Of a DNA stretch of 64,000 nucleotides, positions 1 through 64,000 are shown in pieces; position 1 is the first letter of the stretch, and each line of letters begins with the position of its first letter. The stretch comes from Macrostomum lignano (taxonomy: Eukaryota), in assembly GCA_002269645.1 (NCBI GenBank), contig NIVC01000121.1, positions 124,001 to 188,000 on the forward strand, given 5' to 3'. The notes beneath the pieces are model-generated. The model ran no database searches, was not told the DNA's origin, and saw only the letters and a program-made list of their open reading frames with translations. The translations under genes and the position numbers were made by a program.

Positions 1-655
1 CCTATGACCTATTGATCCAATAACCCATGATCCTATGACCCATAATCCTATGACCCATGATCCTATGAACCATAATCCAGTGACCCATTATCCTATGACC
101 TATTTTCCAATGACCCATGATGACATAACTCATGATCCAATGACCCGTAACCCTATGACCCATTATCCTCTGACCCATTTTCCAATGACCCATGATCATA
201 TAACCCATGATCCAATGACCCATAACCCTATGACCAATGATGCTATGACTCATGATCACATGACTCATGATCCAATGACCCATTCTCCTATGACTCATGA
301 TCACATGACTCATGATCCTATGGCTAATGATCCTATGACTCATGATCCTATGACCTATTATCCTATGACTCATGATCACATGACTCATGATCCTATGGCT
401 AATGATCCTATGACTCATGATCACATGACTCATGATCCTATGACCTATTATCCTATGACTCATGATCACATGACTCATGATCCTATGACCCATTATCCTA
501 TGACTCATGATCACATGACCCAATATTCTATGACCCATAACGGTATGACCCATGACTCATGATCACATGACCCATTATTCTATGACCCATAACGGTGTGA
601 CCCATGACCCATGATTCTATGACCCATAACGGTTTGACCCATGATCGCATGACCC
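1..655. repeat. Degenerate 15-bp tandem repeat (ATGACCCATGATCCT), intronic
   Basis: Directly visible; translates as (MTHDP)n. It ends about 50 bp before the splice acceptor at 706. Confidence 0.95.
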
Positions 656-706
656 AGTGATGCAAATTCTCCATCGCAAACGCCTCTCAAACCCGAACAC
701 CTGCAG

Positions 707-3700
707 CCATGAAATGCGACAAGGACAAAGTGTACACCACCAAGATGCAGCCCTGCCCAAAGTCCTGCGAGAATTTGTTCTTCGGCACCAAGGCCAACTG
801 CTACAACCTGCCCAAGAGGGAGGGCTGCGCGTGTAAGAAGGGCCTCGTTCTAGATGGCAGGAAGTGCGTCAGGCCCGAAATGTGTCAGTGCGTCAAGAGT
901 GAGTACCGTGTGTCATTAGTATTTGTATGTTTTTTGCTGTTCAGTATCTTCTTGAGCATTCATCAGACATTTTAAAGCATTCGTCAGACTCTTTTTGAGC
1001 ATTCGTCAGACTCTTTCTGAACATTCGTCAGACTCTTTCTGAACATTCGTCAGACTCTTTTTGAGCATTCGTCAGACTCTTTTTGAGCATTCGTCAGACC
1101 CTTTTTGAGCATTCGTCAGACTCTTTTTGAGCATTCGTCAGACTCTTTTTGAGCATTCGTTTGATTCTTTTTGAGCATTCGTCAGACTCTTTTTGAGCAT
1201 TCGTCAGACCCTTTTTGAGCATTCGTCAGACTCTTTTTGAGCATTCGTTTGATTCTTTTTGAGCATTCGTTTGTGTCGTGTCGTAGCAATAAGAAAGACT
1301 CTTTTCTATTTGAGAGAGCTCTTAGCTGAGCGTAGAATACGAGACTTCAACTGGTAGCCAAACCGGCCTTTATATTATATTGAATATGACCGACGGCAAC
1401 ATGCCGCCTACATTAGGAGTACAGCGCGATCAAACTTCAAGCTTTAGCATATAGAATAGAAAGATGCAACGTGCCGCGCGTGCACACTAAGTACGAGTAC
1501 ATTGGTAATGAGTACACTAGATATCAAGTACGCAGATACGCAACGCGAGTCAGAGATAGTTAGTGAGCCCCGCCAAGCGGCGCCACAGTTTGATTCTTTT
1601 TGAGCATTCGTCACACTCTTTTTGAGCATTCGTCAGACTCTTTTTGAGCATTCGTCAGACTCTTTCTGAGCATTCGTCTGACTCTTTTTGAGCATTCGTC
1701 AGACTCTTTCTGAGCATTCGTCTGACTCTTTCTGAGCATTCGTCTGACTCTTTTTGAGCATTCGTTTGATTCTTTTTGAGCATTCGTCAGACTCCTTTTG
1801 AGCATTCGTCAGACTCTTTTTGAGCATTCGTCAGACTCTTTTTGAGCATTCGTCAGACTCTTTCTGAGCATTCGTCTGACTCTTTCTGAGCATTCGTCTG
1901 ACTCTTTTTGAGCATTCGTTTGATTCTTTTTGAGCATTCGTCAGACTCCTTTTGAGCATTCGTCAGACTCTTTTTGAGCATTCGTCAGACTCTTTTTGAG
2001 CATTCGTCAGACTCTTTTTGAGCATTCGTCAGACTCTTTTTGAGAATTCGTCTGACTCTTTTTGAGCATTCGTCAGACTCTTTTTGAGCATTCGTCAGAC
2101 TCTTTTTGAGCATTCGTCTGACTCTTTCTGAGCATTCGTCTGACTCTTTTTGAGCATTCGTTTGATTCTTTTTGAGCATTCGTCAGACTCCTTTTGAGCA
2201 TTCGTCAGACTCTTTTTGAGCATTCGTCAGACTCTTTTTGAGCATTCGTCAGACTCTTTTTGAGCATTCGTCAGACTCTTTTTGAGCATTCGTCAGACTC
2301 TTTTTGAGCATTCGTCAGACTCCTTTCGAACATTCGTCAGACTTTTTGAGCCGTCAGACTCCTTTCGAACATTCGTCAGACTTTTTGAGCCGTCAGACTC
2401 CTTTCGAACATTCGTCAGACTTTTTGAGCATTCGTCAGACTCCTTTCGAACATTCGTCAGACTTTTTGAGCATTCGTCAGACTCCTTTCGAACATTCGTC
2501 AGACTCTTTTTGAGCATTCGTCAGACTCTTTTTGAGCATTCGTCAGACTCTTTTTGAGCATTCGTCAGACTCTTTCTGAGCATTCGTCAGACTCTTTCTG
2601 AGCATTCGTCAGACTCTTTTTGAGCATTCGTCAGACTCTTTTTGAGCATTCGTCAGACTCTTTTTGAGCATTCGTCTGACTCTTTCTGAGCATTCGTCAG
2701 ACTCTTTTTGAGCATTCGTCAGACTCTTTCTGAGCATTCGTCTGACTCTTTCTGAGCATTCGTCTGACTCTTTTTGAGCATTCGTTTGATTCTTTTTGAG
2801 CATTCGTCAGACTCCTTTTGAGCATTCGTCAGACTCTTTTTGAGCATTCGTCAGACTCTTTTTGAGCATTCGTCAGACTCTTTTTGAGCATTCGTCAGAC
2901 TCTTTTTGAGCATTCGTCAGACTCTTTTTGAGCATTCGTCAGACTCTTTTTGAGCATTCGTCTGACTCTTTCTGAGCATTCGTCTGACTCTTTTTGAGCA
3001 TTCGTTTGATTCTTTTTGAGCATTCGTCAGACTCTTTTTGAGCATTCGTCAGACTCTTTTTGAGCATTCGTCAGACTCCTTTCGAACATTCGTCAGACTT
3101 TTTGAGCATTCGTCAGACTCCTTTCGAACATTCGTCAGACTTTTTGAGCATTCGTCAGACTCCTTTCGAACATTCGTCAGACTTTTTGAGCATTCGTCAG
3201 ACTCCTTTCGAACATTCGTCAGACTCTTTTTGAGCATTCGTCAGACTCTTTTTGAGCATTCGTCAGACTCTTTTTGAGCATTCGTCTGACTCTTTCTGAG
3301 CATTCGTCAGACTCTTTTTGAGCATTCGTCAGACTCTTTTTGAGCATTCGTCTGACTCTTTTTGAGCATTCGTCAGACTCTTTTTGAGCATTCGTCTGAC
3401 TCTTTCTGAGCATTCGTCAGACTCCTTTTGAGCATTCGTCAGACTCTTTTTGAGCATTCGTCAGACTCTTTTTGAGCATTCGTCTGACTCTTTTTGAGCA
3501 TTCGTCTGACTCTTTTTGAGCATTCGTTTGATTCTTTTTGAGCATTCGTCAGACTCTTTTTGAGCATTCGTCAGACTCTTTTTGAGCATTCGTCAGACTC
3601 TTTTTGAGCATTCGTCAGACTCTTTTTGAGCATTCGTCTGACTCTTTCTGAGCATTCGTCTGACTCTTTTTGAGCATTCGTCAGACTCTTTTTGAGCATT

Positions 3701-6054
3701 CGTCAGACTCTTTTTGAGCATTCGTCTGACTCTTTTTGAGCATTCGTCTGACTCTTTTTGAGCATTCGTCTGACTCTTTTTGAGCATTCGTTTGATTCTT
3801 TTTGAGCATTCGTCTGACTCTTTTTGAGCATTCGTTTGATTCTTTTTGAGCATTCGTCAGACTCTTTTTGAGCATTCGTCTGACTCTTTCTGAGCATTCG
3901 TCAGACTCTTTTTGAGCATTCGTCAGACTCCTTTCGAACATTCGTCAGACTTTTTGAGCATTCGTCAGACTCCTTTCGAACATTCGTCAGACTTTTTGAG
4001 CATTCGTCAGACTCCTTTCGAACATTCGTCAGACTCTTTTTGAGCATTCGTCAGACTCTTTTTGAGCATTCGTCAGACTCTTTTTGAGCATTCGTCTGAC
4101 TCTTTCTGAGCATTCGTCAGACTCTTTTTGAGCATTCGTCAGACTCTTTTTGAGCATTCGTCAGACTCTTTTTGAGCATTCGTCAGATTCTTTTTGAGCA
4201 TTCGTCAGAATCTTTTGAGCATTCGTCAGAATCTTTTGAGCATTCGTCAGAATCTTTTGAGCATTCGTCTGACTCTTTCTGAGCATTCGTCAGACTCTTT
4301 TTGAGCATTCGTCTGACTCTTTTTGAGCATTCGTCAGACTCTTTTTGAGCATTCGTCTGACTCTTTGACTTTTCGTCTGACTCTCTTTGATCATACGTTT
4401 GACTCGTTGACTCGTTGAGTATTCATATAATTCTTTCCTGACTCCCAGCCTGACTCTTCTGACTTGCCCCCTCCCCCGCAGAGTTCCCCGAGCTCATGTG
4501 CAAAGACGACGCATCGGCCAAGAAGTGCCGACGCTGGCGGGCTGCGGGCCACTGCGCCAGCAACCCCTACACCATGCTGAAGATGTGCAGAAGGACCTGC
4601 GGACTCTGCCACACTAAAAAGGCTAAGGCTTGTGAGACTGCTTGGGGATTTTCCCTCTCTGACTCCCCATGGGTGTCCCTCTTTGACTCTCCATGGGTGT
4701 CCCCTCTCTGACTCTCCATGGGTGTCCCTCTTTGACTCTCCATGGGTGTCCCTCTGTGACTCTCCATGGGTGTCCCCTCTCTGACTCTCCATGGGTGTCC
4801 CTCTTTGACTCTCCATGGGTGTCCCTCTCTGACTCTCCATGGGTGTCCCCTCTCTGACTCTCCATGGGTGTCCCTCTCTGACTCTCCATGGGTGTCCCTC
4901 TCTGACTCTCCATGGGTGTCCCCTCTCTGACTCTCCATGGGTGTCCCCTCTCTGACTCTCCATGGGTGTCCCCTCTCTGACTCTCCATGGGTGTCCCTCT
5001 TTGACTCTCCATGGGTGTCCCTCTGTGACTCTCCATGGGTGTCCCTCTCTGACTATCCATGGGTTTCCCTCTCTGACTATCCATGGGTGTCCCTCTCTGA
5101 CTCTCCATGGGTGTCCCTCTGTGACTCTCCATGGGTGTCTTTCTCTGACTCTCCATGGGTTTCCCTCTCTGACTCTCCATGGGTGTCCCTCTCTGACTCT
5201 CCATGGGTGTCCCTCTCTGACTATCCATGGGTGTCCCTCTGTGACTCTCCATGGGTGTCTTTCTCTGACTCTCCATGGGTTTCCCTCTCTGACTCTCCAT
5301 GGGTGTCCCTCTCTGACTATCCATGGATGTCCCTCTCTGACTATCCATGGGTGTCCCTCTGTGACTCTCCATGGGTGTCCCTCTCTGACTCTCCATGGGT
5401 TTCCCTCTCTGACTCTCCATGGGTGTCCCTCTCTGACTCTCCATGGGTGTCCCTCTCTGACTCTCCATGGGTTTCCCTCTCTGACTCTCCATGGGTGTCC
5501 CTCTCTGACTCTCCATGGGTGTCCCTCTCTGACTATCCATGGGTGTCCCTCTCTGACTCTCCATGGGTTTCCCTCTCTGACTCTCCATGGGTGTCCCTCT
5601 CTGACTCTCCATGGGTGTCCCTCTCTGACTATCCATGGGTGTCCCTCTCTGACTATCCATGGGTGTCCCTCTCTGACTATCCATGGGTGTCCCTCTCTGA
5701 CTATCCATGGGTTTCCTTCTCTGACTCTTCTTGGGTGTCTCTCTCTGACTCTCCATGGGTGTCCTTCTCAGGCGTGTCCCTCATATACTCCGAACACTCC
5801 AAGTCACCCAAAGACAACTCAAGGTGAATCCCGAACCCGCAGCCTGCCGCAACATCATGTCCGTTCGTCGATGTAAAATCCTGAAGCGCAAAGGCCAGTG
5901 CGGCACATCCTTTGTGAGCACAGCCTGCCGCAGAACCTGCGGTTTGTGCAAAGCGGGCGACAAAATTGTCGAGGAGAAATCGACAAACAAAACTGCCAAA
6001 TCCAGCAGACGAGGACACACTGTGGTACTGCGATCTACCGAGGACAAGGATTAA
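707..6054 (+). CDS. 3' part of a secreted Cys-rich protein: TIL domain exon (707-898) plus two ShKT-domain exons (4482-4631, 5843-6054); 5' exons lie outside the window
   Basis: Exon 707-898 reads CDKDKVYTTKMQPCPKSCEN...EGCACKKGLVLDGRKCVRPEMC (TIL Cys spacing). Exon 4482-4631 reads CKDD...CRRW...GHC...MLKMCRRTCGLC and exon 5843-6054 reads CRNIMSVRRC...GQC...ACRRTCGLC (ShKT). The acceptors ctgcag|707, ccgcag|4482 and ccgcag|5843 and the donors GTGAGT at 899 and GTGAGA at 4632 are all phase 1 and join in frame. Stop TAA at 6052-6054; AATAAA at 6097. Confidence 0.8.
960..4385. repeat. 22-bp tandem satellite (GAGCATTCGTCAGACTCTTTTT), ~3.4 kb, filling the TIL-ShKT intron
   Basis: Directly visible with recurring variant units. 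The 22-aa periodic ORFs (MLKKSLTNAQKESDECSKRVRR) equal three units. Confidence 0.97.
1274..1587. mobile_element. Solo LTR (314 bp) inserted into the 22-bp satellite
   Basis: Unique sequence with TGT...ACA termini, flanked by a perfect 5-bp direct repeat GTTTG (1269-1273, 1588-1592) derived from the satellite unit. A TATA-like TATAAAG is present on the minus strand. Confidence 0.8.
4651..5765. repeat. 24-bp minisatellite (CTCTCTGACTCTCCATGGGTGTCC), array 1, intronic
   Basis: Directly visible; gives (MESQRGTP)n and (SLSDSPWV)n ORFs. Confidence 0.97.
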
Positions 6055-6410
6055 TGAGTCACATTTGAAATAGATGATCTGGAAGAATTATTGAATAATA
6101 AATGAGATATTACAGTGGTGATGGAATTTGAAAAAAAATAATATATCATCAGTGACAGTCTATTTAAAATAACAAATAGCTTCCATTTTAATGTCTCGCA
6201 ACATTTGAAACTCTCCAATGCTTGAGAGTATTATATTGCGCGTCCATTCTATTTTTTCCAGATTAATGCAAATTTAACATTTGCGAATAGCTATATGGTC
6301 AGCTCCCTAGAAACCTGTCTAAAAAACTAATGTATCCAATTCTACTTAATTAATTCGTCTCTTGTAATTGCAGCATGCGGGGTGTCCGTGCGCGATTTTC
6401 GATTCCAAAT

Positions 6411-6560
6411 TCTTCCGGTTTTTTCCTGGTTTTTTCCGGGTTTTTTCAGGTTTTCCGGGTTTTTTCAGGTTTTCCGGGTTTTTTCAGGTTTTCCGGGTTT
6501 TTTCAGGTTTTCCGGGTTTTTTCAGGTTTTCCGGGTTTTTTCAGGTTTTCCGGGTTTTAC
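6411..6560. repeat. 19-bp tandem repeat (CAGGTTTTCCGGGTTTTTT)
   Basis: Directly visible, about 7 units. It may be the subterminal array of a DNA-transposon fragment. Confidence 0.85.
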
Positions 6561-6567
6561 CCTTTTC

Positions 6568-7347
6568 GGGTCTATGAAATTTGCTTGCGGAATTTTGCTT
6601 GCCGAACTTTGCTTGCAGAACTTTGCTTGCAGAAATTTTGCTTGCTGAGGTTTGCCAGCCACAGTTTTCTTGCGTAACCTTAAATAACCTATTATTGAGC
6701 TCTTGTATTTCTAATTTTCATTTTCTAAGATTTGTGGAAGTCGCCTATAGTGTTATGATTTTGTATGAGGATATGGCGGATTTGAAAAGCCCTAATGCAG
6801 AAATGAAATAATTTAGTTTTTTTACTTGGAATATATTTTCAACAAAAATTTGACACAATTTCGAACAATGCACATAGCGAATTATTTAGGCAGCGAAATG
6901 TACAGAATAGATTTTTTGGAAATGAACGTACATTGTGCACCAATGTACATCATTTCTATATACTAAATTCTTAGAATGAAACTCTATAAGCCTAGTTTGA
7001 AAGCTCAGTGTCAAGTCAGTTTACGTCGACGCTGATAAGAATCCACTTGCAAAGCATCTGTAGTATGTAATAATTGACTGACCGACTTCACATGCAATCA
7101 AAACAAGCAAGCAGACAAGAAAATAATTCGGCAAGTTAAAACCTTGCAATTGTGACATCAAAAGTCCGCAAGCAAAGTTTGGCAAGCAAAATTCCTGCAA
7201 GCAAAATTCGGCAAGCAAAGTTCCTGCAAGCAAAATTCGGCAAGCAAAGTTCCTGCAAGCAAAATTCCGCAAGCAAAGTTCGGCAAGCAAAATTCCTGCA
7301 AGCAAAGCTCGGCAAGCAAACTTCCCGCAAGCAAACGTCGTACTCCC
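6568..7347. mobile_element. Non-autonomous DNA transposon/MITE with inverted subterminal arrays of TTTGCTTGC
   Basis: Starts GGG followed by tandem TTTGCTTGC[C/A]GAA (6580-6650); ends with tandem GCAAGCAAA (7170-7335) and CCC. No TSD recognised. Confidence 0.6.
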
Positions 7348-7953
7348 GCATCAACCAATCAAGATCCCAAGTGAACACTTTTTTATATCAGAGATTAAGA
7401 AAATGCCAATTTTCGAGATTTTGTCAAAGTACGTTCTGTTCCAAATTAACCCAGTTTTTTTTCCCGGGGCATGTGCAACCTATAGAGTCTATAACTATTC
7501 GCATGTGTCTGCAGCTATAGTTTAGCAAACATGTACAGTCACACAGTGTACATGTAGATAAAACTCTATTCTTTTTATATAAAATCTTCTGAAACTACGT
7601 TTTCGGACTAATCCTAATTCGCACAGATAAAGATACCACTGTATCAATTCTTATAGCTATTAGCTAAGTGCTATATACAAACTGCTCTATAGATACTGCA
7701 CATATGCAAACATTTGCGTAACAAATTTTATTGTGTTTCTCACCCACCTTTACGAAATTCATGACCTGCTGATGACACCACCTGACTGCAGGCAGATCAA
7801 GGACATACAAGCACATGCATGTTCATGTAGATATTAGCAAACACTTACATGTAATAGCTAGTCACGCGAGTTAAAAATGCATATTTTGGTTTACATAATG
7901 CTTCTAGTGTAATTCCCATGAGTCGTTTGATGTACAAATGCATCGTTAATACA

Positions 7954-8387
7954 CAGGGTGCCACGTAAACGCGCGCCTGATTTAAAACGTTAATTTTTTC
8001 ACTTTTAACTTTTTTCATTGGCAACCAATGTTGACAAATTTTAACACTTAACATTGTCACAAGTATAGCATTATATTTTAGTATATACTAGATTTGCAAA
8101 AGTTATGCAAGCAAGCACTCTGCACACACACACAAGCGGAGCTCCAAAGTCGAATGTTAAGAAAGCAAGCTGCAGGCATGCCGTAATTGCCGCATTCACT
8201 TTGCTTTCTGTGGCATACGCACACACAAACGCACGAAACTTTAATCCTGCGTTTTCTATAATCTCAATTTCATTTTTATTCAGCTAGCAGAGAGATGGCA
8301 TATTCAGTCACTGAAAGGGTGCGGTGCGTCGCGTGGACAGAGTGCAGTGGAGGTACCATACCTAAAGTTCCATACCGAGTATGGCAA
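7954..8387 (+). mobile_element. 5' remnant of a mariner-like element (TIR start plus N-terminal HTH fragment)
   Basis: CAGGGTG terminus at 7954. ATG at 8295 gives MAYSVTERVRCVAW.E, then after a frameshift KFHTEYG, resembling the N-terminal HTH of mariner-type transposases. Confidence 0.4.
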
Positions 8388-8899
8388 CAGTGACGGCCAC
8401 AGAATTCGGCGGTGGCACGATAGACTTCTGACCACTGGCATGCAGTGTGCAGGATGCTGACAGCTGGTTGCGAATGACAAAAGTTATTAACGCTTTAAAT
8501 CATGCAGGCGAGTTACGTGCGGGGCACCGTGCGGGCCACCCTATCCAACGCAGCTGGCATTTGGGTTGTGATGATGTACATGTACGTGCACCTCTGCAGG
8601 GTGCAGATTAAGCGACATTTGTGACACAAGGCAATTGCTGCCCATTCCGCCAACTCCCCTGAGCAGGCACACAAGCGCGCGGACACGTACCCAGCTGTCA
8701 AACGCACAGGCACACTCACACAGGAGTGTACAGCGGCCCAACTTTATTTATCGTTAGGCATGTACACTTCACAGGTGCCTTGAAGGGTTGGCCCTCAGGG
8801 GCGTTAATTTGATCTGTTTCATTTGCGTGACAGTGAATTTAAAAACGACATGTATTTGTACTTTTTCTGTGTATTTTGTGATGACGCAATGCTTTAGTT

Positions 8900-9290
8900 T
8901 GAGACTCGCTGAGGATGTCCAGCAGTTGAAGTTCTTCCACAGTCAATTGGCTTGATCTGGGAAATTAGAGAAATTCGCAACAGGGTATCCACAGTTACCT
9001 GGTTCCCACCTGTTGAAGGTCCAGAAGCTCCGCCTGGATGAAGACTATAGTGACCAACGAAGTCAGAGCTGATGCAGTCAGATGTGATCGACATGCTGAT
9101 GAAACTTGGAGACTTGGCAAGGCTGCAGTGAGGCGCAGTGCTGATTGGCGCACAGGGATGTACTGAATACACTGGCAGAATCGTTGAATATCTCGACGGT
9201 CTGGAGAGCTGACAATAAGTTCTTGTTCGAGAAGGTTCTCGTGTTCTATAATTTCGTGTGCCTGCATTTGCTCTGGACGTTAAACCACAG
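8900..9290. repeat. Degenerate fragment of the foldback/piggyBac-like family seen at 37905-39103
   Basis: Shares GGCTTGATC.G.GAAA.TAGAGAAAT.CGCA.CAGGGT, CTTGGCAAGGCTGCA.TGAGGCG and GCAGAATC.T.GAATATCTCGACGGTC.GGAG with 38530-39030. Confidence 0.7.
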
Positions 9291-11464
9291 CAAATAAATT
9301 GCCAGGGGTACCGGCTATAACCCACCGGAAGAGTGCACTGCCAAGTCATGCAGTCACAGAAAAATACAGTGCCCCATACTCGTACAGCGCCATCGAGCAT
9401 GCAACCAAAGCTGTAGTTTAAACACAGAAAAGCATAAAATACGACATGTAAATCGTACATGTAGCAAATACATGAACTTCTGCCCATTTTTATGAGAGTT
9501 GTTGCTGGACTAATGAACTGTGCCTCTGACGTTTAGAAATATATTTAGTATATTTGGATTGAGATTTTTATGCGTATACACAGCACCCTGGCACTGCACT
9601 GAATATTTACAGTATAAAGTCAAAAAGTTATTTGTGGTATACATAAGCGTGTAATTACGTCCTTATTGCAGGCTTTCGCGTTTAATATAAATGGTAATAA
9701 TGGCCAAAAGTTTTAACAACAAGGAAGAAAGGGTATTATAGCATCCACAATATATCTTACTGACACTCTCTATCCTAGATTCAATTTAATTTACTGAACA
9801 CTTTAAAGAGTTGTACACTCGCTACAATAAGGTAAGACTTAAGTCAAACTGAACTACATCCTCTGTATAATTCAAAATTTCCACTTCAGATAGCTAGTAG
9901 ATAGTGGAAAAATTTTAGGCACAGAAATAAGGACCTAAAACAAGTCACGACCAAATGCACACGCATAAATGACGTACACTTAACTGTACACACCGATAGT
10001 ACCTTGTAAAACGTCACTGCAGTGCAGTAGCTTGAACAAATTGACGTTGGTTGCCAAACTTTGACTGCTGGACTTTAACTGCCAGCGAAATTCCACTTTT
10101 GATTGCCGACAATTTAGATTAGATTAGATTTGTCAGCTTTCATTTTAGGGTTTACGGTCAGCAGCCTTGTAGTTCCAAAATGGAAAAATTGAATTAAAAG
10201 TGTCCTACCTCTGACTCCCAGAATGAACTTCAGTTTCTCGAAAATCTCAAATCGAACAAATAAAACAAGTTGAAAATTGGATAAATTTGTATTGAGGAAC
10301 TTTCTAATTGCGACTGTAATGTAAGGGTACAGCGCAAGCAAACTTTTTTTAATTGAATGCGTGCTAATGCTTATTGTCTTTTAACTTTTGCAACAAGAAT
10401 AGTATATTCATAGCCTTTAATTTCATTTTCCTGAAAGTCCCAACTTGGGCAACATATTGTTTTTATCTCAAACTGTGAGTTAAATATACTTCCTATTTCA
10501 CAAAACTGGTTACAACTTCGTTCAAAAATGAACTTTTATGGTTGCAGATGTACAGTAAAGGTACGGAGCAAAGAAACCTAAAGAAATATATCGTACGACA
10601 CTTTTTATCATAATACGCTCGTAATAGCTTTGAATTTTGCTTCTTGCAATTTGCGACTTCTAAAATGTTTTTGCAAACGGAAGTTTTCAACAACAAGTCC
10701 GTCTATTAGATGACTTCAAACTTTCTGAATTGGCACCAGCCAGACTGCATTTATCAGTATTAGAAAATTTTTGCCACTGTTAGCGACTATTCTAATAATG
10801 GTTAAATTCAAATCTGGTCTTCACAATTTTTAAAGCATAATAAAAACCAAATGCGCACGGCTTGCAAACATGGGGAAAAGTAGACCCCGGATGCGATATT
10901 TTCATACGAGTATCCATATCGCATCCAGACGCCAGTGAAAGAACCCCAAGCTTGCAAAAAAGGATATGAAATGCACTTTCTGGTCCACAGTAAATACGCA
11001 TGAATAAAGACATGATAAATAAATTCTAGGCATCATACATCAACTTGACTCGTAGAAGTTCGGTAAAGTTCAGTTTAAAAACATAAAAAGACTGACCAGA
11101 AAGCACAAAATTTATCCTTTGAAAGCGCTATAATATTTATATAAATGCATAATCATAGATGCAAAATAAATAAATACGACGCGGCATTCAAGAAGTCGGG
11201 GCAGCTCGTGCACTCGCTACGCAGATTCTCTAGACATAGCAGTACAGGTGAGAACACGCTGGTATGCTAGAGAATCTGCAGTGATGTAAAGAAAAAATTC
11301 CAAATCTGAGTGTTGCCGAACTTTTTGAATGTCGGTCGTATAAAAAATTAAAATATAAATTAAATGCAAAAATATATAAATAAGTAGAAAAAATAAACAA
11401 AATATATTGATTAAAAATAAATGCATTTGCTTTATTATGCTTATAAAAATTGCTAGGTGCCAAC

Positions 11465-14400
11465 TCAAAAAAGCGCCGACTTGGCCACTTGTACTTTAAC
11501 AAACAGCGTATCATCCTTCAGGAAGCCCTTGGGCTCCAGGTCGTCCTTCGGGCAGAACTGCTCAAAGCCGAACAGCTGGCCCGTTGGCTGCGTCGGCCGC
11601 TGGAACTGAGACGACCCGTCTGGCACAATGTGCCGCGTCAGATGGTCAGACGGTGAGCTCTGGTTCATCAGAGTGAAGCTCACCTTATTCTTGAACGGCC
11701 AAGTCAGGGCGGCATCGTAGGGGCCCTTGTTGATTCGGGCGAACAGGCTGATGTGACTGCCGCGGCCGCGGCCCTGGCCGTTGAGATAGACCACCGCTGA
11801 CAGCTTGTAGCTGGGGGAGGGGGATGTTAAATAGCTGATGTCAGAGTAAGCTGTCATACAGAAGCCACTGAAGGAAGGTGGGGCCGTAGCCCAGCTTGGG
11901 TCTGCTAGTGAAATTAACGGCTTTGACGACCAACCCACAGACAGCTGCCTCTAACAAAGAAAAAAATGTCAGTTAGCTCACCCGAATTTGTCAGTGAACA
12001 GCAGAGGCGAATACAGCACTGGCTCATAATCTGTGCTGGTTGTTCTCTCTTTAAAAAAAGGAATTTTCCATATAAGAGTGCCGTCACTGCTGCCAACCTC
12101 CTGCAGACTGATGTTGCGATCCAGGTCGCATATTCGAACTTCCTGTAATAAAGAAAGAAACATAAAGTTATGAGAACTAAACTAATTAAACTAACAGCAA
12201 CAAAGTACGCAGTGCTTCAGTAAGCCCTAGAGTCGCTCAACATGCGGGTATCTCTGGGTCCTGGCTTGACCCCGCCTGAACGGTCCCGGCAAAGTGAGCA
12301 GCAGGACGTACTGGACAGGCTGGGGCAGCAACTCTCAGCCAGGATCACATGGCCTGCGCCAGTAGGAGTCGCTGCTGGATGGTGGACGGAGCTGGACTGG
12401 ATTTTCCATTTCCAACCTCTGAAGAACATCATCTCTCTTGCGATCCAGGAGCTTTTCTTTATTCCTACCAACCGATGAGGATGGACATCAACATATGCTA
12501 ATGAGCCTTGTACATCTTGGATGACTTGCGATCATGTATCTTTGGAAGATACTCGGGGCGGTCTTAATACCGAAAACTAGTCGGCTGCAGTTGTAATCGC
12601 TGAAGTCGCTGACAGTCGCTGAAGTCGCTGACAGTAGCTGACGATCACTGACAGTCGCTGACAGTCGTTGACAGTCAATGACAGTCGCTGACGATCACTG
12701 ACAGTTGGTGACAGTCGCTGAAGTCGCTGACAATCGCTGAAGTCGCTGACAATTGCTGACAGTCGCTGAAGTCGCTGACAATCGCTGAAGTCGCTGACAA
12801 TTGCTGACAGTCGCTGACAATCGCTGACAGTCGCTGACAATTGCTGACAGTCGCTGACAGTCGCTGACAATTGCTGACAGTCGCTGACAATCGCTGACAA
12901 TCGCTGACAATCGCTGACAGTCAATGACAATCGCTGACAGTGGCCGACAATCGCTGACAGTCGCTGACAATCGCTGACAGTCAATGACAATCGCTCACAA
13001 TCGCTGTCACTGACGATCACTGACAGTCGCTGACAATCGCTGACAGTCAATGACAATCGCTGACGATCACTGACAGTCGCTGACAATCGCTAATGATCAC
13101 TGACGATCACTGACAATCGCTGAAGGTCGCTGACAAACCCAGAGTCACGAGAGCTAGGAAAACCAGCGCGAAAAATAATAAAGACCAACACAGGCTTGGG
13201 GGCAGACGGACCCTCCGGCTAAGCCTAAGTCAACAAAAAAGAGCAAAACAGAGCAAAGAGAAAATAGACTAGCCGCACCGGCCAGCCAATCAAAACCCCG
13301 CCTGGGAGGAAGGGGCCAAACCCGCAGCCAATCAGCTCTGAGCACGGGGCAGGGCGCACGGCTGGGGAGGGGCACGCAAAAAGCCCGGCCGCCAGCCAGA
13401 CCTAAAGTACCTGCAAACCAGACAACAAGGGCGCTTGCACTGCATAACCAACTAACAGACTGACTAACCGACTAAGTATAAACAAACAGATTAACAGATG
13501 GCAAAAAATAATAAAATACTTGGGTTACAACGAAACTGACGAACCTTAAGCGACATGGCGCACAGAAGTTCCTTGTAAACGGCATCTCCAGCGCTAAGCT
13601 CTTCGTACTGGCGCTGCATCTGGGCCATAAACGGCTCCATAGCCCGATAGGTCACAGCCAGCTTCTTACTCATCACGTCGCGCTGTTTGTCCAACTCATC
13701 TGGAGCAATGCGCGAGAATCTCATTCTCTCGAAAAACTCTGCCTGACCACGCGGATCGCTGGTCTGCTTGGGGTGCTCCGGATAGCCAAACTTCTCCAGA
13801 TTGTACACCAACTCGGCTTTGTCAAATACATCTTCAACTATTTTCATTTCCATTTGCGAGGTTGAAACGCTCGAAGCTGAAGGCTGAGGGTACAAGTAAA
13901 TTCAATTGACATTTGACTCGACTTGAACAACTTTAAACTTTTTGCTGGGTTACACTGCCAAGCGCAAATAATCAATCATAAATAAAATTGGTTTACCAAC
14001 TATGCTCACCTCCAAACCAACAGCACCAGAATCGCCAACTTCTTGACCTTCTGAGCACTGTACAGCGCGCGATTTAGCTTTAGCCAGGAGCCTGTCAGTG
14101 TGCAAGGCTACATATTCCTGGCGATGCTCTTTAGCATTGGACACTGGCCCGCAGCCAAACGGACATGGTTGACCATCAGACCAACCAACCGGACAGTCAG
14201 TCAGCGCGTGCTTCCGCCTGGCTTCATCAGTGTCTCTTATCCTAGCTGAGCAGGAGATGCAGAGCTGCGTACTGCCAATGCACTCTCGATTTTTGTGCTC
14301 CTCTATCTGGTCATTGGGCACAGATTCTTTGCAAGACTCGCACACGACCCTTCGTTTCGGGCACTGGCTTTTCAGATGCTTGTCCATTGCACTGGCTGGC

Positions 14401-14777
14401 AATTGAGTGTTGCATTGGTCACAATGAATTTCTCTGTGCTGGCAATCTGATTCCATATGCTTTATTAGATCAGGCAGCAACATCTTCTCTGGGCAAGGTT
14501 GCCAGCGGCAGTTAAATTTTGTTTTATTGAGTTCCCGGCTCATTGCTGGATCTGGATTGACACTGCTTCTGGTCAAATGAGGCACGTCATCTTCGTCTTC
14601 TTCTTTACAGGCAATGCAGTCCATGCCTTCATCAGTTATTGCGTCTGCACAGTATCTGTGACCGCACACAGCCTGAACAGGTGACCTCATCAAATGCTTG
14701 CATTTCGGACACTTGAGTCGATTTTGCACCTGTTTCAGTTTGCCAACTTTTAAGCCGCATATGCCTCGGTCACCCAT
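11465..14777 (-). CDS. TNF receptor-associated factor (TRAF): RING, TRAF zinc fingers, helical region and MATH domain; 4 exons, 537 aa
   Basis: Exons 14777-14010, 13883-13545, 12142-11982 and 11810-11465 have GT-AG sites in phases 0/0/2 and total 1614 nt. N-terminal CPKC...CGHRYC...CIAC RING, then repeated C-x2-C...H-x3/4-C fingers. C-terminal FGYKLSAVVYLNGQGRGRGSHISLF...GPYDAALTWPFKNKVSFTLMNQ is the TRAF/MATH signature. Confidence 0.92.
12590..13135. repeat. 10-11-bp tandem repeat (TGACAGTCGC/TGACAATCGC) in TRAF intron 2
   Basis: Directly visible; absent from the homologous intron of the paralogue (42169-41918). Confidence 0.93.
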
Positions 14778-17749
14778 TCCTCTGCTGAAATTAATTATTA
14801 TAATTGTGCATAAGTCTCAGAGGAAGGGAGGTAAGTTTTATTACTTATCTAATAGATGTTTAAGAAGCAAAACATATTACTAGTTATTTATGAGCATACA
14901 TAGCGAATTTCACTGAATTCCAAGTAAATAAAATAATTTTCAAAACTCATTCAAAATTTGTACACATCTGTTATATAATATCTTTAATGAGTCAAAGTAT
15001 TGCCATTTAATTTCATGCTTGATTATTGGTTCAAACTATTAAAATAAGTTCAACTTTGATTTATTAATAATTGAATTTTGAAGTTAAAAAGTACTTAGCC
15101 AATGAAAAATACATAGTAGTAAAGTATCCCAGTTGAGACAAAATGGCATAGCAGAGTAGATGCAAGCTAAGATTCCTTGTTGTAAGGCCTAGCAATCATA
15201 TTTCTTTAGTCCTATACATGTAGTCTAATGGGATTTGTAAAGTAAGGGAAAGTTATATTTGCTTATAGCATTTAACATATTAGAGGTCTACTGCTACTGC
15301 ATAGATGGGCAAATGGGCATTGCTGCCTGACAGCAGAGTTTATCTACTTTAGTGGTCTAGTGCCAAGCATCATGGACAACTAACACTATTGAACATAACA
15401 CTATTGAATAACACTATTAAATAAAGCTTAAATTCAAAAATAGGCTATGCTTATTACTTATTATCTAAATCTTATCATTATTTTTTATTTTAAACCTTTG
15501 TTCTTGGGCTTATCTTAACACTTTGATTTCATTTTTTGAACTTGCAAAGCCATCTTTAAAATTGACTTTATTGTCTTGAAATAATTTTGTAGATAATCTC
15601 TTTATCTTTAATACTTAAGTCCCTAGCCTCTAACTAGATAGTTTTATTAAGAATAAGATTAAGTAAAATGGTAAAAGCAATAACTAAAGGCCCAATGATA
15701 ATTAAAGTTAGAAGATATATTAAAGAATAGTCTTATAGCAAGTCATAGAATGAAGTCTATATATCTATATATTTTCTTTTTTTATAATATGATTTATGTT
15801 TACTAATTAGTAGGTCTATTCCTAGTCTTTCATAATTAAAGCTTATTACCTTATTACCCCCGTAGCTACCAAGTTGTGAAAAAAAATTCTCAATTTTTGT
15901 TGTTTATATATGTAAAAGTTTTAGGAGTATTAAATCAAATTTTGTATTGCTTTATGAGCTCAATGAGCTGCTTCAGATAAAATAGAAACCAAACTAACCC
16001 ACTCAAATGTTCCAGCCATGTTGACTAAAAGACACGAAATCACTGCTTTGCTTTGCGTGGGCCACATCAATGTGTTTATTGCCACTTGATAGTCTGTTGT
16101 GACCCAAAGACTGTTTACAATGCCAAGCAGCTTCTAGAGGCTGAAGAGACTTTGGAGAGATGTCCTGGCTCTGGGCATCCAGCCAAACTCCATCTGGCCC
16201 AAGTTAAGAAGACTTTCATGGGCAACCCGAATTGCTCTATCATTTCAGCTGCTGCCGATGCAAATGTGAGCTGCTCTACCATGTCCAGGGCTGTTAAGAA
16301 GGCAGGCGGAGTCTCAATATGTCTGGCAGAGTGGCCCTTGTTAACACAACGTCAATAGGATGTCTGGTTAGAGTGCTCTAAGAAGCTGCTCAACTTCCTG
16401 AAATCCTGACCAGCTGGCAGGACAATCATCTTCTTTGATAAAAAGACATTTTCAGTGGATCTTGCATTCAACAAGCAAAATGACAGGTTTGTAAGCTTTG
16501 AAAGTGCAGACAAGGTGGGCTGTGTGATATCAACAACAAAGCACCCAGCATTGGCTATGATGCTTGGTGTGATTAGCTCCTCTGGCCATTTAATGCCTCC
16601 TATGTGGTTTCCCATTGGATATTGACTCATAGCTACAGAATATAAGAAGGTATTGGAGGAGCAAGTCTTGCCCTGGATCCACCCTATTGTCTCTAACAAC
16701 AACTGTGTGTTTCAACAGGATGGCACCCCAGCTTATATGGCCCTCCTTGTCCAGAAATGGATGGATGAAAACATGAGGTTTTGGCCAAAGGACTTTTGGC
16801 CGAGCTACAGAGTCCAGACCTTAACCTATTAGACTTTAGTGTATGGTCACATGTGGAGTCTGAGGCCTGCTCTGTTTACCACCAAAATATGGAATCAATG
16901 AAGGCTTTAGTCGATGAGGTGTAAAACAGCCTGCCAGCCAAATACATCAGAAAGGTGTGCTTTGCCTTTTGACCCCATTTAGAGCAAGTGATCCAAGCCA
17001 ATGGAGGCTATATTGAATAGAATAGAGGGTCCCAGGTCAATTCGGTGACAAGACATTTCGGTGACAACAACTTCGGTGACAACTTGGGACGTTTCGGTGA
17101 CACCAGTGGTCAATTCGGTGACAAGCTTTTTAGACTTGATTTGACTATTTTTCGTTGTTAAATATTAATATATATAAGCTGTTAATACGGCTCGTATAAA
17201 CTCTTATTAAAGTAATAAAGGTTCGTATGCTATACTATCAATTATCATTTTGTTTGAGTGCGTTTCGAGGCATAATGTCACTTATGTTTAACAGCGCGCA
17301 CTTAATTTTATCCATACTTTTAATTTTTCAACCCAAGTCAACGACAATTGATTATTAGATTTTTTGTACTACATCTATATGTACATGTATTGTAGATGTA
17401 CATGTACGTCTTAAAAGCCATTGAACGAGTTCAGAAAACAACTGTATATCTAATAGCGTAGCTTATGACTGTACATGTTTTTATGTGCTAATTCAGGGAC
17501 TATAAGGCAAGGGGCGCCAATAGGGGCGGACGTACCCGCGGATAGAGCTTGATAGAACTTATTGAGCCCCCAAAAACCTAAGTTTGCACCCTTTAAACTA
17601 GATTTTTCCCTCCTACACGCATTTTTTGCACCCCTAGCTTAAAAATTGGCGCCCCTCATACTCATGAATTATTGGCGCCCAAAACTTGGACCGACGCCCC
17701 GGCCCCCCTTCGGCCCCCAAAAGAAATTCTAGATCCGCTACTGTGTGTG

Positions 17750-18194
17750 GGTCACTGGTCAGATCGTCATATTGGCCATTTCGTCATATCGGATGACGAA
17801 GTGACCAGAAGCAAAGTAGCTTTGAAAAATAATATGACGAAGTGACCAAATATTTAGTTATGCTGGATACTTCGTCATCAAACCAATCAATCTGTGTGAG
17901 ATTCGAGTTAGTGTAAACTATTTTTGTCTTTATTAACTATCAGCTGCGGCAAGCAGAACCGATCGATCGACAGGTTTTATCAATCGAGATGTCAAAATGA
18001 CTGGGATGATTAGGATTCCATGTAAATATGTTTAATTGCCACATCAATTCACTTGGAAGTTGGAACTGGTGGATGACGAAATGACTCTCTTGAGGTAGTG
18101 CATGCAAATCAAGATGACGAAGTGACCCTAGTCGAGGTGGGCACCCCAGACACCCCAGATGACGAAATGGCAGATGACGAAGTGACTAGGAACC
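17750..18194. mobile_element. MITE nested in the MULE
   Basis: GG...CC termini with inverted arrays of TCGTCAT and ATGACGAAGTGAC. Flanks TGTGTGTG (17742-17749) and TGTATGTG (18195-18202) form an 8-bp TSD with one mismatch. Confidence 0.65.
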
Positions 18195-18826
18195 TGTATG
18201 TGCGCCTCACAGAGTATAGATTATGGGTGAGTTGGCTTGAAATTTATCATGTAATTAATTTTGGCGCTTATTGACAAAGCTGTACTGTGAACTTATGGTC
18301 GTGGCGATCGTGACCATGTTAACATAAACACATGTGTACAAATGTAAAGTCATACAAAACTTGGTCTTCTACATTTAGTAAATGAATAACACTTATTCGT
18401 TCATTCAGCAACACAGTTAAGTGAATGTGATAATTATACTATATAAGAAAATTGCTGTGCTCTTGTTGGCACTCATTACATCACAATTACTGGTTGCTAA
18501 CCGCTAAATCCATGAATCACAGAACCAGCATTAAGTTATGCTAGGTAATTTAAACGGATGTGGTCAATCAGAATTGCTTACTTTCTACGCAATCGAAATT
18601 CTGTGATATTGTGATATTCTATTGGTTAAAACGCCATCACATTACGTGTATATTGCGCATGCGTCCTATATCAATACTTTTACAGAAGCAATTGAACGCA
18701 AGACCCATATAGCTACCAGTCGGCGCACTATATATTTACTCTTTAACACTCAAGAATATCGACTTAATATCTTCTCTGCATCTAAAAAGCAACTAGCTAG
18801 CTAAAGAATACTAGCTCAATTGTCTG

Positions 18827-20308
18827 ATGGAAGTCGAAGAAGACGTCTGTCCAGCGTGTGTCAGAGCAGTAACTGACGAGGAGCCTGCATTAAATTGTGA
18901 CAAGTGCAAACATTGGTTCCATCGACTGTGTTTGACTGGTAAGTTTATGCCCTATATTCTGCATCCCATCAACTTAGTGTGTATTCATTCTTAAAAAGGA
19001 AGAGGAGAAAGAGGGTAGAGGGGGGAGAAGGTAGAGGAGAGAGTGAAGAGGAAAAGAGGGTAGGGGAGAGAAGGTGGGGAGAGAGGTAGAGGGGGAGAAG
19101 GTAGAGGAGAGAGTGAAGAGGAAAAGAGAGTAGGGGAGAGAAGGTGGGGAGAGGAGGTAGAGAGGAGAGAGGGTATGTGGAGAGATGATAAATGGCTGAA
19201 ATTGTTTTTGCTTTTTATTTTAGGAGCATCGTTCATTTCTGCTGCACAGTATAAGAAATTGATGAAGAAGAGTTCTTTTTCTTGGTGCTGCATGATCTGC
19301 ACTACTCAGGAGGTGCATGTAGAGAGCGATGCTGAGGTTGAAGTTGCTGCTGCCGGTGGTGATGAGGTAGAGAGCGATGCCGAAATCGAAGTTGCTGCTG
19401 CCGGTGGTGATGAGGTAGAGAGCGATGCCGAAATCGAAGTTGCTGCTGCCGGTGGTGATGAGGTAGAGAGCGATGCCGAAATCGAAGTTGCTGCTGCCGG
19501 TGGTGATGAGGTGGAGAGCGATGCCGAAATCGAAGTTGCTGCTGCCGGTGGTAGCGAAAGTGATGAGGTAGAGAGCGATGTTGAGATCCAAGTTGCTGCT
19601 ACTGCTGATTCATCGATTGAAGACCCAGACCCTCAACCAGTCGCTGATCACAATCGTCCAGAGACATTTGAGGTACTTCAAAACGGAAGCAATAGAGGTT
19701 CAGTCCTTGTTGTTTCCTCAAAAGGATACAGCTATGGTTTTCACCGTAGGCGTGGTGATCACGAATACTACAGATGCACTCAGCGCAATCGACATACGCC
19801 ATGCTGTGCGACCCTAAATCGCAGAGCCGGTGAAGACTTCCGACCAGGAAAAAGGAACCACTGCCATGCACCAACAGCTGATGCTTGTGCAGTACGAAAA
19901 ATTATTCGAGACGTGAAGACATCAGCAGCTGCGGATGTCTTCAAATCTGCTGCGGCTCTATCAGAGAAGCGACTTCTACACAGTTATCGTTCGTCAGAGG
20001 CTAAAAACTTGCCAAATCCAGCGAATCTTGCTAGAACAGCTAATCGTTTTCGAGAAAGGCAACGGCCAGAGGAGCCAAAGACATTAAACTTTGAGCTGCA
20101 GCACGAAGCGATTCCCAATGGCTTTTACAGAAGCGATGTTCGAGTCGGGGACCGTCGTCACCTTGTCTTTGCGACTGAGCAACAGATTGCTTTGTTGAAA
20201 AAAACTTCCGACATCTACATGGACGGAACCTTCTCAATCGTAAGAAGGCCTTTTGTGCAGCTCTATTCACTTCATGGTTTTCTGAGGGCGGAAGGACAAA
20301 TAAAACAG
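18827..20308 (+). pseudogene. Truncated MULE transposase with N-terminal PHD finger, acidic 48-bp coding repeat, FLYWCH finger and start of the MULE DDE domain
   Basis: Exon 18827-18938 (CPAC...CDKCKHWFHRLC) splices phase 1 to 19224 (...WCCMIC), completing a C4HC3 PHD. It is followed by (VESDAEIEVAAAGGDE)n, KGYSYGFHR...YYRCTQR...C...HCH (FLYWCH) and IYMDGTF.IV..PFVQLYSLHG (first catalytic Asp). A donor CAG|GTAATA at 20309 lies about 80 bp from the right TIR, so the rest is missing. Confidence 0.85.
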
Positions 20309-23113
20309 GTAATAATTAAGTTCCTACTGAAACGCTTATAAAGTATAAAGCACAAAGCATAAAGTATAAAGCCCACCAAGTACGCTCGTATCCTGAATTA
20401 GCACATAAAAACATGTACAGTCATAAGCTACGCTATAGATATACAGTTGTTTTCTGAACTCGTTCAATGGCTTTTAAGACGTACATGTACATCTACAATA
20501 CATGTACATGTAGATTGTAGTACAAAAAATCTAATAATCAATTGTCGTTGACTTGGGTTGAAAAATTAAAAGTATGGATAAAATTAAGTGCGCGCTGTTA
20601 AACATAAGTGACATTATGCCTCGAAACGCACTCAAACAAAATGATAATTGATAGTATAGCATACGAACCTTTATTACTTTAATAAGAGTTTATACGAGCC
20701 GTATTAACAGCTTATATATATTAATATTTAACAACGAAAAATAGTCAAATCAAGTCTAAAAAGCTTGTCACCGAATTGACCACTGGTGTCACCGAAACGT
20801 CCCAAGTTGTCACCGAAGTTGTTGTCACCGAAATGTCTTGTCACCGAATTGACCTGGGACCGAATAGAGCCTAGTTATGCTACTTTTCTACAGTATTTAT
20901 CAGATCATCCAAAGCTGCTTTTAATTCAGATTTAGGCCTATGCTAATAGATAAACAAAAGAAAGAAATTGGGATTTTTTTTGCATGACCCAGTATTTATA
21001 GGGGAAGTTATAGCTAATAGAGCCTATATTAAGCAAAGACAACTAGGGCTTAGGCAAGGCAAAGGGCAAAGAAAGGGCAAGGAAGGGCCAGGAAAAAGCA
21101 AAGAAAATAAAAAGGGGCCCAAATGATTATCTGCTAAGTGCTAAGCCTAATCTTTCTAGGAAATGACTAGTATAAAAGATTTTCAATTTGCATTCAATAT
21201 AAATTTAGGCCTCTATATGTGTTTAGTATGAATTGTATTATACATAGGCCTAGATAACATTGATCTAATTCTAAAATTCTAAAAAGCAAATAGGAAAAGT
21301 AAATTTTAAATAAAGAGGAAAAGGAGGGAGGAAAAATGAGGAAAGTATCAATAGTTGCCCTTCCATATTTGAGAGTGCTATGCCAATGTGCTGCCACTGC
21401 CATTGAATGCTCCTTTGCTATGATGGCTGGTCTTGTGTTGCACTGTGTGTGCCATGGTGGCATGGTCTTGGTCTGCTGCACTAGCACGAGTACACTGCTT
21501 GATCTGTGGGCTGACCCTGAAGTTTGAGTGACAAGTTTTAGACTTTATAGTGTGCCATTGTTATTCTAGTAAATAGTGTGAAACCACTACTGTCTGGGAG
21601 AACTTTTTTGCTCAAATACGAAAATTATATAGGCCTACATTACAAAACAGAGGCCTGGGAATTCATGACACTAGGCCTAGGCCTACAATAGGCCCGTAGG
21701 GGGCCTGCAAAGTGGCTCTAGCTCTAGTCTAGGAAAATCACAATTGAGAAAGAATTGTCGCTCGAATCTACAAAATCGTGATCGCGTTTGACCCCCACCA
21801 AAGCTAGAGCAGTGGATATTGAAAGTTGCAATAATTCGGCTAGTAGATTAGTAAACTAGGTCTTGAGTTTAAAAAGTTGGAAAAATTTTCGTGACAGTGA
21901 CGGTGACGCCTTTAAGTCTTGACTAGTTATAGTAAGATGCATTCAATCAATACACATAAACTTACATCGATGGATTCATCTATGACTGTCACTATATCTG
22001 AGATCTTTGAACTGAAAACGAAATGTTTGGTAAGTATAGGTATCGGTTTACTGAAACTGAAATAAGGGATATACCATATATCACATGTGGATCATGGAAC
22101 ATGGAACTAACAATCAATTCGAACACATCAGACCGATCTCCGATTACGCCGATAGTAATAAGAAATACTTAACAAGAATTTTTATAAAACAATTACTTCG
22201 ATGTTTTGTTTCTAGACTTCTAGCCAAGGTATGGGAGAAATGTTAAATGTAAGTAATTTTGTTATGAAAACTAAAGGTTTCTTAGAAGCTAGTATGCATG
22301 AAACTTGAGCATGTAATTCTTAAATTTACGGCGTGAGCATGTAATATAATAACTTAACTTTACAATATGAAATAAGCATGTCATATTTAACGGTACTTAA
22401 CGGTACTATAGCTATATACAGGGTCCCTGATTTTAGACATCAGTGACATACGTAGTAAGTATCGAAACCGACGCCGTTCTAAATTTCTGAGAATTTTAAT
22501 GCATGGCAACCCATGGTTTTTTTAAGACAACGCGTCTCAATGTTTTTTGATTACATCAGCTACCCCTGTTGTACGTAAAGCTCAAGGCGCATACCCCGAC
22601 CGCGGCTATATTAAAAAATTCGTTTAACAGTAGAAAGACCATGCATGGGGGTTGTATTTCAAATACACACATTTTTCCTTTGTCTGTATCTTCAAAAATA
22701 TTCAACCAATTGCCATGAAAATCCAGAAACACGTGCTAAAATTTTCCGCTCTATTCGATGAAGCAAATTCGAGAATGATTACGAAAAATCGGCATCGTCG
22801 AGATAATTCTACGATTCTCCTCGGGGTGTCTGGCGGCAAAAACCACCAACATTGGCAATATTTTTCTGCTCACAAAATCTCATCATGAAACCACGTCGGC
22901 CCAAAAAACTATGCATATTAGTCGCAGGGACTTTTGCTCTCAGCATCCCAGGCCCCAGGGCCCCCCCCATCTCCGTCTGGAGCATCGGCGGCGACCGTCG
23001 GGACTTTAATAATGCGAGAGGTCCAGCGTTTTCTAGCAACTCAGCAGTCACCATCTGCAACGGCGCAAGTTCCTCGGGCGGCAGGCCCAGTCACAACAAC
23101 AGCAGCAACAGCC

Positions 23114-23929
23114 GGGTCCGGCATTTCTAACAACAGCATCCAAAAAGATCGCGGGAGGAAGAGTCGCGTCGTCGACGCAAGCGGAGCTGTATGCAATCTG
23201 GGAAGCGACTAGATGGCTTGCTGCTGAGCAATACAACTGGAGTAAAGCGGTGGTGTGCACGGACAGTAAGAGCGGCCTCCAAACCATCAGCAGGCAGGGA
23301 AAGAATCCGTTTTCCAGGATTATTAGGTCGGAGCTCGGTAAGCTGGACCGGAACGAAAAACGGGTGACTTTGCTCTGGATCCCCAGCCACTGCGGGATCA
23401 GAGGGAATGAGGAGGCGGACAAGGTGGCGGGAGAGGCGATTAACGAGATGAGGCACGACGACACGAAGGTGTTAGCCAGCACGGTCGCGAAGAGGGCGAG
23501 GCGGATCGGGAGGCAGATTTGTGAGTGGGGGCATGAGAGAATGAGGAGGGTGTATGCAAGCACGAACGGCAGGAAGAGAGACCCGGGGTTCAACTGCAGA
23601 GAGGATGAAGTGAGCTACAGAAGAATGCGCACGGGGCACTCGATTGAGCTGGCTGCCTACAGGAGAAGAATTGGGCTGCAGGAGGAAGGACGGTGCCGGT
23701 GTTGTGGCATGGAAGATGAGACGATGGAGCACATCTGGGACTGCCCGGCGACGGATGGCAGAAGGAGGATGTGGTGCTGTGAAGGCATGCAGGCGGTTTG
23801 CGAGCAACCGGAGGAAGCCCAGAGTTACTGGGAGTGGTGGAGAAGCCTCCCACAGTGGGGCGCCAGTGTCGAGGACGAAACAGACAGGGCGGAGTAGCAG
23901 AGTAGTTGGCATCAAGAACAACAACAACA
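23114..23929 (+). mobile_element. 5'-truncated non-LTR retrotransposon with RNase H and C-terminal CCHC (I-group-like), (AAC)n tail
   Basis: ORF 23250-23897 contains CTDSKSGLQ, VTLLWIPSHCGIRGNEEADKVA, RMRTGH and CRCCG...ETMEHIWDCP. The (AAC)n tail lies at ~23917-23937. The direct repeat AGCAGCAACAGCC at 23101-23113 and 23938-23950 is the TSD. Confidence 0.85.
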
Positions 23930-24286
23930 ACAACAACAGCAGCAACAGCCACATTTGGAAATTGGTGGCTATGGTGAGTTTGGCTTGGCGACGAGTTTGC
24001 TCCGAACCCATGCTAGACCCGAGGCAGAACAAGCTAGCTTAGCGGGAGGAACTGCTGGCAGTCAAGGTGCGAGTTCTACGGAACACGAACTGTCAAAAGA
24101 TCTTTGGAAGATGTTGCGTCGAGTTGAAATTTCTACCTTTTACGGAGAAAAACAGCAGTACGAGGCATGGAAGGCAGCGTTCATGGCATGCATCGATAGG
24201 GCTCCTGCGACTCCTGAATTTAAACTGCTTCAGCTGCCGCAGTATTTGAAGGGAGCAGCACTAAAAGATATCGAACACCTAGGTCA

Positions 24287-25801
24287 TGTGATGGCCTGGG
24301 TTGGGGATCGCTCCGCGATGGAGTAGTAATGGTGGAGTATCGATCGAATCGATGCACACGGGCTGAAACCACTGCCGGACAAGGTCACAGCTGTGCAGAA
24401 CGCGCCTGCTCCGAAGGATGTCAGCCAGCTGCGCGCCTACCTGGGCATGCTAACCCATTACTCAAAGTCCATGCCGCACTTGTCAACCGAGGTGGCGCCG
24501 ATGAACCAGCTGCTGACTAACAACACCCAGTGGGCATGGGGAAAAGCGCAGCAACAGGCCTTCAACAAGTCCAAGCGACTGCTGCTGTCCTCGGGTGCGC
24601 TCGTGCACTACAATCCAGAGCTGCCACTGTACTTGGAGTGCGACGCCTCGCCATATGGACTGGGGGTGGTTCTGTCGCACAGGATCGACGGCCAAGATCA
24701 AGCCATCGCCTTCGCAAGCCGCAGCCTGACGCCCGCACAGCGTAACTACTCTCAGCTGGACAAAGAGGCTCTGGCCATTATGTTCGGCTTGCACAGGTTT
24801 CACCAGTTCCTGTACGGCAGACGTTTCACCATCATCACTGACCACCAGCCACTCCTTGGTCTACTGGGAGAGCGCAAGGCCATTCCGGCACAGGCTGCAG
24901 CCCGCATGCAGCGCTGGGCCATTCGGCTCTCCAGCTACGACTACAGCCTGGAGTTCAGACCGATAGCGAAGCATGGTAACTGCGACTCGCTCTCTCGCCT
25001 TCCCCTCGGTGATCAGTTTATCGAGAAGCCAGCCGTGAACTCCCTGCTCATCGACAAAGAGGTCGGCTCGGCTCTGACTGCCAAGGTGATCGCACAGAAG
25101 ACGCGGACTGATGCGCAGCTTGGCAGGGTGCTGCTGTGTCTGCAGTCTGGCTCCCGGATCCCAGCTGCAGACGGTCTCGAAGCTTTCTCTGGCCGACAGC
25201 ACGAGCTCTCAATCGAACAAGGCTGCTTGCTGTGGGGATCCAGGGTCATCGTTCCGTCGGCACTCCGCCCGATGGTCTTCGGCGAACTGCACCAAGCTCA
25301 CCAAGGCGCTAGCCGCATGAGAGCGCTCGCGCGCAGCTACGTATGGTGGCCCGGCCTGGACAAGGACGTGGAGATCTCCGTTAAGGCATGCGAAACCTGT
25401 CGACTCAACCAGGCTGATCCGCCCAAGGCGCCAGTGCACCCATGGCCCTTCCCGTCCGAGCCATATGGTCCAGACTGCACATCGACTTTGCTCGGCCAGT
25501 GAACGGACGCACCTTTTTGGTGCTTATCGACGCGCACAGCAAGTGGCCGGAGGCGAAGCAGCTGACCAGCATGACGTCGGCCACGACAATCAACTGTCTT
25601 CGCGAGATCTTTGCGCGCCAGGGCCTGCCGCGGACTCTGGTGTCGGACAACGGAGCCCAGTTCATGTTGGGGCCCAGGAGCCCACAAATATATAGCAAAG
25701 CTAGACGATACGGTCTGGTTTACTTTTCTGCTTCTGTCTGCCACTCGGGAGCCACTTCCCTGTGCGATAGCCAATCAAGACTTCGTTCTCAAGTCATAAC
25801 A
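24287..25801 (+). mobile_element. Ty3/gypsy-derived cassette: RT C-terminus, RNase H and partial integrase between TG...CA ends
   Basis: LECDASPYGLGVVL, AFASRSL..AQRNYSQLDKEALA, ITDHQPL, HHCC (LHQAH...WWPGL...CETC), LHIDF, VSDNGAQF, with a frameshift near 25475. Starts TGT at 24287 and ends ACA at 25801; flanked by GGTCA (24282-24286, 25802-25806). Confidence 0.85.
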
Positions 25802-26015
25802 GGTCACTCGGCTGCGGCTTACAAGGCGGCGAAAGAGAGACTGGAGCGCGAGTATGGTGGCAAGAGGCGGCAGTTGGCTATTTTACTTAGAGGAATTAGA
25901 CAGTTTTCCACCCATGAAGCAGAATTGTGCAGAGGAGCTGAAGAAATTTGCGAATCTGCTGAATGTAGCTGTAATTAATTTGGAAGAAGCTGGCAAGAAC
26001 TCCGAACTTAGTGAT

Positions 26016-27005
26016 GGCCCGCCATCCTGTCCTTCCCGGGCCGTACCTCTGCGTCGACGGAACTCTGGTCGTCTACTGGAGTGTGAACTGTGACTTCACG
26101 GTCTTTCTGAAGGAGAAGCCCGGTCGCAATGGTGCCAAGCTGTTCCTGCTGACATCGGCTGGGAATCCAGACATTCAGGATGACACGGACATCCGCTATG
26201 TGTTCAATGCGGAAATCTGCACTGGTTAAGGAACACTGCTGTCCACTACTTTAGCATCACAGGAATCCGATGGTCGGCTGACCAAGGGCTCAGAGGTGTG
26301 GAGTGGTGAGCAAGTTGTTTGCCGCTTGGCTGATCCATTCAGAGGACACTGGTACAACATCACATGTGACAGATTCTTCTCGAGTCCTGCGCTGGTTTCT
26401 TGGAACAGTGATGCGCACTCGTGGTGCCGATCTCAAGAATTCAACTCAAAACATGGCTCCACACACGAGCGAATTCCGGTTTTCTGAGGAGCTCACGTAT
26501 GTGTCCTACTGGCCCAAGGTGGGCCGAAGCATGATGTTGCTGTCTATCATGCATCACGACAAACAATTGACACGTAGCAGCTGTGAATGCCGCTGCTATC
26601 TGGAAACTGGCGCACCCAGAGCTCTACGCCTCGCCGAACTATCGCAACGAGTTCCAGCGCAAGGCAGCTGCGCAACTTCTGCAACCTCTGATCGAGGAGC
26701 GCTCGCAATCGGCCGCTCTTCTTCAGAATCTGTCTAATCATCACCAGCTGATGTTCCAGCTTGCAGGTTGTCAAATCGACGACGAGCAAATGAAGAAACA
26801 GGCACGCGAAGCGGCGGCTGTGGTGTCAGTTAGTGGCAGAATGCGCTGTGCAACATGCGCGAGACAAAAGTCAAGGGACGAGAAGCCTGCCTTGAGTGCG
26901 ACAACAAGGAAGTGTTGCATGTGTGACGAGGGAATTTGCCGAAGACACACTGCGATGGAAGAGACAATGAGTCACCATTACTGCGCACGTTTTTCACCTA
27001 ATTAA
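26016..27005 (+). pseudogene. Degenerate piggyBac (PGBD-like) transposase, C-terminal half
   Basis: PGPYLCVDGTLV...EKPGRNGAKLFLL...YVFNAEICTG and VVCRLADPF...NITCDRFFSS match piggyBac DDD motifs. The C-terminal RCATC...KCCMCDEGICRRH is the Cys-rich domain. It carries stops and frameshifts. Confidence 0.8.
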
Positions 27006-27799
27006 ATAGTGAGAATTGACGCCGCTTTTGTGTCTATGTGTCGTTCAGATATTTTTCTCTGAATTTGCTGTAATATCATTTTTTACATTAAATACTTTAT
27101 ATTTTTTGGTCGCCAATTAAATCTGTAGCTCTCCGATGTACCACGGTGCAAAAGCATTGTATTATATGCAGACATGCCTGGTTTGATGCCTTGATAGAAA
27201 AATCACGATGTTGAGGGTGCCCGCTCGTCAGGACCGCGTAGTGGCACTCCGTTGAAGGTCCCGAAGGTCGCCTTTATGTCTACAGGTCAGCCTAGAGGGT
27301 CGCAATCGTCCATTTCATTCACCGATTATGTCTAATGACTGAATACTTCATGCAGAAAAGGATTCTTCTCAATTCCATTTCAGTTTTGTGAACGCATCCG
27401 TCTCTGAGATACCGATCGGGTGCTTTTGTTGAGGGTCCAGACGGTGATGAAGGGGACCCTGGGGCCTGGGATGCTGAGAGCAAAAGTCCCTGCGACTGAT
27501 ATGCATAGTTTGTTGAGCCGACGTGGTTTCATGATGAGATTTTGTGAGCAGAAAAAATTTGCCAATGTTGGTGGTTTTTGCCACAAGACACCCCGAGGAG
27601 AATCGTTGAATATCTCGACGATGCCGATTTTTCGTAATCATTCTCGAAGTTGCTTCATCGAATAGAGCGGAAAATTTTAGCACGTGTTTCTGGATTTTCA
27701 TGGCAATTGGTTGAATATTTTTGGAGATACAGACAAAGGAAAAATGTGTGCACTTGAAATACACCTCCCATGGTCTTTCTACTGTTAAAAGGCAGGAAT

Positions 27800-28160
27800 C
27801 AAATGGCACAGGAAATGCTGCAGGATAAACTAGCTATGTAAGATTTGTGCAGGAATGGTGCAGGCGGCCGGCACAGAAACGACACAGGAATGATGCTCGC
27901 GGGTACATGTACGTGATGCAGGAAGTGATGCAGGATTAATGATTTCTTTAATAATCGAGGAATGATATCTGAATGATGCGGGAATTGTGATGCAGGAATG
28001 GTTGCGTGATTACGCAGGAATGATTCTCGATCAATATGCATTTACATGTAAATAGTTGATTGATGCCGCGGGAATGATTTTGATGCAGAAATGATGCCGC
28101 GGGAATGATTTTGATGCAGAAATGATGTCGCGGATAATGCAGGAATGATGCAGGAATTTT
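27800..28160. repeat. Degenerate tandem repeat (GATGCAGGAAT-like)
   Basis: Recurrent TGATGCAGGAA / GCGGGAATGA motifs. Confidence 0.6.
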
Positions 28161-30299
28161 GCGGTCTCCCCCTAACTGACCCGATTGCTTGCCTATGTAT
28201 TGTACATTGTACCTCATTGTTATTTGCAGCGGACTACTCATTTTCTGCCTGTCAAATACATGTATCGTATTTTTAACCGTGAGTGTGAGATACATGTAAT
28301 ATTAATTATAAGACTCCCATGGCCAAATCTGCAACCCCAGGAATGCTCACGCCAACAGACCAAAGCAGACACGCACAGTGTAATAAAAGATGGGGCTAAA
28401 AAGTAAAACCTCGATCTCCCTATATCTGACTATGCAGTCTAGTGAATGAAGGCTTTTAAATGAATGCAAGTTTTTATAAAACCAGAGTTCAACTCGATAC
28501 AACCGAACCTGATCAAGTAGTATAGTACAGTGCTCCTCCCTGTGACGCATTGTAGGCCGCGGCCTTTGTCAGCAGTACACGTGCTAATAACAGTTGTGAT
28601 CAGGAAGACAGGTTTTCGATCAACGCAACCTGAAATGTAAATGTGCAGTGATTTTAACTTTTCTGTTACGGTGCAATGTACGTGTAAATTAATTCTTTAC
28701 TAGTTATGGTTTGACTAGAGTATTTTTACACATGCGTGTGTTCTATAAAACTGTTTTTTGACGTGTATATATGCATAAGCCGTATGGTTCAAGTTGAAAA
28801 TACTAATCAAGTACATGTACGTACACATGTATTATATAAATTAGCTCGTACAACAATTGTGTATGGACTGAATTAAATGGTATATCGGCTCGAGAGCTAT
28901 ATGCCACACGCTATTAAATGATCTTTTAACACTTATTACATGTGTACACTGTACAGTATTGCCTTCAATCACTGGCATCAACATACGAACTTTATTTTTT
29001 GTTGGTATTATACTAGTAAAACCACTAGTGGTGCCAATATAGCGCTCGTGACAGATATAGCGCTCGCGCTGGTGAAGCAATTAAAAATTGCATGGGTACA
29101 AAATATGTGCTTAATTAAAACAATAAAGTAAGTCACAACTGTACAATAAACCCATGCACATGTACATGTACATTCATATATGATATCCAAGCTACATCCT
29201 TTGCACTGTGTACATTTATGCTGCAGTGTGGTCAAGTTAGTAACAATTGCAGCCAAACTGTCTACTAAAAGTAATACTAATAAAAGGAGTAAATGCAGGT
29301 ACAGTAAACCTTTAGACCAAATGAACTTCACGTAATTATTAAAAATAGCACCTACCTGCTCTCATGCCTCATACATACCGTTTGAGCAGTATAAAAAGTT
29401 CAAGAATACAAAATAGCATCAGAACTATAAATGCATGAAGCTCTGACTACTTAAAGAATTAGCTAGAAATAGGCGCACAGAATCCGAGCTTTTCACTGAC
29501 TCAAGACAAATGCTATAAATTGTTTCGTTCACTTTAGAAAGAATAGTAATGCTTAGGAGTCCACAAGAATGAGCTCCACATAAAAAGAAGAAGCTAAAGC
29601 AAAGATCGCTAAAATTTAGGTGAATGCTATGTTACGAGTAGAAGTGACAAAATTAGCAGTTACATGTAAAAGACTCCAAAATGGAACAATTAGAACTCAG
29701 TTGTGGAGACATAAGCATGATAAGAGTGCAACAGCCAATATACATTCCAGATACAAGGCCTTTGCCCGGTAGCAACCGACCATGCGTTTGTAGTTTGAAT
29801 GAACCCTTGCCGTTGCTAGAACAGTGGGAGCTAGGGTATGTGGTATTTACTAGCAGAAAATCTATCAGCCGAAGTTCGCTAGCCGAAATCTGCTAGCAGC
29901 AAAAACAGCAATTTGCCATTTCTGTTGGCATATACGAAAATACAGACCGTGTATCTTTATGACATATTTATAAAATAAGAAAACAATTTTTATAATTGAA
30001 TTTGCCCATTGCCAATAGTGTTTCTTTAATTATGCTAAAAATGTACGTAGCAGTGTACATGGTGGTGTACAGTCTCTATGGATATGGTCAAAGTACAATT
30101 TACTATACGTTGTTTACTTAAGAGGTTACTTCCTCGCCGTCTCGCCGTCTTTCTCTGCCTGCTGGTACCTCAACTGTGACATCAGCTTGCTTTGCCTTGT
30201 ATCTGGAATGTACATCCTGCGCCGGCGGCGACTTCAACTGGCAGGCCACGTGATCCGGGCAGAGGGCTACTGCCCCAACCTGTTCAGGACGTCCTGCTG

Positions 30300-31330
30300 C
30301 TCACCCTGCAGGGCCCGGACAGGCGGGGTCAGCAACCCGTAGATACGTCGACTGCCTCCTACACGACGCCGCGGCGCCCGACACTGCTAACGGGGCGGAC
30401 TTCGTCCGCTCTAAGGCTCTGCGGCGCGCCATCTGACGCACCCTGCTTCGTGACTTTGCTTGCGGGGCTGCATAATTTGTTGTTGTTGTTGTTGTTGTTG
30501 TTGCTGTTGATGCGAATATTGAGTGCATGTTGCCTTCTTTCTGAGTGGATCTTTCCATATGGAACTGTTTTGCAAAGTCGTTCCTTTTACCGCACTTTGT
30601 GTACGTCTTTCTCCCTGCTGGACATTTATCCTTGTTCCTGGTCACAAAATTTACACACCCGACTTCGTGATGTTGATAAGTTCGCACTTGTGTTTGACTG
30701 AGAGTGCTTATTAGCGGAACATACTTGCAGATATCCGTGCGTCCTCTCCCTTCATGACAGCGCAGCTCTTTCGTGAGCTGTCCATTGATTCGCAGATGGT
30801 CTTTGCTTTCTTCAATATTAGCTCACTACCTTCTTCTAGAAGTTTTCCACGTTTCCAGAATCCCGAATTCCCATGACTATCCGGTCTCTCAACTGGTACT
30901 CAATGCAGTTTCCACAAAATCGTTCAAAATTACACCTGGATGATATTTCCTTGTACGCTACACACATATACGAGTTATTGAAGCTTTTGCTATCAGCTTC
31001 ATTCCGTAGGAAGAACGCTCGTCTCTCAAATATTTCATTCGTCTGCCCAATGTAGTGTAGAAGGCTTCTAACGACTAAAGTTTTAGTTATCTCCTGGGCG
31101 TTATCATTGTTCTCCTTTTTAAGTAGCGGCATTCCATCCACTATCTTGAGCGTCTCCATGCTCAGGCACTGCCGAAGGGCATATAGTTGGTATTTCTTCT
31201 GTTCCTCGATGTCGTTAAGCCCCGACAGCCCTTCGAACGCTTCTCACATCAGCTTCCATTGTGGAAACAAGCTCCTTTGAATTTCAGTGCCGAATTGTGG
31301 AACGCTTCGAACATCGATCTTCGGCGCCAT
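30300..31330 (-). pseudogene. Decayed Ty3/gypsy gag
   Basis: MAPKID...(stops)...YALRQCLSMETLKIV, FERRAFFLRN, SRCNF...QLRDRIVMGIRD and a CCHC-like TKCGKRNDFAK. Confidence 0.65.
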
Positions 31331-32652
31331 TGTCACAGGAACGCCACAGGACAGTATAAATACAAATATAGCTATAAATATAGTGCCACTACCAGCTACT
31401 TAGGCTGAGGGTCGTGTGTATACGAGGGTATTGTTGTGTCGTGTAACTTGACAGACCAACTTGATGATAATATTGTTACGCTGATATTTCTACTATAAGT
31501 ATGGTATAACTTAAATGCTAACATATTAATATTATTCTTGTATTTTACTTATACTGCCATTTTCAGTAGTGTAGTTGATAAATTATCTGTATAATGTATT
31601 ATTGACCGCGTGACATCTCTGGCTCTTTAATTTATCGATCGTGTAGTTTTTCTAGTGGATAAAATATCGATCATGTAGTTTTTCTTTAATGACTAAAAGA
31701 AAAATAAGCAACTGTGCGCACTTAGCACTTTATTTTGCAACTACAACTGGAAACTTCAAGTCTCGGCTACACAACAGGTACCCGCCTTCTGGCGCGCTAA
31801 AACATAATCAATATCAGGAGGATTTATCTACGACGTATGAAATTGCAGTTTTGGTTAAGCAAAATCCTCGAAAGCAAACTTCGGTTTATTTTGTCAAGCA
31901 AGTTTCTTCTGCTAGATTTACTATTCAGAACTTTATAGACCCGTATCTGTATATAAGTGTCAGCTTTTTGCTTCCTCACGAACACTAGCTGATACAGAGA
32001 AGACATATTGCATGAGAAACTTACAAGTTTTGGCCTGCTGGCACGCAAACTGCATGAGCTGCAACAAGATGGCAGCTAGTTAATATTTTGGTTCCATGTT
32101 GCTATACATTCAAGCTTGAGATTTTATGTAGACAAATAAGCGGGTAAGGAATAAGCTGAAGCTATTTTTTTACAGTCGTAATAGTTGAATTTAGTGTACA
32201 TTATTGTCTCAATGTGTGAATTGAAATCATTGTTGCACATAAGCAAAATCCCTATTTGTACAAGCTATGGAGTTACTGGGGGTTAGTTTCAATACGAGCA
32301 GGACAATGGCCTGTGCACAATTGCTTGCAGTGCGCATTGCTTGCTCAAGAGAATAAAAGGGAAGAGAGCAGGGTAGAGTAGAGTAAAACGCAATAGAGTG
32401 AAGCAGGGAAGAGCGATCACCAGCTTTTATGCAGCAATATTTGTAAGACTTGTCTTATGGCACTGCGCTCGTATTATCAATAGATCAAATGATGAGGACG
32501 CACTTTTTTTCAAACTTCACGCTTGCACATGGGCTCCAAACTTACTAGCCTACTAACAGCAGGCTATTGGCATATTTTCTTCTCTGTATGTAATTTTCCT
32601 AGAATTCATTCTAGTTATATGATTTTGCCATACTAGTAGTTATAATAACATA

Positions 32653-33022
32653 GGTGCTGCTTTTGGGTCATAAATCATTGCTTTCGAGCTGGTCTGACAG
32701 CCACCTGCGCTTCACTCACTGTTGAGGCTGGCGCCAGATGGTCTGAGAGGATGCGGGCGGTAGCTTTTTTCTCGTCATTTTTGACAGGCCATCAAGATTT
32801 ATGAGGTCAGGGCAGCTATTGTTCGTGTTTACTCAAGCGTGTGACAGCTTTGACAGCTATGCGTTTTACCCGTAAAAGTACGTTTAGCGATTTCTCTTCA
32901 TTTTCTTCACTTTCTACTTAATAAGAGCTTTCTAATGTATATTTTTTCATTATTTTCTGTCATTCCTACGCGAAAGGTCATAAATCATTATGTAGCGATT
33001 TTGAGTGATTTATGACCGCACC
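32653..33022. mobile_element. MITE-like element
   Basis: GGTGC...GGTCATAAATCA at the left end and TGATTTATGACCGCACC at the right end are inverted, with an internal extra GGTCATAAATCA. No TSD seen. Confidence 0.45.
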
Positions 33023-36000
33023 TGTCGTATTTTTATGGCCCCGAGGGAACTGATAGGATCTTCTGGTCACGTGAGTTTGGGTGACAACAAGCTCAGCCAA
33101 TCAGAAAATTCGACGTGCGTTATAACAAATCGGCTCAGCCAATCAGCGTCGAGGTGTTCCATTATAACAAATTGCGGTCCAGTCGACGGCTATTTAAACC
33201 GGCGTTTTTGGCCCGCTCGGACTCAACCTCCTGCTCCGCCTCCTGGGACTTTGGCCTAACTTAGACTTCCCGGAGCTCGACCCTCGTCTCTTGATCCCCG
33301 GATCGCGACTCCCCCCATCATCATCAAGGACGAACCCCCAGTCGTCAGCAGCGAACATCAAAGTCAAGAGCATCACCTGCTAGCTATCTGCGAAGATTGT
33401 GACATCAGCATCATCCCGGGTCTACAGCTGCGAAGCACTAAGCCGATTCGGTCACGTGGATTACCTGGTCTCCGGCTGTTGAGTTTCTGATTGGTTGGGT
33501 GAGAGGCTACCTAGACTTGCTTGATTGGGTGATTCCCTTGTCTGTCCCCTATTTCAGTAGCTGGATTAGGCGCACACTTTTGCTCATTTTGTTCAGTAGT
33601 GCTGTTATCGAGGCAGAAATCATTCAATAATACTGTTAGTAGTCTGAGACTCCAATTCAATCTGAAGTGTGAAGTGATTTAAGGAGAAGGTTAAATCTGA
33701 CAGTTATTTTTATCGGTTTTATTTCTTTGTTCGCCGATGGCTCAGATGAGTAGCTAAGCTAGTAGGCGCCGGTCACATTGGACCAATGGCAAGGCAGTTC
33801 TCAGTCGATCAATCTATCAAATCAGTGAGCAAAATTGCCAATAGTGCAAAATCGGCGCTAGAGATGTACTCTGTGAACTCTAGGTCCGCCAAGCGGCTCG
33901 GGTAATGAATCATGCGGTCTCCGGTGTTCGAAAGGCCAAAAGTACAATTCCTCGTATTTAGCAATGTAATAGTACATGTAGCTACCACATAGTCTCGCCA
34001 CTGCAAGAATCCTCTGAACAAGTCCCCTCTGTACCTGCATGGCCAATGCGATCAAGTCCCAGCAGTGTCCCTTAACATCGGCTATGACTTCGAGATTGAC
34101 AGCAAAAAGACACTAGTTGGCAGGTAAGTGCTAAGCCCTCTCTAGTCGGAAGCCCGAATTCGAAAGTTCCGGTTTGGTGAGCCAGGACGCACGGGCTGGT
34201 GACAGCGGGTTAGTTAATCTGTGGATTAGCTGATCTCTACCTTCAAAATTCTCCCTGCTTGTCTCTCGCTGTCCCTCTCTTAGCTATTGGACCTAGACTG
34301 CTCGCCACAAGATCAAGCTACCTTGGGGCTGACCATCTGACAGGAGTGGGGGGCCAGGACTCTAATTGATTTATTTCTGACACCTGAGGCCCGAAGGCTT
34401 CCCGAAAGGGGCCGAAAAGGCCGAAACCCATCAAATCGTTAAATATCTCCACGTTTGAGAAGGTGCGCAACAAAAGTTGGCCCGTGTTCTTGAATTTCCC
34501 GTGTCTGCGTTGCTCCTTCTAGCGCAACAAAACCATTTTCAGGGAAGGGGGAACCATGCAGGCTAGACCACCAGGCTACGGCCGCCCCTAAAGTGCACTC
34601 CTTTTACACTTACACAGTGCCTCCATACACAGTCGTCAACATAATTAAAGTCCTGTTTTATGGGAGTTTCTGAACTAGTTAATAAGCATACTTGACGTTA
34701 AGGAATTTACAGATTAGCATAAACATGTACACAAAGTGTACTCTGGTACCACACCTACATTATATACATAACAGCGCACTACATTTGATGTGTTCCTTAT
34801 TACCCGACTTTCGATAATCAAGGAACAATCACTTCTAGCTCTGTAGCTAGGCAACCCAGTAATCAAATTAAGGTATTCAATCACCTTTAATCCGGATTCG
34901 TAGATCTCGTTCTTGAGTCGTTCTCAACTGTAGATCTCTCAGTAGATCTCGTAGACTTCTAGACGTCTTCAGGTGTCGATCAGGTCCGAGTTTTCTTCTT
35001 CTCTCCTGTAGAAGTAGTTCCGGCCGGAATCTGTCGTTCGGACCAATAGGAAGCTTCCAAATTAACAATGGGGATCCCTGCGCCAAACTGCGGTCTTAAT
35101 TAAGCCTCCTTCTTCTAGCAGTACCTCTATGCACTCTAGGAATAGCTCCGGAAACCACTGATAGTCTTCTAAGATCTATCAGGGGCAGTCCTTCTGGAGA
35201 CTGCAACCAGTACGAGCGTCTAAACAGAGTCTAAAGAGTCTAAACAGACCCAAGAGTCTCAACAGACTCAAACTAAACTCAAGTCACACTGGACTTGAGC
35301 GAGACGTCTCTAACAACAACGGGCGCAAATAAGGAAGGCTTACCGCAACAACTCGACCGAGTCTTGGTCCAGGAAGTCCGACTGTGGCTTCCTCTTCGGA
35401 GCTCTTCTCCTTCCGGAGGATTTGTGGCTCCGGGTCCGTTCCGGACCACTTGTATTTATAGGCGTTCAGACCTTTCTCGAGGTCGTACATCACTGTCTTC
35501 GCAAATGTCAAAGGGTCACGATTCGGTGGCTGTCAAGCATGACAGGGTAGAAAGTTGCGCAACTAGTCTACTGTAAAAGCGCATGATTGGTTACCGTAGC
35601 TGGTAGACTTTGATTGGTTCATCCGGAGCAACCCGAGTGCAAACCAAATGATGAATTGAAGGTGAAGTTTGAATTGACAGTTGTTGGTCGCACGTGATTG
35701 GGTGATTTCTAAAATTAGCATGCTCAAGGTCTCTCTCTTCCTATTGGTTAGTCAGAATATACTTATAATTCAAAGCATACCTTTATAAATTCTCTTCAAC
35801 TTACTACTGAATAAAATGTGTGAGTAGTACATTAACACTTTTATGTCTTTTTTACGGGAGGTAGAACACTCTACACATTTTGTGCAATATAATAGCCTAG
35901 CGTCATTTACTTAAAAAGAAAGGGTACACGTGTATAGAATCCACACACACACAAACTTCTGGCAGTATCTGATAAAATGTACATGTGCCCGTCTATATCC

Positions 36001-36459
36001 TATATTTAGTCTACAGTACATGCATACACTTCAAGAGATGAACACTCGTACACTCACTCATAATCTCTGTTAAGCCCTGTTAAACTGAAATACAAATGTA
36101 CACCCCATGGTCAGAATTATTTTTTAAGAAATTTTATCTATTGATAGTTTAAGCTAGTGTAGTAATTTATAACTTTAGGAACAAAAAAGAAGGTACTAAA
36201 TGAGTCACGACACACCATATGCCATATTGAACGGCTGCACATTCCCAAAATAAAGAACATGGATGGTACCTTGTAAAAGGCAACTTCCATAAACTTGGGC
36301 GTTCAAAATTCGTGTGTTCAAATTCAAACTCAAATTGTTTAAAAATGGACTCCGCTTTCCAAACTTTGACTGCTGAACTTTCAATTGCCAGCGATACTCG
36401 ACTTCAAAACAAAATTAATAGTTTTAGTTCTAAAATGAAAAAAAATGTAATTGCAAATT

Positions 36460-37530
36460 TGTCCCTCTCTGACTCTCCATGGGTCCCTCTCTGACTCTCC
36501 ATGGCTGTCCCTCTCTGACTCTCCATGGGTGTCCCTCTCTGACTCTCCATGGGTCCCTCTCTGACTCTCCATGGGTGTCCCTCTCTGACTCTCCATGTGT
36601 GTCCCTCTCTGACTCTCCATGGGTGTCCCTCTCTGACTGTCCATGGGTGTCCCTCTCTGACTCTCCATGGGTGTTCCTCTCTGACTCTCCATGGGTGTCC
36701 CTCTCTGACTCTCCATGGGTGTCCCTCTCTGACTGTCCATGGGTGTCCCTCTCTGACTCTCCATGGGTGTTCCTCTCTGACTCTCCATGGGTGTCCCTCT
36801 CTGACTCTCCATGACTGTCCCTCTCTGACTCTCCATGGGTGTCCCTCTCTGACTCTCCATGGGTGTCCATCTCTGACTCTCCATGGGTGTCCATCTCTGA
36901 CTCTCCATGGGTGTCCATCTCTGACTCTCCATGGGTGTTCCTCTCTGACTGTCCATGGGTGTCCCTCTCTGACTCTCCATGGGTGTTCCTCTCTGACTCT
37001 CCATGGGTGTCCCTCTCTGACTCTCCATGACTGTCCCTCTCTGACTCTCCATGGGTGTCCCTCTCTGACTCTCCATGGGTGTCCCTCTCTGACTCTCCAT
37101 GGGTGTCCCTCTCTGACTCTCCATGGGTGTCCATCTCTGACTCTCCATGGGTGTTCCTCTCTGACTGTCCATGGGTGTCCCTCTCTGACTGGGTGTTCCT
37201 CTCTGACTCTCCATGGGTGTCCCTCTTTGACTCTCCATGACTGTCCCTCTCTGACTGGGTGTCCCTCTCTCTCCATGACTGTCTCTCACTGGGTGTCCCT
37301 CTCTGACTCTCCATGGCTGTCCCTCTCTGACTCTCCATGGGTGTTCCTCTCTGACTCTCCATGGGTGTCCCTCTCTGACTGTCCATGGCTGTCCTTCTCT
37401 AACTCTCCATGGGTGTCCCTCTCTGACTGTCCATGGGTGTCCCTCTCTGACTGTCCATGGGTGTCCCTCTCTGACTCTCCATGGGTTTCCCTCTCTGACT
37501 CTCCATGAGTGTCCCTCTGTGACTCTCAGT
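36460..37530. repeat. 24-bp minisatellite, array 2 (same unit and strand as 4651-5765)
   Basis: Directly visible. Confidence 0.97.
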
Positions 37531-37904
37531 GAAAGCTAAATGCTAAAGGTAATGAACAAATTATAATTTAATATAGTTATATAAATTTCAGTTTTTCGTA
37601 AATCTCAAATCGGACAAATAAGTTGAAATTGACTAAAAGAGAGTTGCGACAAGAAACTTTATAAGTGCAACTGTACTGTAAGGGTACAGCGCTAGCAAAA
37701 TTGAATGTTTTCATATATTTATTGTCGATTTATTGGTTACAGCACATGTTACAAAAGGAACTTTCTAGTTGAAACTGTACTGTAAAGTTACAGCGCAAGG
37801 AAGCTTAATAGGAAGTAACATTTTTCATTATATTAATAGCTTTAAATTTCACTTTTTGAAAATGCTTTTGGCAATATAGGAAGTTTCCAGCAAAACGCGT
37901 CAGA

Positions 37905-39103
37905 CAGTAGAACTACCAAGAGGGGGGGGGGAAATTCCCTCCCCCCTGACAACCTTCTGCTGCGCCGGAACGGAGCAACGCAGGCACACGAAATTCAAGA
38001 ACACGGGCTAACTTCCTGCTGCGCACCCTCTCAAACAAGAATCAAGTCGCCAGCCCTCCGGACCGTCGAGATACTCGACGATTCTGCCAGAAGGTCGGGT
38101 TTTGTGCTAGTGTATTCAGTACACCCCTGTGCGCCAATTAGCACTCCGCCTCAGTGCAGCCTTGCCAAGTCTCCAAATTTCATCAGCACGTCGACCGGTC
38201 GACACATGTGTCTGCATCAGTTCTGACTTCGTTGGTTCGTTGGTTGGTCAGGTTTTTCTTATCAAGCTTCAATAATGGGCAAACCTCAACTGCCGGACAT
38301 TCTCAGCTGGTCTCTCGAGCCTTCAGTCATCACCCCGACGCCGTCGGGGTTTGCAGTTGAGGTTTGCCCATTATTGAAGCTTGATAATAAAAACCTGACA
38401 TATTTGCAACAGGGTGTCCATAGTCACCTGGTTTAATCTGTTGAAGGTGCCGACGGCGTCGGGGTGATGGCTGAATGCTTGACTGACTAGCTGAGAATGT
38501 CTGGCGGTTGATTCTTGCCCACTGTCGAGGCTTGATCGGCGAAACTAGAGAAATCCGCATCAGGGTTTCATATCATAGGCACCAGGTGACTATGGACACC
38601 CTGTTGCAAATATGTCAGGTTTTTATTATCAAGCTTCAATAATAGGCAAACCTCAACTGCAAACCCCGACGGCGTCGGGGTGATGACTGAAGGCTCGAGA
38701 GACCAGCTGAGAATGTCCGGCAGTTGAGGTTTGACCATTATTGAAGCTTGATAAGAAAAACCTGACCAACCAACGAACCAACGAAGTCAAAACTGATGCA
38801 GACACATGTGTCGACCGGTCGACGTGCTGATGACTTGGCAAGGCTGCACTGAGGCGGAGTGCTAATTGGCGCACAGGGGTGTACTGAATACACTAGCGCT
38901 TATGGGAAAAATCCGACCTTCTGGCAGAATCATCGAATATCTCGACGGTCCGGAGGGCTGGCGACTTGATTCTTGTTTGAGAAGGTGTGCAACAAAAAGT
39001 TAGCCCGTGTTCTGGAATTTCGTGTGCCTGCGTTGCTCCGTTCCGGCGCAGCAAAAAATTGTCAGGGGGGGGGGAATTCTCCCCCCTCTTGGTAGTTCTA
39101 CTG
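37905..39103. mobile_element. Foldback (long inverted repeat) non-autonomous element, piggyBac-related termini
   Basis: Arms ~37905-38430 and ~38580-39103 are reverse complements around a ~150-bp spacer. Termini CAGTAGAA...TTCTACTG are followed by TTAA on the right. It shares GAATC.T.GAATATCTCGACG with the piggyBac TIR. Confidence 0.85.
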
Positions 39104-40214
39104 TTAAAAATGGCTGGGCATTCCTACTGTTAAATAGATAGGTAAAAGCCTATTAAGAGATTTAAAAAAGATAGTAAGAAAAATCTAAAACGATGTTTAA
39201 AAAATGACTAGAAATCAGTGATACGCTCGTAAACATGCATAAACGCGTTTGGCCAGGTTGCATTTATCAGTATTAGAAAACTCCCGTCGCTGAAGTGTTA
39301 GTAGAAATATTCTAATACTGGTAAATGCAACTCTGGTTTACACAATTTTTAAAGCATTAATAAAAACCAAATGCGCACGGCTTGCAAACATGGGTTTTTG
39401 TGCGATAGGAACGGAATAGTATCCTGACTTTCTAGACAACTGGTCTGATAAAATAGACCACGGATGCCATATCCAAACCTTTTCGCGCCGGAGCTAGAAA
39501 TACAAAAGCTCCGTTCCTGACGACATGATCAGCAGGGCTGACCATAGACTATAGCTAGCTAGAATCTTAATGCGCCCCTGTGCAAAGCCTTTCTAGCCGA
39601 GAAGGTAGCATTTTATACTTGGCTTGGACAAATCTTGGGTCGAAAAAAGCAGTTTCAAAGTGCATTTCACTTAATGCTCACTATATAGATTATGCAGTGT
39701 GTACCACAGAATATATTCTGTGGTGTGTACACTCGATATGTAGCTATAGATTCTACAGTTTCACTTTAAAATCTGCAAACAGGCCTTTTTGAAAGAGAAA
39801 GCACTGCACCTACTTAATACCAGTAGTGCATCATTTTTATTAAAAAGTAAATCAGCTACAACCATGGAAATTTTGCATGCATCGGATTCTGAGACTGATG
39901 ATGTCATCACAGAGAATGCTGAAACCGAGTCGTTGCATTCCATTGCAGATAAGTAAGACTTTTTTCACCCATTTTTCGTATGATCGGCGCTGCTGACCAT
40001 GCTCGGCAGGAACGGCTACTGTGAAGCACATAACTTTTCTTTTACCATTGACTCCAAAAAATTACCAGCAGTAAAGGCTGTTGGTCCATGGTCAGCAAAA
40101 GAAACCTCAAGTTTGCAAAAAGGGATATAAAATGCACTTTCTGGTCGACAGTAAATACGCATGTAAGAAGACGTGAAAGTAAATTCTAAGCATCATACAT
40201 CGACTCGATTCGTA

Positions 40215-40340
40215 GAAGTTCGGTAAGTTCATCTTGAAGTTCGGTAAGTTCATCTTGAAGTTCGGTAAGTTCATCTTGAATTTCGGTAAGTTCATCTTGA
40301 ATTTCGGTAAGTTCATCTTGAATTTCGGTAAGTTCATCTT
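40215..40340. repeat. 21-bp tandem repeat (GAAGTTCGGTAAGTTCATCTT) x6
   Basis: Directly visible; a single unit-like sequence at the paralogous site 11055-11075. Confidence 0.93.
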
Positions 40341-40752
40341 GAAGTTTATCTTTAAGTTCAGTTCAGTTAAGAGAAAAAAGCAAAAACAAAACATTGACCG
40401 ACTGACCAGAAAGCACAAAATATACCCTTTGAAAGTGCAATAATAATTATATAAATTCATAACCATAAATGCAATAAAAAATACGATGTGGCATTCAAGA
40501 AGTCCGGGGTACTTCTGCTCGAGATGCAGCATTAGGAGTTTTACGATCACAATTGAAATTTCATCGTTCATTTAATCGTGTGCAGATTGTAAAAAAGGTG
40601 CACAGTTGGTGTGTTGCGTGTCTACTAGCTGCAGAACTTTTTGAATGCCTCTCCTAATATAAATGAAATAAATATATCAATAAATATATAAAAAGATAAA
40701 TAAAATAAAAATCTAAAGCATTTGATTTATTATGCTTTTAAAAACTGCTAGG

Positions 40753-41002
40753 TGCCGACTCAAAAAAGCGTGCCAACTCAAAAAAGCGTGCCAACTCAAA
40801 AAAGCGTGCCAACTCAAAAAGCGTGCCAACTCAAAAAAGCGTGCCAACTCAAAAAAGCGTGCCAACTCAAAAAAGCGTGCCAACTCAAAAAAGCGTGCCA
40901 ACTCAAAAAAGCGTGCCAACTCAAAAAAGCGTGCCAACTCAAAAAAGCGTGCCAACTCAAAAAATCGTGCCAACTCAAAAAAGCGTGCCAACTCAAAAAA
41001 GC
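40753..41002. repeat. 18-bp tandem repeat (TGCCAACTCAAAAAAGCG) x~14, overlapping the stop codon of TRAF copy 2
   Basis: Directly visible; a single unit at the paralogous site 11458-11475. Confidence 0.95.
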
Positions 41003-42817
41003 GCCGACTTGGCCACTTGTACTTTTACAAACAGCGTATCATCCTTCAGGAAGCCCTTGGGCTCCAGGTCGTCCTTCGGACAAAACTGCTCAAACCCGAA
41101 CACCTGGCCCGTTGGCTGCGATGGCCGCTGGAACTGGGACGACCCGTCTGGCACAATGTGCCGCGTCAGATGGTCAGACGGTGAGCTCTGGTTCATCAGA
41201 GTGAAGCTCACCTTATTTTTGAACGGCCAAGTCAGGGCGGCATCGTAGGGGCCCTTGTTGATTCGGGCGAACAGGCTGATGTGACTGCCGCGGCCTCGGC
41301 CCTGCCCGTTGAGATGGACCACCGCTGACAGCTTGTAGCTGGGGGAGGGGGTTGTTTATAGTGGGTGAATGTATGGCTCGCTGATGTCAGAGTAAGGCAT
41401 ATATAAGTTAGCAGCCCAGGCTCGATTCCGAAGTGCAGTCACATTGATTTGGGAATAAATTGAAATCTGCTTGGCTCCAATCGTGCAATTAACGGCCATG
41501 AGGTCAACCCCCCCCCCCAGGCACAGTGAAGTGTACATGCCTAACGATAAATAAAGTTAGGGCCGCTGTACACCGGTGTGAGTGTGTGCCTGTGCGTATG
41601 ACTGCATACGTATCCGCGCGTTTGTGTGCCTGCTCAGGGGAGTCGGAGGAATGGGCAGCAATGCCTCTCGCGTCTCGGTTGTGACAATGTCGCTTAAAGT
41701 GCGCGAGGGTGCACACAGCCTCCCTGCCTAATGAAGAAAAATGTCAGTCAGCTCACCCGAACTTGTCAGTGAACAGCGGAGGCGAAAACAGCACGGGTTC
41801 ATAATCAGTGCTGGTTGTTCTCTCTTTAAAAAAAGGAATTTTCCATACAAGAGTGCCGTCACTGCTGCCAACCTCATGCAGACTGATGCTGCGATCCAGG
41901 TCGCATATTCGAACTTCCTGTGGTAAGGAGAGAATACTGATCTGATGACAGCAGGCACCAGGTAAACATAATTTGCGTGAATTGATGTTTATTAAAGGAT
42001 GACTCAATAATGGAGTGCCCCTGTGCATCCGATGATCTTACAAACAATATAAGGAAGCTAAATAACTGATTGACTAACTAGTTAGCTAGCTCTAATTGAC
42101 TGACTAAAAAACCAGCAAAATCAATGGCAAAAATGATCAAATATTTCGGTTACAACAAAACTAACGAACCTTAAGCGACATGGCGCACAGAAGTTCCTTG
42201 TAGACGGCATCTCCAGCGCTAAGCTCTTCGTACTGGCGCTGCATCTGAGCCTCGATAGCTCGATAGGTCACAGCCAGCTTCTTACTCATCAAGTCGCGCT
42301 GCTTGTCCAACTCATCTGGGGCAATGCGCGAGAATCTCATTCTCTCGAAAAACTCCGCCTGACCACGCGGATCGCTGGTCTGCTTGGGGTGCTCCGGATA
42401 GCCAAACTTCTCCAGATTGTACACCAGCTCGGCTTTGTCAAATAAATCTTCAACTATTTTCATTTCCATTTGCAAGGTTGAAAAATTCGAAGCGGAAGGC
42501 TGAGGGTACGAGTGGATTTAAATTGACATTTGACTTGACTTGAAACAACTTCAAACTTCTGCATGGATTGTGGAGAGCTAAAGCAGTCAGACGCTAAGCT
42601 CAAACTCTGAGAATATAGCTGAAAGCTGGTTAAACTGCCAAATCAACCATAAATAAGATTGGTTTACCAACAGTGCTCACCTCCGAACCAACAGCCCCAG
42701 GATCGCCAACTTCTTGACTTTCTGAGCACTGAGTACAAAGCTTTAGCTTTAGCTTTAGCTAAGAGCCTATCAGTGTGCAAGACTACATATGCCTGGCAAT
42801 GCTCCTCAGCATTGGAC
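40993..42817 (-). pseudogene. TRAF paralogue lacking RING and most zinc fingers (pseudogene or RING-less isoform)
   Basis: Exons 42499-42170 (in-frame 9-bp deletion), 41917-41757 and 41338-40993 are open with intact splice sites. The exon-1 remnant 42817-42681 carries a +4 frameshift and runs directly into the 24-bp array. Confidence 0.8.
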
Positions 42818-43797
42818 TCACTCTCCATGGCTGTCCCTCTCTGACTCTCCATGGCTGTCCCTCTCTGACTCTCCATGGCTGTCCCTCTCTGACTCTCCAT
42901 GGCTGTCCCTCTCTGACTCTCTAAGGGTGTCACTCTTTGACTCTCCATGGGTGTCCCTCTCTGTTCCTCTCTGCCTCTCCATGGGTGTCCCTCTCTGACT
43001 CTCTATGGGTGTCCCTCTCTGCCTCTCCATGGGTGTCCCTCTCTGACTCTCCATGGGTGTCCCTCTCTGACTCTCCATGGCTGTCCCTCTCTGACTCTCC
43101 ATGGCTGTCCCTCTCTGACTCTCCGTGGCTGTCCCTCTCTGACTCTCCATGGATGTCCCTCTCTGACTCTCCATGGGTGTCCCTCTCTGACTCTCCATGG
43201 GTGTCCCTCTCTGACTCTCCATGGCTGTCCCTCTCTGACTCTCCATAGGTGTCCTTTTCTAACTCTCCATGGGTGTCCCTCTCTGACTCTCCATGGGTGT
43301 CCCTCTCTGACTCTCCATGGGTGTCCCTCTCTGACTCTCCATGGGTGTCCCTCTCTGACTCTCCATGGGTGTCCCTCTCTGACTCTCCATGGGTGTCCCT
43401 CTCTGACTCTCCATGGATGTCCCTCTCTGACTCTCCATGGGTGTCCCTCTCTGACTCTCCTGGGTGTCCCTCTCTGACTCTCCATGAGTGTCCCTCTCTG
43501 ACTCTCCATGGGTGTCCCTCTCTGACTCTCCATGGGTGTCCCTCTCTGACTCTCTAAGGGTGTCACTCTTTGACTCTCCGTGGCTGTCCCTCTCTGACTC
43601 TCCTGGGTGTCCCTCTCTGACTCTCCATCAGTGTCCCTCTCTGACTCTCCATCAGTGTCCCTCTCTGACTCTCCATGGGTGTCCCTCTCTGTTCCTCTCT
43701 GACTCTCCATGGGTGTCCCTCTGTGACTCTCCATGGGTGTCCCTCTCTGACTCTCCATGGCTGTCCCTCTCTGTTCCTCTCTGACTCTCCATGGGTG
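42818..43797. repeat. 24-bp minisatellite, array 3
   Basis: Directly visible; same unit and strand as arrays 1 and 2. Confidence 0.97.
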
Positions 43798-45429
43798 TCA
43801 GTCTTTTAAGTTAAAACTTTTGTATTAACTTAAATAGAACTAAATAGAAAGTTTTTTGGCTTTAAATTTATTCTGGGGCATTCAAGCCATGATCCTGAAT
43901 ATGATAGGTTAAACTGAAAGTAAAACAGCCAGTAAAATTGTAAAAAATAGCCCTTCAAGTTTATTAGTTATAAAAAATAACAAGTTTTAAGTAAAAGTGG
44001 CCTTTGAAATTTTCATTAATAGAATAGCTGAGCATTTTAACCTGCACACAGTACAGTATACAGACTATATGGAAATCACGAGTGTGAAGTTTTGACAAAT
44101 TTACAAAATCTTGACTTGATCTTAATGACTTATTTAATGACAAAATCTTCATAAAAACAAAAAACTATGCACTTTTGTTAGGGTCTAGGGATATGATTCC
44201 TATGCACTAAAAATGAAATGTTGTCTACTCACCTGCTACATACTTTCATTGACAAATAATTTATAAATTCGCTTACTCAAACCTTTCGTTTCAAACAATA
44301 TACCGGATGATGCACCTTGGTGTGCGAAACGCGTCGAAAAAACCACATGTTGATTTTCGGCTTTCTATTTATTTTAAATGTTGTTAGGTAGGCGACGGAG
44401 GTCTAGGGCCTACCTACAAGCAGCGCGATTAAATCGATTTAAAAGATTACGATCATGGAAGAAGCAAACCTTGGTTAATTGACGACGCTCAGGAACATGG
44501 AACCAAAAATTAAATTGAATAGGAACGTCATTTTACGACTATATTGATCTGTTACTACAGGGTTAGTTTAACAAAATGTTGATGAAAATTACCCTCGTAA
44601 TTACCTACTGTACTTTACTGTACGGCAATTTTAATCGTAATGTTTCTTTATAAATAATGTTTTAAAAAATATAAAGCAGAATAATTTCCAATTATGTACC
44701 AGAACTGACGCGCGTTAAATTGGTTTGTATAGTGTAGTAATTGAGTTGACAGTTTAGAATTTGACTCTCCTATACTAAACACTTAGATTATTAGAATTAC
44801 CTAGACTTAGCTCGTAGATTAATTTATTTTAAAACTAAGTCATTAAGTAAGATTCTGTGGTGCCTTCTACTATTCAGGGGTCCATGGTCTGGCCAAGGAT
44901 TTCTCTATAACTAGAACCTGGATGAGAAACCGAAGTAAAAAAATGTGTGTACTTGTGTACCAACTTAGGCCTTCTGCTAAAACATAGAATTCTAGATTTT
45001 AACATCTAGAATTAATATCTAGAATTCTATGACTAAAATGTATATTTTGCTGGGGAGACTCAATCTGTTCATCTCTCCCTTACCCTTTCTTCTCTTCCCA
45101 TAACCTTCGAACACTGTTGGGATCTAAATGACTCATTGTGAGTTTTTTTGACAGCAGGGGAATGGACGTACAGAAGTTTGATGGGGAAGACTTTTTTGCC
45201 CTTCAGTTTTTTATTTGTTGATAGAATATTCATATTCATAGCAGAATGTACGCTCATCAAGGACTGGCTGAATAATTTTGCGAGTACAAGTACAAGTTTT
45301 GCGAGTAGTCGCTGCGAGTACATTCTTCGTCAGTCTTCTTCTACAGCAAATAAATTTGACAGCCAAAGCTTGAAAGCCCTTTGAATTTTTAACGCAAATA
45401 TACGCCACTACACTATATCATCAAATCAT

Positions 45430-46040
45430 CAACAAGAATCAACAACAAAAATCATCAACAAGAGCGACTATAAAAGCGAGCTTCTTCCTTCAAGAGTGAC
45501 TGCAGTCTGCACTCGTTCCTAATCTTACGTGATGAGGCGCTGAAAGCCAAGTGGATAAGAGTAAACCCAAGAAAAGGCTCTGATGCTTCAAAGCACATTG
45601 AAATTTGTTCGTTGCATTTTGCGCCGTCAGACTTCGCCGAGGAGTGCCGCGACTCGAACCCACGAAGACGTAAGAAACACTCTCCGCTGAAATGCAGGTA
45701 CTTGAAAAATGGTGCCGTGCCCAGCATATTCTCAAAGCGCCGTCCTACTTGTCTAAAACTGTAGCGATCGAACGACCATCTGCTGCAAAAACATCTGCTT
45801 CTGCTCGACTTAAGAAGGAAGAAGAACGATTGGAGGTTCAGTGTGAAGCTTTTTCTGCTCAGTAACATTTGATGGTCCTGCTGATGGACAGGCGACGAAG
45901 CTTCCGCGTTTTTAGCAGTTCGTCTACCTTGGCGGTTGGGTTCCCAGCTTTGGCGAGGAATTGCGGCATCGCCGCAGGCTTGCCTGGGCTGTATTTTGTT
46001 CTGTGAGGGCAGTCCTGCAGTCTGGAGTCCTACCTGACCG
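45430..46040 (-). pseudogene. Decayed tyrosine recombinase, DIRS-like retrotransposon remnant
   Basis: Minus-strand frameshifted segments MPQFLAKAGNP, GALRICWARH...VSYVFV and SAPHHVRLGTSA resemble the FxxK, (PV)xALRxY and HxxR motifs of DIRS recombinases. Confidence 0.45.
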
Positions 46041-46049
46041 CCAGAGGGC

Positions 46050-47890
46050 GTAGTTTCAGGCGGTGGTTGAGACCTTTCTGTTGTACAACGCCGAGACCTG
46101 GACGCTAACAGATTCGCTCGAGCAACAAGTTAACACGGCGCATGCTGGCCTTCAAGATCAGCTACGAGTGAGTGACCAATTGCGACATTGCATCACTGCA
46201 CCGGCCTGGTCCGTCCAAGCGACCTGTTGCGCCGTCGGCGACTCCAGCTGGCAGGCCATATCTTCCCGCACCGAGTCGTACTGCCCACAACCGGTGCAGA
46301 AGGTGCTGCTGCTGACGCTGTAGGCACCCTACCGGCGGGGCAGGCCCACAGAATATACACAGAATGCTCAATCACGCTTTTTGAGAAAATTTCTTGCACA
46401 AGAATTACATTCTATACTAGCTACTCTTGTTGTGAAGAAAAACAAAGAAGGCTGAAGGCTGGTTTTCAAGCCAATTCTTTGCTATTTATTGCTGGTTTGT
46501 CCGTCCCAGACGGCTTCGTGAGCGGCGCTTACCATTTGTATATTTTAGCAGAGCATATCACTCTTTGCATATGAAGATGAAGATGATATGCACTTCTGAC
46601 CATAGGCAAATATTATGTACGTATGTGCCCATAGATTAAAACAGGGCTTTAATCTTGCTAGGCAAGCCAGCAGAAAGAGAGGTTGAGACCCATAGTAAGC
46701 ACCGCAAAAGATAATAAATCGCATCGGACTATTCTTGTCGTCTTGTTAAAGTGCAAAGTCAGCTTCAATGACAGACGAGAGTGCCGAGAGGCCGTGGCAG
46801 TTTGCGATCCTTGTCTGTCAACCCCAGTTGTTGGGCCATCAATCGCAGACCAACAGCAACTGCGAGAACGACGGCAGCACTTTGCTGGGTGAATTTCAGG
46901 CCCATGTTGCAGCAAGTGCAAGTTCGCAGAGTCCTGGGTTGCAGGGCAATGATCTGATTTCAGCGGACTCCACTGCATCAACTGAGGAAGCTCACGACCT
47001 GCTTGCCAGTACATTCGGCATCATTGAGAGCGAGAAGTGCGCCTACATTGGGGGCTGGCTGCTTTTCAAGCTCTTCAAATCTGAGTGCAAGTGCGAGGGT
47101 CGATAGTTTGGAAGCGATGCGCTTTCTGCAGCTAAAAAATGGACAGGATGGAACTGGAAACCTGGTAATCCCCAAAAAGGCAGTCGATCAAATCTGCAGT
47201 TTGTCAGACGGAGCGCACTTTCACGACAACAGACAAAGCTGTTGGTTCTGAAGCGTGTGGGTCAACGGCTGCAATACAGTTTTTCCCGTTGTTCTTGCTA
47301 ATATTCACACGCACAGCTCGGATCACAGTGAAGGCTGCGCCAAGTTAGTGGCCAAGGTGTTTGCCAGAATTCGCCTGCATCACTGGTGCAACAGTCAGAA
47401 GGAGCTCGCTCAGCAGAGAAAGCGAGGGCGCACGATAGGAATGAAGAGAACTGAAGAAAAGAAGCTGATGCGAATCAGTGCTGCTTAACTGCCATTTTAA
47501 GATGCGAATGAATGCATGCTGTTTGATCCTGGAGTTTTAAAGGTTCAAGTTTTGACTTCCCAAATGACTGACTGGTTTCTGCATTTGATCCTTGTAATTT
47601 GTAATAGGATCTATTACTGCTTTTGCTACTTTTTGCAAAATTGTTCTTCTCTAATTTATACTACTGGCCATACAACAAAAGTAGTGCGCACGAATTTTAA
47701 TTCGGTTGCATGTAAAATGCGTTATTGACCATTCTGTGTAAATTCTGTGGGCAGGCCCGCACTTGGCGTTTCGTCGACTGCATGCTGGCTGACGCCGGTG
47801 CCCCGGATTTGGCCGGCGGCGTGGCATTCGTTCGCGACGTCGACCTGGCCTTTGAAGCGAGCCCTGTAACGTATAAAGTATTCTGTTGTT
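46050..47890 (+). mobile_element. 3' fragment of a non-LTR retrotransposon (RTE-like RT C-terminus), split by a DNA transposon
   Basis: VETFLLYNAETWTLTDSLEQQV, LRRRRLQLAGHI and VLLLTL...RRGQA, resuming after 47757 as RTWRFVDCMLADAG. Confidence 0.7.
46347..47749 (+). mobile_element. P-element-like DNA transposon, internally deleted, 8-bp TSD
   Basis: TIR CACAGAAT(A/T)TACACAGAATG at both ends; TSD GGCAGGCC at 46339-46346 and 47750-47757. Internal degenerate peptides NSNCEND, CAYIGGWLLFKL..CKC, LQLKN..GNLVIP and FARIRLHHWC resemble the P/THAP9 transposase C-terminus. Confidence 0.8.
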
Positions 47891-50800
47891 GTTGTCGGTA
47901 ACATTTGTAAGACTACATCGGCACGCTTTCTGAATCTCTGATGCTATCGAAGACACAGAAGGTTCAGCTGCCTACTTGAGCTTCCTTTCCTGCCTCGGTC
48001 AATAAACTGGTCACTGAAGCATTTACTGTCTTAGCACAGGTACAATATATATAAATGGGGAATATTAATATATACCATTTATTCATTATAATCGACAGTT
48101 TTCTCGTTCTTTCTTCACGCGTCCAGGTCTGCGGCCTACAGAGCGTTGTTGGCAGAGAATGTTCTCTGTTTGCCGTCGTATTTTTTACAAACTTAACAAT
48201 AAACAGAAATCCTTGGGCTTTTTTTGAACTTATTATCATTAATTTAAACTAAATAAAAAAATTACTGTTATTAATTTAGCTTTTTTAAGTGTTGTGAGCC
48301 CCGTCCTCCGGAGCAACGCCTACAGCTTTAACCTGTCGGGAAGCTGCGACCCCCAGGTCCCCAGTCAGAGCTCCCTCCCGCGCCCTAGGGAGAAGCAGAA
48401 AAAAGGACAGTAACTCGACGCGAACACGAACTTACACACCGTAACCGATGCAGTTCGCCGTGCACTTTTTATGGTAGATCGACGAGTCGTTTTAGTCAAT
48501 AGCCAACGGAGGCGGACCAACGCGCGCAAGGGAGGAGTCTGCCCTCCAGACAGCAACTATATATTTTTCATTGGTCCTACACGTACATGAATATAACTTA
48601 AGAACAAATGTACGGTACAGCAGGGGAGGTGGGGCGGGGTGGCGTGATCGGCGTACGCATTGATTATTGATTGGAGGGGTGGGGCAGACTGGAGGGTTGG
48701 GGCGGGGCAGGAGGGCGAGAAAGGGCACGATTGCACAACATAAGTTATTATCCAGGATTAAAGAACGTATGTATTGGCACAATAAAAATGAATATTTAGT
48801 CAGAATTTGTATGAAACTAGTCATGTGGGGAATACTGGGCTAGAATAACGCTCGTTGATGGGCCTAAGTTGGTGTGCCCCACAAAGAGCTAGGTTTCTCA
48901 CCCAGGTTCTAGTTATAGAGAAATCATTGGTTCAGTCAAGGATTGGTTTCTTAGCTTCAACTTCTCTCGGTTTGTCTGTCTCTAAGTTTCCGAGCTACGA
49001 GTATCTCTACTCTGATAAACCCAGACTCTAACTTGCTCCAAACCCAAGTGTGACTGAATCTGACTGCGACTGCTAACAACAGCCGTGACTGCTAAGCTAG
49101 CACAATCCTTCTTTCACCGCACTAAGCCCGGCAGAAACTGCTGACGGCGGACGCAAGCGATCGAGAACTGCCGATCTGCACGGAGTGCTATACTCTCTCT
49201 CGTCTTATTTTGCTCCTATGAGATCAGCACTTCATCGAAGGCTGCAACTCCAAGGAGCTGGTGGCAGCAGTACCTGCGCTACGAGTAACGATTTCTCAGA
49301 AGCTGGTCTCTCTAGAAGGCGCCCCTCACCTTTGTGACCCGTTATGAAAATCAACAATTTTGCTGCAAACAACACCTTGATTGTAAACAACAACACAACA
49401 AAAAGCACCTTCGTCGCCAAAATAAGTGCCTGCGGCGCAAAAATGCGTGCTAATTCAACATCAATTTCCAAAATAATGTAGGAGTTTATTGATAATTCCT
49501 GGCTGTCTGCCCCCCCCACCATAAAATCCAAAGACGTACCATCCTGAAAAGTACCCGATCGGGCCCTCCCTACCCATAATTAAGCAGCACGCTGCGGTGC
49601 TGTTCGACCTCACATACTAAGCGTATCCTGATTCATTTATACCCATCGTGTCAAAGATATTGGGCGTCCAGCTATTGTTTGACAACGTCAACATGAAGTG
49701 CTTACCTGTATTGTTTCTCCTCTTGCGGATCTTGACGTGGCCGTTGACAGTAGAGAGTGATCAGTAGAGTGAACTTTACATGCCGTGCAATAATGAAATG
49801 CAAACCCGAGAACAACAGTTTTTTTGCATAGTTGTTTCTTTGTTAGAGTTACGTTGTTGTTACCTGTCCGAACTTTTTTGAATGTATCTTTTCAAACAAA
49901 ATGTACTATAATCATTAATCGTACAAGCTATCTCCGCTAGATGCACGCAAATTCGGCGACAAACTAATTCGGCGACACGTATTTTTATAGCTAAAGACAA
50001 GTTAGAGCAAATTAAATGTAATAAAGGCTTTCTTAAAATGCTCGTGAAAGTTTATAAATGTAAAAAATGCCCGCATAAGCGTGTTAAAATACCCGAAAAG
50101 TGTGTTGTTAAATTGGACATCCCGCGTATTTGAGAATGTGGTACATGTACGTGGTGCATGGGGACCACTTGACATTTTAAAATTTGGTCATCTTTCTTTG
50201 CATGGCATATTTTTGCGAATCCCTTTCCCCGACATTGTAACCAACGGAAGGACCTTGTTAGGCATACAAGAAAATCGTTTTTTCAAAGTCTCAAAGGTCT
50301 TTGCTTATTAGGAGGCCGCCCAACCTTAAATTAACGAAAATTTCTTGGAAAGGACTTTCAAAACTCACAAGGATAAATAGTAGATAAAACAAACTCAATT
50401 AAAAGGGAAAGCTAATATGCATTGAAGAATACCATTGTACTAAAGGAATTATCTAAATTATACACAATTTTTCTCTTTATTATTGTCGCCGAATTTGCTT
50501 TTGCCGAATTGGTCAGCACCCTCTCAACTATAGGATATCACTCTCATTAACTACGCTCGTATGTTTCAGATGTCTTCGTTCCTAACCTACTTGTAAATAA
50601 AAATTGATATCCTAAAGAGTAAGAAACAGTAATGCTTGAGAAATTTATGCGTATTGGATAATAAACGTGTATTATTTCCGACATATTATAGTATAACACA
50701 ATTGCATCATCGGTATCGTGCTGTCGGGTCAATAATTTTTACTGGAAGTAGAATATGAAAACTCGGATGGTTGGCAACAGGATCTACGAGCAGTTGCTCT

Positions 50801-51091
50801 ATTAGTCTGATCCGCGGTTGACTTTCAAGCAAGAGAGCTGTTCTGATTTGTCTTTTTTGATGATGGTTAGTACGGTTCTACTTTCAAGTTTCCTGAGAAA
50901 CTTCAGGTCATAATGTTAGATAACGTAAGCCTCAGTTTAGCAGCTCTCCATGCTCCGAAATAAACAACTGCGACAAACTAAAGTTGACAATTTTAGGTTA
51001 CATATATAAATACCGATTACAGTGAAACTAAAAGACAAAAGGTGGGGGGCGAATCAAGTCCTTGTCGGTTCAGTTAAGCGATAAAATAGTG

Positions 51092-54000
51092 TCAGAAGAA
51101 AGAGATCGCCCTAGGCTCAGAGTCGATCGAGTCCATGGACATCCTGGTGATCTTGCTGATCTCCTCCTCGCTGAAGATTGGCACGGAGCTGTCCAGCGAG
51201 TTCAGGCAGGTCTCCATGACGCTGCTGAGAACGGCCTGAGGATTGGACCTGTAGTTCAGAGCCTCCGGCAGCCTGTTCACCTGACACAGTCCGACCCTCT
51301 TGTAGGATTCGTGGGCGTACGGGCGGACGATGGTCACCTTGGGCTCCTGGCCGCTCACGTCGACCTCGACTTCGTACAGGTTGACCTTGTGCACAGCCTT
51401 CACTTTCTGGCTGCTCACCGTCAGCTGGAAGTTGCCGTCAATTTCGGCAGTCTCGCTGCTCGAAGCGACGATTGTCTCCTGGGCACCGTTCTTGCTGTAG
51501 GTGACGCGGTGGGTGCTGTCCTCCGGCACGGTGATCTTCAGCAGGGTCTGCTGGTTCTTTCGCAGCTGAATCTGGCGCACCAGTTTGCCGCTCTCGCGCG
51601 AATAAACCATCTGAACGCTGTGGGCAACAGAGCTGTCCTCGCCAATCTGATCAACGCTCAGGACAATCGGGGTCTTGCTGTCGGCCAGGCGGTTCTTCAT
51701 CTCCTCATTCAGGAAGCGAACCTCGCGCCTGTGGTAGTCGCGAGCCCGGTAGAACGGCAGAACCTTGCCGGCCTCAACCTGGCACTGGTTGGTCTTCTTC
51801 TTCAGCTGATCGCGGCAGATGCTGCTCTCCTCGGCGTTGGTGAACTTCTTGATCGTCTCGTAGGCCTGGCTACCCTCGACCTCAATCTCGGACGGGTGCG
51901 ACAGCTCGCAGATGGCATCCTCGCTCTGAGAGACCTGGCTAGCCTTGATGATGATGCGCCTGTCTGAGGTGATCTTCACGGTAACACGCTTGTCGTCCTT
52001 GCTGATCTCGAACTTCACTAGGTGCTCCTTGGCGTCAATGTTGGCGCTCAGACCAGCGGGCAAAGAGTCGCTGGACAACTCGTTCAGAGACGGGGAAGTA
52101 GTGGTCAGGATCTGCTTGAACGAGCCAGTCTGGACAATGACCTTGCTCTGGCTGGCCTGCAGGTAAACGCGGACACGCTGCTCATCGATCTTAGCAACGG
52201 CCAGCTTGACAGCACAGTCAGTGCTGCGGATGATCTGCTTCAAAGCGGGGGACACCATGTCGAACTCGGCGTGCTTGAATGTCTTCACCTTCTTGTTGTC
52301 CTTGATCTGGCAGCTCTGGCGCCTCTGGGGAAGATCGTACGACTTGTACCAGATCTTGTTGGGCAGGTACAGGCTGGTCTCAGGATTGTACAGCTCATCG
52401 GTCTCCTGGTTCATCCGGCAGCTGTCAGAGATAGGAAGAACGTACTGCTCAACCATCTTCTTTGGCGAGGTGACCACCTGGTGATAGTTCGGTGCCTTGA
52501 ACTCCTGGAACTTCTCGGCGTTGTAGTCGCCGCACAGGCCGCAAACCTTGTTGTGGTAGAACGGAGAGACGCGGATCTCAACCTTGCGGAGCTTGGGACC
52601 TCCAACAAGGACGGTAACCTTGTGCTGAACACTCTTGATCTTGTACATGATGTTATCGGCAAACTGGTACTTGGAGATGACGATGGTCACTGGGCCCTTC
52701 TCGGTGTTGATCGTGCGCCTCATAATCTCGGTCTCTTCCTTGGGCTCGGCGGTGTGCTCGATCTCGGCACCGTTGACCTTCACGGTCGCCTTCTGCTCGT
52801 CGCGGTTGATTGGTTTGCTCACCTCGATGGCGAACGGCCGGCTGCTGTCAGTGTTGAAGTGGATGGTGATGTACTTCTTGTCACTCTTGGCGTGAGTCAG
52901 GACCTGGAACTCCTTCTTGTCGGAGCAGTCCCTAGCTAGCAGCATGGGGCACTGGTTCTCAGAGATGCTGCTGAACAGATCCTTCGGGATAGAGTAGATG
53001 ACGTTGTCGAAGGTCCTGATGTGAGAGTGGAGCAGGCTGCACTTGGAGGCACCACCCTTGGCGAAGTCCTTGGCAGCAGTCATGAGTGGGTCGACGCCAG
53101 CCCAGAAGAATGGCGCAGACGGCAGCTGGATAGAACGCCAGATGTACTTCCTGTTTGGACCGGTAACGTTCAGGTGCTGCACACGCATGTCAACTGGAGA
53201 CGGGCTCGAAACAATGACGATCTTGTTCTCGGCTGTCCGCGGGATCATGGTGTCAGCCAGGAATGGCCTCAAAAAGTCCTTCAGCTTCTGAACGATCTTG
53301 TCCAGCAGAGGGCTGCTCTTCTGGCTTAGGAACCAATCGACCTTCTTGTTGATTTCGATCTTGGTCTGGCTCAGCTTGTTGAACTTCTTGAACTGGCGGA
53401 GGCAGCTCGGGGTGTACAGCGGGTTGGCAGACAGAGGCTCCTCCCGGATGCTCTTCTTGGACTCGTTCAGGCAGGCGGCCAGCAGCGGGAACATCTTCTT
53501 CATGTCCTGCTCAGACAGTTCGGAGTCAACCAGAAGCTTCTTCAGCTCAGAGTTGGCAGACTGCTTGATCTCGATGGTAGCGATTTCCCTCTCGTCATCG
53601 TTGATGTTCAGGGTCATCTTGAGCTGACGGTCAGTGAACCACTCCTCAGACTGTAGAGGGAGGCTTCTTGGCTTCATCTTCAGATCTTCGGGCAGTTCGA
53701 TTTCACCGCTGGTCTTCAGCTGGTAGCCGGTGGTGCGGAAGCTAGACGGTAGGTTGAGGAACCAACGCAGATTGAAGTCGAATGTGATCCTCTCAGAGCT
53801 TAGGTCCTTCGGGGTAAAAGCGGCTTTCACCAGCTTCTGCTGGATGGTCTCGCTCTCCTCGCTGGTCATGATCACTCTGTTGACCTCCAGCTTGATCTGG
53901 GGCACCTTCTTAGAATCGTCTTCCGGGTAGATGATCTCCAGCTTAGAGTTAATGGCGGTGTTGGCCGAGCGGTCAGACTCTTCCTTAGGCACAACGTAGA

Positions 54001-57000
54001 CAGTGTATTCCGATGGGCCCATGAACAGAGCGCACGGGGCCTGGTACAGGTGCTTGGCAGAGAAGTACTTTCCTTCGATCTGGATTTTGAATCCAAATGG
54101 AGTGAAGATGTTGCTCCAAACTGGGCTGTAGTTCATCGTGGTCTCGTCAGCCACCTTCCTGTGCCTGATGATTGTGTCCAATGTTGTAAAAGTAAGTCTT
54201 CCACTGGTGAACAGCGACTCCGAGATGGTAGAGAAAGCGTCGTTCTCAAACTTCACAATCGGGACCTTAGTTGTCGGAACGGCCAGCTTGAAGGATACAA
54301 CGATCTTCTTCGGATTGGTCTTGTCAAACTGGGCCCTGAACTGGTAGAGGACATCCTTGTTGACCTTCAAAGAGGTTAGCCACTGGTGGTAGTGGTTGAG
54401 GACGTGCATGTTGCTGCCAATCCTGCGGAAGCCAGTGACCTTGAGCGGGAAAAACAGTGTGGCGTCGACCTTGCCAGTATCATCGGATAGGTCCTGGCGG
54501 ACGTCAACCCTCGGCTTGAAAATGATGTTCAGCAGACAGTTGAAGTCTAGAATGGTTCCAGCGGGCGTCGGGATCTCAAAGTTGCTGCTGATGGTGAACA
54601 AGCCGTCGAAGGGCTTCATGAACTTAGCAAAGCTAGCCATGGACTTCTTCAGCGCTCGGCTGTTCATGTTCCTCACGGAATCGACGATCTCGCGAGTGTT
54701 CTTCATGTAGACGATGTCGTAGCCCATCAGAGAAATGGTCAGATCCATATTGGGCACCTCGCTCAGAATCCTTGGCAGGATCTGCAGCAGCTGTTCAGAG
54801 TCGGAGGTAGTAGCATCCAGGCTGCGCGAGACCCTCTTCAGCAGCTTCATCACACCGCCGGCCTGGCTGATCATGCCGCGGGGTCCGAAAACCTTCTCCA
54901 ACATGCCCTGTAGGCCCTGGGAGCGCAGGCCGATCTCAAGAAGTGGTGCGTTCATGCCCAAGTTCTGGTGCTCGATGCGGAAGTGGGTCCAGCGCGGGGT
55001 AAAGGCCTTGTCGGATACGATCATGTCGGTCTCAACAGTGAAACCCATCTGATGCAACTCGTCCCACAGCTGGCCGTGGAAGACGCGGCTGTAGACAAGG
55101 TCGAGTGGCTGGCGACGCTTCACCATCGACAGAGCCGATCGGACGGTCTGGCTGACACGGCTGTAGCGAGGCAGAGAGTTCTTGGCGATCTGGCTCATGT
55201 GCTGCACGCAGTAGGTGTACACCTGCTGGGTGGGCTCGCTCAGGATCGATTGGATCAGCATGTTCAGCACAGTCTGCTTGATGTTCTCGCACTGCATTAG
55301 GACGCGGTAGCAAGCGATGCGGACCTCGGGATCCTCCCGAACGTTACGGAAGCATGAGATCAAGTCGGCCTGGATCTGGCTGCTGATTTGCTTGAAGTGG
55401 CTGGCGTGCTCGCTGTCCTCACGGATGTACTTCTCCTCCTGGCTAACAGATCTGGCGTCCTGGGCGGTGACACGAACCAGTGTGTTGCGACGAAGCATGT
55501 TCTGGGTGGCGTAGACGGCCTGGACTCGCTCGGTCACCTTGGTGGTGTCCCTCTTGCGGATGATCGGGGCCAGCTTCTCGTACAGCTCAAACAGTCCGCA
55601 GTTCTTGGTCACCTTCAGAGCCAGGTTGCGGGCGAAGTCGGTCTTGTCAAGGCCCTGTCTCACCTGACGGATGAACTCGCGGCGGAACTCCTCGGAGTCG
55701 GCGGCTTGCGCCTGACGAGCTTCCCATGGGGCGTTGCGCCACTGGCGCTTCTGCTCGGCGTTATTTTGGATCGGGTGCATGTAGGGCTCAACACCGCCCT
55801 GTTTGGCGTAGTAGACGTTCACTAGAGCGCCCATGCTCAACCAGGCGGTGGAGAAGATCGGCATGCGCTCAGCGGTCATCAGATTGCTGCGGAAGCCGGA
55901 ATCCTTGACGACTTCGAGCATCGTCTGGAGCATCTTCAGCTGGACCTTCTCCATCATGCTCAGCTTGGTGAAGATGATGGAAATGTGGTAGACGTTGAGA
56001 TTGGCACGAGTGACAAAGTCCCTCTTCGGGGTAATGTTAGCCAGCATCTTGACGACCTGCATCAAGAACTTAACGGCGCCGTGGGAGCCAATCTGTGGGC
56101 AGATGTCCAGGATGAAGGCCTTCAGCTGCTGCTCATTGCGGGTGGTTTTCAGCTCCTCAACGATTTCGTTCAGATCCTGCTCCTTGTTCAGGTGGAGGCG
56201 CAGAATGCGCAGGATGCTCTCGTACACCTTCATGTCGACCTCATTAGAGTCGATCTTGAGCAGCTGGTCGAACAGCTGGACAACCTTGGACTTCATGGCC
56301 TCGCGGTCGACGTTCTGGCCCTCCTCCGGGTAGACCAGACGAATGCCCTCAGGCTGCTCAGTTAGGCTGCTGACATCGATGGGAGCGGCGTCCTGAGGAG
56401 TCTCGCTCGAAAGAAGACGCAGTTTTTGCCTGAAATACGAGGTAGAAGGTGAAAGAAAAAGTAGTATTTATTGCGAGCCCCACTTGACTGAAAATATTTA
56501 TTCTATAATAAAGAATTTTACGAACTACTTACACTGTGAAAAACCTTCTCGCTGCCTTGGGTTGAATCGCTGTAGGGAACAGCGAAGTGCACGGTCTTGG
56601 CGGAGGCCTTCCGGATGGTCGGAGTCATCTGGTCGCTTCCCATGTCGATGAGGTACTGGGCCATGTTGCTGACATCGATGACGTTCTTCTTCTGCTTGTC
56701 GCCTGGCATCATGCGCACGTGGCGCAGGCCGTTCCAGATGCCCGGCAGGCTTCGGGTACCGTCGATCGGGTTCAGGCAGTTGTTGAAGTCGATGGCCTTG
56801 TCAACGCGGAACACCTGCGAGTCGGACTCGTGGTATTCAACCTTTTTGGCGCTGTAGAAGGTCTTGCAGGTGGCGGCAACTGTCATCTGAAATTAGGAAG
56901 ATTAGCAAAGTGATTAGTAAATTTCCAATCAACCGCGGAAAACAGGTATAGAAGTAATTTTATTGCGTAAATATCTCACCTCGTCGGTCTCCTTAGTCCA

Positions 57001-57780
57001 CTGGCCTTTCTCCAGGGTGGCTCTTGAGGCATCCTTTGGGATGAAGTTGACCTGCAGCAGGCTCAGACAGCCCTTCTTGATGTTGACGCTCCAGAAGGGG
57101 TCCTCCTCGTCGAAGAGCACCTTGGCGATGGCGAGGTCCCTCGGTCGGATCAGAACGCCGAATGGTTTCTTGAGGGTGCGCTCCATCTGGTACCAAAGGT
57201 CCGGCTTCTCGATGTTCCTGAACTGCTCCATGGGCAGCAGGGTCTTCGGCAGCGCATCGGTGGCGTTGTTGCGCTGGCGAATGTTGACCGAGCGGAACAC
57301 CACCGACCAGCGCTCGGCGCCAGTTTCGCTGTCCACGGCGCCGTCGGTGCGCATCACAACCTCAAAACGCATCCGCATGGTGCTGAACGCGTTGCTGACC
57401 TCCTCGATGCCGGTGGCCACTTGGGCATCGTACTGGTACCTCAGTTCACGGGGCGTGTTCGATCTGAGCTCGCGAGACCGCAGACTTGCGGTCGCTGTGA
57501 AGAAGTGAATAGAAGGCTAGGTTTTAGTACATGTGGACTAGTCATTTGGCCCTCCTTAAGGGGGGCCCAAATAATTCAATCCATAAATATATTTGGTTAG
57601 TTAAAAACCAGTTAATAAATTAAAGAATCGAAATTACTTAACCCCTAATAGCGAACTTTTTTCATAGCGCAATTCTAACTAAAATGCACTACTTGTATCT
57701 AGTAGTAAAAGGCAAATCGAAAAAATTGCAAGACACTTACCGGCTAGGCCAACGAAGGCCAGAAGAAGCAGCAGCTTCAT
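51092..57780 (-). CDS. Vitellogenin-like / large lipid transfer protein (signal peptide, Vitellogenin_N, DUF1943-like region, vWD); 4 exons, ~2080 aa
   Basis: Exon 1 57780-57741 (MKLLLLLAFVGLA signal peptide), exon 2 57494-56980, exon 3 56886-56533 (TCKTFY, IDFNNC) and exon 4 56429-51092 (ALKVTKNCG, EVRIACYRVLM, EIGLRSQGL, CSLLHSHIRTFDN...VCGLCGDYN). Strong GC3 bias. The exon 3/4 phase conflict is discussed in findings. Confidence 0.88.
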
Positions 57781-57898
57781 AGTCAGTCGGAGTCAGGTGC
57801 AGAGTCAATGCTCTTAGGCTGTCGTTTCAGAGATGTTGCTTCAGGTTGTATTAACCTCTCTCCAAACTTAAATCTTCACCCTTGCATTCTGGCACTGC

Positions 57899-57905
57899 TT
57901 ATATA
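57899..57905 (-). promoter_or_regulatory. Candidate TATA box of the vitellogenin-like gene
   Basis: TATATAA on the minus strand about 120 bp upstream of the ATG at 57780. Confidence 0.5.
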
Positions 57906-58489
57906 GAGTGGCTAACAGCCCTCAGATCCAGGCCATAGTGACTTTGTCAGCAATTTTCAGCAATTTCCAAAGAAAAAAAACTGCTTCTTTCAGCAAAATT
58001 CAGGACGATTTGATCTGTGTTTCTCTACCCCCCCCTGTCTCTGCCTGGGTGGACTGACTTATAGCTGCAGGACCTGTGTCTTATCATCTTGCGGTGAGGT
58101 AAGCAGTTTTTGTTAAACGATCAAAATACGAATCTCAGACCCAGAGCGCAGCCGAAAATGTAATAGTTCAAGCGCACTTCGAAGCCTTCGAAAAGCAAAC
58201 TGCATGGGTTTTTTATATAAATAAGTAATTCTCTAATTGCGATTGTTAGGATTAATCCTTGATTTTTTGCTCACCACCTTTGATTCGATTTTCTGTTTCT
58301 GGGGCTTAAAGAACATCTTAACCTTCAAAATATCAATAAAGTTTGACAAAAATTATTAATAGTTTTTGTCTCATTTTACTTTCATCGATAAGTTATTCTA
58401 GACCAGAAGGCCAGTTCTTTTCATCAAAATTTCGACTCTAAAATGGTTTGCTTTTTGACAGTTTCATCCGTAGCCTGTTTATTCATAGT

Positions 58490-59265
58490 TTCATCCATAG
58501 ACAGTTTGATACATAGAGAGTTTGATTCATAGACATTTTGATCGATAGACAGTTTGATCCATAGACATTTTGATACATAGAGAGTTTGATCCATAGACAG
58601 TTTGATCCATAGACATTTTGATCGATAGACAGTTTGATACATAGAGAGTTTTATCCATAGACATTTTGATCCATAGACAGTTTGATCCATAGACAGTTTG
58701 ATCCATAGAAATTTTGATCCATAGACATCCATAGACAGTTTGATTCATAGAGAGTTTGATCCATAGACAGTTTGATCCATAGACAGTTTGATCCATAGAA
58801 ATTTTGATCCATAGACATTTTGATCCATAGACAGTTTGATCCATAGACATTTTGATCCATAGACAGTTTGATCCATAGACAGTTTGATCCATAGAAATTT
58901 TGATCCATAGACAGTTTGATCCATAGACAGTTTGATCATAGAAAGTTTTCCATAGACATCCATAGACAGTTTTGATCCATAGACAGTTTGATTAGACAGT
59001 TTCACCCATAGACAACCCATAGACAGTTTCACCCATAGACAGTTTCACATAGACAGTTTCACCCATAGACAGTTTCACCCATAGACAGTTTCACCCATAG
59101 ACAGTTTCACCCATAGACAGTTTCACCCATAGACAGTTTCACCCATAGACAGTTTCACCCATAGACAGTTTCACCCATAGACAGTTTTACCCATAGACAG
59201 TTTCACCCATAGACAGTTTCACCCATAGACAGTTTCACCCATAGACAGTTTCACCCATAGACAGC
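58490..59265. repeat. 16-bp tandem repeat (TTTGATCCATAGACAG grading to TTTCACCCATAGACAG)
   Basis: Directly visible. Confidence 0.93.
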
Positions 59266-59675
59266 TTGGCAGCTATAGCTAAATACAGTATTTTACAGTA
59301 ATACAGTAGTTTACTGTACTAAATACAGTAGTCAGTAGAAAGTAGAAAAGTCAATAGCAACGCTCTCACGGCACAAAAGTTTTCCCATAACACTAAATCG
59401 ATTTAATCAGCGTATGCATGGTCAGGATTAATGAGCTTCCAAGTCTCATAGAAAAATAATCGGGGAAATAATCCTAGATCATGACAGATCGATTAAAGGG
59501 TAGCAGTGTGTATGACTATAGGCAACTTTGAGGTAGTTTGAATAACTTGGATTGACTACGTTCATCCATGATTCATCCATATTTTGATTATAATACAGAA
59601 ATCTCCGTTGGGGTTTTTCCTATTAGTACAGTTTGAACTTTAGAATATTAGCTATCATCGGCTAATCTCTAATTA

Positions 59676-60300
59676 AATGGCGCCAATATCCAATAAAATC
59701 GCGCCAATCTCTATCTTTAATGAAATGGCGCCAATCTCTATCTTTAATGAAATGGCGCCAATCTCTATCTTTAATGAAATGGCGCCAATCTCTATCTTTA
59801 ATGAAATGGCGCCAATCTCTATCTTTAATGAAATGGCGCCCATCTCTATCTTTAATGAAATGGCGCCAATCTCTATCTTTATTAAAATGGCGCCAATCTC
59901 TATATTTAATGAAATGGCGCCAATCTCTAGCTCTTTATATTTAATGAAATGGCGCCAATCTCTATCTTTAATTGAAATGGCGCCAATCTCTATCTTTAAT
60001 GAAATGGCGCCAATCTCTATCTTTAATGAAATGGCGCCAATCTCTATCTTTAATGAAATGGCGCCCATCTCTATCTTTAATGAAATGGCGCCAATCTCTA
60101 TCTTTAATGAAATGGCGCCAATCTCTATCTTCAATGAAATGGTGCCAATCTCTATCTTTAATGAAATGGCGCCCATCTCTATCTTTAATGAAATGGCGCC
60201 AATCTCTATCTTTAATGAAATAGCGCCAATCTCTATCTTTATTGAAATGGCGCCAATCTCTATCTTTAATGAAATGGCGCCAATCTCTAATGAACTGGCG
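59676..60300. repeat. 27-bp tandem repeat (AATGAAATGGCGCCAATCTCTATCTTT)
   Basis: Directly visible; translates as (MAPISIFNE)n. Confidence 0.95.
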
Positions 60301-60655
60301 CCCATGGCAGGCATTCAGCTGCCTTCCACTATACTGTAATATTGTGGCATGAAAAAACGTATTTATGCAAGTTAACAGTGCACTTGAACTTTTATCTTCA
60401 GACAGTTCGCTAATGGGTTTATTTTTAAGTTTCCAGACCAGTTTTGACAGGCAAAGATTATGGTTTGGATAGCATACAGCTGGCGCAAAAGAGTTGCTTA
60501 ACTGCGCAAGATAAAGTTTTTGCTGACGCAAAACTTTTCAATCAATTTTTCACTATGAGTAATAAAATTGATTTAATGACTTTGAGAGTTGAGAGTTGTT
60601 ACAGTACTGTTGTACCTGGGCGTGCGCCTGTGTGAGCATGCAAACTAGCCTCTGA

Positions 60656-61314
60656 GAACAGAATAGAATAGAATAGAATAGAATAGAATAGAATAGAATA
60701 GAATAGAATAGAATAGAATAGAATAGAATAGAATAGAATAGAATAGAATAGAATAGAATAGAATAGAATAGAATAGAATAGAATAGAATAGAATAGAATA
60801 GAATAGAATAGAATAGAATAGAATAGAATAGAATAGAATAGAATAGAATAAAATAGAATATAATAGAATAGAATAGAATAGAATAGAATAGAATAGAATG
60901 GAATAGAATAGAATGGAATAGAATAGAGTAGAATAGAATAGAATAGAATAGAGTAGAATAGAATGGAATAGAATAGAATAGAATAGAATATAATAGAATA
61001 GAATAGAATTTTAATAGAATAGAATAGAATAGAATAGAATAGAATAGAATTTTAATAGAATAGAATAGAATAGAATAGAATAGAATAGAATAGAATAGAA
61101 TAGAATAGAATAGAATAGAATGGAATAGAATAGAATGGAATAGAATAGAGTAGAATAGAATAGAATAGAATAGAGTAGAATAGAATGGAATAGAATAGAA
61201 TAGAATAGAATATAATAGAATAGAATAGAATAGAATTTTAATAGAATAGAATAGAATAGAATAGAATAGAATAGAATAGAATTTTAATAGAATGGAATAG
61301 AATAGAATAGAATA
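60656..61314. repeat. (GAATA)n pentanucleotide microsatellite
   Basis: Directly visible. Confidence 0.98.
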
Positions 61315-61675
61315 AGTATTGCATTATTAGAACCAAGCAGTTACGTACTCATTATTTAGAAGCTTCTTTGGGAATGGTTAGCTAATTCTCGATCCGCCAC
61401 AAAGTGAATATTGATTTTTTAGTCTCTTCTTATAGTTGTCCATAGGCATTCTACAACAAGAGATATCTTTTATAGGATTTATGGGATGATGGGACGAGGA
61501 ACCAGAATGGCGAGGGACGGAGAAGAGATGAAGGGGAGATATCGGGAAACATTCTTAACAGCACGTGATGCACCGGCCTGGTCGATGTGACACAACTTTT
61601 GCGTCCATCTGGGGGTGCCAGCAAAAGTCTGGAAGAAGTTGAGTGTTTAGACAGAAATGCTTGCGTGAGTGTGGT

Positions 61676-61989
61676 AGAGTAGAGTAGGGTATAATATAGA
61701 GTAGAATAGAGTAGAGTAGAGTAGAGTAGAGTAGAGTAGAGTAGAGTAGAGTAGAGTAGAGTAGAGTAGAGTAGAGTAGAGTAGAGTAGAGTAGAGTAGA
61801 GTAGAGTAGAGTAGAGTAGAGTTGAGTAGAGTAGAGTAGAGTAGAGTAGAGTAGAGTAGAGTAGAGTAGAGTAGAGTAGAGTAGAGTAGAGTAGAGTAGA
61901 GTAGAGTAGAGTAGAGTAGAGTAGAGTAGAGTAGAGTAGAGTAGAGTAGAGTAGAGTAGAGTAGAGTAGAGTAGAGTAGAGCAAAGTAG
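61676..61989. repeat. (GAGTA)n pentanucleotide microsatellite
   Basis: Directly visible. Confidence 0.98.
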
Positions 61990-63153
61990 AGTGATAGATA
62001 AATAGTAAAGCTAAATATAAATGAGTTTGGAAGATAAGCTGCATAAGAAAAAATACGATATAGGTGAACTTGCAACAACAATATTAAATGAACGCAATGT
62101 ACTTTTTGATGCAATCAATCAATTAAGGCTCTATATTTGATCAAGAGCAATTTATTAATTAATGAGTGTCACAGCAGCACTTTTATTGCAAAATATTTTT
62201 GCTACAAAAATTCGATAAGAACGTATTTGAAAGGTTACAGAAAAATTGAGAAAAATATATTTATGTTCCGGTTCTAATATTCCGAGCTGAAAAATTACAA
62301 AAACATTAATAAAGTCTGGGTTTGCACCCACAAAGTGCATCATTAGCGAATGACAACAGATACATGCTGAGAGCTCGGCACGCGATGGCTGATTTAAATT
62401 TGAAGGCTATGTGTTTAAACAAAATTGTACATGCATCTAAGAGTGTTGAAAATGAAACGAAATTTCAATTTCTGTGTGTTCACCCCGTGTTAACAAATAA
62501 ATATTTAACTCCTACGAGGACTTAGCACTTGTTTCAGTTTCTTAGCACTAAATTTGTCAAATCTTTATATATCGGAGGTTCCAATATGCCTATAGAGACT
62601 GAGTTATATAGCTTGCCAGCGTTAATCAAAGATTCTATATTACCTAGAGGCGTCACTCCAACATTCGCTAGTGTATTTAGCGGCCGTCTCCAAGGGCCCC
62701 TAAAAACCCCGGGAATTTGGGCCACAGACACTGTAGCTGCTGCTGCTAGTAGTATAGTCTATGGTCGTAACCCCAGGGTTTTCGCTTGTGACTTCATTAG
62801 GCGATACGAAAAATTAGCCAGGGGTTGTCGTGCGATTCACAGAAATGAGAGCCAACCCCCCAAGACGCAGAGAGTGTACATGCCTTGGACGATTAGAAAG
62901 TCAGGGACGCTGTACACCCTGGGCGAGCGTGTGCATGAGGATTGGCGCGCTGGTGTGTGGGGACGATGTCGCCAAGGCGTTTGCGCCGGGGTGCCCACAA
63001 CTCTCCTGCTATGTTTACTTTATATATAACGTTAGACTGTAGACACATTATGTGGCTACCTATGGTCCTTGAAAGATACCCTTAGGTACGTGGTCAATGA
63101 GTGATTTTCAATGAGCACAGCAGGGTGAGGGTGTCCCCAAGGTAAGTCGGAGC

Positions 63154-64000
63154 TCACACCGGACTTGGAGTCTGCCTCCCGGTGGGCCGGTGGCTGCTGT
63201 CGGCCGCTCTCAAGCTGCCAGTCTGAGACAGATTGGGACTGGCCGACTCCGACGAGGTGGTCGACTGGGCGCTGCTGCCTAACGACGAAGAGGACACGGA
63301 CAGCGAGCTCGCCAGGCTGCACTGCGAGGACGACGCAGCGGTGCCGAGCGGAGGCGGAGGTGGCGGCATCGGCGGTGGAGCCATCGACTGCAGAGGCGGC
63401 GGCGGCGGAGGCGGTGGCAGGACGCGGAAGGCGGGAAATCCGGCACCAGCGGAGCCAGTGTTGTCTCGATTCGTTGACATGAACCGCGATGTTGAACTGC
63501 TGGTTGCACTGCCGCCGCTGCCGTTGCTGCTGCTACTGGCCACGGTGCTGCTCGCTGTGGTGCTGCAGCTGCTTCTTCGACTGCCGAGATCGCCTTCGCC
63601 GCCTCTGCCACCGACACTGGCGCCGGTTCTTGAGGACGTTACGGCTCTAGACTGCGCAGGCCGAGCCCCCATCAGGCGCAGCAGCTCGTTCAGTTGGTCG
63701 TCAACTCGACGAAGCCGGCTGTTGACGCTGCCGACCTCGCGTCGGAGCTCCTCGCGCGTCTCGGTCAGCAGGCCGGACATCGCTCGGACAGAGGCCGCCA
63801 GCGAAGCCGTCGTGACAACCGGCGTCCCTGGGGTCTCCTCGACTTCGGCCTCGTCAATGCGACCAATTTGTCGGGCTACTGCAGAAGTCTTTGCTTCGGA
63901 GCTAGTCGTTGAGGTCTGTCGCGCTGTCGAGTCGGGGGCAGGAGATTGAGCACTCACGTCGGCTGCCACCACGATTTGTCCGGCAGCTGCTCCTCCTGTT
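63154..64000 (-). CDS. GC-rich exon open to the window end; probable C-terminus of an EAG/KCNH-like channel (coiled coil plus Ser/Pro-rich tail)
   Basis: The frame is open from 63999 to TGA at 63156-63154. LTETREELRREVGSVNSRLRRVDDQLNELLRLM parallels the EAG-family C-terminal coiled coil (recalled as [32 protein letters not shown]). The rest is low complexity. A GTGAGC donor overlaps the stop, so it may instead be an internal exon. Confidence 0.55.
   Translation of the reverse strand, partial: TGGAAAGQIVVAADVSAQSPAPDSTARQTSTTSSEAKTSAVARQIGRIDEAEVEETPGTPVVTTASLAASVRAMSGLLTETREELRREVGSVNSRLRRVDDQLNELLRLMGARPAQSRAVTSSRTGASVGGRGGEGDLGSRRSSCSTTASSTVASSSSNGSGGSATSSSTSRFMSTNRDNTGSAGAGFPAFRVLPPPPPPPPLQSMAPPPMPPPPPPLGTAASSSQCSLASSLSVSSSSLGSSAQSTTSSESASPNLSQTGSLRAADSSHRPTGRQTPSPV

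What the first reader, a model, noticed from the sequence alone, without database searches (positions are those of the whole stretch)
4651..43797. One 24-bp minisatellite at three unlinked, co-oriented loci, with an empty paralogous site showing microhomology to the unit
Seen: the unit CTCTCTGACTCTCCATGGGTGTCC forms ~1-kb arrays at 4651-5765, 36460-37530 and 42818-43797. All are on the same strand, with unrelated flanks and no TIR, LTR, tail or TSD. Array 2 lies in the segmental duplicate, and the matching position in the other copy (10200-10221) holds only GTGTCCTACCTCTGACTCCCAG, which shares GTGTCC and CTCTGACTC with the unit. Inference: local slippage cannot easily give the same unit at three unrelated sites. 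The pattern suggests a 'mobile minisatellite' copied into breaks by microhomology-primed templated synthesis (ectopic gap repair, rolling-circle eccDNA, or RT/telomerase-like addition). This is the best candidate here for an undescribed process.
Basis: partly seen in the sequence, partly recalled or inferred. Interest (0 to 1): 0.72.

Follow-up and report, generated by a model that had tools for sequence, protein, structure and literature searches.

The report
Locally copied 24-bp flatworm minisatellite
Three 1-kb arrays of one 24-bp repeat within 39 kb of the Macrostomum lignano genome are real, but they are explained by a local gene duplication, ordinary in-place repeat expansion and one or two short-range copying events, not by a new kind of mobile DNA.

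Summary
The three co-oriented arrays exist as described. The window is Macrostomum lignano (Mlig_3_7), a genome with about 15% tandem repeats. The arrays are not unlinked. Arrays 2 and 3 bracket one duplicated block, a 5'-truncated copy of a TRAF gene, and array 3 starts exactly at the truncation breakpoint. It shares derived unit variants with array 2 that array 1 lacks. The 'empty' paralogous site (10200-10221) holds a near full-length degenerate unit (19 of 22 aligned bases), not microhomology. Two other minisatellites in the same duplicated block show the same pattern: an array in copy B, exactly one unit in copy A. That is the normal signature of in-place expansion or contraction. A homeologous contig carries neighbouring arrays at the same positions with up to 4-fold different copy numbers. 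No transposon ends, TSDs or shared flanks were found. Slippage alone cannot place array 1 (an intron 4.4 kb from the solo unit) or array 3, so one or two local ectopic copying events are needed. That mechanism (template switching, microhomology joining, eccDNA) is already proposed for Drosophila and Tribolium satellites. A genome-wide census could not be run. Verdict: a new member of a known kind, of modest interest.

The parts
4652..5769 (+). Array 1 of the 24-bp unit (46 copies; one further degenerate unit up to about 5790). It fills the last intron of a secreted Cys-rich (TIL + 2 ShKT) gene on the + strand.
   Evidence: TRF; sequence; exon translations; edge test. Private variants 8A, 18T and a 25-bp CCCCTC unit.
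36460..37527 (+). Array 2 (about 44 copies), inside duplicate copy B, in the 3' flank of the truncated TRAF-B gene. Both edges are sharp and the last unit is truncated (GTGTCCCTCTGTGACTCTCAG).
   Evidence: Private variants 8G, 20T, 22A; multi-unit block duplications.
42818..43799 (+). Array 3 (about 40 copies). It starts at the exact point where copy B stops being homologous to copy A, inside the TRAF zinc-finger exon. It shares derived variants 16C and 15A with array 2.
   Evidence: 16C occurs in 14 of 83 units of arrays 2 and 3 against 0 of 46 in array 1, Fisher p = 0.002.
10200..10221 (+). Solo degenerate unit GTGTCCTACCTCTGACTCCCAG at the site in copy A that is paralogous to array 2.
   Evidence: It holds the only + strand CTCTGACTC outside the arrays in about 61 kb.
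9700..14142 (.). Duplicate copy A: 3' flank plus MATH and coiled-coil exons plus part of the zinc-finger exon of the intact TRAF-A gene (minus strand, CDS about 11468-14777).
   Evidence: Self-BLAST; alignment; k-mer diagonals; Pfam; protein P0007.
35990..42817 (.). Duplicate copy B: the same block carrying array 2, a foldback insertion and two B-only minisatellites. It encodes the truncated TRAF-B (P0006, CDS exons 40996-42490, minus strand) plus a frameshifted exon remnant at 42642-42816.
   Evidence: dS(A,B) = 0.127, dN/dS = 0.18.
42809..42821 (+). Breakpoint junction GCATTGGACTCAC|TCTCCATGGCTGTCC (copy A reads GCATTGGACAC|TGGCCCGC). Only 2-5 nt could be shared between flank and unit.
40215..40346 (+). 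Control: a 21-bp minisatellite present only in copy B (6.3 copies). The paralogous A site 11055-11075 holds one degenerate unit.
40752..41003 (+). Control: an 18-bp minisatellite present only in copy B (14 copies). The paralogous A site 11457-11474 holds exactly one perfect unit followed by the same partial repeat GCCGACT.
947..4405 (+). A 22-bp minisatellite that fills the preceding intron of the array-1 host gene. A common variant shares the 9-mer TCTGACTCT with the 24-bp unit.

Best explanation
This is a small, locally propagated minisatellite family in a genome that makes minisatellites very readily. Shown: the unit, or an array of it, sat in the 3' flank of a TRAF gene before or soon after that gene's 3' part was duplicated. 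Copy B now carries a 44-unit array there and copy A a single degenerate unit, as for two other minisatellites in the same block. Inferred: that difference arose in place by replication slippage or unequal exchange. Adjacent units can form hairpins through their CCATGG palindrome, and each array contains multi-unit block duplications and private variants. Shown: array 3 lies exactly at the breakpoint that truncates copy B inside an exon, and it shares derived variants with array 2. Inferred: array-2-type sequence 5 kb away was used as template or joining partner when that break was repaired (template switching or microhomology-mediated joining, 2-5 nt overlap), and the copy then expanded in place. 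Inferred, with the least support: array 1, in an intron 4.4 kb from the solo unit, arose by a similar short-range ectopic copying event, or was itself the source. No transposon, reverse transcriptase or telomerase-like step is needed. The arrays probably have no function.
For: The arrays and their common strand are real. The A/B duplicate is defined. The solo unit is a true homologue of the unit (the only + strand CTCTGACTC outside the arrays; 19 of 22, 0 of 500 shuffles; same flanks, aligns with array 2's last unit). Internal controls: the 21-mer and 18-mer arrays in B correspond to exactly one unit in A. Homeolog contig L002 is 97% identical, with the same arrays at the same positions but 5.7 versus 21.8, 32 versus 50, 82 versus 63 and 172 versus 131 copies. 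Units cluster by array (0 of 500 permutations), with private variants and block duplications. Variants 16C and 15A are shared only by arrays 2 and 3 (Fisher p = 0.002). Array 3 abuts the truncated exon, and no TRAF residues 1-212 lie beyond it. No shared flanks, TSD or TIR were found. Unit dimers form hairpins (z = -3.4). Of 29 arrays covering 14% of the window, only this family is multi-locus. The genome is about 15% simple and tandem repeats (PMC5730564).
Against: The origin of array 1 is not explained by any observed duplication. Its flanks are a different gene and no empty comparison site is available. The direction of copying (which array is oldest) is unresolved. 'Array ancestral and contracted in A' and 'array born in B' fit equally well. 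The overlap at the array-3 junction is only 2-5 nt, which is compatible with chance. All three consensus units are identical although the A/B duplicate has dS 0.13 and 15-30% non-coding divergence. That could also indicate recent exchange between arrays. I could not survey the rest of the genome, so 'local' rests on a 64-kb window plus about 15 kb of extra sequence.
Confidence: 0.55

Rival explanations
1. One reading: a genuinely mobile minisatellite that colonises DNA breaks anywhere in the genome by microhomology-primed templated synthesis from eccDNA or rolling circles (or RT/telomerase-like addition). The three arrays would be independent insertions.
For: The consensus is identical at three sites with no transposon hallmarks. 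Arrays 2 and 3 have sharp edges in A/T-rich flanks, as reported for some Tribolium Cast satellites (PMC11610590). Array 1 sits alone in an intron. The genome is unusually rich in tandem repeats.
Against: The supposed seed is a full degenerate unit with conserved flanks, and the same pattern occurs at two unrelated arrays. Arrays 2 and 3 bound one duplication and share derived variants. All copies lie within 39 kb. The unit was not found in the other sequence available. The unit is not telomere-like (from knowledge: the flatworm telomere repeat is TTAGGG).
Confidence: 0.15
2. Purely vertical history: one old array was carried along and broken up by segmental duplication, insertions and deletions, and contracted to one unit in copy A. 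No ectopic copying of array sequence ever occurred.
For: Array 2 and the solo unit are paralogous. Large copy-number changes between homeologs show that contraction is easy. Array 3 could be part of an array split by the rearrangement (shared 16C and 15A).
Against: The left flank of array 2 is also duplicated, so block B was not simply inserted into an array. Nothing to the right of array 3 or around array 1 is homologous to the A/B block or to each other, at DNA or protein level. At least one non-homologous junction to array sequence is still required.
Confidence: 0.15
3. The arrays are central repeats of a non-autonomous transposon (Helitron/Helentron, MITE or Tetris-like) that inserted three times.
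For: Such elements are a known route for dispersed short arrays (PMC11610590). The window holds several DNA transposons.
Against: No similarity exists among the 400-bp flanks of the three arrays except the A/B paralogy. No TSD or TIR was found. The arrays abut an exon-proximal intron sequence, an intergenic A/T-rich sequence and a broken exon directly.
Confidence: 0.03
4. Assembly artefact: reads were mis-joined through identical repeats, creating false junctions, especially TRAF-B exon | array 3 | 43800+.
For: The assembly is a redundant draft of a repeat-rich neopolyploid.
Against: The arrays are only about 1 kb, well below PacBio read length. Array 3 has its own coherent variants at both ends (the 34-bp CTCTGTTCCTC units and 16C). 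Each array has private variants. The A/B copies differ by dS 0.13, so they are not collapsed alleles.
Confidence: 0.04

Closest known systems
Classical minisatellite birth and expansion in place (Haber & Louis 1998; Taylor & Breden 2000, as summarised in PMC3389668)
   Same: A single-copy proto-unit at the homologous site versus an array. The terminal unit is incomplete (array 2 ends after 21 of 24 bases). A short non-contiguous direct repeat flanks the single 18-mer unit (GCCAACT...GCCGACT). Copy number is very unstable between homeologs.
   Different: That model gives one array per locus and does not explain the same 24-bp unit at arrays 1 and 3.
Rsp-like / 1.688 euchromatic satellites on the Drosophila simulans-clade X (Sproul et al. 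2020, PMC7403614)
   Same: One repeat is found as small blocks at several euchromatic sites. New blocks are attributed to microhomology-mediated repair, interlocus gene conversion or eccDNA. Blocks later expand by unequal exchange and move as higher-order units.
   Different: There, dozens of loci span megabases, junction types recur with 4-7 bp microhomology, insertions go into a pre-existing second satellite, and eccDNA was demonstrated. Here there are three loci within 39 kb, one informative junction with 2-5 nt overlap, and no eccDNA data.
Cast1-9 satellite DNAs in Tribolium castaneum gene-rich regions (Volaric et al. 2024, PMC11610590)
   Same: Arrays occur in gene-rich euchromatin, including next to genes. 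Most lack transposon association, and some junctions are A/T-rich.
   Different: Monomers are about 170-1100 bp, spread is genome-wide and between chromosomes in bursts, and eccDNA was shown by 2D gels.
Yeast megasatellite propagation (Rolland et al. 2010, PMC2919712)
   Same: It explicitly combines gene duplication, ectopic recombination and 'motif jumps' to explain the same tandem motif at several genes. This is the same mix as inferred here.
   Different: Those are coding repeats of 135-300 bp under purifying selection. The arrays here are non-coding (intronic or intergenic).
Templated insertions at duplication or deletion breakpoints by FoSTeS/MMBIR (Lee 2007; Hastings 2009, as cited in PMC7403614)
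   Same: A rearrangement breakpoint inside an exon is joined, with minimal overlap, to sequence that exists a few kb away in cis and in the same orientation.
   Different: The copied sequence is itself a tandem array that has since expanded, so the original templated tract cannot be delimited.

Membership tests
Minisatellite (VNTR) | Head-to-tail tandem array with a 10-100 bp unit and a length of hundreds of bp to kb | tested here: met
   24-bp unit, 40-46 copies, 89-93% matches at three sites.
Minisatellite (VNTR) | Copy number changes in place between alleles, homeologs or paralogs | tested here: met
   Array 2 versus one unit at the paralogous site. The same holds for the 18-mer and 21-mer. 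Neighbouring arrays differ up to 4-fold between homeologous contigs. Alleles of the three arrays themselves were not available.
Dispersed euchromatic satellite spread by eccDNA or microhomology repair (Rsp-like, Cast type) | The same repeat at many loci with unrelated flanks across the genome | not testable with these tools
   Only three loci within 39 kb were seen. The genome could not be searched: the peptide, transposon-ORF and homolog routes failed, and the unit is absent from the metagenome and viral collections.
Dispersed euchromatic satellite spread by eccDNA or microhomology repair (Rsp-like, Cast type) | Recurrent junction microhomology between repeat and target | tested here: inconclusive
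   There is one true non-homologous junction (array 3 left) with 2-5 nt overlap. The claimed seed at 10200 is a homologous unit, not microhomology.
Dispersed euchromatic satellite spread by eccDNA or microhomology repair (Rsp-like, Cast type) | The repeat is present in the extrachromosomal circular DNA fraction | not testable with these tools
   Needs 2D gels or Circle-seq.
Transposon-borne tandem repeats (Helitron/Helentron, MITE, Tetris) | Arrays bounded by conserved element termini, TIRs or TSDs | tested here: not met
   There is no flank similarity among the arrays beyond the A/B paralogy, and no TSD. Array edges are sharp against unrelated sequence.
Segmental duplication with breakpoint-templated sequence (FoSTeS/MMBIR-type) | A duplicated block whose breakpoint is joined to nearby cis sequence with little or no homology | tested here: met
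   The A/B block ends at 42817 inside an exon and is joined to array sequence that shares variants with array 2, 5.3 kb away. The mechanism itself is inferred.
Telomerase or RT-added repeats | A telomere-like unit, poly(A) tail or nearby RT template | tested here: not met
   The unit is unrelated to TTAGGG (from knowledge), there is no tail at the array ends, and no RNA family matches in the window.

The most novel reading that the evidence does not exclude
The 24-bp family is one of many self-propagating minisatellites in Macrostomum lignano. These would seed new arrays at DNA breaks by templated copying from existing arrays, and this process would contribute substantially to the about 15% tandem-repeat content and to the pattern of introns each filled by a different array.
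Probability: 0.12. Interest if true: 0.6.

Novelty: new member of a known kind. Interest (0 to 1): 0.3.

Why it matters
The region is a compact natural experiment on how minisatellites are born, lost and moved. One old gene duplication (dS about 0.13) gives paired sites for four different arrays. Three of these sites show 'one unit versus array', and one array marks a rearrangement breakpoint. That is useful for annotating this model flatworm, where repeats hamper assembly, and it illustrates that tandem arrays can be reused as repair templates or partners at nearby breaks. It does not reveal a new process. The same mix of duplication, in-place expansion and ectopic copying is already described for insect satellites and yeast megasatellites.

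Tried and rejected
1. I searched the protein database with the open minus-strand frame of the unit, (MESQRGTP)n, to find other arrays called as ORFs. There were no hits, and the exact array-1 ORF is not on record.
2. I looked for homeologs or paralogs of the array-bearing block. A search with TRAF-B returned only copies A and B. The TIL/ShKT host gene returned nothing. The vitellogenin cluster gave one homeologous contig, but it covers only the far side of the window.
3. I tried to sample the genome through transposon proteins. Exact ORFs are not on record. The representative search gave hits of at most 45% identity, with no M. lignano copies.
4. Exact-unit scans of metagenome and viral contigs found 0 matches.
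5. A common transposon is rejected.
6. A 22-mer-like monomer in the TRAF-B intron, considered as a second templated insertion, is rejected as not significant: score 15, and shuffles give about 0.7 such hits per window.
7. The shared 'CAG' ends of the arrays, considered as element termini, are rejected. They are unit fragments with mismatches, except for array 2 and the solo unit, which are paralogous.
8. The idea that the unit derives from a branch-point/polypyrimidine intron end (CTCTGAC...) was considered. Arrays 2 and 3 are not in any annotated + strand intron, so it was left as speculation.
9. Rfam found no RNA family in the window.
10. The first M. lignano genome paper (Wasik 2015) is not held.
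Full report
**Source and context**

The 1734-aa vitellogenin-like ORF of the window is encoded exactly once in public assemblies. It lies on contig NIVC01000121.1 of GCA_002269645.1, so the window corresponds to about 124001-188000 of that record. Cluster members are named Macrostomum lignano. The accession is the Mlig_3_7 assembly of this free-living flatworm.

[quoted passage not shown] It also reports about 180 Mb of at least 95% identical redundant blocks caused by extra chromosomes (PMC5730564). In the window itself, 29 arrays with period of 8 or more cover 14% of the sequence.

**Observation**

TRF confirms three arrays of the unit CTCTCTGACTCTCCATGGGTGTCC, all on the + strand:
- 4652-5769, 46 copies
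- 36460-37527, about 44 copies
- 42820-43799, about 40 copies

The 9-mer CTCTGACTC occurs 94 times against 0.75 expected. Among all arrays in the window, only this family occurs at separate loci. The other similar pairs are an interrupted array, transposon TIRs, or the A/B duplicate itself.

**Surroundings**

Array 1 fills the last intron of a + strand gene with a TIL-like exon (709-897) and two ShKT exons (4481-4630, 5842-6054). The two preceding introns are filled by a 15-bp and a 22-bp minisatellite.

A masked self-comparison shows a co-oriented segmental duplicate, A about 9700-14142 and B about 35990-42817.
- Copy A belongs to an intact TRAF gene on the minus strand, with RING/zf-TRAF and MATH domains (Pfam; protein P0007).
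- Copy B encodes an annotated, 5'-truncated paralog (P0006) that is 95% identical in protein.
- Between the two copies, dS = 0.127 and dN/dS = 0.18.
- Non-coding identity is 68-86%.

The duplication is therefore several times older than the roughly 3% divergence seen between homeologous contigs.

**Array 2 and the 'empty site'**

Homology between A and B continues on both sides of array 2. Flank similarity gives z = 12 on the left and z = 21 on the right. At the A position lies GTGTCCTACCTCTGACTCCCAG.
- It matches the unit at 19 of 22 aligned positions, and 0 of 500 shuffles reach its score.
- It contains the only + strand CTCTGACTC outside the arrays.
- It aligns with the last, truncated unit of array 2, including the ...GACTC(C/T)CAG end, followed by the same AATGAAC...TTCAGTTT flank.

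It is a diverged monomer at the homologous position, about as diverged as the flanks. It is not microhomology.

**Internal control**

The same duplicate contains two other minisatellites found only in B.
- For the 21-mer (40215-40346, 6 copies), the A site (11055-11075) holds one degenerate unit.
- For the 18-mer (40752-41003, 14 copies), the A site (11457-11474) holds one perfect unit followed by the same partial repeat that follows the B array.

Conversely, a 10-bp array lies in an A-only stretch of the TRAF intron. 'One unit versus array' is therefore the routine signature of in-place birth, expansion or contraction in this genome. It matches the published models of minisatellite origin: a unit flanked by short direct repeats and an incomplete terminal unit (PMC3389668).

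A homeologous contig (L002, 97% identical) carries the window's right-hand arrays at the same positions but with different copy numbers: 5.7 versus 21.8, 32 versus 50, 82 versus 63 and 172 versus 131.

**Array 3**

A/B homology ends at 42817 in B (about 14142-14144 in A), inside the TRAF zinc-finger exon. A reads GCATTGGACAC|TGGCCC and B reads GCATTGGACTCAC|TCTCCATGGCTGTCC.

The exon remnant in B is frameshifted. No trace of TRAF residues 1-212 lies beyond array 3. The array therefore marks a real truncation breakpoint, with at most 2-5 nt of overlap between flank and unit.

**Unit variants**

All arrays share one consensus, but units cluster by array (0 of 500 permutations reach the observed value). 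Each array has private variants:
- Array 1: 8A, 18T and a 25-bp unit
- Array 2: 8G, 20T and 22A
- Array 3: 5C, 11T and a 34-bp unit

Each array also repeats multi-unit blocks, which shows growth in place. Variants 16C and 15A occur in arrays 2 and 3 but not in array 1. 16C is in 14 of 83 units against 0 of 46, p = 0.002. Arrays 2 and 3 are therefore each other's closest relatives.

As single-stranded DNA, adjacent units pair through the CCATGG palindrome (z = -3.4). This is a plausible aid to slippage.

**No carrier element**

The 400-bp flanks of the three arrays share nothing apart from the A/B paralogy, and no TSD or TIR is present. Arrays 2 and 3 end sharply against A/T-rich sequence, and array 1 has one extra degenerate unit. 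No Rfam family matches.

**Interpretation**

Shown:
- A real three-locus family within 39 kb.
- Array 2 is paralogous to a single unit.
- Array 3 lies at a duplication or truncation breakpoint and is related to array 2.
- In-place dynamics are common in this genome.

Inferred:
- The TRAF-flank site is the birthplace, or at least an old site, of the unit.
- Array 3 arose when the break that truncated copy B was joined to, or primed on, array sequence 5 kb away.
- Array 1 reflects one more short-range ectopic copy, or was the source.

I cannot tell whether the array predates the duplication and contracted in A, or was born in B.

**Comparison with the literature**

It is a local event set, not demonstrated mobility, and the mechanism is already in the literature:
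- Drosophila Rsp-like/1.688 (PMC7403614)
- Tribolium Cast satellites (PMC11610590)
- Yeast megasatellites (PMC2919712)

**Limits**

Every route to the rest of the M. lignano genome failed. The unit is absent from the searchable metagenome and viral collections. Genome-wide distribution, eccDNA, transcription and read-level validation therefore remain open.

Noticed in passing
window 1-6054: The TIL/ShKT gene on the + strand has three consecutive introns, each almost entirely filled by a different minisatellite: a 15-mer (1-661), a 22-mer (947-4405, interrupted by 325 bp of unique sequence at 1271-1594) and the 24-mer (4652-5769). Without the arrays the introns would be about 90-130 nt. The gene has no product in the protein databases searched.
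   Followed up: partly
window 947-4405 versus 4652-5769: A common variant of the neighbouring 22-bp unit (CGTCTGACTCTTTTTGAGCATT) shares the 9-mer TCTGACTCT with the 24-bp unit. CTGAC-containing units also occur in the 15-mer and 10-mer arrays. I could not decide whether the adjacent arrays are related or the motif (branch-point-like CTGAC) is favoured.
   Followed up: no
window 17028-20861: A young DNA transposon with 470-bp terminal inverted repeats that are 99.4% identical and an 8-bp target-site duplication, GAATAGAG. Its 388-aa ORF has a FLYWCH zinc finger and an internal 48-bp coding tandem repeat (19319-19552). Relatives in the protein library are at most 45% identical.
   Followed up: partly
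window 37904-39104: A foldback-type element (two arms of about 530 bp, 93% complementary) is inserted only in duplicate copy B, 377 bp to the right of array 2. Related fragments lie at 8878-9308 and 34453-34553. Its termini (ACAGTAGAA...) resemble those of the element at 22623-27789.
   Followed up: no
window 22623-27789: A 5.2-kb element is bounded by inverted 359-bp repeats (94% identical). It encloses fragmented retroelement ORFs (RT-RNase H, integrase zinc finger and core) and a separate RNase H ORF. It is possibly a nested insertion.
   Followed up: no
window 40996-42490 (minus strand): The truncated TRAF-B copy lacks the RING and zinc fingers but is annotated (BOX15_Mlig017604g1, partial). 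It shows dN/dS of 0.18 against the full copy, which suggests a retained MATH-only function.
   Followed up: partly
L002 (NIVC01004552.1:1-12606) versus window about 55200-66300: This homeologous or redundant contig is 97% identical. All four minisatellites and pentanucleotide arrays sit at the same positions, but copy numbers differ up to 4-fold. The contig ends inside the vitellogenin-like gene.
   Followed up: yes
window 34268-34292: GCTGTCCCTCTCT is an exact 13-mer of the 16C unit variant. It is followed directly by TAGCTATTGGAC, which resembles the TRAF breakpoint flank AGCATTGGAC. This is the best unit-like site outside the arrays (score 15). There is no extended homology, so it may be chance.
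   Followed up: partly
window about 42560-42600 (minus strand): A B-specific insertion of about 60 bp in the TRAF-B intron contains GTTTGAGCTTAGCGTCTGACTGCTTT, which resembles one unit of the 22-bp minisatellite. It is not statistically significant.
   Followed up: yes
window 12160-13330: An A-only stretch of about 1.1 kb in the TRAF-A intron carries the 10-bp array (12597-13135). It also carries a roughly 110-bp repeat found at 30222-30331 and 46238-46346. The B intron is only about 258 nt.
   Followed up: no
window 51092-56296 (minus strand): A single 1734-aa ORF with vitellogenin N-terminal, open beta-sheet and VWD domains. UniProt models from the earlier assembly are longer (2081-2441 aa), so upstream exons probably exist.
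   Followed up: no
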